Assembly (NCBI GenBank): GCA_963745025.1
Contig: CAVUWD010000005.1
Location: forward strand, 1-64,000
From: an uncultured delta proteobacterium
Lineage (GTDB): Bacteria > Desulfobacterota > Binatia > JACPRU01
Direction of reading: 5' to 3'
DNA: 64,000 bases
The notes below the pieces were generated by a model. The model saw only the letters and a list, made by a program, of their open reading frames with translations, did no database searches and was not told the origin of the DNA. This document shows positions 1-64,000 of the stretch, piece after piece (the stretch's first letter is position 1; every line of letters starts with the position of its first letter). A program made the translations under genes and the position numbers.

Positions 1-19
1 GAGGCGCCCTTCCGCGGGC

Positions 20-28
20 ATTATATCA
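20..28 (-). promoter_or_regulatory. Extended -10 promoter (TGATATAAT) firing leftward out of the window
   Basis: Minus strand reads cttgaTATAATgccc, a perfect TGnTATAAT in GC-rich DNA. Confidence 0.45.
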
Positions 29-32
29 AGTC

Positions 33-185
33 CGGCTCTTCCGCCGCTTGCACGCCTACGGCTTGATCGCCAAGATTCCGCACTCGCACGGCTGGCGCGT
101 CTCGCTCGCCGGCCGTCGCACCATGGCCGCCGCGCTCAAGTTACGCGAGGTCGCTTACCCGAGCCTTTACGCCGAGGCTGCCTGA
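33..185 (+). pseudogene. C-terminal remnant of a transposase-like winged-helix protein
   Basis: Frame reads RLFRRLHAYGLIAKIPHSHGWRVSLAGRRTMAAALKLREVAYPSLYAEAA*, recalling the RLRxHGLIAKIPxTxRxRxT C-termini of IS-associated proteins; no start codon. Confidence 0.4.
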
Positions 186-268
186 ACCCCCAGAGGATCT
201 TCGCAAAACGCATCTCGGCTGAGGTTTTCGCTTCGAGGCGGAGTCAGCGTCGCGCGTCCTGGGTTACG

Positions 269-889
269 CTACCGACAGTCGGCGAGCAGCCGCGCCACCG
301 CGGCCGCAGGATCCTCGGCCCCCATCACTTCACGGATGACGGCGACGCCGTGTGCGCCCGCCTGCAGCACCGCGGCCGCGTTTCCCACAGTGACGCCGCC
401 GACCGCGTACACGGGGATCGCGAAGCGGGTCACGGTGCGCAGCGCCTCGATCCCCTGCGGCGGCCCGAAGTCCGCCTTCGTCGGCGTCTCGTAGACCGGG
501 CCGAAGAGGACGAAGTCGCAGCCTTCCCGGAGAGCCCGCTCGACTTCGGCGGCGGAGTGCGTCGAGCGCGCGACGAGCTTCGTCGGCCCCACGAGGCGTC
601 GAGCGACGTCGGTCGGAAACGAGTCGGCGGGGAGCACGACGCCATCGGCGCCGGCGGCGAGCGCGACGTCGATCCGGTCGTTGACGAGCAGCCGGGCGCC
701 GACGCGTCGGCATTCGGCGACGAGCGCTTCGGCGAGCGCGAAGAGCGCGCCACCCTCGAGGTCTTTCTCGCGAAGCTGGACGAGTCGCGCGCCGGCCGCG
801 AGAGCCGCGCGCACGATCTCGACGAGCGGCCTGCCGCGGGTTGCCTGGCGATCGGTAATGGCGAGGAGCCGCGGGAGACCGCTACTCAA
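269..889 (-). CDS. thiE: Thiamine-phosphate synthase
   Basis: [28 protein letters not shown] and AVGG motifs; operon with thiG/thiS. Confidence 0.93.
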
Positions 890-1658
890 TCATCTGCTCG
901 AGCGGGCTCGAGGCGGTTGCGTAGAGCTTCTTGCCGATGCGGCCGGCTAGGAACGCCTTGCGTCCCGCCTCCACCGCCTGGCGCATCGCCTCGGCCATGA
1001 GGATGGGGTTCTTGGCGCCGGCGATCGCGGTGTTCATCAGCACCGCATCGCAGCCGAGCTCCAAGGCGATCGCCGCGTCGGAGGCCGTGCCGACGCCGGC
1101 ATCGACGATGACCGGGACCTGGATCTGCTCGAGTATGATCTGCAGATTGAACGGATTGCGAATGCCGAGCCCCGAGCCGATCGGCGCAGCCAGCGGCATC
1201 ACGGCCGCACAGCCCATCTCCTCGAGTCGCTTGCAGGCGATCGGGTCGTCCATGATGTAGGGGAGAACCGCGAAGCCTTCCTTGACGAGCACGCGGGCAG
1301 CCTCGAGGGTTGCCGAAACGTCGGGGAAAAGGGTCTTCGGATCGCCGATCACTTCGAGCTTCACGAGATTGCCCACGCCCGCTTCTCGCGCGAGGCGCGC
1401 GGTGCGGATCGCCTCTTCGGCCGTGTAGCAACCGGCGGTGTTTGGCAGGATCGTGTACTGCTTGGGGTCGATGTAATCGAGGAGGTTCTCCTGGCTGGTG
1501 TCCGTGATGTTGACACGGCGGACCGCCACGGTGACGATCTCGGCTCCGGAGGCCTCCACCGCGCGGCGTGTCTCCTCGAAGTCCTTGTACTTTCCGGTCC
1601 CGAGGATCAGCCGCGAGCCGTACTCCCGGCCGGCGAGAACGAATGGGTCGTTCAGCAT
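882..1658 (-). CDS. thiG: Thiazole synthase
   Basis: [46 protein letters not shown]. Confidence 0.98.
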
Positions 1659-1666
1659 CTCGGAGC

Positions 1667-1867
1667 TCAGCCTCCACCGACGAATTGGACGATCTCGATC
1701 GTGTCCCCTTCGCGGATCGCCCGCGACGCATACTCGGCCGTCGGAACGATGTCGCGGTTCAGCTCGACGGCGACCCGCCGTCCGCCGAGTTTCAGCTCGG
1801 TGAGCAAATCGGCGATCGTCCTACCATCCTCGAGCGGGCGTTCTTCACCATTCAGGGTCACAATCAC
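1667..1867 (-). CDS. thiS: Sulfur carrier protein ThiS
   Basis: GTG start at 1867 ([10 protein letters not shown]), [10 protein letters not shown]-terminal FVGGG; ORF-track start 2059 is too long. Confidence 0.93.
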
Positions 1868-1956
1868 GAACCCCACTCCGTAACGCGATTTTGCTTTCTT
1901 TACAACGGCGGTTCGGTCTCGTAAAACCTCCGCGACTCTGTCCTCTGGATTGAAGA

Positions 1957-2038
1957 GGCTACCGGCCACCGGCTTCCGGCTACCGGCAAAGACGCAGGGA
2001 GTCTTTGCGGTAGCCGATAGTCGGTAGCCTGCAGCCGG
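1957..2038. repeat. Heptamer-unit palindromic intergenic element, copy 1
   Basis: (GGCTACC-like)x4 GGCAAAGAC loop GTCTTTGC (GGTAGCC-like)x4. Confidence 0.85.
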
Positions 2039-2051
2039 ATGTGGAGTCGCG

Positions 2052-3629
2052 ATGGCCAAAATTCAACGCGCGCTGATCTCCGTCAGCGACAAAACGGGTC
2101 TCGTCGATTTCGCCAAAACGCTCGCCGGCCTCGGGGTGGAGCTGCTCTCGACCGGCGGCACGGCGAAGCTATTGCGCGACGCGGGTCTCAGCGTCGTGCA
2201 GGTCTCCGACTACACCGGCCAGCCCGAGATCCTCGATGGCCGCGTGAAGACGCTTCATCCGAAGGTTCACGGCGGACTGCTCGCGATCCGCGACAACGCC
2301 GATCACCAGAAGCAGCTCGCCGCGCAGGGCTTCGGCACGATCGATCTGGTGGTCGTGAACCTCTACCCCTTCGAAGCGACGATCGCCAAGCCACAGGCCA
2401 CGTTCGCCGATGCGATCGAGAACATCGACATCGGCGGCCCGGCGATGATCCGCTCCGCGGCGAAGAACCATGCGTTCGTGACGGTGATCGTCGATCCCGC
2501 CGACTACTCGCGCGTGCTCGAGGAAATGCGCTCGAGCGGCGGCACGGTCTCGGCCGCGACCAAACGCGAGCTCGCCAAGAAGGTCTTTCGGACGACCGCG
2601 CACTACGACGGCGCGATCGCCGATTACCTCGGCTCACTCGACGGAGCGGATGGCGCGCGGCTGCGATTCGGCGAGACGCTCCATCTCGAGCTCGTCAAGG
2701 CGCAGGACCTCCGTTACGGCGAAAACCCGCACCAGCAGGCGGCCTTCTATCGCGACGCCGGCGACCTCGGCCCCGAGCCGTCGGTGGCCAAGGCGAAGCA
2801 GCTCCAGGGGAAGGAGCTTTCGTTCAACAACATCGTCGACGCCAACGCCGCGCTCGAGCTCGTGAAGGAGTTCCGCGAGACGGTCGCCGTCGCCATCAAG
2901 CACACGAACCCGTGTGGCGTGGCGACGTCGCAGGGATCGCTGGCGGACGCGTTTCGCAAGTGCCGCGCCTGTGATCCGGTGTCGATCTTCGGCGGCATCG
3001 TCGGCAGCAATCGCGAGGTCGACGGCGAGGCGGCCGAGGAAATGAAGGACATCTTCCTCGAGGTCGTCATCGCCCCGTCGTTCAGCGCCGATGCGCGGAA
3101 GATCTTCTCGGCCAAGAAGAACGTGCGTCTGCTCGAGGTGCCGTTCGCCGAGTACCGGCCGACCGGCCTCGACATGAAGAAGGTCGTCGGCGGCATGCTG
3201 GTGCAGGACCGCGATCTCGGCGCGCTCGACATGCGCGAGTGCAAGGTGCTCTCGAAGCGAAAGCCGACCGACGCCGAGCTTCGCGCGCTCGGCTTCGCCT
3301 GGAAGGTCTGCAAGCACGCCAAGTCGAACACCATCGTGCTGGCACGCGAGGACTCCGTCGTCGGCGTCGGCGCCGGGCAGATGAGCCGCGTCGACTCCGC
3401 GCGCTTGGCCGTGATGCGAGCGCAGACGCACCAACTCTCGACCGCGGGTACGGTCGTCGCCTCGGATGCCTTTTTCCCGTTTCCCGACGCGCTCGAGGTC
3501 TGTGCCGAGGCCGGTGCCACCGCGGTCGCGCACCCTGGCGGCAGCATCCGCGATCCGGAAGTCGTCGAAGCGGCGGACAATCACGGCATGGCGATGGTGC
3601 TGACCGGGATGAGGCACTTCCGACATTGA
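2052..3629 (+). CDS. purH: Bifunctional AICAR transformylase/IMP cyclohydrolase
   Basis: [48 protein letters not shown]. Confidence 0.99.
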
Positions 3630-3635
3630 GAGAAC

Positions 3636-3702
3636 GGCTACAGGCTACCGGCAAAGACGCCGGGGGCCTCTTGCGGTAGTCGGTAGTCGGTAGCCGGTAG
3701 CC
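3636..3702. repeat. Heptamer-unit palindromic intergenic element, copy 2
   Basis: GGCTACA GGCTACC GGCAAAGAC..CTCTTGC GGTAGTC GGTAGTC GGTAGCC GGTAGCC. Confidence 0.85.
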
Positions 3703-3705
3703 TTC

Positions 3706-4986
3706 ATGAAGATCCTCGTCATAGGTTCCGGCGGTCGCGAGCACGCGCTCTGCTGGAAGATCCGCCAGAACCCGCACGTGCGCGAGCTCTACTGCGCGCC
3801 GGGCAACGGTGGCATCGCCGACGTGGCGCGATGCGTGCCGATCGCGGCCGACGATACAGCCGGTATCACGAGCTTCGCGCTCGAGAAAAACATCGACCTC
3901 ACGGTAGTGGGACCGGAGCTGCCGCTCACACTCGGACTGGTCGACGAGCTCGAGAAGCGCGGCCTTCCCGCTTTCGGTCCGCGCCGCGACGGTGCGAGGC
4001 TCGAGGGGAGCAAGGCCTTCGCCAAGGAGCTCCTCGAGCAATGTCGTGTTCCGACGGCTGCATTCGGCGTCTTCTCCGACGTCGAGGCCGCTCGCGCCTT
4101 CGTGCGGGCGACTGGCACGCCGATCGTCGTCAAGGCGGATGGGCTCGCCGCGGGGAAAGGCGTTACCATCTGCACGAACGAAGCCGAGGCATTCGCGGCC
4201 ATCGATCAGAGCCTGCGCGAGCGAGCCTTTGGTGAAGCAGGCGCGTCGGTGGTGATCGAGGAGTTTCTCGAGGGAGAAGAAGCGTCGTTTCTGGCGCTCA
4301 CCGACGGGGAGACGGTGCTGCCGCTCGCGTCCTCGCAGGATCACAAGCGAATCCTCGATGGCGATCGGGGACCGAACACGGGGGGCATGGGCGCCTACTC
4401 GCCCGCGCCCGTCGTCACCCAGGCCGTCCACGATCGCGTGATGCGCAAGGTGCTCGCGCCCGTGGTTGCGGGTCTGAAGGGGCGGGGCATCCGGTACCAA
4501 GGCGTCCTCTATGCCGGGTTGATGATTCGCGGCGACGAGCCGAGGGTCCTCGAGTTCAACGTGCGCTTCGGTGACCCCGAGTGTCAGGCGTTGCTCGTGC
4601 GGCTCGAGACCGACATCGTGGAGCTGATGATGGCCGTCGTCGAGCGTCGCCTCGCCGCTCAGCGTATTCACTGGGACGCGCGGCCCGCGGTCTGCGTCGT
4701 GCTCGCCGCAGAGGGCTATCCAGGGGAGGTGGCCAGGGGCGACGAGATCTCCGGCCTCGATGGGCTGCGGGGCTGGCCGGACGGCGTGGTGTTCCACGCC
4801 GGCACCGCTCGCCGCGATGGCAGGATCGTGACCGCTGGTGGCAGGGTCCTCGGCGTGACGGCCCTCGGGGCGACGCTGCGAGAGGCGATCGATCACGCCT
4901 ACACGGCCGTCGGCAAGATCCGCTGGCGCGGCATGCACTGCCGCCGCGACATCGGCAGGCGTGCACTGGAGAAAGGAGACTCGTGA
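3706..4986 (+). CDS. purD: Phosphoribosylamine-glycine ligase
   Basis: [43 protein letters not shown]. Confidence 0.99.
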
Positions 4987-5495
4987 AGCCGAAGAGCCAG
5001 GTGGCGATTCTGATGGGTAGCGACAGCGACTGGGAGGTCATGTCGATCGCGGCGAAGCGGCTCGAGGCGTTCGGCCTCGGTTGCGAGGTTCACGTGCTCT
5101 CCGCGCACCGGACTCCGCGACGCACGGCCGCGTATGCCGCCGGCGCCCCGGGCCGCGGCATCAAGGTCTTCATCTGCGGCGCGGGTGGCGCCGCGCACCT
5201 CGCCGGGGCCGTGGCCGCGCAGACGACTCTTCCCGTGATCGGCGTGCCGCTCGACGCCTCGAGCCTACAGGGGCTCGACGCGCTGCTCGCGACCGTACAA
5301 ATGCCCAGAGGGGTTCCCGTCGCCACGGTGGCCGTCGGCGCCGCGGGTGCCGAGAACGCGGCGATCCTCGCGGCGCAGATCTTGGCGCTCTCCGATGCGA
5401 AGCTCGCCGACAAGCTCGCCGCATTCAAAGAGGAGCTCGAGCAAAGGGCGGTCGCCGCCGACCAAAAGCTTCAGAGGTCGCGCACGAGTGGATGA
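4983..5495 (+). CDS. purE: N5-CAIR mutase
   Basis: GTG start overlapping purD stop; [30 protein letters not shown]. Confidence 0.97.
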
Positions 5496-6099
5496 CGTCG
5501 AGCGCGCCGTGGCGGTGCTCGAGCGCGGCGGCGTGATCGTGTACCCGACCGAGACGGTCTACGGCCTCGGCGTTGACGCTGCCGCGGAAGCGGCGCTCGC
5601 GCGGCTCGGCTCCTTGAAAGGCCGCGACCGCGGCAAGCCGATCTCGGTGCTCGTCGCCTCGCGCGCGATGCTCGACGAGATCGTGGACGCGGTCACGGGC
5701 GTCGCCGAGCGGCTCATCGAGAGATTCTGGCCCGGCGCTCTCACGCTGGCCTTTGCAGCGAAGCCGCATGCCTCGAGCGCACTCACCGGCGGGGGAAGGA
5801 CGATCGCGGCGCGAATCTCGAGCGAGCCGATCGCTCAAGCGATCGTCGAGCGCTTGCGGCGGCCGCTGACGGCCACCAGCGCCAATCCGGGAGGCGCGCC
5901 CGCGGCGGTCGACGTCGCCGCGGCGCGAGCGTATTTCGGGCCGCGCGTCGATGTCTACGTCGACGGCGGACGCGCCCTCGGCGGCGCCGGCTCGACGGTC
6001 GTCGATTGCTCGACGGACGTCCCGAGGCTCGTCCGCGAAGGGGCGATTCCGCTCGCCGTCATCGAGGCGGTGGCGGGGATGCGCGTGCGGCGGGAATGA
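5488..6099 (+). CDS. tsaC: L-threonylcarbamoyladenylate synthase (Sua5/YrdC)
   Basis: [32 protein letters not shown]; start inferred at GTG 5488. Confidence 0.92.
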
Positions 6100-6116
6100 G
6101 ATAGCTTCGTAAGCGC

Positions 6117-7412
6117 ATGCCCGCCGTCCGGCCGTTTCGCGGCATCCTCTACGATGCGGCTATCGTCGGCCCGATCGCGTCGGTCGTGGCGCCTCCCTAC
6201 GACGTCGTCGGGCGTGAAGAGCAGAATCGTCTCTACGAGGCGAGCCCCTTCAACGTGATTCGGCTCGATCTCTCTCGGGAGAGCGATCGCTATGGTAGCG
6301 CGAGCCGCACCTTCGCTCAGTGGCGCGCGCAGGGTGCGCTCGCGCGTGACCGGGACCCAGCGTTCTACGTCTACGCGCAGCGCCACCGCCTGAAGAGCGG
6401 CGAGGCGCACGAGCGCTTCGGTTTTTTCACGCGCCTGCACCTCGAGGAGCTCACTTCGGGAAACGTCTTGCCGCACGAAAAGACGCTGGCGTCGCCGAAG
6501 GCCGATCGCCTCGCGCTCCAACGCGCCTGCCGCGCGAACCTGAGCGCGATCTTCGGCCTCTATTCTTCGCCCGGCTTCTCGCTCGCCGAAGCCGCACGCG
6601 CTGCGCTCGGGGCTCCGCCCTGGACCGATTTCACGGATGCCGCCGCTGTGCGGCATCGGCTCTGGCGGCTCACCGACGGAGCGATGCAGCGCACGCTCGA
6701 GTCCCAGCTCGAGGCGCGAACGGTCTACATCGCCGACGGTCATCACCGCTACGAGACCGCGCTCCGCTACCGCGGCGAGATGCGCGGAGAGACGGGCCGC
6801 CGAGGCGGGGAGGAGCCCTTCGACTACGTTCTCGCGTATCTCGTCAACATGGATGAGCCGGGGCTCGTCGTGCTGCCGACGCACCGCCTGCTGCGGGAAC
6901 TGCCGATCGCTGCGCGGCCGCTCGTTGAGCGCCTGCGCAGCCGCTTCCGCGTCGAAGAGGTTCCGCGCTCCGCCGGCCGGAGCGCATTCGTCGCCCGCCT
7001 GCGCTGCGGCGCGGGCGAGCGCCGGATCGGCGTGGTGCTCCGCGGGGAGGATCGGTTCTTCGTCCTCGCGACGCGCGACGGCGAGAACGACGAGCGGCTC
7101 GCCGGCTCGACCGCCCTCCGCCGCCTCGACGTGACCCTGCTGCATGGCCTCGTGCTCGAGGGGCCCGGCAGCATTCTCGCGCTCGACGCGCACCACGAGG
7201 CGGAGGCCGGACGCCTCGTCTATTCGAAAGACGAGGACGAGGCCGTCGCCCGCGTCGAGTCGGGAGAGTTTGCCGCCTCGTTTCTGCTCAACGCCACCGG
7301 CGTCGACGAGGTGCGCGCCGTCTCGGAGGCGGGCGAGACGATGCCCGAGAAGTCGACGTACTTTTATCCGAAAGTCGCCACTGGATTGGTGTTCAATAGT
7401 CTTGAGGATTGA
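6117..7412 (+). CDS. DUF1015 family protein
   Basis: RPFRG, APPYDV, PHEKT, IADGHHRYETA, MPEKSTYFYPK. Confidence 0.9.
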   Translation: MPAVRPFRGILYDAAIVGPIASVVAPPYDVVGREEQNRLYEASPFNVIRLDLSRESDRYGSASRTFAQWRAQGALARDRDPAFYVYAQRHRLKSGEAHERFGFFTRLHLEELTSGNVLPHEKTLASPKADRLALQRACRANLSAIFGLYSSPGFSLAEAARAALGAPPWTDFTDAAAVRHRLWRLTDGAMQRTLESQLEARTVYIADGHHRYETALRYRGEMRGETGRRGGEEPFDYVLAYLVNMDEPGLVVLPTHRLLRELPIAARPLVERLRSRFRVEEVPRSAGRSAFVARLRCGAGERRIGVVLRGEDRFFVLATRDGENDERLAGSTALRRLDVTLLHGLVLEGPGSILALDAHHEAEAGRLVYSKDEDEAVARVESGEFAASFLLNATGVDEVRAVSEAGETMPEKSTYFYPKVATGLVFNSLED

Positions 7413-7420
7413 AAGAATGG

Positions 7421-7481
7421 GACTACCGGCTACCGGAAGGACATCGTGATATCTTTGCCGGAAGCCGGAAGCCGGTAGCCG
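7421..7481. repeat. Heptamer-unit palindromic intergenic element, copy 3
   Basis: GACTACC GGCTACC GGAAGGAC..ATCTTTGCC GGAAGCC GGAAGCC GGTAGCC. Confidence 0.8.
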
Positions 7482-7489
7482 TCCTTCCC

Positions 7490-8932
7490 ATGCAGCCTCG
7501 CGTCGTCGCGCTCGCACCGATGCCCCCCGAGAAGGCGGCCTACGCGCTCGCCCGCTACAGTCGCTCGCCCGATTCGATCGAAGCGAGCTTGCGCTGGGTG
7601 TTCGACCACTCCGCGGGAAAATTCTGGGAGCAGTTCTACTTCGAGTACGGTCATGCCTCGATCGCCGACCTCGGCCACGTTGTCGTCTGCTTCGAGAACA
7701 TCTCGGAGCTCGCCGCCATCCATGTCGAGGACGAGCGCCTGTGGGACGGACAGGCGAAGTCGAGCCGCTATCAAGACTTCGCGAAGCTCGGCTACCACGT
7801 GCCGGGGGAGGTGGGCGAAGCGGACGTCGCAGCGTTCCGAGCCGCGGCCGACGGCTTGTTCGCGGCGTACCGCGAGCTGCTTCCACCGATCGAGGCCTTG
7901 CTCCGCAGCCGCAATCCCCGGCCCGCGGAGATGAAGGAAGCGGTCTACGCGCGCAACGTCGCGGCGCGCGCCTTCGACGTCGTCCGCTACGTGCTGCCGC
8001 TCGCCGTGCCGACCAACGTCGGCGAAGTCGCGAGCATCCGTACGCTCGAAAAGCAGATCGGGCACCTGCTCGCCGCTCCGTACGCGGAGGTGCGTGCCGT
8101 CGGGGAGCAGCTCAAGGCGGCTTGCGAGGAACCTCCGCTCGACGTCTGGGGCGAGCTCGGCGGCTCCGTCGCCGGCGTTGCGGTGGAGCCGCTCGCGCCG
8201 ACGCTCGCACGCCATGCCCGCCCCAACGAGTACTGGCGGAAGGCGTATGCCGCGCTCGCCCAGATCGCCGCGGAGGAGCTCCGGCTGGGGGAGCCCGCGC
8301 CCGCGCCGCTCGTCGACCTCGTTCCCGAGCACCCGCTGGAGATCGAGCTCGCCGCCACGCTCCTCTATCGCGCGAGCCACTATCCGTACCGGCAGATTCT
8401 CGCGGCGGTCTCGGAATGGAGCGAAGCGAAGCGGCGAGAGGTCGTCGCGGCGGCGCTCGCCGATCGCGGGCGCGACGAGCTCCTGCCCGAGCTTCAGGGC
8501 GGCTATCGGCTGATCTTCGACGTGTTGATGGACGTCGGCGGCTGGCGCGACATGCATCGCCATCGACGCTGCCAGCAGGTGCGACAGGCGTTCACGTTCG
8601 CACATGGCTACGAGGTGCCGTCGCTTCTCGCCGAGGCGGGGGTCGAGAGTGTGTACCGCTCCGCCATGGACGTGGCCGCAGCCGCGGCGCACCGCCTCGA
8701 ACCCGACGCCGCCGCGTATCTCCTGCCGTTCGGCCATCGCGTGCGGTGCCTTTTCAAGATGGATTACGCCGAGGTCGAGTACGTGTCGCGGTTGCGCTCC
8801 GGGGTGAAGGGACATTTCTCGTATCGCCGGGTTGCGTGGGAGATGAAGCAGGTGCTCGCCAAGCGCCATCCCTTTCTCGCGGAGGCGATCGAGGCGACGC
8901 CCCCCTGGATCGAGGAGTCGCTCAAACGATGA
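7490..8932 (+). CDS. thyX: Tandem-domain FAD-dependent thymidylate synthase (ThyX/Thy1-like)
   Basis: ALARYSRS, YGHASIADL, KSSRY, RDMHRHR; ATG 7490 preferred because the TTG 7409 start reads through the repeat element. Confidence 0.8.
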   Translation: MQPRVVALAPMPPEKAAYALARYSRSPDSIEASLRWVFDHSAGKFWEQFYFEYGHASIADLGHVVVCFENISELAAIHVEDERLWDGQAKSSRYQDFAKLGYHVPGEVGEADVAAFRAAADGLFAAYRELLPPIEALLRSRNPRPAEMKEAVYARNVAARAFDVVRYVLPLAVPTNVGEVASIRTLEKQIGHLLAAPYAEVRAVGEQLKAACEEPPLDVWGELGGSVAGVAVEPLAPTLARHARPNEYWRKAYAALAQIAAEELRLGEPAPAPLVDLVPEHPLEIELAATLLYRASHYPYRQILAAVSEWSEAKRREVVAAALADRGRDELLPELQGGYRLIFDVLMDVGGWRDMHRHRRCQQVRQAFTFAHGYEVPSLLAEAGVESVYRSAMDVAAAAAHRLEPDAAAYLLPFGHRVRCLFKMDYAEVEYVSRLRSGVKGHFSYRRVAWEMKQVLAKRHPFLAEAIEATPPWIEESLKR

Positions 8933-8981
8933 GCGATGAGCGTGCGTCACGAATCGCGCCCGTCGGGCGCGATCAAAGGGG

Positions 8982-9356
8982 ATGAACATCCTACCGGGCG
9001 AGCCCTTCGAGCGGGGCGTGGCGCTCTTCAATCGCCGCGTCTATTTCGAATCGCACGAGGTCTGGGAAGAGCTCTGGAGCGTCGCCGAAGATCGTGAGAA
9101 GAAGTTCATCGCCGCGCTGATCCAGATGGCGGCGGCGTTGCATCTGCGCTTCGAACGAGGAGGCGGCCGCGGTACGCGCAATCTGCTCGTGCAGGCGCTC
9201 ACCGCGCTCGAAGATTATCGTCCGAGCTACCACGGCGTCGACGTCGAGCGCCTCTACTCTGAGCTCACCACCTACACGGAGCGCGTCGAGGAGCGAAAGG
9301 AGAGCGAGGCGGGCTGGCTCGACCGCTGGCTCGCGCCGAAAATCCGCCTCCTCTGA
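8982..9356 (+). CDS. DUF309 domain protein
   Basis: GVALFNRRVYFESHEVWEELW..LIQMAAALH. Confidence 0.85.
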   Translation: MNILPGEPFERGVALFNRRVYFESHEVWEELWSVAEDREKKFIAALIQMAAALHLRFERGGGRGTRNLLVQALTALEDYRPSYHGVDVERLYSELTTYTERVEERKESEAGWLDRWLAPKIRLL

Positions 9357-9362
9357 GCTCGT

Positions 9363-9378
9363 TGGCACGCGGCTCGCT
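9363..9378 (+). promoter_or_regulatory. Possible sigma-54 (-24/-12) promoter
   Basis: TGGCACGCGGCTCGCT: GG-N10-GC, one mismatch to TGGCACGNNNNTTGCW. Confidence 0.4.
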
Positions 9379-9433
9379 AAGTTTGCCGATCGCCCGATTC
9401 GACAGCCAACCGCGAATCGGTGATCATGCCCGC

Positions 9434-10309
9434 GTGGAGATCACCGAGGAAGAAGTACGGCAGGGGCTCCGCCGCGCACGTTACGTCACGACCAATCGCG
9501 TCGAGACCGCGGTCTACGTGGCCTTGGTCCTCGAGAAGCCGCTGCTCGTCGAGGGTCCGGCCGGCGCCGGCAAGACCGAGCTCGCCAAGGTCCTCGCCGA
9601 GATGCTCTCGACGGATCTCGTTCGGCTGCAGTGCTACGAGGGGCTCGACGAGGCGCGCGCTCTCTACGAGTGGAACTACCAGAAGCAGCTGCTCCGCTTG
9701 CAGGCCGACCGCACGGGTGCTTCGTGGGAAGCGCTGTCGAAGGACATCTTCTCGCGCGAGTACCTGCTCGAGCGACCGCTGCTGCTCGCGATCACCGCGC
9801 CGCGGCGGGTGGTGCTGCTGATCGACGAGGTCGACAAGTCCGACGAGGAGTTCGAAGCGTTTCTCCTCGAGGTGTTGTCGGATTTCCAGGTGACGGTGCC
9901 TGAGCTCGGCACGATTCCGGCGCGCCACCGGCCGGTCGTCGTTCTGACCTCGAACTGTACGCGAGAGCTGTCCGAAGCGCTGAAGCGGCGCTGCCTGCAC
10001 CTCTACATCGACTTCCCGGGCGTCGAGAAGGAAGCCGAGATCCTGGCTCTGAAGGTTCCCGAGGCCGACGAGCGCCTGCGCGGCGAGGTCGCTCGCTTCG
10101 TGAACCGCCTGCGCAAGCTCGATCTCAAGAAATCTCCTTCGATCGCCGAGACGCTCGACTGGTGCCGCGCGCTGCTCGCGCTCGGCGTCACGGGGCTCGA
10201 CCCGCCGGCCGTGCGCCGCACGCTGAGCCTGCTCCTCAAGCACGAAGAGGACGTACGCAAGGCGGAGCCCAAGGTCGCGGCGCTCGCGCGCGAAGCGGCG
10301 GGCTCCTGA
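9434..10309 (+). CDS. MoxR/CoxD-family AAA+ ATPase
   Basis: EGPAGAGKT, RLQCYEG, LYEWNY, LLIDEVDK, LSEALKRRC; start uncertain (ORF open from 9362). Confidence 0.92.
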   Translation: MEITEEEVRQGLRRARYVTTNRVETAVYVALVLEKPLLVEGPAGAGKTELAKVLAEMLSTDLVRLQCYEGLDEARALYEWNYQKQLLRLQADRTGASWEALSKDIFSREYLLERPLLLAITAPRRVVLLIDEVDKSDEEFEAFLLEVLSDFQVTVPELGTIPARHRPVVVLTSNCTRELSEALKRRCLHLYIDFPGVEKEAEILALKVPEADERLRGEVARFVNRLRKLDLKKSPSIAETLDWCRALLALGVTGLDPPAVRRTLSLLLKHEEDVRKAEPKVAALAREAAGS

Positions 10310-10345
10310 GGCTCGGGGGGCCGAGGCCGATCCGCAGCGACCGAC

Positions 10346-11479
10346 ATGCGCAGAATTCTGACCGAGTTCCTGCAGGAGGTGCGTGCCGCGGGTGTGCCGA
10401 TCTCGCTCGCCGAGTCGATCGACGCGTTGCGCGCAGCCGCCGCCGTCGGCGTCGAGCGCGAGCCCCTGCGCGAAGCGCTCGCCTCGGCCGTCGTCAAGGA
10501 CGAGGTGGACCGGCCGATCTACGACGAGGTCTACGAGCGGTTCTTCTCCGCGGGTCGAGCAGAGGCGCGAACGAAGAAGCAAGCCGCGGCGGGCGGCGGC
10601 ATGTCCGGGGGAGCTGGAAAAGGAGAGCAATCGGCCGGGCATGGCGAGCCTCGCGAGGAGCGAACGGAGCGGCGTCCGGCGCGGCCGGTGACCGCTTCGG
10701 CCCTTCCGGCCGAGCCGGCACGGCGCCCGGGCGATCGGAGCCCCGAGGCCGAACGACGTCAACGGCGACGCCGCCTTCTCGCACGACCGTTTCGCGAGCT
10801 CGAGCCGCTCGAGGCCGAGGAGCTTCCGGCGCTCGCCGCGGAGCTCGCTCGGCGCTTTCGCGGCCGCCTGCGCCGGCGGCTACGGCGGGCGCGGCGCGGC
10901 CGGCTCGATTTTCGCCGCACGCTCCGCCGCTCGATCGCGCACGGCGGCGCGCCGTTCGACCTCGAGCTCCGCCGCCGCCGGCCTGGCACGATCGACCTCG
11001 TCGCGCTTTGTGACGTGTCCGGATCGGTTCGCCACGCGACCGACTTCTTCGCAGCGCTCGTCTCTCCCTGCCGCGACCTGCTGCGCAGTCTTCGCGTGTT
11101 CCTCTTCGTCGATCACGCGGTCGAGGCGACGTTCGAGGGCGGGCATCTCGTCCCACACGCGCCGCTCGACGTGCACGCGTTCTCCGACTTCGGGCAGACG
11201 CTGGTGGATTTCGAGCGGGGCTTCGCCGCGGCGCTCGGCCGCAGCACCGTTCTTCTCGTGCTCGGCGACGCGCGCAACAACCGTCGCCCGGCGCGTGCCG
11301 ACGTGCTCGGACGCCTCGGGTCGCGCGTGCGCGCGGTCTGGTGGCTCGTGCCGGAGTGCCGCGCGCGCTGGGGGGTCGGCGACAGCGCGATCGAGGCATA
11401 TCGTCCCTTCTGCGATGCGATCCTCGAGTGTGCCGACGGCGCCGCGTTACTGGCGGCGCTCGATCGGCTGGCGCGATGA
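10346..11479 (+). CDS. VWA-domain CoxE-like protein
   Basis: RLDFRRTLRRS, MIDAS DVSGS, SDFG, LGDARNN; follows MoxR ATPase. Confidence 0.88.
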   Translation: MRRILTEFLQEVRAAGVPISLAESIDALRAAAAVGVEREPLREALASAVVKDEVDRPIYDEVYERFFSAGRAEARTKKQAAAGGGMSGGAGKGEQSAGHGEPREERTERRPARPVTASALPAEPARRPGDRSPEAERRQRRRRLLARPFRELEPLEAEELPALAAELARRFRGRLRRRLRRARRGRLDFRRTLRRSIAHGGAPFDLELRRRRPGTIDLVALCDVSGSVRHATDFFAALVSPCRDLLRSLRVFLFVDHAVEATFEGGHLVPHAPLDVHAFSDFGQTLVDFERGFAAALGRSTVLLVLGDARNNRRPARADVLGRLGSRVRAVWWLVPECRARWGVGDSAIEAYRPFCDAILECADGAALLAALDRLAR

Positions 11480-12748
11480 CGCGATCCGTACGGGCGTCGA
11501 GGCCGTGAAGGAGCGCCCTCCTGCCTGGTACTCCACCTCCGCGAAGAAGGCGACGAATCCGTCCGCCGGGGGCGCGACGTCTGCGGTGAAACCGTCGCCT
11601 TCCCGGCGTGCGTCGACCGACCGCCAGCGGGCACTGCGAAAATCTCGGCTCGGTGATTCGGCTCGCCAGACTCGAACGCGGGTGGGCGGTTCGTCGGAAG
11701 CGACCGTCGCGAGCGCCGGGGCCGCTTCCGCCCAGCGCAGCCGAGGGAGCGGCCTTTGCTGCGCAACGCGCTCCACGAATGCCGCCACCGTTGCCGTTGC
11801 GCGTCCGTCGGAACCGGCGTCGTGTCCGGCATTCGGCACGCAGAGCAGCGACTTCGGACCGGGAAGGTCCGGCCAGTAGAGATTCACCGCGTCGAGCTCC
11901 CAGTAGGGATCGTTCGATCCGTTGATGACGAGCTTCGGGACTCGCGCGAGCGAGTCGCGGTAGGCGTAGGGATCGACCATCGAGACGAGCTTCCGTCCAC
12001 GCTCGGTTCCGATCAGCGACTGCAGGGCGCGCTCGGTATAATCACCGAGCATGTCGCTGTAACGGCTCCAGACGGCGAGCTGATTCTTCATCTGCGGACC
12101 GAAGTTCAGGTTGTCGAATCCCACGGGGACGATACCCGCGACGCGGGGATCGGCGACCGCCGCGAGCCACGCCGTCCAGCCTCGCTTGGAGGCGCCGGTG
12201 ACGACGAACGACCGCGGCGGCTCCCGCTGCTCCTGGCGTGCGAGCCCCTCGACCGCATCCATCGCCTGGATCGCGGCCTTCGTCATCGGAAAGAGCAGCG
12301 GCCAGTCGACGTCTTGGCTGCCGAGGTACTGCTCGAACGTGTAGGCGATGAGGCCGTCTTCGCTTTGGCCGAAGAACGGCTGATTTGGCACGTTGCGAAC
12401 GAGCGCGACCGTGACCCCCGCCTCCTCGGCGAGCTGCAATTCGTCGAGGTAGGCGCGTTTGCCATCGCCGCCGATGATCAGCACGGCAAGCTCTGGGTGG
12501 GTCGGCTGGGGCGGAAGGGTGATGCGGAGCGTGTGGCGCCAGACGAAGCCGCGCCAGGTTTGCGAGGTGAGCTCGGCCTCGACCACGCGGGCATCGCCCG
12601 TGTGGCGTTCGGACTGCTTCTCCCAGCGTGCCGACGAGTCGGGACGGTGGACGAAGTCGAGAAGCTCCGCGGAGCGTGCGGAGAGGGGCAACAGCAGGAG
12701 AGCGGCCAAGATGGCCCGTTGGCCGATTCGCGAGATCTCCCCCAACAC
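11447..12748 (-). CDS. PqaA-family (PhoPQ-activated pathogenicity-related) secreted hydrolase
   Basis: Signal peptide; LTSQTW, VPNQP, EDGLIAY, WPLLFPM, GASKRGWT, PNAGH. Confidence 0.85.
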   Translation of the reverse strand: MLGEISRIGQRAILAALLLLPLSARSAELLDFVHRPDSSARWEKQSERHTGDARVVEAELTSQTWRGFVWRHTLRITLPPQPTHPELAVLIIGGDGKRAYLDELQLAEEAGVTVALVRNVPNQPFFGQSEDGLIAYTFEQYLGSQDVDWPLLFPMTKAAIQAMDAVEGLARQEQREPPRSFVVTGASKRGWTAWLAAVADPRVAGIVPVGFDNLNFGPQMKNQLAVWSRYSDMLGDYTERALQSLIGTERGRKLVSMVDPYAYRDSLARVPKLVINGSNDPYWELDAVNLYWPDLPGPKSLLCVPNAGHDAGSDGRATATVAAFVERVAQQRPLPRLRWAEAAPALATVASDEPPTRVRVWRAESPSRDFRSARWRSVDARREGDGFTADVAPPADGFVAFFAEVEYQAGGRSFTASTPVRIASSRQPIERRQ

Positions 12749-12836
12749 GCTTCTCGTTATGCAGCGAGATCATCCGGAGATCTACGGGTACTCGCGGCGT
12801 CGGACCGGTGAACGAATCCGCGCCCGAGCGTCCCGT

Positions 12837-15797
12837 CTGCAGCCCAAAGATGCCAGCCGCGTTTTCCGTTTGCAGGCGCTGCCCAATGGCGAGGCCTTGC
12901 TGGGCCAGACGCTCACTGTCGGTGAAATAGCCCCGCATCAAGGCCCGCATGGCCCGAAACCCTATATCGACGCAAAGGCGGAAAGGTTGCTGCGACTCTT
13001 CCGCCAGACGGGTGTACGCGTCGATCTCTGCGTCTGTGGTCGCCATGTCCCCCAGTTCGAGTGAGCAATACACACGCCAGTAGACTGCATAGGGCAATAG
13101 CTCTTTGGCATTCGCCGCCTCAGCGAGTTGCAGCATTTCGGTGGCATAGGCAAGGCGTTGCTGTGCATGTCCTGGTCCTAGAAGAGCGAGGACCATCCCT
13201 TCGAGGTTTGCGGCGAGCAGCTCTGGGTCGGCAAGGCGTCGGGCCATGGCCACCGCCTGCTGGGCGTAGTCCAGCGCCTGTTGCTGCACGCCTGTGACCC
13301 CTAATGTTTTTGCCAAACCGCCCAGGGTTTGCGCCGTGAGGAGACTGTCTTCCGCCCCGAGTCCCTGCAGCGCTTCCTCGAGCAGGTCCACTGCCGAGGC
13401 TCCGAAAAGACCGAGGTGGTGTGGCAGCGTTGCGAACACGAGCGCAGCACGGGCGAGGAGCTCTGTTGCCCCTAGTACCCGGGCACGATCGGCAGCGCGT
13501 AATAACGTTTCCTCGGCCGCAAGCGGCTCGCCCACCTTCCATTGCGCTTCACCCAGTGCCAACAAGAGCGTGCAGCGCTGTGCCTCGTCCACCGCTTCCT
13601 GACGTTCTAGAGCCTCGAGGGCCATGCGGTAGAAGCGGATCGCCTCGGCATAGGCCGGCAGCGCCATGTTGCGATCTCCCGCCCGCTTCGCGTAGGCCAT
13701 GGCTTTGGCGATCTCATCCCCTTGTGCCGCCTCACAGTAGTGATGCGCCAGCGACCCGGAGTGCTCCTCTAAGCGATCGGGGAACAGCGCCTCCAGCGTC
13801 ACCGCCACGCGGTGGTGGAGTTCCCGGCGCCGGGTGGTGAGCAGGCTGCGGTAGGCCGCCTCCTGTGTGAAGGCGTGTTTGAACATATACGTGGTCTGCG
13901 GCGGTAAGCCTCGCGCGTAGAGCAGCTCGGCATCAGTAAGGGCCGCCAGATGCGCCGTCAGCTCTCGCTCTTCCAGCCCCGCGACCTCCCGTACTAGTTC
14001 CTCGCTCCACTCGCGGCCGATGACCGAGCCAATCTGGAGCACGCCTTTGGCCCCTTGTGGCAGCCGATCGATGCGGGCGCTGAGGACTTCTTCCACTGTA
14101 TCGGGCACAGGCGCCGCAACGGCACTGGTTTGGAGTCGCCACTGACCCTCGTGGTGCTCGATCGCTCCCGTTTCCCGTAAGGATCGCACCAGCTCCTCGA
14201 TGAAGAAGGGCACCCCTTCAGTTTTCTCCAACACGAGCGTGACCAGGTCGTCCTGGATCTGAGGCGCGCCCAGGAGAGCGGTCAGCATCTGCGAGCCGTC
14301 GGGCTGCGCCAGCGGGGCGAGAGTGACAACCCGGTGATACGACTTGCGCGACCAGGTGCAGACGAACTCCGGTCGGTAGGTGCACACCAGCAGGACGCGC
14401 GCGCCGGCGATATGTTCCACTAAGAAGGTAAGGAACTCGACCGTCGTGGGGTCCGCCCAGTGCAGGTCTTCGATGGCTAGCACCAGCGGATGGCGGGGGG
14501 TGCCCTCACACAAGAGCATTCGCAGAGCCTCAAAGGTCCGGTGCTTGATCGCCTCGGGCACCAGCCCCACCGGTATTCCTCCCCCTGTCTCAACGCCCAG
14601 CAGATGGCACAGATAAGGGGTCGCCGCTGCCAGGGTGGTGCCGAGCGGCTCGAGCCCGCGCTCGACTTTCCCCCGGATGTCCTCGTCACCCTCGCCGGTA
14701 TCGATATGGAAGAGCTGCTTGAGCACTTCGATGATGGGTCCATAGGCCAAGCCTGCACCGTAGGGCTGGCAGCGACCGTCAAGCCGGGCGTAGTCATGGT
14801 GAGCGAGGCCCTGGTGGACCTCATGGAGCAAGCGAGACTTTCCCAGTCCGGCCTCGCCGATGATCGACACCGCCTGGCCGTGTCCACTCCGGACCAGGTC
14901 AGCGCACTGGCCCACCAGGGCCAACTCGTGCTCCCGTGCCACCAGGCGCGTGAAGCCCCGCTCGCGGGCCACCTCGATGCGCGTCCGCACCTCGCGCTCG
15001 CCCCGCGCCTGGTACACCCGCACCTGCTCCGGCACGTTCTTGACGCTTATCAAACCCAGGTCGTCGCACTCGAAATAACCAGCCACCAGTTTGTAGGTCT
15101 GTTCCGTGAGCTGGATCGCTCCCGGCGTCGCCGTCTGCTCCATGCGCGCGGCCAGATTGACCGTCTGCCCCACGGCCTTGTAGTCCATGCGCAGGTCATT
15201 GCCGATGGTGCCCACGATCACCGGGCCGGTGTTGATCCCCACCCGTAATTGCAGGTGCACACCGTTTCTCTGCTTCATCTTGGTACTGAGCTGCGCGACC
15301 GCCTCCTGCAGCGCCAGGGCTGCACGTACTGCCCGCTGAGGCGCTTGCTCCACAGCCAGCGGCGCGCCGAAAAACGCCACCAGACCGTCGCCCGTCAGCT
15401 CGTTCACCGTGCCCTCGTAGCGATGAACCTCATGGATCAGCCGTTCGTAGAGCTCATCCATGAGGGCAAAGAGCGCTTCCTCCCCGAGCTGCGCGCTCAG
15501 CGTCGTATAGCCGACCAGGTCAGCGAACAGCACCGTCACCTGCTTGCGCTCCCCTTCGAGGGCGCTGCGGGAGGTGAGAATCTTTTCGGCGAGGTGCTTC
15601 GGGGTGTAACTACGTGGGTCTGGCGGGGCGGCGGGCGTTGAGAGTTCGCCGAGCGACTTTCCGCACTCGCCGCAGAACCGCTCCTCCGGCTCGGCGCTCG
15701 CGCCGCACGAGGGACAGCTGAGCTCGAGCCCTGCGCCGCAGTGGACGCAGAATTTTCGACCTGCTCGATTCTCGTGCTTGCAGGAAGGGCAGAGCAC
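12837..15797 (-). pseudogene. Double zinc-ribbon adenylate/guanylate cyclase-AAA ATPase-TPR protein, 3'-truncated
   Basis: CxxC ribbons, ERKQVTVLFAD, TGDG, NLAAR, GEAGLGKSRL, EDLHWAD, FKHA; homology stops after AAGIFGLQ and the ORF then runs as low-complexity sequence to 12042 over pqaA. Confidence 0.75.
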
Positions 15798-15920
15798 TTC
15801 GCCCGCTCCTTAGAGGTCAGCCCTTGGTGACTAGCGATAATCCGGTCAGGTGCCTTCGCGCAAGGGAAACGAGATACAAGCCAGGAATGACCGAGCGCTC
15901 TCCTGTGCTAGGATCCGGCC

Positions 15921-16682
15921 ATGCGCTGGGTCCGGTATCGGGAAGGCGGCCGCGTTTTCTACGGGGTTCTCGAGAAGGATGCGATCCGCGAGGGTGTCGG
16001 AAACCCCTTTCGCGGCTGGCAAGAGAACGGCCATCGCGTGTCGCTTGCCAGTGCGGAGCTTCTCGCCCCGAGCGAGCCTACGAAGATCGTCGCGGTCGGG
16101 CTCAACTATCGCGATCACGCGGCCGAGATGAAGAGGCCGCTGCCCGAGGAGCCGCTCCTCTTCATCAAGCCGGGCACGGCGGTGATCGGCCCCGGCGAGC
16201 GCATCCTCTGTCCGGCGCAGTCGAAGCAGGTCGAGTTCGAAGGCGAGCTGGCGATCGTCATCGGCCGCATCTGCCGTCGCGTGAGCCCGGGCGACGCCCT
16301 CGAATACATCTTCGGCTATACCTGCATGATCGACGTGACCGCGCGGGACATCCAGCGACGGGAAGGGCAGTACACGCGGGCAAAGGGCTTCGATACCTTC
16401 GCTCCACTCGGGCCCTGGATCGAGACCGCGGCGGATCCCGCCGATCTCACGATCGAGACCTACGTCAACGGCGAGCGCCGGCAGGCGTCGCGAACCAGCG
16501 AGCTGATCTTTTCCCCGTCGTTCCTGGTGAGCTTCATCTCTCAGGTGATGACCCTGCTCCCGGGGGACGTCGTTTCCACGGGAACGCCGGCCGGTGTGGG
16601 CCCGCTCACGCCCGGTGACACGATCGAGGTGAGAATCGACTCGATCGGGGCGCTGCGCTGCGGTGTCGGGAGGGCGGATTGA
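15921..16682 (+). CDS. Fumarylacetoacetate hydrolase family protein
   Basis: KIVAVGLNY, FEGELA, DVTARD, KGFDTF, GDVVSTGTPAGVG. Confidence 0.93.
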   Translation: MRWVRYREGGRVFYGVLEKDAIREGVGNPFRGWQENGHRVSLASAELLAPSEPTKIVAVGLNYRDHAAEMKRPLPEEPLLFIKPGTAVIGPGERILCPAQSKQVEFEGELAIVIGRICRRVSPGDALEYIFGYTCMIDVTARDIQRREGQYTRAKGFDTFAPLGPWIETAADPADLTIETYVNGERRQASRTSELIFSPSFLVSFISQVMTLLPGDVVSTGTPAGVGPLTPGDTIEVRIDSIGALRCGVGRAD

Positions 16683-17110
16683 CCTCGGCCAGGGACGGGG
16701 GCTGCGGTGGGCGCGGGACGGGTTCCTGCCAAGCAGGAGCGTCCCAGAACGCGTATGCGCTCCGCGTCGCGCGGATCGGCGAGATTCCGCCGGGCAGGTC
16801 CAAGAAATTCGTGCTCCCGGTCGGAGGGAGCGAGGTCGAGTGCTTCCTCGTCCATTGGCGAGGTGAACACTACGCCTACGTCAACAAGTGCCGCCACATC
16901 GCCATGACCCTCGATTGGGTCGAGAATCGGTTCTTCGACGAGGAACGCCGCTACATCCTTTGTTCGACCCACGGCGCGCTCTTCGAGCCGGACTCCGGCG
17001 AGTGCGCGGCTGGGCCGCCGTTCGGGAAGCGCTTGATTCGCGTCCCGCTCGAGGTACGTGGCGGCGAGATCTACGCCAGCATGCCGAACGACTTCGAGGA
17101 CGTGCTCTAG
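16679..17110 (+). CDS. Rieske [2Fe-2S] protein
   Basis: NKCRH and CSTHGALF motifs; true start probably downstream of 16679. Confidence 0.88.
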   Translation: MTSARDGGCGGRGTGSCQAGASQNAYALRVARIGEIPPGRSKKFVLPVGGSEVECFLVHWRGEHYAYVNKCRHIAMTLDWVENRFFDEERRYILCSTHGALFEPDSGECAAGPPFGKRLIRVPLEVRGGEIYASMPNDFEDVL

Positions 17111-17162
17111 GCTCGCGCTTCAGGGGCCCGGACTCTTTTGCTGAAGCCCGAAACCCAGCGCC
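17110..17162. repeat. Degenerate heptamer-unit palindrome
   Basis: GCTTCAG..GAC TCTTTTGC TGAAGCC CGAAACC between convergent genes. Confidence 0.5.
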
Positions 17163-17167
17163 GACGC

Positions 17168-17410
17168 TCAATCGGGATCGTCGCCGAAGTGCGCGCGGAT
17201 GATCCGCTGCTTCAGGTACTCCAGCGTGCCGAGATCCTCGAGGATGTCGCCCCCGGTATCATAGAAGAAGATCTCGCCGTTCTTGTTCTTGCCAACCGCC
17301 ACTAACCAGTCGAGCTCGTCTCGATCCTCGAGCAGATAGTTGATCGTCTGCGAGACGCCCTTGACCGGAAGGATCCGGATGTTGGGTCGAACCTTCTCTT
17401 GTTTGGGCAT
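17168..17410 (-). CDS. Small hypothetical protein (80 aa)
   Basis: ATG with AAGGAG SD, host-like codon usage and a near-consensus promoter upstream. Confidence 0.8.
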   Translation of the reverse strand: MPKQEKVRPNIRILPVKGVSQTINYLLEDRDELDWLVAVGKNKNGEIFFYDTGGDILEDLGTLEYLKQRIIRAHFGDDPD

Positions 17411-17436
17411 AACGGCAGAAATCTCCTTGCGATGCG

Positions 17437-17465
17437 AGGATAGGGGGCGGCCCCTAGGGTGTCAA
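17437..17465 (-). promoter_or_regulatory. Sigma-70 promoter TTGACA-N17-TATCCT
   Basis: Minus strand TTGACA ccctaggggccgccccc TATCCT, 26 nt before the 80-aa gene. Confidence 0.75.
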
Positions 17466-17472
17466 TGGCGTC

Positions 17473-17574
17473 GAACGGGGACGTTCTTAACCTTCGTAAC
17501 CTTCGTCGCGTTCGGAAAATCCCATAAGGAGAGAGGCGCGACGAAGGTTACGAAGGTTAAGAACGTCCCCGTTC
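17473..17574. repeat. Perfect 38-bp inverted repeat with 26-nt loop (REP/MITE-like)
   Basis: GAACGGGGACGTTCTTAACCTTCGTAACCTTCGTCGCG at 17473-17510; exact reverse complement at 17537-17574. Confidence 0.9.
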
Positions 17575-18900
17575 TCAGATCTTCGTTCCCGGCGGAAGCA
17601 CACCATTCTTGGCGACGATCACGACCCCTTCGTGGATCGAGTAGCCGTCGCCCTCCGCTTCGATCACGCCTTCGACGTTGCGGATCGTCGAGCCGTCGCC
17701 GATGCGCGCGTTCTTGTCGATGATCGCGCGCTCGATCACGCAGTTCTTGCCGATACCGAGCGGCCCGCGCGCGCGATTCCAGTCCTCGAGGTAGTCGGCG
17801 CCGAGGATGATCGAGTCCTTGACCTTCGAGCCCGCACCGATGCGCGTGCGGATGCCGACCACCGAGCGCTCGATCTCGGCGCATTCGAGGATGCAGCCGT
17901 CGGCGATCATCGAGCGTCGGATCTTGCAGTCCATCAAGCGCGAGGGCGGCAGATGGCGCTGGCGCGTGTAGATCGGCCAATCCGGATCGACCAGCTGGAA
18001 CGCGGGGTCCGGGTCGGTGAGCGCGAGGTTGGCGCGGTAGAACGCGCCGATCGTGCCGATGTCCTCCCAGTAGTCCTGGAACGAGTATCCGCGGACGCGG
18101 CGGTGCTCGATCGCCTCGGGAATGACCTCGCGCCCGAAGTCGACCGCCCTCGATTCGTCGAGCACCGACGCGAGCACGTCACGATCGAAGACGTAGATGC
18201 CCATCGACGCCAGGAACCGGTGATTGACGTCGCGAATGCCCGCCTTGCGCGCGGTCGCGACGTCGAGCTCGAGACGATCGAGCACCGCCGGCTCTCTCGG
18301 CTTCTCGACGAACTCGACGATCCAATCCCCCTCCATGCGCAGGATGCCGAAGCCCGGCACGCTCTCGCGGGGAACCGGCACGACCCCGACCGTGATCTCG
18401 GCGCGGTTGTCGATGTGGGCCTGCAGGAACGGGCGGTAATCCATCTTGTAGAGGTGGTCGCCGGACAGCACCAGCACGTAGTCCCAGTCGCGCGACAGGA
18501 AGCGGATCATCTGCTTGCGTGCCGCGTCGGCGGTCCCCTGATACCAGTCCGAGCTCTCCTCGGTCTGCTCGGCCGCTAGGATCTCGACGAAGCCTTGCGA
18601 GAAAGCGTCGAAGCGAAACGTGTTCGAGACGTGGCGGTTGAGCGAAGCGGACTGGAACTGCGTCAGCACGAAGATCTGGCGGAGGCCCGAATTGATCGCA
18701 TTGGAGACCGTGATGTCGATCAGGCGGTACTTCCCGCCGAGAGGCACCGCGGGCTTGGAGCGGTCGCGGGTGAGCGGCATGAGCCGTGTGCCGCGACCGC
18801 CACCGAGAATCACTACCAACGCCTTCGGCACCGTCGTCCTAGCCGCCCGAGCGTCATCTTGCGCGCTCTCGGCGGTGAGAACAAGAGCGGGACCAGGCAC
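17575..18900 (-). CDS. glgC: Glucose-1-phosphate adenylyltransferase
   Basis: ILGGGRGTRLMPLT, SKPAVPLGGKYRLID, WYQGTADA, ASMGIYVF, YWEDIGT; start may be nearer 18830. Confidence 0.97.
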   Translation of the reverse strand: MPGPALVLTAESAQDDARAARTTVPKALVVILGGGRGTRLMPLTRDRSKPAVPLGGKYRLIDITVSNAINSGLRQIFVLTQFQSASLNRHVSNTFRFDAFSQGFVEILAAEQTEESSDWYQGTADAARKQMIRFLSRDWDYVLVLSGDHLYKMDYRPFLQAHIDNRAEITVGVVPVPRESVPGFGILRMEGDWIVEFVEKPREPAVLDRLELDVATARKAGIRDVNHRFLASMGIYVFDRDVLASVLDESRAVDFGREVIPEAIEHRRVRGYSFQDYWEDIGTIGAFYRANLALTDPDPAFQLVDPDWPIYTRQRHLPPSRLMDCKIRRSMIADGCILECAEIERSVVGIRTRIGAGSKVKDSIILGADYLEDWNRARGPLGIGKNCVIERAIIDKNARIGDGSTIRNVEGVIEAEGDGYSIHEGVVIVAKNGVLPPGTKI

Positions 18901-18981
18901 GTTGCGTCGCTCGGGCTCGCTCCAAGCCCCGCCAATTGCTTGCGCTCGACCTGCCGGTGAATGAGACTGAGTGAATCAACG

Positions 18982-19332
18982 ATGGCGAAGCTGACCGTCT
19001 ATCACAATCCCGGCTGAGGGCAGTCGCGCGGCGCGGTGGAGATCCTTCGCAGCCGCGGCATCGAGTTCGATGCCATCGAGTATCTGAAGCGGCCGCTCGA
19101 TCGAGCGGGGCTCGAGCGTATCCTCGGCATGCTCGAAGCGGTTCCGGCCGCGCTGGTGCGGAAGGACAAGCGCTTCACCGAGCTCGGGCTCAACGCCGAG
19201 GACTACGTCACGGTGGAGTCTGTGATTACGCTCCTGCTCGAGCATCCGGAGCTGATGCAGCGGCCGATCGTGATCCGTGGCGAGCGCGCGATCATCGCTC
19301 GCCCGGGCGAGCGCGTGCTCGAGCTGCTGTAA
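18982..19332 (+). CDS. arsC: ArsC/Spx-family reductase, predicted selenoprotein (in-frame TGA 19015-19017)
   Basis: MAKLTVYHNPG-U-GQSRGAVEIL..IEYLK..HPELMQRPIV; TGA sits at the catalytic Cys of HNPxCxxSR. Confidence 0.85.
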
Positions 19333-19334
19333 CA

Positions 19335-19420
19335 GGCCCTCGGCTTTCGGCCTTCAGCTGTCAGCAAAGGCTCCGCGGTGGCTTTGCCGAAGAGCGGCGG
19401 CCCCGACTGCCGAGAGCTGA
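19335..19420. repeat. Heptamer-unit palindrome, variant units
   Basis: GGCCCTC GGCTTTC GGCCTTC AGCTGTC AGCAAAGGC..GGCTTTGCC..GAGAGCTGA. Confidence 0.65.
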
Positions 19421-19421
19421 T

Positions 19422-20441
19422 TCAAAGGAACGCCGGCCCGCGCTCGCGCAGCGTCACGTCGAGCATCGTCCGGATCGTCTCGCGGAGCTCTTCCGTGAGG
19501 GCGTCCACGAGCACGGGGTCGGAAGCCTCCCCGGCGGAATACCGTCCGGCGAGCTGTATCGGGTCGCCGAAGCGGATCGCCCACTTGCTCGGCAACGGCA
19601 AGAGACCGAGAAGGCCGAGCCAGGGAAACGTGGGCGTCAACGGGAAATAGGGAAGGCCGAGTCGCTTCGCAGGCCACTGCCAGGTGCCGAGCAGCGGATG
19701 GATCTCCTCCGCGCCGACGATTGCCGTCGGCACGATCGGTGCTCCCGTGCGAAGCGCCGACGCGACGAAGCCGCCGCGCCCGAAGCGCTGCAACTGGTAA
19801 CGCTTCCGGAAGCTCTTCTTCATTCCCCGCGCCCCCTCCGGGAACGCGCCGACCAGCTCTCCTCGCCGGAGCAGCCGCTCGGCATTCTCGGGGCAAGCGC
19901 GCACGCCGCCGACCCGGGTCATCAACGAGGCGAGAAAGGGTGCGTGGAAAACGAAATCGTCGACCAGCGGTCGCAGCTCACGCGCCGCGGGATGGTCCAG
20001 CCGCAACGCCATCTTCAGCATCGTGCCGTCGTAGGGGAACATCGTTCCCGAGTGGTTGGCGACGAGCAGCGCGGGCCCTTCGGCGGGGACCTTCTCGATG
20101 CCGTGCGCCTCGACGCGCCACCAGTAGCGATAGAGGAACACGAAGAGCGGCTCGACCATCTCCTCGAACTCGAGATCGAGGCCGAACTCGTCGACTCGCT
20201 CCGATCCGCGGATACGCTCGAAGCGGTCGAGCAACGTGGCGAGATCCGGCAGGCCGAGCCGAACGAGCCAGCGGTCGACGACGCCGGATGTGGCGCGCGC
20301 CGTGTCGCTGCCGCGGATCGCCTCCTCGAGCGCTTGGTCGAGGCTCGCGAGCTCGGCCTGGAACTTGTCGACGGCTCGCGCCGCCTCGGCGGCGCCCCGC
20401 ACTTTCTCGGCAGCGCGCACGCGCCGCTTTGCCTGCCGCAT
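19422..20441 (-). CDS. Lysophospholipid acyltransferase family protein
   Basis: VDEFG, LVANHSG..D, FPEG, FGRGGF, PIVPTAIVGAEE. Confidence 0.9.
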   Translation of the reverse strand: MRQAKRRVRAAEKVRGAAEAARAVDKFQAELASLDQALEEAIRGSDTARATSGVVDRWLVRLGLPDLATLLDRFERIRGSERVDEFGLDLEFEEMVEPLFVFLYRYWWRVEAHGIEKVPAEGPALLVANHSGTMFPYDGTMLKMALRLDHPAARELRPLVDDFVFHAPFLASLMTRVGGVRACPENAERLLRRGELVGAFPEGARGMKKSFRKRYQLQRFGRGGFVASALRTGAPIVPTAIVGAEEIHPLLGTWQWPAKRLGLPYFPLTPTFPWLGLLGLLPLPSKWAIRFGDPIQLAGRYSAGEASDPVLVDALTEELRETIRTMLDVTLRERGPAFL

Positions 20442-20527
20442 TCGGGCGATTGCTAAGAGAAACGCCGCAGCGGGTCAACTGCGAAACGAATTTGACTCCT
20501 CGAGCGTCGTCGCGTAGCGTCCGCGCG

Positions 20528-21478
20528 GTGCCGTTTCACCCGGTTCTCGATCGTCGCTTGCTCTTCGTATCCGGCAAGGGCGGGGTCGGAAAGACGGTGA
20601 CGACCGCCGCGCTCGCGCTGTTCGCGTTTCGCCGGCGCAAGCGAGTCCTCGTCGTCGAGCTCTCGCCGTATGGGCGGCTCCGCGAGCTGCTCGGCGGCCC
20701 GGAGCCCTCGCCGGAGCCGGCGGAGATCCAGCCGCACCTCGAGCTCGTGCGCATCGAGCCACGCCGCGCCCTCGAAGACTTCCTGCAGGGCGTCCTGCCG
20801 ATTCGCGCATTCCGTCAGCGGCTCCTGCAGAGCCGTTCGTTCTCGATTCTCGCCGCGGCGGCGCCCGGCATCGAGGAGTTCCTGGCGCTGGCGAAGATCG
20901 CCGAGTTCGAGGCGATGCGCATCCGCCTCCGACGACGCCCGCGATACGATCTCGTGATCGTCGATGCACCCGCGACCGGGCACTCGCTCGCCCTGCTGTC
21001 GACGGCCAAGACGCTGATGGAGATGCTGCCGATTGGTCCGATCGGAAAGACTGCGGAGGAAGTGAATCGGCTGCTCGTCGATTCCCGCCGCACGGCAGCG
21101 GTGATTGTGACGATTCCCGAGGAGATGGCGGTCAACGAGACGATCGAGATCAGCTCGGGCTTGAGCCGGAGCGGCGCGCTCACGGTCGGTCCGGTGATCG
21201 CCAACGCGGTCTGGCCCGATCGGTTCACCGCCGACGAGGCGCGCTGGTTGATGTCGAGCGCGCTCGACGGAAGCGACGCGCTCGTCGCGGCGGGCCGATA
21301 TCACGTGGAGAAGCGGCGGCGGGCCGAGGAACAGCTCGCGCGACTGCGCACGGAGCTCCGGGTGGAGCCCGTCGAGCTTCCGTTCGTGGTCAACGCGACA
21401 CTCGATCGTCCGCACTTGCGGCGGCTGGTGGCCGCGCTCGACACCGCGTATCCGCCCCCCGGAGTCCCCGATGCATAG
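20528..21478 (+). CDS. ArsA/Get3-family ATPase (Rv3679-like)
   Basis: SGKGGVGKT, APGIEE, IVDAPATGH, PEEMAVNET; start inferred at GTG 20528. Confidence 0.85.
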   Translation: MPFHPVLDRRLLFVSGKGGVGKTVTTAALALFAFRRRKRVLVVELSPYGRLRELLGGPEPSPEPAEIQPHLELVRIEPRRALEDFLQGVLPIRAFRQRLLQSRSFSILAAAAPGIEEFLALAKIAEFEAMRIRLRRRPRYDLVIVDAPATGHSLALLSTAKTLMEMLPIGPIGKTAEEVNRLLVDSRRTAAVIVTIPEEMAVNETIEISSGLSRSGALTVGPVIANAVWPDRFTADEARWLMSSALDGSDALVAAGRYHVEKRRRAEEQLARLRTELRVEPVELPFVVNATLDRPHLRRLVAALDTAYPPPGVPDA

Positions 21479-22616
21479 AATCGAGGCACTGCTCCATCAG
21501 AAGAAGATCCTGCTCTGCCTCGGGGGCGGTGGGGTCGGCAAGACCACCGTGTCGGCGGCGCTGGCCCTCGCCGCGGCGCTTCGCGGCCGCAAGGTGGCGC
21601 TGCTGACGATCGATCCAGCCAAGCGCCTGAAGGACGCGCTCGGCATGCCGGATCTCGCTTCGGAGCCGACGCGGGTCGCGATCGATGGGCTCGGCGGGAA
21701 CGGCGAGCTCAGCGCGATGATGCTCGACGCCAAGCGTACGTTCGATCAGCTGGTGGCGCGCTTCGCGCCGAGCCTCGAGGCCGCCGAGCGCATTCTCGGC
21801 AACCGTCTGTACCAGTATGCCTCCGGCGCGCTCGCCGGCTCACAGGAATACATGGCGCTCGAGAAGCTCTACGAGATTGCGACCGCGGACGCCTACGACC
21901 TGCTGATCATCGACACGCCGCCCACGCACCATGCGCTCGATTTCCTCGATGCGCCTCGCCGAATGATCGATCTGCTCGGCTCCCAGGCGCTCGCGTTCCT
22001 GCAGCGGCCCTCGCTCGCGCTGCTCGGTGTCGGCTCGCGGATCGTGCAGGCGGCGCTCGAGACGATTCTCCGCGCCCTCGAGCGCTTCACCGGCATGAAG
22101 CTTCTTGCGGAGGTCGCCGATTTCATCGGCGGCTTCGAGGGCATGGTCGAGGGGTTTCAGAGCCGCGCCGATGCCGTGCGTCGCCTGCTCCGCGATGCGG
22201 GAACCGCTGCGTTGCTGGTGACTTCCGCCGAACCGCTGACCATCGAAGAGACGATCGCCTTTTACGGCGAGCTCGATCGCGCGGGCCTCTGCGTGGGCGG
22301 CATCGTGATGAATCGCACCGTGCCCGAAGCCTTGATCGGTCGAACGCGACGCCGAGCGAACGTCATCCCGCCCGAAATCCGTCGCAAGCTCCGCGAAGCC
22401 CGTCGAGAGCTCGAGGCGCTCGCGGATCGCGACCGACGCATGGCGGCGAACCTGCGCGCCGCCGCCTACGGGCTGCCGATCGCGATGGTCCCGTCCTTTG
22501 CGCGGGACGTGGCGTCGCTCGAAGCGCTGCGTGACATCGCGGAAGTCTTCGCTCCGGGACTCTCGCGACGCGGCAAGGTCGTGCCGCTGCGCGGTGGAGC
22601 CGGCGAGCCGGGATAG
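21471..22616 (+). CDS. ArsA/Get3-family ATPase (Rv3680-like)
   Basis: GGGGVGKTT, LTIDPAKRL, MLDAKRTFD, GSQEYMALEKL, DTPPTHHALDFLDAP. Confidence 0.9.
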   Translation: MHRIEALLHQKKILLCLGGGGVGKTTVSAALALAAALRGRKVALLTIDPAKRLKDALGMPDLASEPTRVAIDGLGGNGELSAMMLDAKRTFDQLVARFAPSLEAAERILGNRLYQYASGALAGSQEYMALEKLYEIATADAYDLLIIDTPPTHHALDFLDAPRRMIDLLGSQALAFLQRPSLALLGVGSRIVQAALETILRALERFTGMKLLAEVADFIGGFEGMVEGFQSRADAVRRLLRDAGTAALLVTSAEPLTIEETIAFYGELDRAGLCVGGIVMNRTVPEALIGRTRRRANVIPPEIRRKLREARRELEALADRDRRMAANLRAAAYGLPIAMVPSFARDVASLEALRDIAEVFAPGLSRRGKVVPLRGGAGEPG

Positions 22617-22622
22617 CGAAGG

Positions 22623-23000
22623 CTAGGCGGAGCGCGCCACGGACCCCGCCGGAGGCTTCGGCTTCGCCTTCGGTCGAGCCGATCGCTTCGCGGTCTTCGG
22701 TTGCTGCTGCGCGAGAACGCGGTCGAGCTTGATGTTCAGGTTCACGAGGCTGCCCTGCAGCGCCTCGACTTTGGTCGCCAGCTTCTTGTAATCCGCCTTC
22801 GAAGGCAGGCTGAGGAGGCTCAAGATCGTTTGCATGTTGCGGTCCACCGTTCCCTTCGTTGACATCGCCTGCTGGAACGTCTTGCCGAAGATGTCGGCGA
22901 AGCGCGGGCTCGACATCACGTCTTCGAATACTCGGTTCAGCTGCTCCTCCCCCAGCTCGCGGATGCGTTGGAAGAGGTTGCGATCGTCATGACTCGCCAT
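22623..23000 (-). CDS. Phasin/PhaE-like coiled-coil protein
   Basis: LSLPSKADYKKLATKVEAL resembles the NLPSRxD granule-protein motif; basic C-terminal tail. Confidence 0.55.
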   Translation of the reverse strand: MASHDDRNLFQRIRELGEEQLNRVFEDVMSSPRFADIFGKTFQQAMSTKGTVDRNMQTILSLLSLPSKADYKKLATKVEALQGSLVNLNIKLDRVLAQQQPKTAKRSARPKAKPKPPAGSVARSA

Positions 23001-23050
23001 TGTGTGACTGGACCTTTCGCGGCAAGGTAGCGTGCAAGTATACGCCGCCC

Positions 23051-23302
23051 ATGCCCGATCTCAAGACCTTCCTCGGGGTTCTCTCGGGACTCGCGTTCCT
23101 ACAGCCGGAGATCCCGCTCCAACCGCTCGTCGGCACCATGTTCGTCGTCAACGTCTGCGATGCGATCATGTGCCGGCTCTTCGCCCGCAACAACGGCTAC
23201 CCGAAGAATCTCTGGACGGCGATCGGATTCGTGTTCGGCATCTGGGCCGTCGCGGCGCTGATCGTCATGCCGAAGCGGGGGAAGCGGTCCGCCGCCTCAT
23301 GA
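23051..23302 (+). CDS. Small membrane protein
   Basis: Two to three hydrophobic segments; ATGA-coupled to acpS. Confidence 0.7.
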   Translation: MPDLKTFLGVLSGLAFLQPEIPLQPLVGTMFVVNVCDAIMCRLFARNNGYPKNLWTAIGFVFGIWAVAALIVMPKRGKRSAAS

Positions 23303-23682
23303 TCGTCGCCATCGGGGTCGACCTCGCCGAGGTGGATCGCATTCGCGATGCGCTCGAGCGCGCGGAGACGGGGGCGCGTTTCCGCGACCGCGTCTTCACC
23401 GCCGGAGAGCAAGCCTACTGCGAGCGGCGACGGCGCAAATACGAGAGCTACGCGGCACGCTTCGCTGCCAAGGAAGCGATGATGAAGGCGCTCGGGCGCG
23501 GCTGGAGCCGCGAGGTCGGCTGGACGGAGATCGAGGTCGTTCGCGAGCGCGGCGGGCGGCCGATGATCCGCGTCCATGGAAAGACCGCGGCATATGCCGC
23601 AAAGCTCGGCATCCGCCGGATCTCGCTCGCGCTCACCCATACCGCCGAGACCGCGCTGGCGCAGGTCGTGGCGGAAGACTGA
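23299..23682 (+). CDS. acpS: Holo-ACP synthase
   Basis: IGVDLAEVDR, FTAGE, AARFAAKEAMMKALG, LALTH. Confidence 0.95.
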   Translation: MIVAIGVDLAEVDRIRDALERAETGARFRDRVFTAGEQAYCERRRRKYESYAARFAAKEAMMKALGRGWSREVGWTEIEVVRERGGRPMIRVHGKTAAYAAKLGIRRISLALTHTAETALAQVVAED

Positions 23683-23740
23683 GGCGCACGTTCTCGCCGC
23701 CGGCTGCCGCAGCCTACCGAGCTAGCTCCGCGGCGATCGT

Positions 23741-24394
23741 TCACGCGATCGCGCGGAGGCTCGCGACGATCTCCGCGGGCTCGAGCCGCTTCGTGTAGTC
23801 GGCGTCGACGTACGCGAGACGAATCGTGCCGTCACGGGCGACGACGAAGGTGCCCGGCACCGGCAGCTCCCACGACTCGTCGGCGTTATACTTCGCGAGG
23901 TCGATGCCGAAGTTTTTCATCGCCGATCGCACCGCGTCTCCGACGCGGAACACGAGCCCGAAGCGGCGCGCGACCTGATTGCCGACGTCGCTCAGCACCT
24001 CGAACTCGAGCTTGTCCTTGTCGAGGGTGGAGAGCGAGGAGTCAGGCGTTTGCGGCGAGATTGCGACTAACGAGGCTCCGAGGGAACGGATCTCCGGGAG
24101 CGTCTCTTGGTAGGCCTGCAACTGCAGGTTGCAGTACGGTCACCAGACGCCGCGGTAGAAGGCAATGACCGCCGGGCCGCGCGCGAGCAGCGAGGCGAGC
24201 GCGACGGGCTCACCCGAGGCATTGGGAAGCTGAAAGTCGGGGGCGCGGTCGCCGAGCGTCACGCTCTCCCGGCCGACGCCGGACGTCACCATGTCCTCGA
24301 TCCCTTTGACGAGCGTGCCGACGACCTCTTTCGGAAGCTTCGGGAAGAAATCCCTCTGGAACGCCTCGATTCGCCGCCTGAGTTCCGGAATCAT
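23741..24394 (-). CDS. AhpC/TSA peroxiredoxin-like protein, predicted selenoprotein (UxxC; TGA 24140-24142)
   Basis: Two in-frame ORF-track halves join as APDFQLP..FYRGVW-U-PYCNLQLQAYQ..LVAISPQ..LSDVGN..LPVPGTFV; strong SD. Confidence 0.9.
24115..24128 (-). promoter_or_regulatory. Candidate bacterial SECIS hairpin
   Basis: CCUGC-AGUU-GCAGG begins after an 11-nt spacer following UGA. Confidence 0.65.
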
Positions 24395-24411
24395 TCGGGT
24401 TCCTCCTTCCT

Positions 24412-24474
24412 GGCTATGGGCTTCGGGCTACGGGCAAAGGCTTCGCGCCGCCTTTCCTGTAGCCCGTAGCCTGT
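24412..24474. repeat. Heptamer-unit palindromic intergenic element
   Basis: GGCTATG GGCTTCG GGCTACG GGCAAAGGC..GCCTTTCC TGTAGCC CGTAGCC. Confidence 0.8.
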
Positions 24475-24483
24475 ATGCCGGCT

Positions 24484-26217
24484 TCAGCAAGCTCCGCAGG
24501 TCTCGCACGTCGAGACGTCGCAGGGCGGCGTCTCTCGCTCGCGGAGCGCCTTCTCGCGCTCGGTCCAGAGATAGAGCTTGCGCACTCGATGGTCGATGAA
24601 GTCCCAGGGGAGGGTCTCCTCGTGGTCGTACGAACGGTGCACGAACCAGTCGGGATCGACAAGCCCCTCGCTCGCCCGCTTACCCCCCCGCCCGCGCTGG
24701 AGCGCCTGCCACCAGCTCTCCCCCTGCCGCGCGCTGCGGTGAAGCTCGACGATCCAGCGCGCCACGCGGCGATCCCCGCGCGAGAGCAGCGTCTGCAGGT
24801 ATGCCTCGCGCGGCGACTCTCCGTCGACCTCCACGTTGGCGACCGGGCGCAGCCGCTCGCGCAGCCGACCGACCTTGGCCTTGGCGGTCGCGACCTCGAC
24901 CATCGGGTCCCATTGAAACGGCGTCCACGGCTTCGGCACGAAGGGGTTGACCGAGAGCGTGATCGCGCCGATGCGCCCGCGCTCCTTCCCTTTGCCGAGA
25001 AAGCGCTCGCGGATGCCGAGCGTCAGGTCGACGATCGCGTCGACGTCGGCGTCGGTCTCGGTCGGCAGCCCCACCATGAAGTAGAGCTTGAGATCCTGGA
25101 CGCCCTCGCCGACGAGCATCTCCGCGGCGCGGAGGATCTCCGGCTCCTTCAGGTTCTTGTTGATGACCCGGCGCATGCGCTCGCGAGCCGGCTTCCGGCG
25201 CGATCGTCACCGTGCGGTTGCCGACTGCGGCCGAGCGCCGCAGCGAGCGCGGGCGAGATGCAGTCGGCCTTGAGCGACGCGGGAGAGGCCCGGCCGCCGT
25301 GATCGGCGATGGTCCTGGCAGAGATCCGCGACGCCGGGAAGGCTCGCCATCTCGGCGCCGACGAGACCGATCGTCGAGCGCGACGTCGAGGCCGCGGACG
25401 ACGTCCGCTCTCAGGCTCGCGACCGAGCGGGTGCGCAGCGGCCGGTACATGAAGCCGGCCGCGCAGAACCGGCAGCCCCACTCGCAGCCGCGGCTCGCCT
25501 CGACGAGGAACATGTCGCCGAAGCAACGTCCTCGGTGAGAATCTCGCGAGGTGGTCGGAACGCGATCGAGATCGGCGACGAGACGGCGCTCCACGCGCGC
25601 CTTCCGTGGCCGGCGACGAGCCTCGGACCGTCGTAGCGCGGTCGGTGGAGCCGCGGCACGTAGGCCCCCGCGGTCGCCGGCGCTTCTTCGAGGATCTCGT
25701 CGCGCGACCAGCCCCGTTCGCGGGCGTCCTCGAGGAATGCGAGGAACTCGGGGAGCATCTCCTCGGCCTCGCCGATCAGGAACACGTCGACGAATTCGGC
25801 GATCGGCTCGGGATTCAGGAAGATCGCCGAGCCGCCGGCGATCACCAACGGATGGCGCTCGTCGCGCTCTTCGGCGGAGAGCGGCAGACCCGCGCCCTCG
25901 AGCATCGCCGGGACGTTCAGATAATCGGTCTCGAACGAGATCGAGAGCGCAAAGACGTCGAGCTCTCCGGCGGGCCGGCGGCTTTCCAGCGTGACGAGAC
26001 GCATGCCCCCTTCCGGTAGAAACGCGCGCTCGCAGTAATGACCGGGGGTCGTCGCGAGTATCCGGTAGACCGCCTGGAAGCCGAGGTTGCCCATGCCGAG
26101 CGCATAACGGTTCGGGTAGGCGAGGCAGATGCCCGTGCGCCCTCCGCGCGCTGGCGTGAACAGCGTTCGCTCCCGGGAGAGGAGCTCGCGCGCGTGGGAT
26201 TCTTCGGACCAGGACAT
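24484..26217 (-). pseudogene. B12-binding radical SAM protein, split by several frameshifts (possibly sequencing errors)
   Basis: YPNRYALGMGNLG, SFETD, EASRGCEWGCRFC, TIAPEAGS, LKLYFMVGLPTET, FVPKPWTPFQW distributed over three frames. Confidence 0.8.
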
Positions 26218-26222
26218 AACAC

Positions 26223-26302
26223 GCTACCGGCCACAGGCTACAGGCTTCAGGCAAAGACTCAAAGGCGTCCCTCCCGTGGCCGGAAACCCGTAGCCTGTAG
26301 CC
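26223..26302. repeat. Heptamer-unit palindromic intergenic element
   Basis: GGCCACA GGCTACA GGCTTCA GGCAAAGAC..CGTAGCC TGTAGCC. Confidence 0.8.
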
Positions 26303-26303
26303 T

Positions 26304-26768
26304 TCACTTCGTCTTCGGCCGCGGCGTGAGGTCGAGGTCGGGCGGCGCCTGCGCCGGGACTTTCCAGCGCAGAAACGGCTTGTCGTAGCTCTCGTGGTAG
26401 GCGTTTGCCTCCTCGATCGACTCCTTGAACTCTTCGTTGAACTCCTCGAGATCTTCCCTCTCGAGCGCGGCCATCACCGGCGTGACCCGCTTTTCGATGA
26501 ACTTGCGGAGGTCCCTCTCGTACTTGGGGCGGGTGAGCGCTCCGAGCTCCATCAGTTTCTTGGCCTCCTTCAGCTGGAACTTGGCGAGCGGCCAGTTCTT
26601 CGCTTGCGCCGCGTAGTAGAGCTTCCAGAAACGGTTGCCGATCTCGGGCATGAGCCGCGCGAGCCCGGGCTGCATCACCGCGAGGTCCTCGCCGGTGAGC
26701 TTGCGGCCCTGCGCATTGTCGAACTCGACCTTTCGAACGCGGTCCGCGAAGTCCTTCTCCTCGGGCAT
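26304..26768 (-). CDS. Helical hypothetical protein, cytochrome c-like homolog lacking CxxCH
   Basis: PGLARLM..KLYYA..NWPLAKFQL..ANAYH..PFLRWKVP; host-like codon usage. Confidence 0.65.
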   Translation of the reverse strand: MPEEKDFADRVRKVEFDNAQGRKLTGEDLAVMQPGLARLMPEIGNRFWKLYYAAQAKNWPLAKFQLKEAKKLMELGALTRPKYERDLRKFIEKRVTPVMAALEREDLEEFNEEFKESIEEANAYHESYDKPFLRWKVPAQAPPDLDLTPRPKTK

Positions 26769-26835
26769 CGGCGTCTCTCTCTACGGTTTGGCGGAGCCCC
26801 GGTGGGTAGCTCACAGGGGAGGAGTTTACAAGCGA

Positions 26836-26916
26836 GGCTACGGGCCACAGGCTGCGGGCTACAGGCAAGGACTTCGCGTTGCCTTGTCCGTAGCCTGAGG
26901 CCCGTAGCCCGCAGTC
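26836..26916. repeat. Heptamer-unit palindromic intergenic element
   Basis: GGCTACG GGCCACA GGCTGCG GGCTACA GGCAAGGAC..CGTAGCC TGAGGCC CGTAGCC. Confidence 0.8.
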
Positions 26917-26996
26917 CTCCGATTGTCCCCCCCAACGCGCGTCGCCTCGGGGCGCGCTTTTAAAAGCCGGACGGGCAAGCTAACAACGGAGGCACC

Positions 26997-28179
26997 ATGA
27001 CCACCTCACTCGACTACTACGACATCGAGAGCCAGCTCTCGGCCGACGAACGGATGGTGCGCGACACGGCGCGCAAGTTCGTCGAGGAGGAGTATCTGCC
27101 GATCGTCCGCGCGGCGTTTCGCGACGGGTATTTTCCGAAGCAAGTGATTCCTCGCATCGCCGCGCTCGGCTTTCTCGGCGCGAATCTGCCCGAGCGAGTA
27201 CGGTTGCGCCGGTCTCAACAACGTCGCCTACGGGCTCATCAACCAGGAGCTCGAGCGCGGCGACTCGGGGCTGCGCTCGTTCGTGAGCGTGCAGTCGTCG
27301 CTCGTCATGTATCCGATCTACGCGTTCGGATCGGAGGCGCAGAAGAGCCACTGGCTTGCGAAGCTCGCCTCGGCCGCGCGCGATCGGCTGCTTCGGTCTG
27401 ACCGAGCCCGATTACGGCTCGAATCCGGGCGGGATGCGGACGCGCGCCGTGCGCGACCGCCGGCGGCTTCGGATCTACGGGCACCAAGCGCTGGATCACC
27501 AACGGCTCGATCGCCGACGTGGCGCTGGTGTGGGCGAAGACCGAGGGGGATGACGCGAAGTCGATCCGCGGCTTCCTCGTCGAGCGCGGCACCCCGGGCT
27601 TCAGCGCTGCCGCGAGATGCAGGGCAAGTTCATCGCTCCGCGCCTCGGTCACCTCCGAGCTGATCCTCGAGGACTGCGTCGTCCCCGAGGAGAACGTCCT
27701 GCCCGGGAGCAGGGGGCTCAAGTCACCGCTCATGTGTCTCACGCAGGCGCGCTACGGGATCACCTGGGGGGCGATCGGTGCGGCGATCGCGTGCTACGAG
27801 TGCGCGCTCGATTACGCGAAGACGCCGCATGGTCTTCTCGCGGCCGATCGCCGGCTACCAACTCGTGCAGGCGAAGCTCGTCACCATGGTCGCCGAGATC
27901 ACCAAGGCGCAGCTTCTCTGCCTGCGCCTCGGGCGCTTGAAGGACGACGGCAAGATGCGTCCCGAGCAGGTCAGCCTGGCGAAGATGAACAACGTCTCGC
28001 AGGCGCTGCGCATCGCGCGCCTGGCGCGCGACATCCTCGGCGCCAACGGCATCACCGACGAGTACCCGGTGATCCGCCACATGCTGAACCTCGAGACCGT
28101 CAACACCTACGAGGGGACGGAGGACGTGCACCGGCTCACCATCGGGCGTGACGTCACCGGGCTCAATGCCTTCGAGTAG
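26997..28179 (+). pseudogene. Glutaryl-CoA-dehydrogenase-like acyl-CoA dehydrogenase, frameshifted (possibly sequencing errors)
   Basis: [55 protein letters not shown] in successive frames. Confidence 0.85.
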
Positions 28180-28237
28180 CGAAGAGCGATCGTATCCTCC
28201 GGGCGAACGCCTCCAAACGAGCCTGTCGCGATCGGCG

Positions 28238-28444
28238 ATGCGCCACGTACGGCGCGTGATCGTCGCCGTGATCGGCGTGACGGTGCTCGCAATCGGCGTC
28301 GCGATGATCCTTCTGCCCGGTCCCGCGACCGTGGTGATCCCGCTCGGCCTCGGCATCCTCGCCATCGAGTTCGCGTGGGCCGCGCGCATGCTGAAACGAT
28401 TGAAGGACCAAGCGAATCGGGTGTTCGGGCGGAGGTCGCCATGA
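28238..28444 (+). CDS. PGPGW-domain small membrane protein
   Basis: IGVAMILLPGPATVVIPLGLGILAIEFAWA. Confidence 0.8.
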   Translation: MRHVRRVIVAVIGVTVLAIGVAMILLPGPATVVIPLGLGILAIEFAWAARMLKRLKDQANRVFGRRSP

Positions 28445-28507
28445 TCTCCAGGGCCCCCGATTGCCTTGCCAGCGAGCGATGCGCTTGAAAGATCGCGCGC
28501 CGTGAGC

Positions 28508-29005
28508 GTGCCCTCGAAGGAAGAGATCGAGCGATTCGTCTCGACGTTTCTCTACTCGCGCGAGGCGTTCCTCGTCGACGACGTGCTGCACGTCGACCGC
28601 GAAGGGCGAGAGATCGAAGCGAGGATGGACACTACGCGGCTCTTACCCGTCGGCCGCTTTCAGGTGGGCGATTTGCGCGTGCACCCGCGGCACGTCTCGG
28701 CGCCCGACCTCCTGCTTCTCACCGGCAACCTCGGCTGCTTGCACGCGTACTTCCTGCACGGCTGCCGCTGGGACGAGGGCTGGGTCGGCTTCGGCAATCG
28801 GATCCATCGGGCGGACTTCCGCAGGCTCGTGACGATCGGTCCGCCGCTACGGCTGCAGTCCAAGGAGACGCGCGTGCGCGAAGGGCCGAAGCGAGTCGTG
28901 CTGCGCTACGAGTTCCGCTTCTGGCAGGACGGCGAGCTCGCCTACTTCGGTGACCAGTCGGCGATGTTCGTAAAGGGCCGAACGCTCGGCGCCGACGAAG
29001 GCTAG
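28508..29005 (+). CDS. Hotdog-fold (FabZ-like) protein
   Basis: FLVDDV, IHRADFRRLVTIG and beta-strand C-terminus; start uncertain. Confidence 0.6.
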   Translation: MPSKEEIERFVSTFLYSREAFLVDDVLHVDREGREIEARMDTTRLLPVGRFQVGDLRVHPRHVSAPDLLLLTGNLGCLHAYFLHGCRWDEGWVGFGNRIHRADFRRLVTIGPPLRLQSKETRVREGPKRVVLRYEFRFWQDGELAYFGDQSAMFVKGRTLGADEG

Positions 29006-29133
29006 CTCCGCAGGATGCTTCGGTCGAAGATGGTTCGCGAGCAACGGGAGCGATTTGTGACGCAGTCTCCTCGGCGAACCTCGCCGAGACCCACGTGAGC
29101 AGTCGCCGCCACAGCTCTTTTGGGTGAGTTGAC

Positions 29134-29214
29134 GGCTACCGGTTGCCGGCCGCCTGCTACCGGTAGAGACTCAGCGCGCATTTTGCGCTAACCGGTAGTC
29201 GGTAGCCGGCAACC
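29134..29214. repeat. Heptamer-unit palindromic intergenic element
   Basis: GGCTACC GGTTGCC GGCCGCC TGCTACC GGTAGAGAC..GGTAGTC GGTAGCC GGCAACC. Confidence 0.75.
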
Positions 29215-29231
29215 CGGACCAGGAGGCTTGC

Positions 29232-29837
29232 ATGAAGCTCTATTATGCACCGAGAACCCGCGCGACTCGCGCCCGCTGGATGCTCGAAGAGATCGGCGCC
29301 CCCTACGAGCTCGTGCGCATCGATCTGTCGAAGGGTGAGCAGAAGAAGGCGGACTACCTGAAGATCCACCCGCACGGCGCCGTGCCCGCGTTCTCCGACG
29401 CGGACGTGACGATTTTCGAGTCGGCGGCGATCTGCGCCTATCTCGCCGACAAGTTTCCGGAGAAGCAACTGGCGCCACCGTTCGGCAGCGCGGCACGCGG
29501 GCCGTACTACCAGTGGCTCGTCTACTCGATGGCTACGGCCGAGCCGCCCGCCGTCAAGGTGTTTCTCAATACGGTGATGCTGCCCGAGGCCGAGCGCTCC
29601 GCGGCCGCGGCCGAAGAGGGGCGTGCGCAGTGGGCCGAGGTGGCTCGCGTGCTCGAGCGAGCGATCGACGGCAAGAGCTTTCTTCTCGGCGACCAGTTCA
29701 CGGCCGCCGACGTGATGATCGGCTCGATCGCCGGTTGGGCGGGGTTCATGGGCCTTCTCGAGGGCTTCTCCGAGCTTCAGAAGTACGTCACTCGGCTCAC
29801 GAGCCGTCCGGCATATCGACGAGCGATCGCGGACTGA
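29232..29837 (+). CDS. Glutathione S-transferase family protein
   Basis: HPHGAVP, IFESAAICAYLAD, FTAADV; SD AGGAGG. Confidence 0.93.
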   Translation: MKLYYAPRTRATRARWMLEEIGAPYELVRIDLSKGEQKKADYLKIHPHGAVPAFSDADVTIFESAAICAYLADKFPEKQLAPPFGSAARGPYYQWLVYSMATAEPPAVKVFLNTVMLPEAERSAAAAEEGRAQWAEVARVLERAIDGKSFLLGDQFTAADVMIGSIAGWAGFMGLLEGFSELQKYVTRLTSRPAYRRAIAD

Positions 29838-29990
29838 CGAGAAGCCCGATCGCGCTTGACCTGGCGCGGAGTTTAGTTATTCGCAAGCGCCGACCGGCGC
29901 GCCTCGGCGTGATTCTGCGGCGCGGATTACACGGTTGTCGAATCATTCACGAATCGTACCGAGTCAACACCGAACGAGGAGGACGGAACC

Positions 29991-31042
29991 ATGAAACCAA
30001 CGCTTGTCACCGGCGCCAACGGCCACGTCGGCAACAACATCTGCCGCTTGCTCGTGGAGCGCGGCGAGCCGGTCCGCGCGATGATCCGGCCGTCCGCCGA
30101 TCCGCGGCCGCTCGAGACGCTCGACGTCGAGATCGTCCGCGGTGACATTCTCGATCCCGCTTCGACCGCGGCCGCGGTCGCGGGGGCGGGTCGCGTGTAT
30201 CACACCGCCGCGGGGTTTCTGATGTGGTCGAAGGATCCCGAGCGCGACATCATCCGTCCGAGCGTCGAAGGCACCCGCAACGTGCTCGAGGCCGCGGTGA
30301 AGGCCGGCGTCGAGAAGGTCGTGTACACGAGCACGACGGGCACGATGGGCTTCGCCGCCACCCCGGATCGGGTGATCGACGAGAGCCATTTCAACGAGCA
30401 TCCGCACACGCACTACGTGCGCGGCAAGATCGCCGCCGAGAAGGAGGCGTTCGCGATCGCCGCGCGCACGGGCTTGCCGCTGTGCGCGATGAACCCCGGC
30501 TTGATCCTCGGCCCGCGATTCTGGAAGGTCTCGCGAGTCGGTCAAGCAGGTCGCCGACTTCCTCAATCGGGGCGCGCCGCTCTACTTCGACGGCGGGTTC
30601 GGCGTCGTCGACGTCGAGGACGTCGCGCGCGGCTCGCTCGCTCGCGATGGAGAAGGGCCGGAGCGGCGAGCGCTACATCCTCTCGGGCGAGAACCTGACC
30701 GTGAAGCAGCTCTTCGACATCCTCGCCGAGCTCACCGGGCCTCGCGGCGCCGACGATCAAGGCGCCCGTCTCTGTGGTGCGCGTGCTCGCCGCCGCTCAT
30801 GGAATTCGCCGCCAAGCTGACCGGGATCGCGGCCGATGCTCGACCGCAGCCAGGTGGACGAGTTCGCCGGCAAGTACGGCTACTTCGACTGCGCGAAGGC
30901 GAAGCGAGAGCTCGGTTACACCTATCTCTCGGCGCGCGATACGCTGCGCCGCACGGTCGCCTGGCTGGTCGACAACGGTTTCGTCACCGAGCGGCGCCGC
31001 CAGGCGATGAAGTTGGATCCGTCCGTAGCGAACGCGTATTGA
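29991..31042 (+). pseudogene. NAD-dependent epimerase/dihydroflavonol-reductase-like SDR, frameshifted (possibly sequencing errors)
   Basis: VTGANGHVG, YTSTT, YVRGK, NPG; continuation VVDVEDVARG, GERYILSG, KAKRELGY in other frames. Confidence 0.8.
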
Positions 31043-31113
31043 GGGGCGAAGAACATCCTCGAGCCTTTCATCAGCGGCACCGAGTCTTGTAAGGATTTTC
31101 GCAGGAGGACGCC

Positions 31114-31443
31114 ATGTACAAGCTCGTCGCCCTTTGGTCCGCCCCGAAGCCGGGAGACGTCGAAGCATTCGAGTCCTACTACCGAGAAGTTCACGTGCCC
31201 AAAGCAACCGTGGTGCCGGGATTGAAGCGGATCGCCCTGACCCGCATCGACTCGGGTCTCGAGGGCGGAGCCGCGCCTTTCTATCGCGTCGCCGAGCTGT
31301 TTTTCGAAAGCCCGGAGGCGATGGAGAAGAGCGGACACTCCGACCTCTGGCAGGCGATGCGCCAGGACGCCGGCCAGATGATCGAACGCTTCGGCGTGAC
31401 GCTCACGGTCGGCATGGGGTGGGAAGAAGAGACCAAGCGGTAG
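31114..31443 (+). CDS. EthD family protein
   Basis: AFESYYREVHVP..PGL..VAELFFES. Confidence 0.85.
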   Translation: MYKLVALWSAPKPGDVEAFESYYREVHVPKATVVPGLKRIALTRIDSGLEGGAAPFYRVAELFFESPEAMEKSGHSDLWQAMRQDAGQMIERFGVTLTVGMGWEEETKR

Positions 31444-31453
31444 AGATCACCGC

Positions 31454-32239
31454 TCAGGGATACGTGCCGGCCACGCTCTCCGGCAGGACGTCGTCCGAGC
31501 TGACGTAGCCCGGTGGCTTGCCGGTCGTGGATTCGACGGCGAGAAAGCCGGGTAGAACACGGATCACGTGGATGCGCGTGCCGGGGGCGAGATAGGTGAC
31601 GACGGGAGCGGTCTCGCTCGGCGACTGGAAGAGGGGTGAACGGTAGCGCACCCGATACCAGCCGGGGCGGTGCCGCCGCGCAGGCTCCACCGCGGGTTCG
31701 GAAGGCGTCTTCCGCGCAGGCGTCGCCGGAGCTTCCTCGTATGCCGGTGCGGGCTCGTGAGATGCGGGCGGAATCGTCGGCTTCGCGGCCGCGACTTCCG
31801 AAGGCGCGTTCGCAGGCGGCGTTGCGCGGGCTTCCTCGTGAGCCGGCACGACCTCGGGTGATGGAGCCGGGAGCGTCGGCTTCGCCGACGTGAACTCGGC
31901 CCGTTGCTCGGCGGGCGACGGCGCCGGGGTCGCCTCCGCTTGCGGCTCGCCGGGAACGGGGAGCGTGCCCGCTCGGTGCCGTTGGTAGGCAACCAACCCA
32001 GCGACGAGAAGCAGAATGGCGGCGAAGATGGCGGCGAGTCCGCGGCCGCGACGGCGCGACGGCGACTGCGGCATCTCGCCGGGAGTCGGCTTCCGGCTCT
32101 CGACCTCGCTCGCGGTCGCGCTTCGCTTGGCCCCGCCACGGGCCTGGACGAGGATCGCGCCGCACTCGCGGCAGAACTGGGCGTCCGCGGGATTGGGGTT
32201 CCCGCACGAGGGACAGAGTCGTGCCGTTTCCTCCGTCAC
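31454..32239 (-). CDS. Zinc-ribbon, transmembrane, Pro-rich linker, SH3-like protein
   Basis: CPSCG..FCRECG, one TM helix, C-terminal PLFQSPS..GTRIHV..GYVS. Confidence 0.7.
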   Translation of the reverse strand: MTEETARLCPSCGNPNPADAQFCRECGAILVQARGGAKRSATASEVESRKPTPGEMPQSPSRRRGRGLAAIFAAILLLVAGLVAYQRHRAGTLPVPGEPQAEATPAPSPAEQRAEFTSAKPTLPAPSPEVVPAHEEARATPPANAPSEVAAAKPTIPPASHEPAPAYEEAPATPARKTPSEPAVEPARRHRPGWYRVRYRSPLFQSPSETAPVVTYLAPGTRIHVIRVLPGFLAVESTTGKPPGYVSSDDVLPESVAGTYP

Positions 32240-33363
32240 CGTTTGCTTCTCCTGACGCCGAGTATCGTGGTCCGAAGCTCGCTCACTTCTTCGCTACCGA
32301 GTAGCTCGGCGAGCGGCTCGAGTCGATCCTCTGAAAGCGCCCGAGCCTCGACGGGCGCCGCGACGGCGAGGCTCGCGACGATGCGGTCGCCGATTTGCGA
32401 CAGCGTGGGGCGAAGCTCAGTTTCGAGATCGAGGGTGGCCTCGGTCTCGCTCGCGCGGCGCTCGATCGCCTTGGCGAGCGCGATCTGGATCGCAAAGAGC
32501 GCGCGGACCGAATCGGGCTCCAGGCCGGCCGCGCGTGCGGCGCCTTCGGCCCGAGCCAAGACGGCCTGTTCACGCTCGGGATCCTCGACCGCGAGCCCGT
32601 GGGCGCGCTTCCAGGCCGCGACCGCGGGCATCAGCGCGAGCCGGCGCGCGGCGAGGTCGATCAGGTTGTCGACCTCGTCGCGTGGCGACGCTCCGCCGAG
32701 CCAGCGACGGCGCAGCTCCTCGAGGCGCCTCTCGTTGGCGGCGAGCCAGGCGTCGATGCGGGGGCCGAGCGCGCTCGCGCGTTGGGGCGCGATCCAGTAT
32801 ACCTTGCGGTCGCGAGGCGGCTCGCAGCGGACCGCGTCGTCGGTCCGACGCGGCCGGCTCGCCGCTTCGAAGGAGTCGGTGACGAAGGCGCTCACGGCGC
32901 CGCCCTCGAGGAGCGTCGGCAGCGAGAGATTGTCGTCGACCGCAACGAGCGATTGTGGCGCGAATCGTCGGCGCGCCCAGCTCTCGAGCACCCCGCCCCG
33001 ATTCACCGCGACTAGGCCGGCGGTCGGGTCGCCGACGACGCAAGGGCCACCCTGGGCGACGGCTCGGCTCATCCAGCCGATGACCGCTCGCTCCGGCCGC
33101 CAGGTGATGCCGCTCATCGCGACGTCGAACACGTTGGCGCGAGCGTTGCCGCGGAGCTCCGGCCAGCGGAAGCGAACCCACTCGATGCGCATGCCGAAGT
33201 CGCGCGCCATGGCCTCGACGGCGTCGACGTCGAAGCCCCGGCCGCGGAGCGAGAATGGCGTATAGTCATCGCTCGTCCCGACCCGCAGCACCGGTTCGGC
33301 GGCGACGACCGATCGGGCGAGCACGAGACCGACGAGAGTGGCCAGCGCCAGCGTGCTTGCCAT
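32236..33363 (-). CDS. Exported cyclohexadienyl dehydratase/SBP3-chorismate mutase (AroQ gamma) fusion
   Basis: Signal peptide; LRVGTSDDYTPFS, FDVAMSGIT, VNRGG; C-terminal RRLALMPAVAAWK..VEDPEREQAVL..QIALAKAIE..LRP. Confidence 0.8.
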   Translation of the reverse strand: MASTLALATLVGLVLARSVVAAEPVLRVGTSDDYTPFSLRGRGFDVDAVEAMARDFGMRIEWVRFRWPELRGNARANVFDVAMSGITWRPERAVIGWMSRAVAQGGPCVVGDPTAGLVAVNRGGVLESWARRRFAPQSLVAVDDNLSLPTLLEGGAVSAFVTDSFEAASRPRRTDDAVRCEPPRDRKVYWIAPQRASALGPRIDAWLAANERRLEELRRRWLGGASPRDEVDNLIDLAARRLALMPAVAAWKRAHGLAVEDPEREQAVLARAEGAARAAGLEPDSVRALFAIQIALAKAIERRASETEATLDLETELRPTLSQIGDRIVASLAVAAPVEARALSEDRLEPLAELLGSEEVSELRTTILGVRRSKR

Positions 33364-33418
33364 CGATGACGTTCTCCCATAGTCCGATGACGGCGCGACC
33401 TGGCAGGAGGATCGAACC

Positions 33419-34012
33419 GTGACGCGTCTTCGCATCGACTCCATTTCAGAAGCCATGAGCCATGCTGCGGAGCTCACCGCCGCGAGAGGGATCCAGTGGG
33501 CCGACGCCTATGCGCAGTTCCCCAGTCAGATGGGCCGACTGCTGGTCACGCGGGCGAGCTACGGTGGGCCCTTTCTCGAGCTCTTCCAAAAGATCATGTG
33601 GGATCCCGGGCCGCTGACGCGCCAAGAGCGCGAAATGATCGCCATGGTCGCCTCGCGCGCCAGTCGCTGCAAGTATTGAACGGAAATTCACGGAGAGTTT
33701 CTCCGCTTCGAAAACACCGATCCCGCGCTCGTCAAGCAGATCAAGACGGATTTCCGTTCGGCACCGATCGAGCCCCGCCACCGAGCGCTTCTCGAATACG
33801 CCGAGAAGCTCACGCTCACGCCCCACAAGATGGTCGACGGCGACGTCGACCTCCTCCGCCGCAGCGGCTGGAGCGAGGACGCGATCGTCGCCGCCACGCA
33901 CGTCGTCGGCATCTTCAACTACCTGGTGCGCCTCGCGGACGCGTTCGGGATCGAGTGGGAGCCCGAGGTCGAGGCCTCCGCCACGCATCAGCCGGAGCTC
34001 TGGAAGGACTAG
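33419..34012 (+). CDS. AhpD/CMD-like peroxidase, predicted selenoprotein (CxxU; TGA 33677-33679)
   Basis: SD AGGAGG; LTRQEREMIAMVASRASRCKY-U-TEIHGEFL..ALLEYAEKLT..FNYLVRLADAFG in one frame. Confidence 0.9.
33691..33705 (+). promoter_or_regulatory. Candidate bacterial SECIS hairpin
   Basis: CGGAGA-GUU-UCUCCG begins after an 11-nt spacer following UGA. Confidence 0.7.
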
Positions 34013-34099
34013 GCGCGCCATCAGATTGCCGCGAATCCTCCGTCCGTTCTCACCGCGGGGTTGCATCGCGCGTGCGGAACTGGCGATACGGTGAGGCGC

Positions 34100-35221
34100 A
34101 TGGGCGCGGTCATCAGCGGAAGCGGCCTCTTCACGCCGCCCGAATCGATCTCCAACGACGAGCTCGTCGCCTCGTTCAACGAATACGCCCGTCGCTGGAA
34201 TCGCGAGCACGCCGCCGAAATCAGCGCGGGTCGAGCACGGCCGCTCGCGGAGTCGAGCAGCGAGTTCGTGGTCAAGGCGTCGGGCATCCGCAGCCGCCAC
34301 GTGGTCGACAAGCGAGGCATCCTCGATCCCGACGTGATGCGGCCGCAGATCCGCCGGCGCTCGAACGAGGAGCCGGCGCTGCTTTGCGAGATTTCGCTCG
34401 CCGCGGCGCGCCAAGCGCTCGAGCAGGCCAGACGCGAGCCCGGCGACATCGACGGGGTGCTGGTCGCCTGCTCGAATCTCGAGCGCGCCTATCCCGCGGT
34501 CGCCGTCGAGGTGCAGCATCATCTCGGAACGGGCGGCTACGCGTTCGACCTGAACGTCGCGTGCGCTTCGGCGGCATTCGGCGTGCAGGTCGCGGTCGAC
34601 GCGGTGGCCCGCGGCAGCGCCCGGGCGGTGCTCGTGGTGAATCCCGAGGTCTGCAGTGCGCATCTGAACTTTCGCGACCGCGACAGCCACTTCATCTTCG
34701 GCGATGCGGCGACTGCCCTGGTCATCGAGGCCGCGCCACGCGACCCGTCCGGCCCGCACACCTTCGAGGTGCTTGGCACGCGGTTGCTGACGCGTTTCTC
34801 GAACAACATCCGAAACAACTTCGGCTTCCTGAACCGCTGCGAGCTGCCGCCGCGCGACCCCGACGAGCTGCTCTTCGTTCAGGATGGCCGCCAGGTCTTC
34901 AAGGAAGTCGTGCCGATCGTCTCCGCGCTGATCTCGCGCGAGCTCGGCGAACTCGGCATCGAGGTGTCGGCGGTCAAGCGCTTCTGGCTCCACCAGGCCA
35001 ACCTCAGCATGAACGAGCTGATCCTGAAGCGCGTGCTCGGCCGAGCGGCGGACGAGAGCGCGGCACCGATCGTCCTCGACGAGTACGCGAACACGAGCTC
35101 GGCGGGGTCGGTGATCGCCTTTCACAAGCATCACGAAGGCTTCGTCAAAGGAGACCTCGGCGTGCTCTGCGCGTTCGGGGCGGGGTACTCCGCGGGAATT
35201 GCGGTTCTTCGTAAGCTCTAG
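34100..35221 (+). CDS. fabH: Beta-ketoacyl-ACP synthase III (PA3286-like)
   Basis: NVACASA, SHFIFGD, WLHQAN, ANTSSAG, AFGAGY. Confidence 0.9.
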   Translation: MGAVISGSGLFTPPESISNDELVASFNEYARRWNREHAAEISAGRARPLAESSSEFVVKASGIRSRHVVDKRGILDPDVMRPQIRRRSNEEPALLCEISLAAARQALEQARREPGDIDGVLVACSNLERAYPAVAVEVQHHLGTGGYAFDLNVACASAAFGVQVAVDAVARGSARAVLVVNPEVCSAHLNFRDRDSHFIFGDAATALVIEAAPRDPSGPHTFEVLGTRLLTRFSNNIRNNFGFLNRCELPPRDPDELLFVQDGRQVFKEVVPIVSALISRELGELGIEVSAVKRFWLHQANLSMNELILKRVLGRAADESAAPIVLDEYANTSSAGSVIAFHKHHEGFVKGDLGVLCAFGAGYSAGIAVLRKL

Positions 35222-35245
35222 CGGCGGTCCGGATCGAGCGGACGG

Positions 35246-36604
35246 CTAGGCGGACGCTAGTTTCGGCAGCCGCTCGAGCGAGGCGGCGATCGCCGCGGCG
35301 GGATGCTGGTAGTCCTCGAGCTCGCCGCGGAAGTACTGGTCGTAGGCCGCCATGTCGAAGTGGCCGTGCCCCGAGAGGTTGAAGAAGAGGACGCGCGGCT
35401 CGCCGCGCTGCTTGCACTCGAGCGCCTCGTCGATCACGGCGCGGATCGCGTGACTCGCCTCTGGCGCCGGCACGATGCCCTCGGTGCGAGCGAAGGTCAC
35501 GCCGGCCTCGAAGGTCGCGAGCTGCGGCACGGCCTGCGCCTCGACGAGGCCTTCGCGGACGAGCTGTGAGACGAGCGGCGAGTCGCCGTGATAGCGGAGG
35601 CCTCCCGCGTGGATCCGCGGCGGTACGAAGTCGTGACCGAGCGTGTACATGAGCAGGAGCGGCGTGAGGCCCGCGGTGTCCCCGAAGTCGTAGGCGTAGT
35701 GTCCGCGGGTGAGCGTGGGGCACGACGTCGGCTCGACGGCGACGAGGCGGATGCGACGGCCGGCGGCCTTGTCGGCGAAGAAGGGAAACGCGACGCCGCC
35801 GAAATTCGAGCCGCCGCCGCAGCAGGCGAAGACGGCGTCGGGATACTCGCCAAGCGTCTCGAACTGCTTTTTCGCTTCCAAGCCGATCACGGTCTGGTGG
35901 AGCAGCACGTGGTTGAGGACCGATCCGAGGGCGTAGTTCGTGTCCTTCCGCGACGCAGCTTCCTCGACCGCCTCGGAGATGGCGATCCCGAGCGAGCCCG
36001 GCGAATCCACGTCGCCCGCCAGGATCTTCTTGCCCGACTCCGTATTGCGGCTCGGGCTGGCGATGACCTCGGCGCCCCAGGTCTCCATCAGCGAGCGGCG
36101 GAAGGGCTTCTGCTCGTAGCTGACGCGCACCATGTAGACCCGCACGGAGATGCCGAAGAGCTGTCCGGCGAGCGCGAGCGCCGAGCCCCATTGGCCCGCG
36201 CCGGTTTCGGTGGCGAGCCGATGAATGCCGGCTTCGGCGTTGTAGAAGGCCTGCGCCACGGCGGTGTTCGGCTTGTGCGACCCTGCCGGGCTCACGCCCT
36301 CGTACTTGTAGTAGATGCGCGCCGGCGTTCCGAGCGCGGCTTCGAGCCGGTGGGCGCGAAAGAGCGGACTCGGACGCCAGAGCCGGTAGGCCTCACGCAC
36401 CGATTCGGGGATGGAGATCCAACGCTCGCGCGAGACCTCTTGCTCGATGAGCGCCGTGGGAAAGATCGCCGCAAGTGCCTCGGGGCCGATGCGCTTGCCG
36501 TCGGGGCCGAGCGGCGGGGCGGGAGGATTCGGCATGTCCGCGACGACGTTGTACCACTGGCGCGGGATCTCGGATTCGTCGAGAAGGACTTTCGTTTGCG
36601 GCAC
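35246..36604 (-). CDS. trpB2: Tryptophan synthase beta chain type 2
   Basis: [53 protein letters not shown]. Confidence 0.96.
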
Positions 36605-36635
36605 GAGGCCTCCCGGGGAGCGTTCTACGCCTGGT

Positions 36636-38159
36636 CTACGCTCGAACCGCCGCGGGCTTCGTCCCTTCGCCCATCCGCGAATCGAGCGGGGTCGCGAAGG
36701 ACGCGTCCGTCCCGCCCCACTCGCCCAGATGAGCGCACCGCCGCGTGAACTCCAACAGGGGCTTGACGTCGAACTCCCGGACCATCGTCAGCTTCTGCGT
36801 CTCCAGGGATCCCTCGGCGTGAATGGATAAGATCTCGTGGTAGCCGCCGATCTCGGAAGCCATCATGTCCCGGATCAGGTTCATGAGGCGCAGCCGGTCG
36901 CGCGTCGGGACGCCTTTCTTCCCTCCCAGGTACTTCTCGATGTCGCGGGCCGTTTCGGGATTCGCAAGGTCTTCCTCGGCCGGCCCCGTCACCAGCAGGC
37001 CGCCGGCGATGTCCTGCACGTTGCGCACCATGACGTGATAGTTCTCCGCGAAGTGGAACTTGGCGGCGTTCGAGAGCACGGGGTCCGGCACCGCGATGCC
37101 GCCATCCAGCGTGCGGTGCTGGATAGCCGACATCTTGGTGAGCCCCAGCACCGCCTCCCGGTAGTTGATGAGGCGAGCGAGCTTCTCCCGCACGTGGTTC
37201 GCCTTGGTGATCCCGTTGTAGTCGGCCATGAGCATCGCGGCACCCACCATCAGGTCGATCCAGGGCAGCTTGTAGGACGCGGCGGTGAACCGGTGGAACT
37301 GGACGAAGGTGTTGGCGATGGCCCCTGCGTACTGCCACTCTCCGTCCAGAAACACGCGCTCCCAGGGGACGAAGACGTCGTCGAAGATGGTGAGGGTGTC
37401 CACGATCTTGTGGCGCGCGCCGATGGGGTGGTGGAACTCCGACGGTGCGGCCTCGCTGAATGGGCTCATAATCATCCGCAGGCCCTTGACGTTGGCCGGC
37501 ACGGCGAAGGCCACGGCGTAGTCCCGATCCTCCTCGCCCAGAGCGCGTGTGGGCAGTACGGCGATCTCATTGGCCAGGATCGAGCCGGTGGTATGGGCCT
37601 TGGCCCCCCGCACCACGATGCCATCCTTGTTTCGGGAGACCACCCGCACGTAGTAATCCGGGTGCGCCTGCTCCGTGGGGCCGAGGGAGCGATCCCCCTT
37701 CACGTCGGTCTGGGCCACGGCCATGGCCACATCCCGTTCCTGGCAAGAGGCGTGGTAGCGCTCCAGGCGGGGAAGATAGTCCGCCTTGCCCTTGGCGGCC
37801 ATGTGGGTGGCCACGGCGCGCATCGCGAAGAGGAAGTCCGTGCCGATCTCTTTGATCAGAAGGACCACGCCGTGCCCCGCCCGGGTGCTGGCCTCGATGC
37901 ACTCGCGGCGACGGAGCAGATCGTCGCCGTTTCGGGGGATCTTGAAGTAGCGGCTGTGCCGCACCCCCTGTTCGTCGACGTAGGTCAGCAGATCCCGCTG
38001 CTCGGGCTCCTCGGCGATGCGGTAGTCCGCCGCCACGTGGTCGACGGCCCGGCGCGTCACCGGATGCTCGGTGACATCCTTTACCCGCTCGCCCTTATAG
38101 TAGACGACTCGCCCATCGCGCAGACTGTCCACGAACTCCTTCGGTGATTTCAATCCCAT
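36636..38159 (-). CDS. HpaB/4-hydroxybutyryl-CoA dehydratase family flavoprotein
   Basis: [52 protein letters not shown]. Confidence 0.88.
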
Positions 38160-38224
38160 GGCTCGCTCCTTCTCACGGCGTTCGGTCCTTGACCGTTAGT
38201 CCTCAGTCTAGGGATGAGGACGCA

Positions 38225-38240
38225 GGGCAACGCGTTGCCC
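38225..38240. promoter_or_regulatory. Perfect 16-bp palindrome, possible operator
   Basis: GGGCAACGCGTTGCCC, 65 nt upstream of the HpaB-family gene. Confidence 0.35.
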
Positions 38241-38315
38241 CCTCGGTCTCATTGCTGTTGCCTCATACCTCGTTCCTCATCCCTGGGCTAATGGTTAGGT
38301 CAGCTAGCCAGCGTT

Positions 38316-38346
38316 TATCGCTTCCGCTATCCGACGTTTCGAGAAG
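38316..38346 (+). repeat. 31-bp direct repeat, second copy at 39567-39597
   Basis: TATCGCTTCCGCTATCCGACGTTTCGAGAAG identical at both sites. Confidence 0.9.
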
Positions 38347-38689
38347 ATCATGTGGGACCCCGGACCGTTGGCGCGGGCGGAGCGCGAGATGATCGCCATG
38401 GTCGCCTCGCGCGCCAGCCGCTGCAGGTATTGAACGGAGATCCAAGGAGAGTTTCTCCGCACCGATCCGGCGCTCGCCAAGCAGATCAAGAGTGATTTTC
38501 GCTCGGCGCCGATCGAACCCCGCCACCGCGCGCTTCTGGAATACGCAGAGAAGCTCACGCTGACCCCCTACAAGATTGTCGACGAGGACCTCGACCGTCT
38601 CCGCGACAGCGGCTGGAGCGAGGATGCGATCGTCGCCGCCACGCACGTCATCGGCATCTTCAATTACCTGGTGCGTCTCGCGGACGCGT
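38338..38689 (+). pseudogene. Truncated paralog of the AhpD-like selenoprotein (TGA 38431-38433 retained)
   Basis: FEKIMWDPGPLARAEREMIAMVASRASRCRY-U-TEIQGEFLR..FNYLVRLADA; both termini lost, 9-bp deletion, His to Gln. Confidence 0.85.
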
Positions 38690-38780
38690 CCCGCTCGGTG
38701 TCTGCCCGAATCGCCGCCCGTTTTGCCGCTTCGCCCATGCCCCCGTTTTCTGGCAGAAAGCGGGGCGAGGGCAAGAGTGG

Positions 38781-39641
38781 ATGGCGCGAGTGCTGATCGC
38801 AGGCTGCGGCTACGTCGGGACGGCGCTCGTCGCTCGCCTCGCCGCCGACGGCCACGCGGTGTGGACACTCCGCCGCAGCGGGGCGGCGCCGGCCCCCGGC
38901 GCCACGGCGATTCGGGCGGATCTCAGCGATGTCGACGCGCTGCGCCGCTTGCCGCCGCGTCTGGAAAACGTCTTTTACACGGCATCGGCCGACGGCATGG
39001 ACGACCGTGCGTATCGCACCGCATACGTCGACGGCCTTCGCCACCTCCTCGCGGCGCTCGACGGCCATCCGATCCGGCGGATCGTCTTCGCCTCGAGTAC
39101 CGGCGTCTACGCCCAGTCCCACGGCGAGTGGGTGGACGAGGAGTCTCCCGCCGAGCCGACGCATTTCTCTGGGAAGCGACTCCTGGAGGGCGAGCGCCTG
39201 CTCGCGCTCGCCCGCTTCCCGGCTACCGTCGTGCGCTTCGCGGGCATCTACGGCCCGGGCCGGGCGCGGCTCGTCGAGCGGGTGCGGCGGGGGGAAGCGG
39301 TCGTTCCGGGGGAAGGTCCAGTTTATGCCAATCGCATCCACCGCGATGACTGTGCGGGGGTTCTCCGGCACGTGATGAATCTCGAGCGTGCCGACCCGCT
39401 GTATCTCGCGGCGGACGAAAAGCCGGCCGAGATCGCCGTCGTGTTGCGTTGGATCGCCGAGCGCCTGGGAGTCTCGCCTCCGAGGGTGGACCGGCCTCGG
39501 GTGGCGGGTCGCGAGGGCCGCGCGTCCAACAAGAGGGTCCGCAGCGCTCGGCTCCTGGCTACCGGCTATCGCTTCCGCTATCCGACGTTTCGAGAAGGTT
39601 ACGGGGCACTGATCGTCGGCGGCGCAACCGCGGGGACCTGA
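38781..39641 (+). CDS. Atypical SDR/NAD-dependent epimerase (YeeZ-like)
   Basis: IAGCGYVG, SSTGVY, RFAGIYGPGR, NRIHRDD, FRYPTFREG. Confidence 0.88.
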   Translation: MARVLIAGCGYVGTALVARLAADGHAVWTLRRSGAAPAPGATAIRADLSDVDALRRLPPRLENVFYTASADGMDDRAYRTAYVDGLRHLLAALDGHPIRRIVFASSTGVYAQSHGEWVDEESPAEPTHFSGKRLLEGERLLALARFPATVVRFAGIYGPGRARLVERVRRGEAVVPGEGPVYANRIHRDDCAGVLRHVMNLERADPLYLAADEKPAEIAVVLRWIAERLGVSPPRVDRPRVAGREGRASNKRVRSARLLATGYRFRYPTFREGYGALIVGGATAGT

Positions 39642-39643
39642 AC

Positions 39644-40687
39644 ATGGAAGAACAATCGCGGATCCGGGGAATCAACCTCGAGAACGTGACGCGCTGGTTC
39701 GAGCGTCACATCGAGGGCGCGAAGACGCCGCTCGAGTTCACGCTGATCGCGGGCGGGCACTCGAATCTCACGTTCAAGGTGGCGGACGCCGCGGGTGCGG
39801 AGTTCGTGCTCCGCCGCCCGCCACTTTCGCACGTGCTTGCGAGCGCGCACGACATGGGGCGCGAGCACAGGATCATTTCGGCGCTCTGGCCGACCGCCGT
39901 GCCGGTGCCCCAGCCGCTCGGCTTCTGTCCGGATCCCGAGGTCAACGGCGCGCCGTTTTACGTCATGCGGTTCGTCCCTGGAGTGGTGCTGCACGACGCG
40001 GAGATCGCAATCCGTTCGCTGGGCGAGGTGGAGCGGCGCTCCACCGGCGAATCGTTCGTGGACGTGCTGTCGGATCTCCACGCCGTGGACGTCGACGCCG
40101 TCGGTCTCGGCGACTTCGCCAAGAAGGAGGACTACATCGCGCGCCAGCTCAAGCGTTGGTACGGCCAATTCCAGCAATCCAAGACGCGTGAGCTTCCCAC
40201 CATCGACCGCGTGCACGACGTCCTGAAGGCGCGCATCCCACCACAGGGAAGGGCCTCGGTCGTACACGGCGACTATCGCCTCGGCAACTGCATCACCGAC
40301 CCGAAGCGGGGCAAGATCGTCGCGGTCCTCGATTGGGAGATCTGCACGCTTGGGGATCCGCTCGCTGACGTCGGCTATGTGCTCGCCACGTGGACACAGT
40401 CGACCGATCAGGTCGCGGGCACGCCCGGCGCGCCCTCTCTCGCCCCCGGCTTCCCGAACCGGCAAGAGATCTTCGAGCGCTACGCGAAACGCTCGGGCCG
40501 CGATCTCTCGAAGATCGACTACTACGTCGCGTTTTCCTTGTGGAAGAGCGCCTGCATCGTCGAGGGCGTCTACGCCCGCTATCTCGGCGGCGCGCTCGGC
40601 AAGACGGACGTCAACCTCGATCAGTTCAAAAACCGCATCGACGCGTTCGCCGAGCTCGCCGCGCAGGCGGTCGCGCGGTTTGCGTAG
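39644..40687 (+). CDS. Phosphotransferase (APH/ACAD10-N-terminal-like) protein
   Basis: GGHSNLT, VLRRPP, AHDMGRE, VHGDYRLGN, LDWEICTLGDPLAD. Confidence 0.92.
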   Translation: MEEQSRIRGINLENVTRWFERHIEGAKTPLEFTLIAGGHSNLTFKVADAAGAEFVLRRPPLSHVLASAHDMGREHRIISALWPTAVPVPQPLGFCPDPEVNGAPFYVMRFVPGVVLHDAEIAIRSLGEVERRSTGESFVDVLSDLHAVDVDAVGLGDFAKKEDYIARQLKRWYGQFQQSKTRELPTIDRVHDVLKARIPPQGRASVVHGDYRLGNCITDPKRGKIVAVLDWEICTLGDPLADVGYVLATWTQSTDQVAGTPGAPSLAPGFPNRQEIFERYAKRSGRDLSKIDYYVAFSLWKSACIVEGVYARYLGGALGKTDVNLDQFKNRIDAFAELAAQAVARFA

Positions 40688-40911
40688 AGACGTTTCGCGG
40701 CCACCTCGGGCGGGTTGCCTTTATCCCGGTCGCACCCTGGCCGGACGTGCGCGAGTCGTCGCAGCAGCGACGCGCACGTGACGAAGCGTCGCGAGCGCCG
40801 TCTCGGAGAATCGCGCACGATCCTCGACCCTCTCGCGTTCTAGCCGATGGAGGGGTGGCAGCGGATCGGCTAGGCGGCGGTCAACGGCGAACCGTAGAGC
40901 CACCGGCTCGG

Positions 40912-41709
40912 TCACGACGTCGTCTCCCTCGCCGTGTGTTCGACGGCGTCAGACAGACGCGATCGGCGCATCAGCCACGCCATGCCGAGCATGTCGACGA
41001 TTCCGGTCCACAGGCGGTTGTGAATGCCGTAGTGCGACTGTCCCCTGGTGCGCGGGCGGTGACTCACTGGCACCGACAGCACCCGGCCGCCCGCGCGGAG
41101 CACGAGCGCCGGCAGGAAGCGGTGCATGTGGTCGAAGTAGGGCAGCGCGAGGAACAGGTCCCGCGCGAATAGCTTGAGGCCGCAGCCGGTGTCGAGCGTG
41201 TGGTCCCGCAGGAACGCTCGGCGGACGGCGTTGGCGATCCGCGACGAGGCGCGCGTCACGAAGGTGTCGCGCCGCGTCGTGCGCTGGCCGGCGATGAGAA
41301 GCCACCGCCCGTCCGCCGCCTCTCGGTAGCGGGCGAGGAGCGCGGGGATGTCGGCGGGGTCGTTCTGCCCGTCGCCGTCGAGGGTCGCGATGAGCGGCGC
41401 CCGCGCGAACCGGACGCCCGTGTGCAGCGCCGTGCTCTGGCCGGCATTGCGGCCGTGGCGGATGATTCGAAGCTCGGACATGGACGCGCCGCAGGCGTCG
41501 AGACATGCGAGGGTGTCGTCGGCGCTCTTGTCATCCACGACGACGATCTCGAACGGCAAGATCCCAACCAGTGCGCGGCGGATCTCATCCAGCAGCGGTC
41601 CAATGCTCTCCGCCTCGTTGTGCACGGGGACGACGACCGACAGTTCGGGGGCGCTCACGGGGACCGTGCTTTCTTCTTCAGAATGACAGGAAATGGGTCG
41701 CGGTGCCAC
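40912..41709 (-). CDS. GT2 polyprenol-phosphate glycosyltransferase (ArnC/DPM-like)
   Basis: SVVVPVHNE, VVDDKS, GQSTA, LDGDGQNDP, DTGCGLK, MHRFLP; start uncertain. Confidence 0.92.
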   Translation of the reverse strand: MAPRPISCHSEEESTVPVSAPELSVVVPVHNEAESIGPLLDEIRRALVGILPFEIVVVDDKSADDTLACLDACGASMSELRIIRHGRNAGQSTALHTGVRFARAPLIATLDGDGQNDPADIPALLARYREAADGRWLLIAGQRTTRRDTFVTRASSRIANAVRRAFLRDHTLDTGCGLKLFARDLFLALPYFDHMHRFLPALVLRAGGRVLSVPVSHRPRTRGQSHYGIHNRLWTGIVDMLGMAWLMRRSRLSDAVEHTARETTS

Positions 41710-41761
41710 GGTCAGCGCTCAGTGCCTGCCTTCCTCGCCATCCGCGCCGTAGGCGGTGTTC

Positions 41762-43657
41762 CTAGCTGCCCCAGCGCTCCAGCCAGCGCTGGAACATGAT
41801 GACCGGCCACAGCCGCCGTGCGTGGTTGGCTGCGCCGCGGCGATGCTCGTCGAGCAGGCGGCGGACGCCATCCGGCCGGATCCACCCCTCCGCCTCCAGG
41901 CGCCGCGACTCCAGCACGCGGTCGACCTCCCCCCGCAGGCTCCCGTTGATCCACGAGGCGATCGGCACACTGAGGCCTCGCTTCTTGCGGCGCAGGATGG
42001 TGCCCGGCAGCAGCGGCCGCGCCGCCTCCTTGAGCACTGCCTTCATCGTGAGGCCGCTCACCTTGAGCGCGCCCGGCAGGCTCAGGGCCAGCTCCATGAC
42101 CTGCCGGTCGAGGAACGGGGCCCGCGCCTCGACGGAAGCGAGCATCGTTGCGCGATCGACTTTCATGAGGAGATCGTCGGGCAGGTAGGTGAGGAAGTCG
42201 AGCAACAGCACGCCGTCCAGCACGTCCCGCTGTGCCAGCGCCATGGTGCCCTTGGCGTCCAACTCCGCGCGCGCCTCGGCGAGCCCCGGCGCGGCGGCCG
42301 GGCCGAGTAGGCCGTCCAGCGCCGCCGCCCCCAGCGCTCCGAACCACTCGACGTGCCGCGCGAGCGGCGGCAGCAGAGCGTTGCTCACAAACCCTTTGAG
42401 CAGAAACTCGATTGTGACCTTGCGGGGCGACGGGGGCCACGCGAGCACGGCGTGCGTGATCGCGCGCCGCACCGGGGCCGGCAGGCCGGCGAAGGCGCTA
42501 GCCGCACGGTGGCCGAGATAGGTCGGATAGCCGCCGAACAGCTCGTCCGCACCCTCGCCCGAGAGGATGACTTTCACGTCCCGCCGTGCCGCCTCAGCGA
42601 GCAGGTAGGTGGGCAGGATGGCCGGGTCGCCGAGCGGCTCGTCGAGCCGGTCGCGAATGATGTCGAGCGCTCGGCGCAGGTTGTCCGGATCGCACGGGAC
42701 GGTGCGGTGCGCCGTGCGGAAGCGGGACGCGACGAGCGCGGCCGGGCCGCTCTCGTCGTACGACGGGTCGCCGAACGAGACGGTGTAGGTGAAGATGCCG
42801 CCGTGGTCGAAGCGCTCGGCGGCGAGGGCGGTCAGTATCGAGGAGTCGAGTCCGCCGCTCAGGAACACGCCGACCGGCACGTCCGCCATCAGCTCGCGTG
42901 CGACCGCCTGCCGGACGACCGCGCACACCGCGCCCGCGGCCTCTCGCCGGTCGGTCGCCAAGGCTCCGTTGCGCGCAGCGAAGTCGTCCGCGCGCCAGTA
43001 GGGTGACAGGCGCACGCCCGACGCGTCTGCGGCGAGCACGTGTCCCGGTGGCAGATTCCGGATGCCGCGGCGCATCGTGCGCGGGGAGAGGACATAGCCG
43101 AGCGCAAAGAACGTCGCCGCGGCGGCGGGATCGAGCGTGCGGTCTACGGCCGGATAGGCGAGGATGGCCTTGGGCTCGGAGGCGAAGACCAGCTCGCTTC
43201 CCAGGTCGGCGTAGAAGAGCGGCTTCTCGCCGCTGCGGTCCCGGGCCAGCAGCAGGCGCCGGGTACGGTCGTCCCAGATTGCCAACCCGAACATTCCCTC
43301 GAGCATGCGCACGCACGCGTCCCCGTACGCCAGGTACAGCGGCAAGACGGACTCGACGTCGGAGCGCGATCGGAACGGATAGCCCTGCGCCGCGGGGTCC
43401 TTCCGCAGGTCTTCGGAGTTGTAGATCTCCCCGTTGCAAACGACCGAGACCTGGCCATCCGGCGACGTGAACGGCTGGTTGCCGCACGCCAGGTCGATGA
43501 TGGCGAGCCGCCGGATCTGCAGCGAGGCGGCCGGGAAGTCCACGCTCCCGGCGCCGTCGGGTCCGCGGTGCTCTAGCGTCTCGCGCATCTTCGGTAGAGC
43601 ATCAGGGAACCGCAGCGGCGCACCGGTACGGGAGACCACGCCGGTGATGCCGCACAT
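41762..43657 (-). CDS. asnB: Asparagine synthase (glutamine-hydrolysing)-like amidotransferase
   Basis: MCGITG, HRGPD, RLAIID, NGEIYN, LSGGLDSS, SGEGADELFGGY, KVDRA. Confidence 0.93.
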   Translation of the reverse strand: MCGITGVVSRTGAPLRFPDALPKMRETLEHRGPDGAGSVDFPAASLQIRRLAIIDLACGNQPFTSPDGQVSVVCNGEIYNSEDLRKDPAAQGYPFRSRSDVESVLPLYLAYGDACVRMLEGMFGLAIWDDRTRRLLLARDRSGEKPLFYADLGSELVFASEPKAILAYPAVDRTLDPAAAATFFALGYVLSPRTMRRGIRNLPPGHVLAADASGVRLSPYWRADDFAARNGALATDRREAAGAVCAVVRQAVARELMADVPVGVFLSGGLDSSILTALAAERFDHGGIFTYTVSFGDPSYDESGPAALVASRFRTAHRTVPCDPDNLRRALDIIRDRLDEPLGDPAILPTYLLAEAARRDVKVILSGEGADELFGGYPTYLGHRAASAFAGLPAPVRRAITHAVLAWPPSPRKVTIEFLLKGFVSNALLPPLARHVEWFGALGAAALDGLLGPAAAPGLAEARAELDAKGTMALAQRDVLDGVLLLDFLTYLPDDLLMKVDRATMLASVEARAPFLDRQVMELALSLPGALKVSGLTMKAVLKEAARPLLPGTILRRKKRGLSVPIASWINGSLRGEVDRVLESRRLEAEGWIRPDGVRRLLDEHRRGAANHARRLWPVIMFQRWLERWGS

Positions 43658-45360
43658 TACCGGGGCGCCTTCGCGGGCCGCGCGCCGCACGGCCCGTAGG
43701 CAACGAACCGGCCGCCGGCCCCGCCGCCGGCGATGCGCGGCAGCCGCGCGGCGAGCGTTGCCGCCTCCGGGGCTTTGTGACCGACCACGAAGACGGTTGG
43801 CTCCTCGCACGCGTCGAGTTCGGTGCGCCACCAGCCGGCAGGCCGCAGCGGAGAGCCCGGAAGGTCACGGAACTCGTCGACGCGGCTGGCGACGTAGTGG
43901 CTCGTCATCTCGTGCCCAGTGGCCGTGGTCATTAGCATGGGACGGTCGAGATAGTAGCGCAGGGACGTCGGGTACGCAGCAACGCCCACGACGCGGGCGC
44001 CGGGCGCGGCGCGCTCGATCGCAGCCGCCAAGTCGAACGAAGAGCGGTCGTGCCCAATCGCGTGCATCAGCGACGACCCGACGAACGGCACGGCTGCGAC
44101 CGGCAGGGCGAGGGCTGCGGCCCCTACCCATACGCTCCTCTGGCGCGCACCCCACGCCGCCAGCGCCGCCGCGACCGCGAGTACGACGGCGAAGACCAGG
44201 GCAAAGCCCGGGATCGCCTGGCGCACTGACGTCGCCAGCCCCGGGATCGCGCCGACGAACGGCGTGCCCACGGCCATCACGGCCCCGAGCGCCAACATCG
44301 CGCCGGCCGCGATGCGGGAGCTGCGGGCTGCGGACGTGCGGATCGCCTCGTCGCGTAGCGCGTACGCGAAGAAGAGTCCGGCGCCCAGCGCCACGCCCGG
44401 CAGGGCGGGGAGGTAGTAGCCAGGGAGCTTCGACTGCGAGAACGAGAAGAAGACGAGCGGCATCAGCACCCACGCGATGGCCAGAACGGCCGCGCGGCTC
44501 TCATTGCTCCGGCGTGCCGCGCGGCAGCGCACGGCCTCAGCGAGACCTGCGACGGCCGGCACGATCCACGGGAAGCTGCCCCCGAGGAGGACCGGCACGA
44601 AGAACCAGATCGGGCGCGCACGTCCGTGCGTCGTCGTGGCGACACGCTCCAGCGACTCGTACACGATCGCATAGCGCGGGAAGTCGGGGCGCCGGAGCGC
44701 CACCGCGATGAACCACGGCAGCCCGGTGACCAGCGCCCACGGCCACGCGCGCAACGCGAAGTAGCGCCGCAGCCGCAATCCGGCTGCAAACCCCCAGGCG
44801 ACCAGGATGAGCACGGGCACGATGATGGCGACGGGGCCCTTTGTGATGGTGCCGACCCCCACGAGCGCCCACGAGAGCGCGAACCAGCGCACAGCGTGCG
44901 GTTCGTCCTCGAAGCCGCGCCACGCCGCCGCGAGGGTGGCGGTCTCGAGGAAGAGGAGCGCGGGGTCGGGGATCACGGCGCGGCCATAGGCCAGCGGCAG
45001 CGGCATCGTCGCGAGCGCCACCGCGGCGATCTCGCCGGTGCCGGCGGGTCCCATGCGGCGGCCGAGTCGCCAGACGAGGAGCACCGTGGCGAGCACGAAG
45101 GTGAGGGAGGCGGCACGCGCGCCGCCTTCGGACCCCCCGAACACCTCGAGGCCGAGCGCGACGGCGGCGAAGTACGGGGCGGGCTTGTCGAGATAGGGCA
45201 GGCCGTTCAGGTGGGGCAGCACCCAGTCGCCGCCGCGGACCATCTCGCGGGCAACCTGGGCGTTGCGTCCCTCGTCCGGCTCGAGCAGCGGGTAGCCGCC
45301 GAGGTTCCAGCCCAGCGCGAGAAGCGCGCAGGCGCCGACCACGATCCAGGCGCGCGGCAT
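43657..45360 (-). CDS. ArnT/GT39-family membrane glycosyltransferase
   Basis: EPDEGRNA..AREM, PHLNG..DKP, TKGP, KLPGYYLP; multiple TM segments. Confidence 0.9.
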   Translation of the reverse strand: MPRAWIVVGACALLALGWNLGGYPLLEPDEGRNAQVAREMVRGGDWVLPHLNGLPYLDKPAPYFAAVALGLEVFGGSEGGARAASLTFVLATVLLVWRLGRRMGPAGTGEIAAVALATMPLPLAYGRAVIPDPALLFLETATLAAAWRGFEDEPHAVRWFALSWALVGVGTITKGPVAIIVPVLILVAWGFAAGLRLRRYFALRAWPWALVTGLPWFIAVALRRPDFPRYAIVYESLERVATTTHGRARPIWFFVPVLLGGSFPWIVPAVAGLAEAVRCRAARRSNESRAAVLAIAWVLMPLVFFSFSQSKLPGYYLPALPGVALGAGLFFAYALRDEAIRTSAARSSRIAAGAMLALGAVMAVGTPFVGAIPGLATSVRQAIPGFALVFAVVLAVAAALAAWGARQRSVWVGAAALALPVAAVPFVGSSLMHAIGHDRSSFDLAAAIERAAPGARVVGVAAYPTSLRYYLDRPMLMTTATGHEMTSHYVASRVDEFRDLPGSPLRPAGWWRTELDACEEPTVFVVGHKAPEAATLAARLPRIAGGGAGGRFVAYGPCGARPAKAPR

Positions 45361-45723
45361 CCGATCGGTCCCACGGAACGGGGAAACTCCTGCTTCACCT
45401 AGATCAAGTCCGTTCTGCACCCGGTTCCTCGAACTCGAGGCCGGCAAGCAGGTCGGCGAGCGCGATTCCTCGATCGCTGGCGCGACCACCGACCGGGATG
45501 TCGACTCCGCCGCGGCAAAGCCGTTGCGGCTTCAGCTCCCCACCGAGCGCCGCCTTCACCGCTTGCGACGAGAGGCTTGCGCTGCCTGCAGCGGACTCGG
45601 CCTCCACCGCCGTCGGGTGAGCCTCGTCGAGAATCGCGAATCGCTGGGTTCTCATGCGCTCGACCGATATTCGGCGGAAATCCACCTGTCAAACCGGCGG
45701 ATCCGTGCTATGAGCGTCGGCCG

Positions 45724-46815
45724 ATGGAGACTATCAATTTCACACGCGGCGTACCCGCGAACGAATCGTTTCCGATCGACGAAGTGATCGACGCCGCGAG
45801 CGGCGCGTTCAAGTCGCGTGGCGCCGCGATGCTGCAGTACGGCCCGTCGCTCGGTTTTCAGCCGCTGCGCGAGTGGCTCGCCGAGTGGCAGGGTGTGAGC
45901 GTCGATCGCGTGCTCACCGGCAACGGCTCGCTGCAGCTGGTCGAGTTCCTCTGCCTCCACCTCCTGAAGCCGGGGGACGTGGTCTTCACCGAGTCGCCGA
46001 CCTACGACCGGACGATCACGCTGCTTCGCCGTCACGGCGCGCGGGTGATCGGCATCCCGCTCGAGCCCGACGGCCCGAATCTCGCGGCGCTCGAGAAGGC
46101 GTTCGCGCGGACCGCCGCGCCGAAGTTCTTCTACGTGATCCCCGACTTCCAGAATCCCGCCGGCGCGACGTGTTCGGGGGAGAAGCGGCGGAGGCTCGTC
46201 GAGCTCGCCGAGCGGCACGGGTTCCTGCTCGTCGAGGACGCGCCCTACCGCCGTCTTCGCTATCACGGCCGCGAAGAGCCGACGCTCTACTCGCTGGCGC
46301 CCGCGCGCACGCTGCACATGAGCTCGTTCACCAAGCTGATCGCGCCCGGGGTCCGAACCGGGTTCATGATCGGCGACCCGGCGCTGATCGCCAAGCTCGC
46401 CAAGGTTGCGGAGGACACCTACATCTCGCCCGGCTACGTCGCGCAGGGGATCACCCACGAGTGGTGCCGACGCGGATTGCTCGCGCCGCAGATCGAGCGC
46501 TTGAAGAAGCTCTACGCGCCGCGGCTCGACGCCTGCCTCGGTGCGATCGACAAGTACATGCCCGACGCGGTGGCGACGAGGCCTGCCGGCGGATTCTTCA
46601 TCTCCCTGACGCTGCCGGAGGGCATCCAGACGACGGCGGTGCGGCTGGAGGCCGCCAAGCGCGGGCTCAACCTCGCCGACGGGCTCGCCTTCTTCCCCGA
46701 AGGAGGAGGCGAGCGGTTCCTGCGTCTGCCGTTTTGCGCGCTGACGCCGGCGGAGATCGACGAGGGAATTCGGCGGCTCGCAGAGACGGTGAAGGTGGTA
46801 CGGAGCGCGCGATAG
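45724..46815 (+). CDS. PLP-dependent aminotransferase class I/II
   Basis: LQYG, ESPTY, IPDFQNPAG, EDAPY, SSFTKLIAPGVRTG. Confidence 0.92.
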   Translation: METINFTRGVPANESFPIDEVIDAASGAFKSRGAAMLQYGPSLGFQPLREWLAEWQGVSVDRVLTGNGSLQLVEFLCLHLLKPGDVVFTESPTYDRTITLLRRHGARVIGIPLEPDGPNLAALEKAFARTAAPKFFYVIPDFQNPAGATCSGEKRRRLVELAERHGFLLVEDAPYRRLRYHGREEPTLYSLAPARTLHMSSFTKLIAPGVRTGFMIGDPALIAKLAKVAEDTYISPGYVAQGITHEWCRRGLLAPQIERLKKLYAPRLDACLGAIDKYMPDAVATRPAGGFFISLTLPEGIQTTAVRLEAAKRGLNLADGLAFFPEGGGERFLRLPFCALTPAEIDEGIRRLAETVKVVRSAR

Positions 46816-46878
46816 CGAACGCGCGAGCCGGAGCGGAATCACGCGAGCTGCAGACCCGCACTTGTCGCGCCTCGCCCG

Positions 46879-47748
46879 ATGGTCCATGCTTCGCCCGTGA
46901 AGCGAGGGGTGTTCGCGACCGATCGCAAGCCCTCCGAATCGGTCGAAGTCGTGCCGACGACCCGCCTCGCGGGACGGCGCTCCTCGCGGGTTCGCGACTC
47001 GGTGGCGCGCGAGGAGCCGCTCGAGATCCAGCTCGACGGCACCTCGCTGACGGTGCTGATGCGCACGCCGGGTCACGACGAGGAACTCGCGCTCGGTCTT
47101 CTCTGGAGCGAGCGGGTGATCGAATCGCTGGCGGACGTGACCTCCGTGCGCCACGCCACGCTCGCGCCGAACCCCGAAGCCGCCGACAACATCATGCAGA
47201 TCCGCTTGCGAGACGGGGTGCGGGTCGATTGGCAGCGGCTCAAGCGAAACTTCTATGCGAGCGCGAGCTGTGGAATTTGCGGCAAGGCGACGATCGACGG
47301 CGCGCTCGCCGAGGCGCCTCCGCTTGAGGACCGCTCGAAGTTTCGCGCGGCCTCGTTTTATCCGCTCCCGGAGCGGCTCCGAGCCGCCCAGGAGGCGTTC
47401 GGCGCGACCGGTGGCCTGCACGCGGCCGGCCTCTTCGACGCCGAAGGCAGGCTCTTCGTCGTTCGTGAGGATGTCGGGCGCCACAACGCGGTCGACAAGG
47501 TGATCGGCTGGGCGCTCGAGCGTGGTCGGCTGCCGCTTCACGGCCACGTGCTCCTCGTCTCGGGGCGGATCTCCTACGAGATCGCCGCGAAGGCGCTGAC
47601 CGCGCGGGTCCCTGTGGTGGCGGCGTTGTCGGCGCCGTCGTCGCTCGCAATCGCGCTCGCCGAGCGGGCGCACATGACGCTCGTCGGATTCCTGCGCGGC
47701 CACGGCTTCAACGTCTACGGCGACCGCTCGCGGGTGATCGCCGCTTGA
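46879..47748 (+). CDS. fdhD: Formate dehydrogenase sulfurtransferase
   Basis: EEPL, MRTPG, SCGICG, TGGLHAA, EDVGRHNAVDK, SGRISYE. Confidence 0.96.
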   Translation: MVHASPVKRGVFATDRKPSESVEVVPTTRLAGRRSSRVRDSVAREEPLEIQLDGTSLTVLMRTPGHDEELALGLLWSERVIESLADVTSVRHATLAPNPEAADNIMQIRLRDGVRVDWQRLKRNFYASASCGICGKATIDGALAEAPPLEDRSKFRAASFYPLPERLRAAQEAFGATGGLHAAGLFDAEGRLFVVREDVGRHNAVDKVIGWALERGRLPLHGHVLLVSGRISYEIAAKALTARVPVVAALSAPSSLAIALAERAHMTLVGFLRGHGFNVYGDRSRVIAA

Positions 47749-49976
47749 GTGGGCCGGAACGATCTGCCGGCGGCCTGGGGGCGATCGCGGCGACGCTGAA
47801 GAGCCTCGCGCGCACGAGCCTCTGGCGCGGCGGACGGGCGCTGCTGCAGCTCAATCGAGAAACGGGATTCAGCTGTCCGGGGTGTGCGTGGCCCGAGGCT
47901 GCCGCGCGGATCGATTTTTGCGAGAACGGAGTGAAGCACGTCGCCCACGAGGTCACGAGGCGTCGGGTCACGCGCGAATTCTTCGCCGCGTGGCCGATCC
48001 CGAAGCTCCTCGCCGAGACCGATCACTGGCTCGAGCGGCAAGGACGATTGGTCGAGCCGATGCTCAAGCGCGCGGGCTCGGACCGGTACGAGCCGCTCTC
48101 GTGGGATGCCGCGTTTCAGAGGATCGCCGAGACCCTGCGCGGGCTCGACTCGCCGAACGAAGCGGTCTTCTACACATCCGGGCGCACCAGTAACGAGGCC
48201 GCGTTTCTCTATCAGCTGCTCGCCCGACAGTTCGGCACCAACAACCTGCCCGACTGCTCGAACATGTGCCACGAGTCGAGCGGCACGGCCCTCTCGCAGG
48301 TGATCGGCGTCGGCAAGGGCACGGTCGCTCTCGACGATTTCGAGAAGGCGGATGCGATCTTCATTATCGGCCAGAACCCGGGGACGAACCATCCGCGGAT
48401 GTTCACGACGCTGGTCGAGGCGAAGCGGCGCGGCGCGAAGATCGTCAGCATCAATCCCCTGAAGGAGTCCGCGCTCGTTCGCTTCACCCATCCACAGGAA
48501 GTGCTCGGCCTGCTCGGGCGGGGCACCGAGATCTCGGACCTCTATCTTCAGGTCCGCGTCGGCGGCGACATCGCGCTGCTCAAGGGCATCATGAAGGAGG
48601 TGCTGGCGGCCGAAGATCGCGCGCCGGGGCGGATCCTCGATTGGGCGTTCATCCGCAACCACACCGAAGGACTCGAGACGTTTCGCGCCGCGCTCGATCG
48701 CATTCCGTTCGACGACTTGGTGCGGGAGAGCGGCGTCTCCCGCGAAGACATGCACAGGGCCGCCGCGGTCTACCTCGGCGCCGAGCGCGTGATCGCCTGC
48801 TGGGCGATGGGGCTCACACAGCACAAGCACGGCGTCGCCAACGTGCAGGAGATCGCCAACCTGCTGCTGCTGCGCGGCAACATCGGCAAGCCGGGTGCGG
48901 GGGTGTGCCCGGTGCGCGGTCACAGCAACGTTCAGGGCGATCGCACGATGGGAATCTGGGAGACGCCGAAGCCCGAATTCCTGCAGAAGCTCGGCGCGCA
49001 GTTTCGCTTCGAGCCGCCGCGCGCGCCGGGCCTCGATACGGTGGCGGCCATCCGCGCGATGCACGAGGGGCGGGCAAGGGTGTTCTGCGCCATAGGCGGC
49101 AACTTCGCGGTCGCGACGCCCGACACGGCGTACACGGCGCGGGCGCTGCGCCGTTGTAGGTTGACGGTCGGCGTCGCGACCACGCTGAATCGCACGCACC
49201 TCGTCACCGGCGAGGAAGCGGTCCTGCTTCCTTGTCTCGGCCGAACCGAGATCGATCGGCAGAGGAACAAGCCGCAGTTCGTGACGATCGAGGATTCGAT
49301 GAGCGCCGTGCACCGCTCCGAAGGAAAGCTCGCGCCGGTCTCCGCCGAGCTCAAGAGCGAGCCGGCGATCGTCGCTGGCATCGCATGCGCTCTCTTCGGC
49401 GACGACGGGCCGGTGCCGTGGCGAGACCTCGGCGAAGACTACGACCTCATCCGCGACGCGATCGCGCACGTGGTGCCCGGCTTCGAAGACTTCAACCGCC
49501 GGGTGCGCGAGGGCGCGGGCTTTCGACTACCGAGCGGCGCGCAGCGCCGAGAGTTCGCCACCCCTTCGGGCAAGGCCTCGTTCACGACGCTGCCGCTACC
49601 GCGGATGGAGCTCGCGAGCGACGAGTTCCTGATGATGACGATCCGCAGCCACGATCAGTTCAATACCACCATCTACGGCTTCGACGATCGCTATCGCGGG
49701 ATCTCCGGCAACCGCCGCGTCGTGCTGCTGCACCCCGACGACATCGCCGCCGAGGGCGTGAAAGCCGGTGATCTCGTCGATCTCGAAAGCCGCTTCGGGG
49801 CCGAGCGGCGCGCGCTTCGCGGCTTTGCCGTCGTCGCCTATGACGTGCCGCGCCGCTGCGCGGCGACCTACTATCCCGAGGCGAACGCGCTGGTGCCGAT
49901 CGGCAGCGTCGCCGACGGCAGCAACACGCCGACTTACAAGTCGGTGCGCATCGTCATCCGGCGCGCTGCGTCCTAG
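47745..49976 (+). CDS. FdhF/YdeP-family molybdopterin oxidoreductase
   Basis: CPGCAW, FCENG, YTSGRTSNE, NNLPDCSNMCHE, RGHSNVQG, RSHDQFNTT. Confidence 0.95.
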   Translation: MSGPERSAGGLGAIAATLKSLARTSLWRGGRALLQLNRETGFSCPGCAWPEAAARIDFCENGVKHVAHEVTRRRVTREFFAAWPIPKLLAETDHWLERQGRLVEPMLKRAGSDRYEPLSWDAAFQRIAETLRGLDSPNEAVFYTSGRTSNEAAFLYQLLARQFGTNNLPDCSNMCHESSGTALSQVIGVGKGTVALDDFEKADAIFIIGQNPGTNHPRMFTTLVEAKRRGAKIVSINPLKESALVRFTHPQEVLGLLGRGTEISDLYLQVRVGGDIALLKGIMKEVLAAEDRAPGRILDWAFIRNHTEGLETFRAALDRIPFDDLVRESGVSREDMHRAAAVYLGAERVIACWAMGLTQHKHGVANVQEIANLLLLRGNIGKPGAGVCPVRGHSNVQGDRTMGIWETPKPEFLQKLGAQFRFEPPRAPGLDTVAAIRAMHEGRARVFCAIGGNFAVATPDTAYTARALRRCRLTVGVATTLNRTHLVTGEEAVLLPCLGRTEIDRQRNKPQFVTIEDSMSAVHRSEGKLAPVSAELKSEPAIVAGIACALFGDDGPVPWRDLGEDYDLIRDAIAHVVPGFEDFNRRVREGAGFRLPSGAQRREFATPSGKASFTTLPLPRMELASDEFLMMTIRSHDQFNTTIYGFDDRYRGISGNRRVVLLHPDDIAAEGVKAGDLVDLESRFGAERRALRGFAVVAYDVPRRCAATYYPEANALVPIGSVADGSNTPTYKSVRIVIRRAAS

Positions 49977-49978
49977 GC

Positions 49979-50000
49979 GGCTACCGGCTACCGGCTACCG
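49979..50000. repeat. Half copy of the heptamer element
   Basis: GGCTACC x3 directly after the stop codon. Confidence 0.7.
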
Positions 50001-50093
50001 CTGAAGATACCCCTCATGGTTTCGGCGAACCCGTGGAATTCTGCCGCAGTCGCTCGAGGCCACGACCGCACGGCTCTGCGGCGGTCGTCTCGG

Positions 50094-50894
50094 CTACGCG
50101 TCGCGGAACTTCGCGGGCCGCTTCTCGAGAAACGCGCGCAGGCCCTCGCGAAAATCTTCGCCGCGGGTGCAGAGGATCTGGTTGCGATCCTCCATGGCGA
50201 TCACTTGCTCGAGGCTCCCCGCATCGAGGCTCATGTTCAGACACTCCTTGGTGAGCTTCACGCCGAGGGGGGAGTTCCGCAAGATGTCGCCGGCGAGCGC
50301 GCGCGCCGTCGACTCGAGCTCGGCGTCGGGGACCACGCGCGAGACCAGCCCGAGCGTCTCGGCGCGAGCGGCGTCGATGAAGTTGCCGGTGAGCAGCAGC
50401 TCCGCCGCGACCGAGGCCCCGACCATGCGCGGCAGGAAATAGCTGACGCCGACGTCGCAGGCCGAAAGCCCGATGCGGATGAAGGCCGCATTCATGCGAG
50501 CCGATTCGCCGGCGATGCGCACGTCGGCGCCGAGCGCGAGCGCGAAGCCGCCGCCCGAGGCGGCGCCGTGCACGCAGGCGATGATCGGCTGGGGCGCGCG
50601 GCGCATCATCAGCACGAGCTCGCTGATCCGGCGCTGCGCGCGGAGGCCCCCCGGCACGCCGCTCTCGACATCCTCCTCGCTGCTCGCCCTCTCCTTGAGA
50701 TCGAGTCCGGCGGAAAATGCCCGGCCCGCACCGCGCAGCACGACGACGCGCGTCTGGCGATCTTCGGGCAGGCTCGAGAAGAGCTCGCGGAGCTCGGCGA
50801 CGAGCCGGCGGCTCATCGCGTTCAGCCGCTCGGGCCGGTTGAGCGTCAGCCAGGCGACTTCGCCCTCGCGTTCGAGCTTCAGAGTCTCGAACAC
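50094..50894 (-). CDS. Enoyl-CoA hydratase/isomerase
   Basis: LNRPERLNA, FSAGLDL, ASGGG, EKRPA. Confidence 0.93.
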   Translation of the reverse strand: MFETLKLEREGEVAWLTLNRPERLNAMSRRLVAELRELFSSLPEDRQTRVVVLRGAGRAFSAGLDLKERASSEEDVESGVPGGLRAQRRISELVLMMRRAPQPIIACVHGAASGGGFALALGADVRIAGESARMNAAFIRIGLSACDVGVSYFLPRMVGASVAAELLLTGNFIDAARAETLGLVSRVVPDAELESTARALAGDILRNSPLGVKLTKECLNMSLDAGSLEQVIAMEDRNQILCTRGEDFREGLRAFLEKRPAKFRDA

Positions 50895-50896
50895 GG

Positions 50897-51295
50897 CTAT
50901 CGACCGAAGGCCTGGGTCACGAGCTCGGTATCGAGGTATTCGGTGATCGCCTTCACTTTGCCGCCCTCGACGCGGAACAATTGACAGTAGCGGTTGTTGT
51001 ACGGCTTGCCGCTCTTCGTCGTCGAGCGGCCGCGCGCTTGCACGACTACCGTGTCGCCTTCGGCGACCATGCCGTCCACGGTGAGCGAGAGCCCGCCCTC
51101 GAGCTGGCTCATCAGCGGCGTCAGCAACTTCTCCACCACCTCGCCCTTGCCGTTGAACGTGCCGGAGTACTTCGTGCTGCCCATGACCGTGAAGCGCACG
51201 TCGTCGGCCAGGCGATCGAGGTAACCCGCGCCGTTTCCACGCGAGAGCTCCGCGAACATGGTTTCGATCAGCTTCTTGTTTTCGTCTTCACCCAT
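50897..51295 (-). CDS. NTF2/SnoaL-like protein
   Basis: LADDV, AEGDTVVV, YNNRY, EYLDT. Confidence 0.88.
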   Translation of the reverse strand: MGEDENKKLIETMFAELSRGNGAGYLDRLADDVRFTVMGSTKYSGTFNGKGEVVEKLLTPLMSQLEGGLSLTVDGMVAEGDTVVVQARGRSTTKSGKPYNNRYCQLFRVEGGKVKAITEYLDTELVTQAFGR

Positions 51296-51305
51296 GATGC
51301 ACCTC

Positions 51306-52088
51306 CTATCCGAGGAACCCGGAGACGGCCGAAACGAACACTTCCGGCTGCTCGTAGGGGACCATGTGGCCGGCCTCGCGGATCTGCACCAAGCGCGAGC
51401 CCGCGATCGATTGGTTCCAGCGTTCGGCGTAGACGGGTGGGATCAGCGCGTCGCTCGCTCCCCAAACGATCAGCGTCTCGGCCTTGATGCGGTACAGCCG
51501 CTTCGAGAGGCGCCGATTCGGGATCGGGAAGAGGATCTTGCCGGCCATCGCCATGCGGCGGGAATTGACGATGTAGAACTCGGCCAGCACCTCGAGGTTC
51601 GAGAAGTCGAGCCCCCCGGTGAGCAGCGCGAGTCCGGCCGCGGGGTCGTGGAAAAGGTACTTCGGGTACTCGTGCGGCAGCATCGCGTAGAGATCCGGAA
51701 TCGGCTGCTCGGGAATCCACAGACCCGCCGCGCCGACGAGCACGAGCTTGCGAAGGTCGTTCGGCGAGGTCGCCGCCATCTCCGCGGCGATCATGCCGCC
51801 CATCGAGTGACCGACGAGGTGCGGCTTGTCGATGCCGAGCTCGGCGACCACGTCGGCGGCGTGAAGCGTGAAATCCAGCATGTCCTCGAGGAGATCCTCT
51901 CCGGTCGAGTCGCCGTAGCCTGGGAGCTCGGGGGCGAACACGTGGTAGCTCTTCGCGAGCGCGTCGAGAAAGGGATTGTCGGGAAAGAGACCCCCGGCAC
52001 CGTGAAGGAAGACGACGGGAGTGCCGCTGCCCGCCTCGAGCACGCGCACCCTGCAGCCTCGCTTGGTCGTCAGGAATCGGCTCTTCAT
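51306..52088 (-). CDS. Alpha/beta hydrolase
   Basis: FLHGAGG, LPGYG, GHSMGG, WGASD, AGH. Confidence 0.9.
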   Translation of the reverse strand: MKSRFLTTKRGCRVRVLEAGSGTPVVFLHGAGGLFPDNPFLDALAKSYHVFAPELPGYGDSTGEDLLEDMLDFTLHAADVVAELGIDKPHLVGHSMGGMIAAEMAATSPNDLRKLVLVGAAGLWIPEQPIPDLYAMLPHEYPKYLFHDPAAGLALLTGGLDFSNLEVLAEFYIVNSRRMAMAGKILFPIPNRRLSKRLYRIKAETLIVWGASDALIPPVYAERWNQSIAGSRLVQIREAGHMVPYEQPEVFVSAVSGFLG

Positions 52089-53407
52089 CGCGCCACCTCA
52101 CCCTTGCCCTCTGCTGGGGAGCCGCCCCCGTGAGCGCGGCCCTTCGGGCTGGGCTCCGGTGGGCGATCTCCCGGCGGCAGCGACCGCTCGAGCTGCAAGC
52201 GGTTCGGCATCGGCTTGATCCACCATCGCTGGTCGTCCTTCCATTCCGGCCAGACGTCCCTGAGCTTCGGCATCACGCGCTCGGCGAAGAGCCGTGTTGA
52301 GTAGCGCGTCTTCTCGTCGGGCATGTTGCCGACGTGGAGCAAGCAGAAGACGTGGCCGACGTGCAGGCCCTTGATCAGCTCCTCCATCTGCTGCCGCACC
52401 GTCTCGGGGCTGCCGGCGATGACGTAGCGGTCTTCGAGGAGATCCTTCCAGGTGAGCGTCGGGAACTTGGCGAGCGCGTCCTCGGTGAGCGCGGTGAGCG
52501 CGCCGTACTTGAGGGTCTTGATCGTGCGATAGCCCGGCGGATCGGCGAATCCTGGGTACACGTGGAGGCAGCGGTTGTAGAAGTAATGCAGATGCTCGGC
52601 GTAGAGCTTCTCGGCCTCGGCGTCCGTGTCGGCCACGCAGATCGTCTGCGCGAACGCGCCGCGATACGGCGACTCGTCTTTGCCGCGCTTGGCGACCTGC
52701 TCCCAGTAGCCGTCCATCAGCTGCTTGCCGCGCTTGTAGCCGGTGAAGGAGAGGTAGGAGTAGTTATAATCGTTGTCGATGCAGAAATCCCACGTCTCGA
52801 TCGAGCCGCTGCCCGGGATGTAAATCGGCGGATGCGGCTTCTGAACCGGCTTCGGCCAGCAGTTCACGTAGCGAAGCTGATTGTACTTGCCGTCGAAGGA
52901 GAAGATCTCGCTCTCCTTCCAGGCGCGCATGATGAGCTCGTGGGCCTCGGCGTACTTGTCGCGCGTGAGGGCCGGGATCTGCCCGTAGCAGAAGTTGGTG
53001 TCCATCGGCGTGCCGACGGGGAAGCCGGCGATCAAGCGGCCGCCGCTGATCACGTCGAGCATGGCGAACTCTTCGGCCACGCGGATCGGCGGGTTGTAGA
53101 GCGCGATCGAGTTGCCCATCACGCAGATCGCCGCCTTGGAGGTCCGCCGGGCGAGACCGGCGGCGATGAGGTTCGGGGAGGGCATGAGCCCGTAACCGTT
53201 CTGGTGGTGCTCGTTCACGCCGATCGCGTCGTAACCGAGCGTCTCGGCGTACTCGAGCTGATCCATGTAGCGGTTGTAGAGGAAGTGGCCCTTTTCGGGA
53301 TCGAAGAGCGTGTTCGGGATGTCGACCCAGATCGAGCGGTTCTTCTCGCGGAAGTCGTCCGCGAGGTACGGCCAGGGCATGAGGTTGAACCAGGTGAACT
53401 TCATCAA
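52085..53407 (-). CDS. LLM-class flavin-dependent monooxygenase
   Basis: NEHH, PIRVAEEFAMLD, SGGR, WPKPVQKPHPP, GSPETV. Confidence 0.93.
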   Translation of the reverse strand: MMKFTWFNLMPWPYLADDFREKNRSIWVDIPNTLFDPEKGHFLYNRYMDQLEYAETLGYDAIGVNEHHQNGYGLMPSPNLIAAGLARRTSKAAICVMGNSIALYNPPIRVAEEFAMLDVISGGRLIAGFPVGTPMDTNFCYGQIPALTRDKYAEAHELIMRAWKESEIFSFDGKYNQLRYVNCWPKPVQKPHPPIYIPGSGSIETWDFCIDNDYNYSYLSFTGYKRGKQLMDGYWEQVAKRGKDESPYRGAFAQTICVADTDAEAEKLYAEHLHYFYNRCLHVYPGFADPPGYRTIKTLKYGALTALTEDALAKFPTLTWKDLLEDRYVIAGSPETVRQQMEELIKGLHVGHVFCLLHVGNMPDEKTRYSTRLFAERVMPKLRDVWPEWKDDQRWWIKPMPNRLQLERSLPPGDRPPEPSPKGRAHGGGSPAEGKGEVAR

Positions 53408-53595
53408 CGATCTCCTTTGCGCTCTCCGCGGTGCTGATCAAACTAAGACAAACCGCGCAGGAGCATCAATAGGGCCTTCGCCGGCGCCGCGGAACTCGCG
53501 GCGGCCGACATCAGCGCGCAGGATCGATTGCTTAGACTCGAGGTCGCGCGCGAGCTCTTGCGATAGTTTCAAAATGCGCCCAGCGACTGCTAGAC

Positions 53596-54594
53596 ATGGA
53601 CGCAATGTCCCGTGCCGCAGCGGCCTTCGCGCCCCATCGCCTTGTCGCGAACCCGCATCTTCAGTCGCTGCTGGCGAGCTCGAGGCTCCGGCTGATCCGC
53701 CACCGTCGAGCCGGCGGGCTAGGAATCGTGCGTGAGGCGCGCGCGCAAGTCGTCGATTGCGGCGACGGGTCGCGGCTCGCCGCGCTGTATACGCCGCCGC
53801 GTACGGCGCCGCCCGGCCGTCCCGATCTCGCGGTGTTGATCCATGGCTGGGAGGGATGCGCCGACTCGACCTACATGTTGTCGACCGGCGAGATTCTCCA
53901 TCGCGCCGGCTATGCGGTGGTCCGCCTGAACTTACGCGATCACGGCGGAACGCAGGCGCTGAACGAAGGGATCTTTCACGCGAACCGGATCGAGGAGGTG
54001 GTCGGAGCGATCGGCGCGGTGGCGCGAACGATTCCGCATCGGCGGCTCTGTCTCGTCGGATTCTCGCTCGGCGGCAATTTCGCGCTCCGCGCCGGCCTGC
54101 ACGCGCCCGGCGCGAAGCTCGCGATCACACGCATCGTGTCCGTGAATCCCGCGCTCGATCCGCCCTCGACGGTCGAGGCGATCGATCGACATCCGCTCTA
54201 TCGGCGGGTCTTCCTGCGCCGCTGGAGGCGCTCGCTGCTTCGCAAGCAGAAGCTCTTTCCCCATCTCTATGATTTCCGCGGCGCGCGTGGCCTCGATACG
54301 GTGCTCGCGCTCTCCGAGCACGTGATTCCCCGCTACACTCCGTTTTCCACCGTCGACGAATATCTTGCGGCGTATACGCTGAGCGGGGAGCGGCTCGCGG
54401 AGATGGAGGTCCCGACCACCATCGTGACCGCGGCGGACGACCCGATCATCTCGATCGCTCATTTTCGCGCGCTGCCGCCGATCGCCGCGCTCTCTCTCGA
54501 CGTCCAGGCCCACGGGGGGCACTGCGGCTACATTCTCGGCCCGACCCTCCGCTCTTGGCTGGAGTCCCGGGTGCTCGCCATTCTCGCATCCTGA
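53596..54594 (+). CDS. YheT-like alpha/beta hydrolase
   Basis: NPHLQS, HGWEG, NLRDHG, GFSLGGN, DDP, GGHCG. Confidence 0.9.
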   Translation: MDAMSRAAAAFAPHRLVANPHLQSLLASSRLRLIRHRRAGGLGIVREARAQVVDCGDGSRLAALYTPPRTAPPGRPDLAVLIHGWEGCADSTYMLSTGEILHRAGYAVVRLNLRDHGGTQALNEGIFHANRIEEVVGAIGAVARTIPHRRLCLVGFSLGGNFALRAGLHAPGAKLAITRIVSVNPALDPPSTVEAIDRHPLYRRVFLRRWRRSLLRKQKLFPHLYDFRGARGLDTVLALSEHVIPRYTPFSTVDEYLAAYTLSGERLAEMEVPTTIVTAADDPIISIAHFRALPPIAALSLDVQAHGGHCGYILGPTLRSWLESRVLAILAS

Positions 54595-54738
54595 AGCGTC
54601 CCGTTCGGCGGAGTACGGCCCGAGCGGAAAATGCACCGCTCCGAGCCCGGCCAAAGGTAAGACGCGTTGGAAGCATGACGCTAGTTTCGACGGCGCGGCA
54701 CCGGCTATGATGCCGTCGGTGGTTCGGGGGCAGGAGCG

Positions 54739-55113
54739 ATGAAGGCCGGTCGCAGGAGATGCGCCGGTCGGTTTCTTGCTGGGGCACTCGGGGCTTTGCT
54801 CGCGTTCGGCTGCACGCCGGCCTTCTACCCCCTCAACTACCGGTCGATCCGCGGCGCCGTCGGCCGTCGCTTGGATGTACCGTCGCGCGCGCAGTGCGCC
54901 GATCCGCAGGTGTTGACTCCGGCGATGGTCGAAGGGGGCGAGTGGCCGCCCGGCATCACGCTGCAACCGGATGGACTCCTCTCCGGCACCCCGACCACCG
55001 CGGGACATTGGCATGCGATGATTCGGCATGCCCGGGTACGGTGCGGGGACAAGGTCTATCCGAACGAGCGAATGTCGCTGAACTTCGACATCACCGAGCC
55101 GCCGAAGCCGTGA
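54739..55113 (+). CDS. Lipoprotein with putative Ig (He_PIG-like) domain
   Basis: Lipobox LAFGC; PPGITLQPDGLLSGTPTTAG. Confidence 0.65.
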   Translation: MKAGRRRCAGRFLAGALGALLAFGCTPAFYPLNYRSIRGAVGRRLDVPSRAQCADPQVLTPAMVEGGEWPPGITLQPDGLLSGTPTTAGHWHAMIRHARVRCGDKVYPNERMSLNFDITEPPKP

Positions 55114-56315
55114 GCCGCGCGAATCCCGAAGCGAGGGCGGCCGGGCGCGCGTTCTTCGCGAGCTTCCTCGGTTGGACCCTCGACGCGTTCGACTTCTTCG
55201 TCCTGGTGTTCGTGCTGCCCGCCGTCGCCGAGGAATTCCACCGTCCGGTCGCGGACGTCGCCTATACGATCACGCTGACTCTGGCGGTGCGCCCGATCGG
55301 AGCGCTCATCTTCGGCTGGATGGCGGACCGCTACGGCCGGCGGATCCCGTTGATGATCGACGTGGTCTTCTACTCGATCGTCGAAGTCCTGTCCGGCCTC
55401 GCGCCCGACTATTCGACGTTTCTCGTGCTGCGCGTGCTCTATGGCATCGCCATGGGAGGAGAGTGGGGCGTGGGCGCCTCGCTGGCGATGGAGGCGGTTC
55501 CCGCCGCGCGACGCGGCCTCCTCTCGGGTCTTCTTCAGGAGGGCTATGCGGTCGGCTATCTGCTCGCCGCCGCGGCCTACTTCGTGGTCTTTCCGGCGCT
55601 CGGCTGGCGGGCGTTGTTTTTCCTGGGCGGCGCTCCGGCACTGCTCGTGCTCTACATCCGCCGCCGAGTTCCGGAGTCGCCGGCGTGGCAGCGTTCCCGG
55701 CCGAATCCTCGTCGCATCGTCCGTGCGGTCGCCGAGAACTTCGGGTGCTTCCTCTACCTGATCCTCTTCATGACGATGCTCAGCCTGATGTCCCACGGCA
55801 CCCAGGACATGTATCCGACGTTTCTCGAGAAGGAGCGCGGGCTCGGCCCGCGGATGGTGGCCACGATCGCCATCATCTACAACGTCGGCGCGCTCGCGGG
55901 CGGGCTTACGTTCGGCGCATTGTCCGATCGCTTCGGTCGCCGCCGGTCGATGGTGCTGGCGGCGCTCGGCGGCGCGCTGGTGATTCCGGCGTGGATCTTC
56001 GGAGCCTCGTGGTGGTCGCTCGCGGCAGGCGCGTTCGCGATGCAGTTCATGGTGCAGGGCGCCTGGGGCGTCGTTCCGGCGTATCTCACGGAGCTTTCTC
56101 CCGCCGAGGCGCGCGGCTTGTTTCCCGGCCTCGCCTATCAGCTCGGCGTGCTCGCGGCTTCGGGCGCACCGTATTTCGAAGCCCGCCTGGCGATCGAAAT
56201 CGGCTACGCGAACGCGCTCGCTCTGGTCGCCGCCGTCGTGCTGGTCCTCGGCGCGGTGGTCATCGCCATGGGCCGCGAGCGCACGGCGGTGGACTTCGCG
56301 CTGCCGGAGCGATAG
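55110..56315 (+). CDS. MFS transporter, SHS (sialate/lactate:H+) family
   Basis: GWTLDAFDFF, DRYGRR, MGGEWG, SHGTQDMYPTFL, QGAWG. Confidence 0.92.
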   Translation: MSRANPEARAAGRAFFASFLGWTLDAFDFFVLVFVLPAVAEEFHRPVADVAYTITLTLAVRPIGALIFGWMADRYGRRIPLMIDVVFYSIVEVLSGLAPDYSTFLVLRVLYGIAMGGEWGVGASLAMEAVPAARRGLLSGLLQEGYAVGYLLAAAAYFVVFPALGWRALFFLGGAPALLVLYIRRRVPESPAWQRSRPNPRRIVRAVAENFGCFLYLILFMTMLSLMSHGTQDMYPTFLEKERGLGPRMVATIAIIYNVGALAGGLTFGALSDRFGRRRSMVLAALGGALVIPAWIFGASWWSLAAGAFAMQFMVQGAWGVVPAYLTELSPAEARGLFPGLAYQLGVLAASGAPYFEARLAIEIGYANALALVAAVVLVLGAVVIAMGRERTAVDFALPER

Positions 56316-56340
56316 CGGGGTGTCGCGGAGGAGAATCGAG

Positions 56341-57126
56341 ATGGCCTACAAGTACGTTCGATCCGAGACCTGGGGATCGACCGCCGTCCTCATCCTGAAC
56401 CGCCCCGAGGCGTTGAACGCGCTCACCGACGAGATGAAGGTCGAGCTCGCCGACGCGCTCAAGGCCGCCGAGCGCGACGACGCCGTGCGAGCAATCGTGC
56501 TCACGGGCGAGGGCCGGGGCTTCTGCGCCGGCGAGGCGTTGAACCCGGAGCTCGTCCAGTCCGCCGAGCCGCCGCTCGACCGCACGCTGCGCGATTTCTA
56601 CAATCCGGTGATCGAGCGGATGCGCGCGATCGACAAGCCGATCGTCGCCGCAGTGAACGGAACCTGCGCCGGCGCCGGCGTCAGCCTGGCGCTGGCCGCC
56701 GACCTGCGCCTGGCCGCCGACAAGGCTTCGTTCGTAATGGCGTTCGTCAAGATCGGGCTCGTTCCCGACGCTGGCAGCACGTTCTTTCTGCCGCGGCTCG
56801 TCGGCATGGGCAAAGCGGTGGAAATGTGCATGACCGGAGACAAGATCGATGCTGCCGAAGCCGAGCGGATCGGTCTCGTCAACCGCGTGGTGCCGGCGGA
56901 TCGACTCATGGAGGAAGCCTCGAAGCTGGCGGGGCGGCTGGCGCAATCGCCGACGAGGGCTCTCGGGCTCATGAAGCGGGCCTTCGATCGGAGCTTCCGC
57001 GTGCCACTCGAGGACCAGCTCTCGTACGAGGCCGATCTGCAAGCGATCGCCGCGCGCACCGCCGACTTCCGCGAAGGCGTGGCAGCGTTCCTCGAGAAGC
57101 GGCCAGCGGTGTTCCGCGGCAAGTGA
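56341..57126 (+). CDS. Enoyl-CoA hydratase/isomerase (PaaG-like)
   Basis: LNRPEALNA, NGTCAGAG, IGLVPDAG, DFREGV. Confidence 0.9.
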   Translation: MAYKYVRSETWGSTAVLILNRPEALNALTDEMKVELADALKAAERDDAVRAIVLTGEGRGFCAGEALNPELVQSAEPPLDRTLRDFYNPVIERMRAIDKPIVAAVNGTCAGAGVSLALAADLRLAADKASFVMAFVKIGLVPDAGSTFFLPRLVGMGKAVEMCMTGDKIDAAEAERIGLVNRVVPADRLMEEASKLAGRLAQSPTRALGLMKRAFDRSFRVPLEDQLSYEADLQAIAARTADFREGVAAFLEKRPAVFRGK

Positions 57127-57172
57127 GGAACCGGTCGCACTTCGCACTTGCTCCTGCTAGCCTCGGAGCCAA

Positions 57173-58294
57173 TTGAAGCCCGGGAGGGAACCAGCGGGGT
57201 GGAAGGAGACGGGCTCCGCGGTCGTCGAGAGCCCGAAACCGCTCGGCAGGGTCGCCGGGTGGAACGATGCAGCACGGCTCTTGTCGAAGGAGCTCGTCCA
57301 CTTCTACCAAGCGCTCCTCGGCGAGTACATCGCCCTCTTCAAGATCACACCCGGATTCGCGCGCGAGCTTTTCCGCAGCGGCGTGTATGTGTCGAATCTG
57401 ACGTTCCGCAAGCTTCCCTACCGCCGCGAGCGGTCCGACCTCGCGCGCTTGCGCGAGTGGAACCCGGGCTGGATCTTCCGCGAGGACTTCGATCCGCGCA
57501 CTTGGATCATCGTGTTCCTGCACGGCTACATCGACAACACCGGCGCGGAGCGCGTGGCCTACAAGCTCGCCCGTCTCGGTTATCAGGTCTATCTCGTCCG
57601 CTATCCGTTCCTGCAGAGCGTCCGTCGCACCGCGATCAGGGTCATGGAAGTGCTCGAGACCATCCAGCATCGAGAGCACGGCAAGCGCATCGTGCCGATC
57701 GGCCACAGCCTCGGCGGCTTCATCTGGGACCACCTACTGCTCCACCGTCCGGAACTGGCGAAGCGCTACCGCATGCCGCTCTACATCTCGATGGGAAGCC
57801 CTCGCTTCGGCACGCTGCCGGCGCACCTCGGCATCGGTCGCAGCGCCCGTGAGATGCGTCCCGGAAGCGCGCTCGTGCTCGACCATCTGAAGCGCTCGTA
57901 CCCGCCGGCTCTGGAGGTGTACCCGTTCATCAGCCGATTCGACATCTTCGTGCTGCCGATCGAGACTGCGCTCCTCAAGCAGGGGATCAACTACGTCTTC
58001 AGCGAGACGGGCCACCTCGCGCAGGCGACGCGCAACGAGACCGTGCGCGCGATCGAGGAGATCATGGCTTCGCCGCGCGAGATCCTCGAGGCGCGCGCCG
58101 AGAAGCGGCGCTTCCACCCCTCGGGGCTCACCTGGCTGCTCAGCAGACTCCCGAAGCCTGCTCTCGAGCGGCTCGGAGTGGCGGGTATCCTGGATTACGT
58201 GCTCGACGGTGCGGAGTCGCCCGAATTCTGGATCCGCATCGTGCACCACGACGTGCGCAGTGGACGGTTGCCGCTGCTGAAGCGCGGACCGTGA
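57173..58294 (+). CDS. Lipase-like alpha/beta hydrolase
   Basis: FLHGY, GHSLGG, GSPRFGT, GH. Confidence 0.75.
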   Translation: MKPGREPAGWKETGSAVVESPKPLGRVAGWNDAARLLSKELVHFYQALLGEYIALFKITPGFARELFRSGVYVSNLTFRKLPYRRERSDLARLREWNPGWIFREDFDPRTWIIVFLHGYIDNTGAERVAYKLARLGYQVYLVRYPFLQSVRRTAIRVMEVLETIQHREHGKRIVPIGHSLGGFIWDHLLLHRPELAKRYRMPLYISMGSPRFGTLPAHLGIGRSAREMRPGSALVLDHLKRSYPPALEVYPFISRFDIFVLPIETALLKQGINYVFSETGHLAQATRNETVRAIEEIMASPREILEARAEKRRFHPSGLTWLLSRLPKPALERLGVAGILDYVLDGAESPEFWIRIVHHDVRSGRLPLLKRGP

Positions 58295-58300
58295 AAAAAC

Positions 58301-58360
58301 GGCTGCCGGCTACCGCGAGAGACTCAAGAAGTCTTTGCCGGTAGCCGGAAGCCGGTAGCC
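58301..58360. repeat. Heptamer-unit palindromic intergenic element
   Basis: GGCTGCC GGCTACC GCGAGAGAC..GTCTTTGCC GGTAGCC GGAAGCC GGTAGCC. Confidence 0.8.
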
Positions 58361-58418
58361 GCGATTGCTTTCACTGCCCTCTGCGCCCGAAGTGCAGGTA
58401 GAACGAGAGCGTGAAGTA

Positions 58419-58775
58419 GACAATCGACGTCGGCGCCGCCGTGTCGTTCTTTGACGCCGAGTGAGGCGGTTCCAGGAACGGCTGAGCCGCTCGAGACCCG
58501 CGACATGCTCGGGCTCGCCATCGAGATGTCGCGCGGCGCGCCGATCCCGGACCCGAAGCACGGCGTGTTCTGCATGTGACGCCGGGCCGAGCCGCCAGCC
58601 ATTCACCGACGAAGCCGTTGCCCAGCTGCAACGCGCCCAGCAGCTGGCGCCGCCAGATCTCCGGTTCGCGAGGCCGCTGCGGGCCGTGAACCTCGCCGAG
58701 GCGCCGTCGAAGGCGATCCCTTCCCAGCCTCGCGGGGCGTCAAAGAGCGACACGGCGGCGCCGACGTCGATTGTC
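58419..58775. repeat. 40-bp inverted repeats (39/40 match) enclosing gene fragments
   Basis: GACAATCGACGTCGGCGCCGCCGTGTCGTTCTTTGACGCC at 58419-58458; reverse complement at 58736-58775. Confidence 0.85.
58484..58579 (+). pseudogene. C-terminal fragment of an acyl-CoA carboxylase carboxyltransferase subunit
   Basis: EPLETRDMLGLAIEMSRGAPIPDPKHGVFCM* matches the DPxxTRxxLGxA..GVFRM* terminus. Confidence 0.7.
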
Positions 58776-58870
58776 GCTTGAGAGCGATCGCTCCGCGCTC
58801 GTAACCTCCGAGCATGATGAATCCACGCGCTCGTTCTCACACAACGAGCGCACGACGAAAGGAGAAGCAC

Positions 58871-59482
58871 ATGGACGGTATGATCGGTTTCATGTTCCTC
58901 GCGGGCTACCTCGGACTCGAAGCGACGTCGTTCACTGTTCACGCGCTGTCGTACGGCGCTCAGGGAGCGGTCTACGTCGCGGATGAGGCTCGGCGGGCGG
59001 TCGGCGCCGGGCCGTCGGTCACCACGTTCGAGGTGGAGCTCATCGCCCCCGCGGCTGCGCCCGCGGGCGAGCGGGAAATGTTCGCGTGCGCGCGGCCGTC
59101 GTCCGATACTCCTTACGGTGAGCGGATCCACTGCCTGAATCGCTCCTACTTCACCAGCTTTGCGGGCTTCGCCGAACCCGATGGGGGCTCGAAGGCTTGG
59201 CGGTTCCAGGTTGCCGTCGACGATGCGCCCGAATCGGTGTGCCTCGATTTCTACGACCAGGTCGAGGTCGGGAGAGGATCGTGGTTCATCGCGGGATCTG
59301 ATCCCCGGTACGGGAATTCCCTCGCCGCGCTGCCCACCGTGACCAGCCGGCGGCCGCCGCTCGGCACCTTCTGTCTCTCCGGCGTCCCTTCCCCGGGTGC
59401 AGTGACCGTCGGCGGGCTCTCCTGCCCCGCCGGCAATCCATCCACCTGCGAGTCGGCCGCCGTGGCCATGGTGCCGAAGTGA
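58871..59482 (+). CDS. Hypothetical Cys-rich membrane-anchored or secreted protein
   Basis: AAGGAG SD, hydrophobic N-terminus, six Cys; no family recognised. Confidence 0.6.
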   Translation: MDGMIGFMFLAGYLGLEATSFTVHALSYGAQGAVYVADEARRAVGAGPSVTTFEVELIAPAAAPAGEREMFACARPSSDTPYGERIHCLNRSYFTSFAGFAEPDGGSKAWRFQVAVDDAPESVCLDFYDQVEVGRGSWFIAGSDPRYGNSLAALPTVTSRRPPLGTFCLSGVPSPGAVTVGGLSCPAGNPSTCESAAVAMVPK

Positions 59483-59576
59483 CCCGGCGCAGCGGCTCAC
59501 ACGTTGTCGCTTGGGCCCGTGCGTCGCTCTGCGCAATGTCCGCGCCCATGCGAAAGCACATCGGGAGGTCACGCGA

Positions 59577-60212
59577 ATGACCACGACGGCGCTCCACTGG
59601 CGGCTTGCCGCATCCAACGTTCCGAACGCGATCTCGCTCGCGCGGCTGGTGGCCGCTCCGGTCTTGCTCGCCGCCGCGCTGCGCGCCCAGCAGGACCTGT
59701 TTACCTGGCTGCTGCTCGCCTGCCTGCTGAGCGACATCGCCGACGGCCTGATCGCGCGGGGCTTCGCGCTTGCCTCCGAGCTCGGCGCCCGCCTCGATTC
59801 GGCCGCCGACATGGCCGTGTTCTACGTCGCGGTCTTCGGTGTCTTCGTCTTCCAAGGCGACTTCGTATTCACGCACTGGGTGCCGATCCTCGCCGTGATC
59901 GGCCTCTACGTCGTGGAGGTCGTCGCCGCGCTCGCGCGCTACGGCCGGATCTCCAGCTTCCACACCGTGCTGACACGGCTCTCGGCCTACGCGCAGGGAG
60001 GGTTCGTGCTGTCGCTCTTCCTCTGGGGGTATTCGCCAATGCTGTTCTGGGCGGCGATCGGCCTGAGCGTGCTCGCCTACACGGAGGAGCTGGCGATCGT
60101 CTGGTTGCTTCCGCAGTGGAGGGCCGACGTGCGGGGACTCTATTGGCTGTGCCGATCGAGCGACGCGACGGTCGCCGCCTCCACCCAGCCCTGCGCGCTC
60201 GACCGGCGATGA
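59577..60212 (+). CDS. CDP-alcohol phosphatidyltransferase
   Basis: PNAISLAR, SDIADGLIAR..GARLDSAAD. Confidence 0.92.
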   Translation: MTTTALHWRLAASNVPNAISLARLVAAPVLLAAALRAQQDLFTWLLLACLLSDIADGLIARGFALASELGARLDSAADMAVFYVAVFGVFVFQGDFVFTHWVPILAVIGLYVVEVVAALARYGRISSFHTVLTRLSAYAQGGFVLSLFLWGYSPMLFWAAIGLSVLAYTEELAIVWLLPQWRADVRGLYWLCRSSDATVAASTQPCALDRR

Positions 60213-61108
60213 CCGGCTGGCTCGCCATCGTCAACCCGCGCTCGGGCGGGGCCCGTAACCGCTCGTCGTTCCGCCGGGTCCTGCGCCTGCTCGAGCGGGT
60301 CGTCGAAGAGATCGTCTTCACCGAGCAGCCCGGCCATGCCCGTGAGCTGGCATCGCGGGCAGGACGCTACCGTGGGCTTGCCGTCGTGGGAGGGGACGGC
60401 ACCTTGCACGAGGTCCTCACCGGAACCGACGGCGGCAGCCAGCGGCTCGCTCTGGTGCCGACCGGGCGCGGAAACTCGCTCGCCAGGGACCTCGGCCTCA
60501 CCAGCGCGCTGCGCGGCCTCGGCGCCATCGAGACCGACTTGACAACCCGCGTGGACCTCGTCGACGTGGTCCTCGAAGACGACAGCGGCCGACGATGCGC
60601 GTTGCGCTCGGCGAGCACGGTGGCGATCGGCTACCCGGTCGCGGTCACCGCTCGAGCGGACCGCAGCTTTCGCATGGCGGGCAGCTATTGCTACCTGGCC
60701 GCGGCGATCGTCGAATCGGTCCGCCAGCCGCGCTTCACGATCGACCGCGCGTACGACGGCGCACCGGCCGAAAGCCGGGGGTTGACCGGCCTCATCCTCA
60801 ACAACACGCGGCACGTGGCGAACTTCGTCGGCTTTCCCGACGCGCGCTGCGACGATGGCCGCTTCGACGTGCTGGAGCTCGACGCCGGTTTCGTGCAGCA
60901 GAATTTGCACAACGTGTCGGCTCTGTGCGGCTCGCGGCACGCATTTTCCCCGCCACCCTTCCAGGCCCGCGCTCTCGAGGCTCGCTTGAACGAGCCGACG
61001 AGCGTGATGATCGACGGCCAGATCTACGCGGGCGTCACGAGCCTTCGAGCCTGCCTGATCCCGGCGGCGCTCGAATGCTCGCGCGCGGAACACGGAGCCA
61101 CGGCATGA
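60209..61108 (+). CDS. Diacylglycerol/sphingosine kinase family lipid kinase
   Basis: IVNPRSGG, GGDGTLHEV, PTGRGNSLAR, DDGRFDV, IDGQ; ATGA overlap. Confidence 0.88.
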   Translation: MTGWLAIVNPRSGGARNRSSFRRVLRLLERVVEEIVFTEQPGHARELASRAGRYRGLAVVGGDGTLHEVLTGTDGGSQRLALVPTGRGNSLARDLGLTSALRGLGAIETDLTTRVDLVDVVLEDDSGRRCALRSASTVAIGYPVAVTARADRSFRMAGSYCYLAAAIVESVRQPRFTIDRAYDGAPAESRGLTGLILNNTRHVANFVGFPDARCDDGRFDVLELDAGFVQQNLHNVSALCGSRHAFSPPPFQARALEARLNEPTSVMIDGQIYAGVTSLRACLIPAALECSRAEHGATA

Positions 61109-61839
61109 TCTCGACCCTGCTGCTCTTCACCGCCACCTCGTTCTCCGTTGGCGCGGCCGGCCTCCGCTGGGTCGACCGCCGATCGAGCCCGGAGAGGCGC
61201 CGCGAGCGGCGGGTGAAGCTCGCCGGCTACTTCGCCGTCGTCCACGCCGTGTTGTTCTGCGCCTGGCTCGGCCGCGCGGCGCTCGGTACGCTGTTCCTCG
61301 GGGTGGCGGCGGTCGGGGGAGCCGAGCTCGTCCGCGCTCACGGCTGCGGGGATCGCCGTGTGGCGATGCGCTCGCTCGCTGCGACGCTCGGCTGCTACGG
61401 CGCTCTCGCGGCCGGCCTCGTCGCCTTCGCCCTCACCTCGGCTCCGGCGTCGACGGTCTACGTCTACCTGATCGTGGCCGCCTTCGACGGCTTCAGCCAA
61501 GTCGCCGGAGAGTCGCTCGGGCGCCGCCGCCTGGCGCCGCGAGTCAGCCCGAACAAGACGATCGAGGGAGCGCTCGGCGGGCTCTTCGCCGCGGTCTCGA
61601 CCGCCGTCGCGCTGCGTTCCCTGCCCCAGCTGGACTGGTCGGCGGCCACCTCGGTGGGCGCGCTGACCGCCGCCGCCGCGCTCGGCGGCGACCTCGCCGC
61701 CTCGTGGGTGAAGAGGCGCAACGGGATCAAGGACTTCGGCACACTGCTGCCCGGTCAAGGAGGCGTGCTCGACCGTTTCGACAGCCTTCTGCTCGCCGGC
61801 TCGGCCGCACAAATGCTCTCGAGGACGATTCTGCCATGA
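61105..61839 (+). CDS. Phosphatidate cytidylyltransferase (CdsA-like)
   Basis: VSPNKTIEG, GDLAASWVKRRNGIKDFG, PGQGGVLDRFDS; ATGA overlap. Confidence 0.9.
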   Translation: MISTLLLFTATSFSVGAAGLRWVDRRSSPERRRERRVKLAGYFAVVHAVLFCAWLGRAALGTLFLGVAAVGGAELVRAHGCGDRRVAMRSLAATLGCYGALAAGLVAFALTSAPASTVYVYLIVAAFDGFSQVAGESLGRRRLAPRVSPNKTIEGALGGLFAAVSTAVALRSLPQLDWSAATSVGALTAAAALGGDLAASWVKRRNGIKDFGTLLPGQGGVLDRFDSLLLAGSAAQMLSRTILP

Positions 61840-62993
61840 ACGTATTCGTCACCGGCGTCACTGGCTTTCTCGGCAGCCACTTCCTGCATCGGCGGCTCGA
61901 CCGCCCGGGGCTCGCCGCCGTCTTGGTGCGGGCCGACACGGACGAGGCGGCGCGCGCACGTTTACAGCGCTCGCTGGCCGTCGCCGCCGCCGCTCACCCG
62001 CCGAGCGTCGCCGCGACACGCACTCGCGTCGCGGTCGAGCGGGGCGACGTGTCGCGCGAGGATTGCGGTCTCGAGCCGCGGCGCATCGAAGCGCTGCGTC
62101 AGGCGGGCATCGACGAGTTCTGGCATTTCGCCGCCAGCCTGGCGTTCGAGGCCCATCGGCGGGACGAGATCGCCGCGCAGAACGTCGGCGGCGCCCGACA
62201 TGCGCTCGAGCTCGCCGCGAAGCTCGGCGCACGGCGATTCGTCCACGTATCGACCGCCTACGTCGCCGGTCGGCGTACCGGGCTCGTGCCGGAAGCGCTG
62301 CACCCCGCCGACGGCTCGTTCAACAACGTCTACGAGGAGACCAAGTGCCTGGCCGAGCACGCGATCGCCCGCGCGGCGTCGACCCGCGGAATGGACTGCC
62401 GAATTCTGCGCCCGTCGATCGTCGTCGGCTCGTCGCGCACCGGCCGCGCCGGCGGCAGCGAGAGCGGGCTCTACGGCTTCATCCGCCTGCTCGAAGAGCT
62501 GCGCCGCGCCTTGCCGAGCGGCCGCCCGCCGATCCGGCTGCTGGGAGACCCGCGGACGCCGCTCGCCTTCGTCGCCGTCGACCGCGTGGTCGACGACATG
62601 CTCGCCCTGGCAGATCGCGGCTTTCCCGCCGGTCCCGTCCACCATCTGACCCCGCGACGCTCGATCGACGCCGCCACCGCTCTGGCGATCGTCTGCGCCG
62701 AGGTGGGCACCCCGGACGTCCGCATCGAGCCGGCGCGCCGAGGCGAGCGAACGCCGCTCGAGGCGCTGATCGACCAGCGCATGGAGTTCTACGGCGGATA
62801 CCTGCGCGACCCCAAGTTCTTCGAGCGCTCTCCCGTCGCCGACCACGAGGTCGGCGAGGACGATCTGCGTCGCCTCACGCGGGAGTATCTGCGAGAGCTC
62901 GCGACCGCACCGGCTCGGCGAGACCCACGGTGCGCAGCAGTTTCGCGAACCGCGGTTCGGAGCGCAGAGGATCGAGCAGCGGCTCGACTTTGA
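61836..62993 (+). CDS. Extended SDR, fatty acyl-CoA/thioester reductase-like
   Basis: TGVTGFLG, HVSTAYVAG, NVYEETK, RPSIVVG; ATGA overlap. Confidence 0.85.
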   Translation: MNVFVTGVTGFLGSHFLHRRLDRPGLAAVLVRADTDEAARARLQRSLAVAAAAHPPSVAATRTRVAVERGDVSREDCGLEPRRIEALRQAGIDEFWHFAASLAFEAHRRDEIAAQNVGGARHALELAAKLGARRFVHVSTAYVAGRRTGLVPEALHPADGSFNNVYEETKCLAEHAIARAASTRGMDCRILRPSIVVGSSRTGRAGGSESGLYGFIRLLEELRRALPSGRPPIRLLGDPRTPLAFVAVDRVVDDMLALADRGFPAGPVHHLTPRRSIDAATALAIVCAEVGTPDVRIEPARRGERTPLEALIDQRMEFYGGYLRDPKFFERSPVADHEVGEDDLRRLTREYLRELATAPARRDPRCAAVSRTAVRSAEDRAAARL

Positions 62994-64000
62994 GGCGCGT
63001 CAGGAAGCCCGAGCGCTCCTCGCACGCCTGCTCGGCGAGGTCGAGCGCCGCCTCCAGCTCGCCGAGCCCGATGTCGACGGCGCACGCATACGCCGCCGAG
63101 ACCGGACGCTCCTTGGAGAGCGCCTTCAGGCTGCGCAGGACCTTCCGCGCCTCGTTGCGCCTTCCCGCCAGCGCGTGCGCGTAGCCGAGGAGCGCGAGCG
63201 GCGTGAGGTCCGCCGGCGCCAACTGCCGCGCCCGCTCGAGCGCCGCGATCGCCTCGTCGTGCAACGATCTCTGCAGGCAAGCCATGCCGAGGCAGGTATG
63301 CGCCAGCGGAAAGCTCGCATCGAGCTCGAGCGTGCGCCGCAGCCGCTCGATCGCCGCTTCGTACTGGCGCGCCTCGTAGAGCGCGAGCCCGATCTGCGTA
63401 CCGACCAGCACGGACACCGGATCGAGCCGCTCGGCGGCCCGCAGCTCGCGCGTCGCCTCGTCGCGGCGCGCGAGCAGCGAAAGGAACACGCCATACCACT
63501 GGTGGGCGATCACGCAGTTCGGCCCGAGCTCGACCGCGCGCCCGAATTCTCGCTCGGCGTTTTTCCAGTCCCAGTCGTAGAGGTAGCTGACTTCCGCCAG
63601 CAGGGCGTGGGCCTCGGGCAGCGACTCGTCGAGCTCGATCGCCTTCTGCGCGGCCGCCCTGGCCTTCGGGTAGACGGCCTTCGGCGGCTCGGCCCCGTAG
63701 TAGGCGAGGAGGTTGTAGTAGTCGGCGAGACCGGTGTGGGGCAGCGCGGATCTCGGGTCGAGAGCCGCCGCGCGCTCGAAGCTGGAAAACGCCCGGCCGA
63801 ACGCCTCCGGCGTCCGCTTGTTCAGCCAGAACCGACCGTACAGGTAGGCCTCGTAGGCCTCCGCGTTCGTCTCACGCCGGCCCCGCGGAGCGACGTGCGG
63901 CGCGAGCGCGACGCGGACCTTCTGTGCGATCGTCGCCGCGACCTCGTGCTGCAGGGCGAGCAGGTCGCCGAGATCGCGATCGTACGTCTCGGCCCACAGC
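62875..64000 (-). CDS. TolB-like/TPR-domain protein, 3' part (starts beyond the window)
   Basis: LWAETYDR..EAYEAYLYG, TPR repeats, terminal LKVEPLLDPLRSEPRF; frame open to window edge. Confidence 0.88.
   Translation of the reverse strand, partial: LWAETYDRDLGDLLALQHEVAATIAQKVRVALAPHVAPRGRRETNAEAYEAYLYGRFWLNKRTPEAFGRAFSSFERAAALDPRSALPHTGLADYYNLLAYYGAEPPKAVYPKARAAAQKAIELDESLPEAHALLAEVSYLYDWDWKNAEREFGRAVELGPNCVIAHQWYGVFLSLLARRDEATRELRAAERLDPVSVLVGTQIGLALYEARQYEAAIERLRRTLELDASFPLAHTCLGMACLQRSLHDEAIAALERARQLAPADLTPLALLGYAHALAGRRNEARKVLRSLKALSKERPVSAAYACAVDIGLGELEAALDLAEQACEERSGFLTRLKVEPLLDPLRSEPRFAKLLRTVGLAEPVRSRALADTPA

Follow-up and report, generated by a model that had tools for sequence, protein, structure and literature searches.

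The window analysed here is a stretch of 64,000 nucleotides from a metagenome-assembled genome. Four in-frame TGA codons were read directly from its sequence, at exactly the positions given in the initial annotation: 19015-19017 (+), 24142-24140 (-), 33677-33679 (+) and 38431-38433 (+). When TGA was translated as selenocysteine (U), one Pfam domain spanned each of the four sites, the fourth only within an internal gene fragment, so that the claimed homology on both sides was confirmed with that restriction. The TGA sites coincide with redox cysteines, in the motif UxxS in an ArsC-like gene, UxxC in a Prx-like gene and CxxU in an AhpD-like gene (Table 1).

Table 1. Genes and predicted RNA signals at the four TGA sites (positions in the window).
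Feature	Position	Strand	Basis or description
ArsC-like (glutaredoxin-type arsenate reductase family) selenoprotein gene, 116 aa	18982..19332	+	sequence, Pfam
Predicted SECIS region of ArsC-like gene	19027..19057	+	G+C-rich hairpin, positions 13-43 from U of UGA
Prx-like thiol:disulfide oxidoreductase selenoprotein gene, 217 aa + stop	23741..24394	-	sequence, Pfam
SECIS of Prx-like gene	24115..24134	-	two mutually exclusive hairpins possible
AhpD-like (TIGR01926 peroxidase-related) selenoprotein gene, 197 aa	33419..34012	+	sequence, TIGR01926
SECIS of AhpD-like gene	33691..33705	+	6 bp + loop GUU = 5 bp + AGUUU
Internal fragment (probable remnant) of second, diverged AhpD-like selenoprotein gene	about 38338..38696	+	DNA alignment

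The selenocysteine of the ArsC-like protein is residue 12 (U12, context YHNPGUGQSR). Residues 7-114 matched Pfam ArsC (PF03960, 49 bits) and residues 1-116 aligned one to one with residues 1-116 of the solved arsenate reductases 1I9D and 1JZW, where U12 falls on the cysteine of HNPaCGtSR; in E. coli R773 ArsC, of which these structures are the solved Cys forms, this is Cys12 of HNPxCxxSR. The UxxS motif is likewise that of the arsenate reductase selenoprotein (TIGR00014) in PMC13188914, but with TIGR00014 the protein scored 97.9 bits, just below the curated (equivalog) cut-off of 106.05, and arsenate is a putative substrate. The neighbouring genes are not ars genes, except for an ArsA-like ATPase 2 kb off. 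When 60 relatives were searched, 26 matches of at least 50% identity were found in other genomes, 15 with the TGA and 11 without, and these TGA and Cys forms are classic Sec/Cys pairs. The predicted hairpin of this gene (-20.3 kcal/mol over 48 nt, RNAfold) has the apical loop AGAU, unlike the AGUU type of the two genes described below. In an RNAalifold consensus of nine Sec orthologues it held 7 of 11 predicted pairs, with an ambiguous pairing register, and none of the seven was compensatory (0/7). The G at +18 that ArsC had been said to keep is present as a letter but does not stand as a signal; it sits in the G+C-rich stem of this different, larger hairpin.

In the Prx-like protein the selenocysteine is U85 (motif WUPYC, context FYRGVWUPYC). 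The protein matched Pfam AhpC-TSA (PF00578) with 104.8 bits over residues 48-192 and Redoxin with 63.5 bits, and none of the NCBIfam models reached its cut-off. In an alignment to the solved structure of Bcp (2CX3), the residue opposite U is the Ser of FSPVC, three residues before the aligned Cys, which we take to be the peroxidatic one; typical Prx proteins have Thr (TxxC) at the place of this U. If these features hold, the chemistry is likely disulfide exchange and not peroxide reduction. All ten orthologues at 52-76% identity carry one TGA (60 relatives searched), in a Cys form at 40% identity the motif WUPYC is replaced by WCPYC, and Cys homologues are common across many phyla. As in the Prx-like selenoproteins (PF00578, UxxC) covered by PMC13188914, the domain is AhpC-TSA and U stands in for the N-terminal Cys of a CxxC.

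Downstream of this UGA a 5-bp hairpin (CCUGC-AGUU-GCAGG, positions 15-28 from the U, 24128-24115, -7.9 kcal/mol) competes with a 7-bp hairpin (loop CUGCA, positions 9-27, 24134-24116, -9.7 kcal/mol). RNAalifold chooses the 7-bp form, whereas the spacing and loop-G rules given in PMC13188914 agree only with the 5-bp form. Given that the thermodynamically better hairpin is not the one of the SECIS consensus, either form may be the functional fold. Columns 13-29 after the UGA showed no variation in 11 of 11 orthologues, synonymous sites included, and columns 9-12 changed only by C to U, at column 9 and at column 12; variation is seen at the synonymous sites on either side (columns 6 and 30). The Cys form has no hairpin.

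The AhpD-like protein has its selenocysteine at U87 (CKYU, context SRCKYUTEIH). It matched Pfam CMD (PF02627) with 38.3 bits over residues 52-94 and TIGR01926 with 121.1 bits (cut-off 81.8), and U aligned with the second Cys of CVYC in the solved AhpD 6K40. Four genomes of the same family and many others of the class keep the TGA, with one Cys form in G055; setting aside the window's own gene and its fragment, all but one, a Cys form, of the 10 further matches listed at 42% identity or more had one TGA (60 relatives searched). According to PMC1088965 (Zhang, Fomenko, Gladyshev 2005), this selenoprotein family was first reported from the Sargasso Sea metagenome. There is no essential difference from the family (TIGR01926, CxxU); here too U is at the second Cys and the SECIS lies immediately 3'. 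The hairpin (CGGAG-AGUUU-CUCCG, -7.8 kcal/mol, loop G at position 21 from the U of UGA) is cut to 6 bp, compared with 8 bp in relatives. Among relatives it contains a compensatory GC-to-CG pair; pair 17-27 covaries (CG in 6, GC in 5 and UG in 1 of 12 rows), and 91.7% of the cells were paired, versus 20.8-74.0% when the partner was slid by 1-3 columns. The Cys orthologue has no hairpin.

A further difference from the family is a truncated second copy 4.7 kb away, which carries the fourth TGA (context SRCRYUTEIQ; Pfam CMD PF02627, 29.7 bits). The match spans only residues 44-176 of the query, with one TGA and one TAG in it. The copy lacks about 56 codons of the 5' part and about 25 of the 3' part, and in the DNA alignment the homology begins and ends inside the gene and includes a 9-nt deletion. 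In-frame stops occur within 12 codons upstream, and the hairpin is weakened (38446-38458, -5.7 kcal/mol). Compared with the intact copy, dS was 0.38 and dN/dS 0.17. With the AhpD-like query, genome G001 of the same genus yielded no counterpart. This copy is probably a gene remnant.

The initial annotation had described the AGUU hairpins of the Prx-like and AhpD-like genes letter for letter, with both stems starting 12 nt after the UGA, and had interpreted them as a minimal lineage-specific SECIS. AGUU at this offset with a flanking stem of at least 4 bp was found at 9 of 120,891 genomic TGA trinucleotides; three of the nine were the Sec codons of the Prx-like gene, the AhpD-like gene and the fragment, and the remaining six were noncoding. 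The AGUU hairpins at these Sec codons exceed chance. Among the selenoprotein genes found in the genome, the exact AGUU form was present only in these two genes and the fragment, and the others have loops GUG, GUC, GUA, GGC, GGAC or GUU at positions 21-27. A perfect hairpin with a loop G (at least 5 bp, 3-5 nt in the loop, loop start at position 20-27, first or second loop letter G) followed 16 of 22 likely Sec codons, whereas the rate was 6.1% for TGAs overall and 7.0% for the Cys codons of long ORFs. The minimal SECIS of E. coli fdhF has a bulged U, and none of that kind was seen in the Prx-like and AhpD-like hairpins.

In PMC13188914, which summarises the bSECISearch model of Zhang and Gladyshev (2005), the bacterial SECIS consensus has a loop of 3-9 nt with G as its first or second letter (pattern N1-G-[G|U]-N-N2), a stem of 4-16 bp, a spacing of 16-37 nt and MFE <= -7.5. 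The Prx-like and AhpD-like hairpins lie inside the coding sequence and within all these limits, with 16-17 nt to the apical loop, loops of the form N1-G-U-N-N2, stems of 5-6 bp and the energies given above, near the lower limit of every parameter. They are ordinary bacterial SECIS elements from the short, weak end of that consensus. A distinct minimal signal (stem at +12, loop AGUU) across the selenoprotein genes of this organism, with a co-adapted SelB, would account for the exact match in stem offset and loop letters between two unrelated genes, for hairpins as short as 5-6 bp (about -7.8 kcal/mol) and for Prx-like hairpin letters that are unchanged in 11 genomes of the class. Against this, both hairpins agree with every constraint of the general consensus, the other selenoprotein genes, ArsC and SelD included, have other loops, most AGUU sites are noncoding, and relatives have an AhpD stem of 8 bp, which is not minimal. 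The proposal is largely refuted by the loop survey and the genome-wide AGUU count, and we consider it very unlikely.

The search for Sec machinery suggested by the initial annotation was successful. The selA (571 bits), selB (397 bits, model positions 2-580 of 581) and selD (385 bits) genes are adjacent to one another on contig C20, and selD has one in-frame TGA of its own. A tRNA-Sec is located on contig C15 (76.5 bits against Rfam RF01852; tRNA-SeC with anticodon UCA by ARAGORN). TGA terminates 924 of 1346 long high-GC3 ORFs, which indicated that it is otherwise a stop. The genome is a metagenome bin (92.65% complete, 7.6% contamination) and the window is on contig C5, so that co-residence of machinery and window in one cell rests on binning. 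UGA-to-Cys recoding has been described in some bacteria, and since Sec and Cys at a UGA look alike at the nucleotide level, these UGAs could in principle be read as Cys or another standard residue, e.g. by a tRNA-Sec-like tRNA-Cys(UCA). This alternative, already named in the initial annotation, found no support and is extremely improbable: among 52 tRNAs, none but the tRNA-Sec has an anticodon that reads a stop codon, the two further matches that pass the RF01852 cut-off are an ordinary tRNA-Leu and an ordinary tRNA-Ser, and selA and selD, which are needed only for Sec, are intact. That the TGAs arose by nonsense mutation or faulty assembly, in pseudogenes or broken genes, is just as hard to credit, for although the fourth locus is truncated, another gene at 26.9-28.2 kb of the window appears frameshifted and the bin is partly contaminated, each intact gene has the TGA at the same codon in at least 10 independently assembled genomes and always at a redox Cys, the Prx-like and AhpD-like TGAs are followed by a conserved hairpin absent from the Cys forms, contigs from three other runs cover the three sites, and among the 40 of 679 differences listed, none of those in the ArsC region falls on 19015-19017.

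At least 24 selenoprotein genes were counted in the genome in our own census, and no Sec-containing formate dehydrogenase was verified among them. The selenoproteome is unusually large, as claimed, when compared with most bacteria, but not when compared with the maxima reported in PMC13188914 (at least 57 in the Olavius algarvensis Delta 1 symbiont and 63 predicted in a Methylomirabilota MAG), with which it shares many thiol-oxidoreductase selenoproteins at a lower count. Three of 24 selenoprotein genes fell within 20 kb in 6.6% of random placements. The loci had been called a gene set, but they are scattered among unrelated genes and such clustering has a chance probability of about 0.07; the four genes are not a module.

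The refuting findings listed in the initial annotation did not overturn the selenocysteine reading, as the genome has the full Sec machinery and a UCA tRNA and relatives keep the TGA. Almost certainly, standard bacterial machinery reads the TGAs of these redox genes as selenocysteine. It is highly probable that the window holds three intact selenoprotein genes with ordinary bacterial SECIS elements, served by canonical Sec machinery, and that a truncated remnant contains the fourth TGA. Neither the gene families nor the type of RNA signal is new: as the initial annotation had stated, the three families include known selenoproteins, and arsenate reductase (UxxS), AhpD-like (CxxU) and Prx-like (UxxC) proteins are all in the selenoprotein family list of PMC13188914. 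We infer Sec insertion at these UGAs, the binding of the hairpins by SelB and what the proteins reduce. SelD would provide selenophosphate, with which SelA would convert Ser-tRNA-Sec(UCA) to Sec-tRNA-Sec, and SelB would bind the small hairpin inside the coding sequence just 3' of the UGA and bring Sec-tRNA-Sec to that UGA only, UGA elsewhere in the genome being a stop. In this way the ArsC-like, Prx-like and AhpD-like genes would each swap one redox-active Cys for selenocysteine.

The genome under study (5.65 Mb in 20 contigs, 65.9% G+C, 92.65% completeness and 7.6% contamination) was found to contain all components that define the bacterial Sec-decoding trait, i.e. a tRNA-Sec with anticodon UCA together with selA, selB and selD. 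The initial annotation had interpreted in-frame TGAs in four redox loci as selenocysteine (Sec, U) codons and had named this machinery as the finding on which the interpretation would depend. The tRNA-Sec is located on contig C15, where RF01852 gave 76.5 bits (cut-off 47) and ARAGORN called tRNA-SeC (tca). It was the only stop-reading tRNA among the 52 tRNAs in the whole-genome ARAGORN search, and the remaining two RF01852 matches above cut-off were an ordinary tRNA-Leu and an ordinary tRNA-Ser. The adjacent selA, selB and selD genes all exceeded the cut-offs of their profiles (TIGR00474, 571.2 bits; TIGR00475, 397.3 bits with a full-length match; and TIGR00476, 385.4 bits, respectively). SelD is itself a selenoprotein with one in-frame TGA, U being located within KAAGUAAKL, and its hairpin loop is GGC. 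Given that TGA terminates 924 of the 1346 long high-GC3 ORFs, UGA is not reassigned genome-wide. With the machinery present, the TGA kept in relatives and Sec/Cys pairs found, the selenocysteine interpretation was borne out and none of the checks that could be made spoke against it; judged from sequence, the main inference appears correct and the TGAs are predicted selenocysteine codons. All four TGAs, in the window that makes up positions 1-64000 of contig C5, were found exactly where they had been placed.

Coordinates of the in-frame TGAs in the window and of Sec-related genes on other contigs
Feature	Coordinates	Strand	Context or basis
ArsC-like gene, Sec TGA	19015-19017	+	YHNPGUGQSR; codon 12 of 116-aa ORF
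Prx-like gene, Sec TGA	24142-24140	-	FYRGVWUPYC; motif W-U-P-Y-C (UxxC)
AhpD-like gene, Sec TGA	33677-33679	+	SRCKYUTEIH; motif C-K-Y-U (CxxU)
AhpD-like fragment, in-frame TGA	38431-38433	+	SRCRYUTEIQ
selA, selB and selD, adjacent	C20:20315-25012	-	TIGR profile matches
PrdB/GrdB-like paralogue	C12:13770-18326
PrdB/GrdB-like paralogue	C12:101828-102718
PrdB/GrdB-like paralogue	C14:137393-138663
PrdB/GrdB-like paralogue	C16:1089489-1090088
PrdB/GrdB-like paralogue	C17:10313-11146

The three intact genes were examined with the TGA read as U. In the ArsC-like gene the Pfam ArsC domain (PF03960) spans the TGA with a score of 49 against a family cut-off of 24, and residues 1-116 of the protein align one to one with arsenate reductases of the E. 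coli type (1I9D and 1JZW), U12 falling on the Cys of HNPaCGtSR. In 1JZW this residue is C12, and R60, R94 and R107 also fall on Arg in the chain, three columns that we take, from the R773 ArsC literature, to be catalytic residues. Scored with C for U, the protein reached 97.9 bits on the equivalog profile TIGR00014, just under the cut-off of 106.05, and it is therefore named ArsC-like. In the Prx-like gene the AhpC-TSA domain (PF00578) spans the TGA over residues 48-192 (104.8 bits, cut-off 26); the protein passed this Pfam family cut-off only and no NCBIfam one. In the alignment with the solved Bcp structure 2CX3, U matches the Ser of FSPVC, three residues ahead of the Cys; this Cys is presumably the peroxidatic one, and at the position of U typical peroxiredoxins have Thr (TxxC). 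The Cys orthologue reads WCPYC, and U thus corresponds to the first Cys of a CxxC motif. The CMD domain (PF02627) spans the TGA at both AhpD-like loci, and the intact gene exceeded the TIGR01926 cut-off (121.1 versus 81.8 bits) with U on the second Cys of CVYC in the solved AhpD 6K40. The selenoprotein families listed in the relevant part of a 2026 review (PMC13188914) include arsenate reductase TIGR00014 with UxxS, Prx-like PF00578 with UxxC and AhpD-like TIGR01926 with CxxU, which are the same motifs as in the ArsC-like, Prx-like and AhpD-like genes, respectively.

When 60 relatives were searched for each gene, the TGA was kept in relatives of all three, and this check did not refute the Sec reading. 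The Prx-like gene had one TGA in 10/10 orthologues of 52-76% identity and Cys at 40% identity, and a contig search with the Prx-like protein gave matches that were all Cys homologues, from many phyla. Among 26 ArsC-like matches of at least 50% identity in other genomes, 15 had the TGA and 11 did not. For the AhpD-like gene, four same-family genomes (identities of 89, 78, 64 and 48%) and many of the class had the TGA, with a single Cys form in the related genome G055. Prediction of selenoproteins classically rests on Sec/Cys pairs, and such pairs were obtained for all three genes: Cys forms occur in G055 (AhpD-like), in the related genome G057 (Prx-like) and in the 11/26 ArsC-like matches, the TGA being kept elsewhere. 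Part of the interval 24001-34000 was present in 20 public runs (shares 0.05-0.40), and the ArsC-like, Prx-like and AhpD-like sites are spanned by contigs from three other public DNA runs (X1, X2 and X10), for which the listed other-letter counts imply a likeness of about 96-98%. Within 18976-19427, none of the differences listed from four DNA runs (40 of 679) was located on 19015-19017, which gives weak support for the TGA at the ArsC-like site.

The genes had also been proposed to share a minimal, lineage-specific SECIS element with the loop AGUU. According to the part of the 2026 review describing the bacterial SECIS model used by bSECISearch (PMC13188914), the apical loop is 3-9 nt and the stem 4-16 bp, one of the first two loop positions is G (mostly N1-G-[G/U]-N-N2 with N1-N2 paired), the spacing between UGA and loop is 16-37 nt and the MFE is at most -7.5 kcal/mol. 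The hairpins of the Prx-like, AhpD-like and ArsC-like genes all lie within these constraints on loop and stem size, loop G, spacing and MFE. The AGUU and A-GUU-U hairpins described for the Prx-like and AhpD-like genes were exact, and they are of the same type as the bSECISearch consensus, within all four limits and near the lower bounds.

The Prx-like signal is strongly conserved: columns 13-29, counted downstream from the U of UGA, were identical in 11/11 genomes, with four synonymous sites and a rare UUG codon for Leu among them, columns 9 and 12 had C-to-U changes, the only ones in columns 9-12, and all four bases were seen at the synonymous sites just outside the block (columns 6 and 30). 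The Cys form in G057 has a differing sequence and no fold. This block fits two mutually exclusive hairpins, a 5-bp CCUGC/GCAGG stem with loop AGUU (4 nt, start position 20, spacing 16 nt, -7.9 kcal/mol) or a 7-bp stem with loop CUGCA (-9.7 kcal/mol). RNAalifold favours the latter, and only the former agrees with the published spacing and loop-G rules, the loop-G rule being broken by CUGCA. The alignment is compatible with either the 5-bp or the 7-bp form and does not discriminate between them. For the AhpD-like gene, an alignment of 12 sequences over 48 nt from UGA gave a hairpin in which columns 13-20 pair with 24-31 around a GUU loop and 91.7% of the cells were paired, compared with 20.8-74.0% when the partner was slid by 1-3 columns. 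Pair 17-27 varies on both sides (CG in 6, GC in 5 and UG in 1), the change corresponding to Gly/GGA plus Leu/CUC versus Ala/GCA plus Leu/CUG, and the Cys orthologue in G055 has no such hairpin. In the genome under study this hairpin has 6 bp and a 3-nt GUU loop (or AGUUU) with start position 21, spacing 17 nt and -7.8 kcal/mol. The ArsC-like hairpin is larger and G+C-rich (-20.3 kcal/mol over 48 nt), with a multi-part stem and a 4-nt apical loop, AGAU, starting at position 26 (spacing 22 nt); its register was ambiguous across nine orthologues with no compensatory pairs within the hairpin, and this gene does not have the AGUU signal in common with the other two.

Further selenoprotein genes in the genome have loops GUG, GUA, GUC, GGC, GGAC or GUU with start positions 21-27. 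A perfect hairpin (at least 5 bp and a 3-5-nt loop at 20-27 with G in the first two letters) was present after 16 of 22 likely Sec codons, compared with 6.1% of all 120,887 TGAs and, for Cys codons of long ORFs, 7.0% of 4954. The exact AGUU form occurred at 9 of 120,891 TGAs, three of which are the sites in the window and six are outside coding frames. Given the variety of loops genome-wide and the fit to the consensus, what the Prx-like and AhpD-like genes have in common is a variant of the general signal and not a private one. The proposed lineage-specific element was not supported, as the published limits accommodate it, other genes in the genome use other loops and the ArsC-like gene is without AGUU.

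The fourth locus is read as a gene remnant. DNA alignment of 33480-34060 against 38230-38780 confined the homology to about 38338-38696, with a 9-nt in-frame deletion, and about 56 codons at the N-terminal end and about 25 at the C-terminal end are missing from the fragment. Within 12 codons upstream there are stops in frame, and the match itself holds one TGA and one TAG. Its hairpin (5 bp, -5.7 kcal/mol) is weaker than the SECIS limit of -7.5 kcal/mol. Over 115 codons, comparison with the intact AhpD-like gene gave dS of 0.38 and dN/dS of 0.17, and the fragment is therefore descended from a diverged homologue that was once functional, rather than from a recent duplication. An assembly chimera could also account for the locus. 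A search with the AhpD-like query in the same-genus genome G001 (82% complete) found no counterpart, and none of the listed contig pieces from four other runs covered 38300-38700. Contig depth summed over four other metagenome runs was about 1-11 at 37436-38750 and mostly 5-40 elsewhere in the stretch, a pattern that would be compatible with a mis-join or with a rearrangement specific to the strain.

The grouping of the loci into one coherent gene set was not supported. Pfam annotation of 27 ORFs at 12.0-43.8 kb, together with the CoxD/CoxE pair read through at 9362-11479, placed the four loci on both strands among unrelated genes (GlgC, an acyltransferase, an ArsA-like ATPase, GST, an epimerase, an EthD protein, a chorismate mutase fusion, KAS III, a PALP enzyme and HpaB), and no operon joining them was seen in this neighbourhood. 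When 24 selenoprotein genes were placed at random, at least three fell within some 20-kb span in 6.6% of 20,000 trials, and contig C14 has another triplet within such a span. The Prx-like and ArsC-like selenoprotein genes, 5 kb apart here, are 27-44 kb apart on one contig in three relatives of the same class (G013, G037 and G053, family f7), far apart on one contig in G029 and on different contigs in G045; linkage in relatives is at most loose. The TGA at 10307 was rejected as a Sec site. This codon terminates a MoxR/CoxD-like AAA ATPase, with a CoxE-like VWA protein following in frame, and because the next gene starts at 10346 it marks the boundary of two genes. At 26900-28200 an acyl-CoA dehydrogenase is spread over several short overlapping ORFs with only the C-terminal domain intact (27778-28179), and contigs from other runs have single-base indels at 27196, 27378, 27459, 27468, 27477 and 27525; this reflects either assembly frameshifts or a decaying gene.

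The selenoproteome was surveyed by BLAST of in-genome Sec/Cys and Sec/Sec pairs (893 candidate TGAs, 52 with a C or U partner) and a hairpin filter (64/893), and 23 fetched loci were run against Pfam, where a domain spanning or ending right at the TGA was taken as confirmation. Screens on coding potential were set aside, as GC3 alone gave thousands of candidates and a strict codon log-odds score missed the AhpD gene. The genome has at least 24 full-length selenoprotein genes including the three in the window, a count that is subject to the 7.6% bin contamination and that is a lower bound, because genes without paralogues or with imperfect hairpins are missed by the pair search and the filter. 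Beyond the window these comprise four GRDB/PrdB-like (a fifth by paralogy only), five CMD/AhpD-type, three AhpC-TSA and two DSBA genes, and one each of ResA/TlpA-like, Glutaredoxin, SelD, Rhodanese, UGSC and C_GCAxxG_C_C. Two fragments, among them the AhpD-like one at C11:302116-302436, and one candidate were not counted. This unverified selenoprotein candidate, an FG-GAP/ASPIC-UnbV protein of about 800 aa at C10:273618-276014 (minus strand), carries a TGA in frame, with a 7-bp hairpin (loop GGUC) after it, and was left out because no domain spans the TGA. Profile search found no Rdx/SelW-like gene, and the thioredoxin PF00085 matches were without TGA. PF00384 matches with TGAs gave no convincing Sec context in a noisy six-frame look; Sec formate dehydrogenase is not claimed to be absent. 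The known maxima, as given in part of the review, are at least 57 in the Olavius Delta 1 symbiont and 63 predicted in a Methylomirabilota MAG (PMC13188914), and the count here is smaller than both. The selenoproteome is thus large, as had been suggested, but not exceptional.

Two of the five PrdB/GrdB-like paralogues adjoin AhpD-type or Prx selenoprotein genes, and the two that were scanned against TIGR04483 reached 149-180 bits, short of its cut-off of 300. These genes may form a selenium-dependent reductase module distinct from the Clostridia-type Grd/Prd systems.

The remarkable parts of the earlier reading, i.e. a private SECIS, a coherent set and an exceptional selenoproteome, do not hold up, and no new question about recoding arises, machinery, signal and all three families of proteins being textbook in bacteria. 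The main value is in annotation. Because gene callers cut at TGA, at least 21 genes elsewhere in the genome, besides the three redox enzymes of the window, would otherwise be reported as fragments or missed, and correct calls matter for the redox and arsenic biology and the selenium demand of uncultured sediment and soil bacteria. Of specialist interest are the size and make-up of the selenoproteome, in which AhpD-type and PrdB-like paralogues are numerous and no FdhA could be verified. Tentatively, and with considerable doubt, this uncultured sediment/soil lineage may keep an expanded selenoproteome dominated by thiol oxidoreductases (at least 24 genes, about eight AhpD-type and five PrdB/GrdB-like) in a possibly oxygen-exposed host. 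If this is true and the host is oxygen-exposed, it would be among the richer such selenoproteomes, against the published trend of selenoprotein-rich anaerobes, and the PrdB-like/AhpD pairs could mark an undescribed selenium-dependent reductase system.
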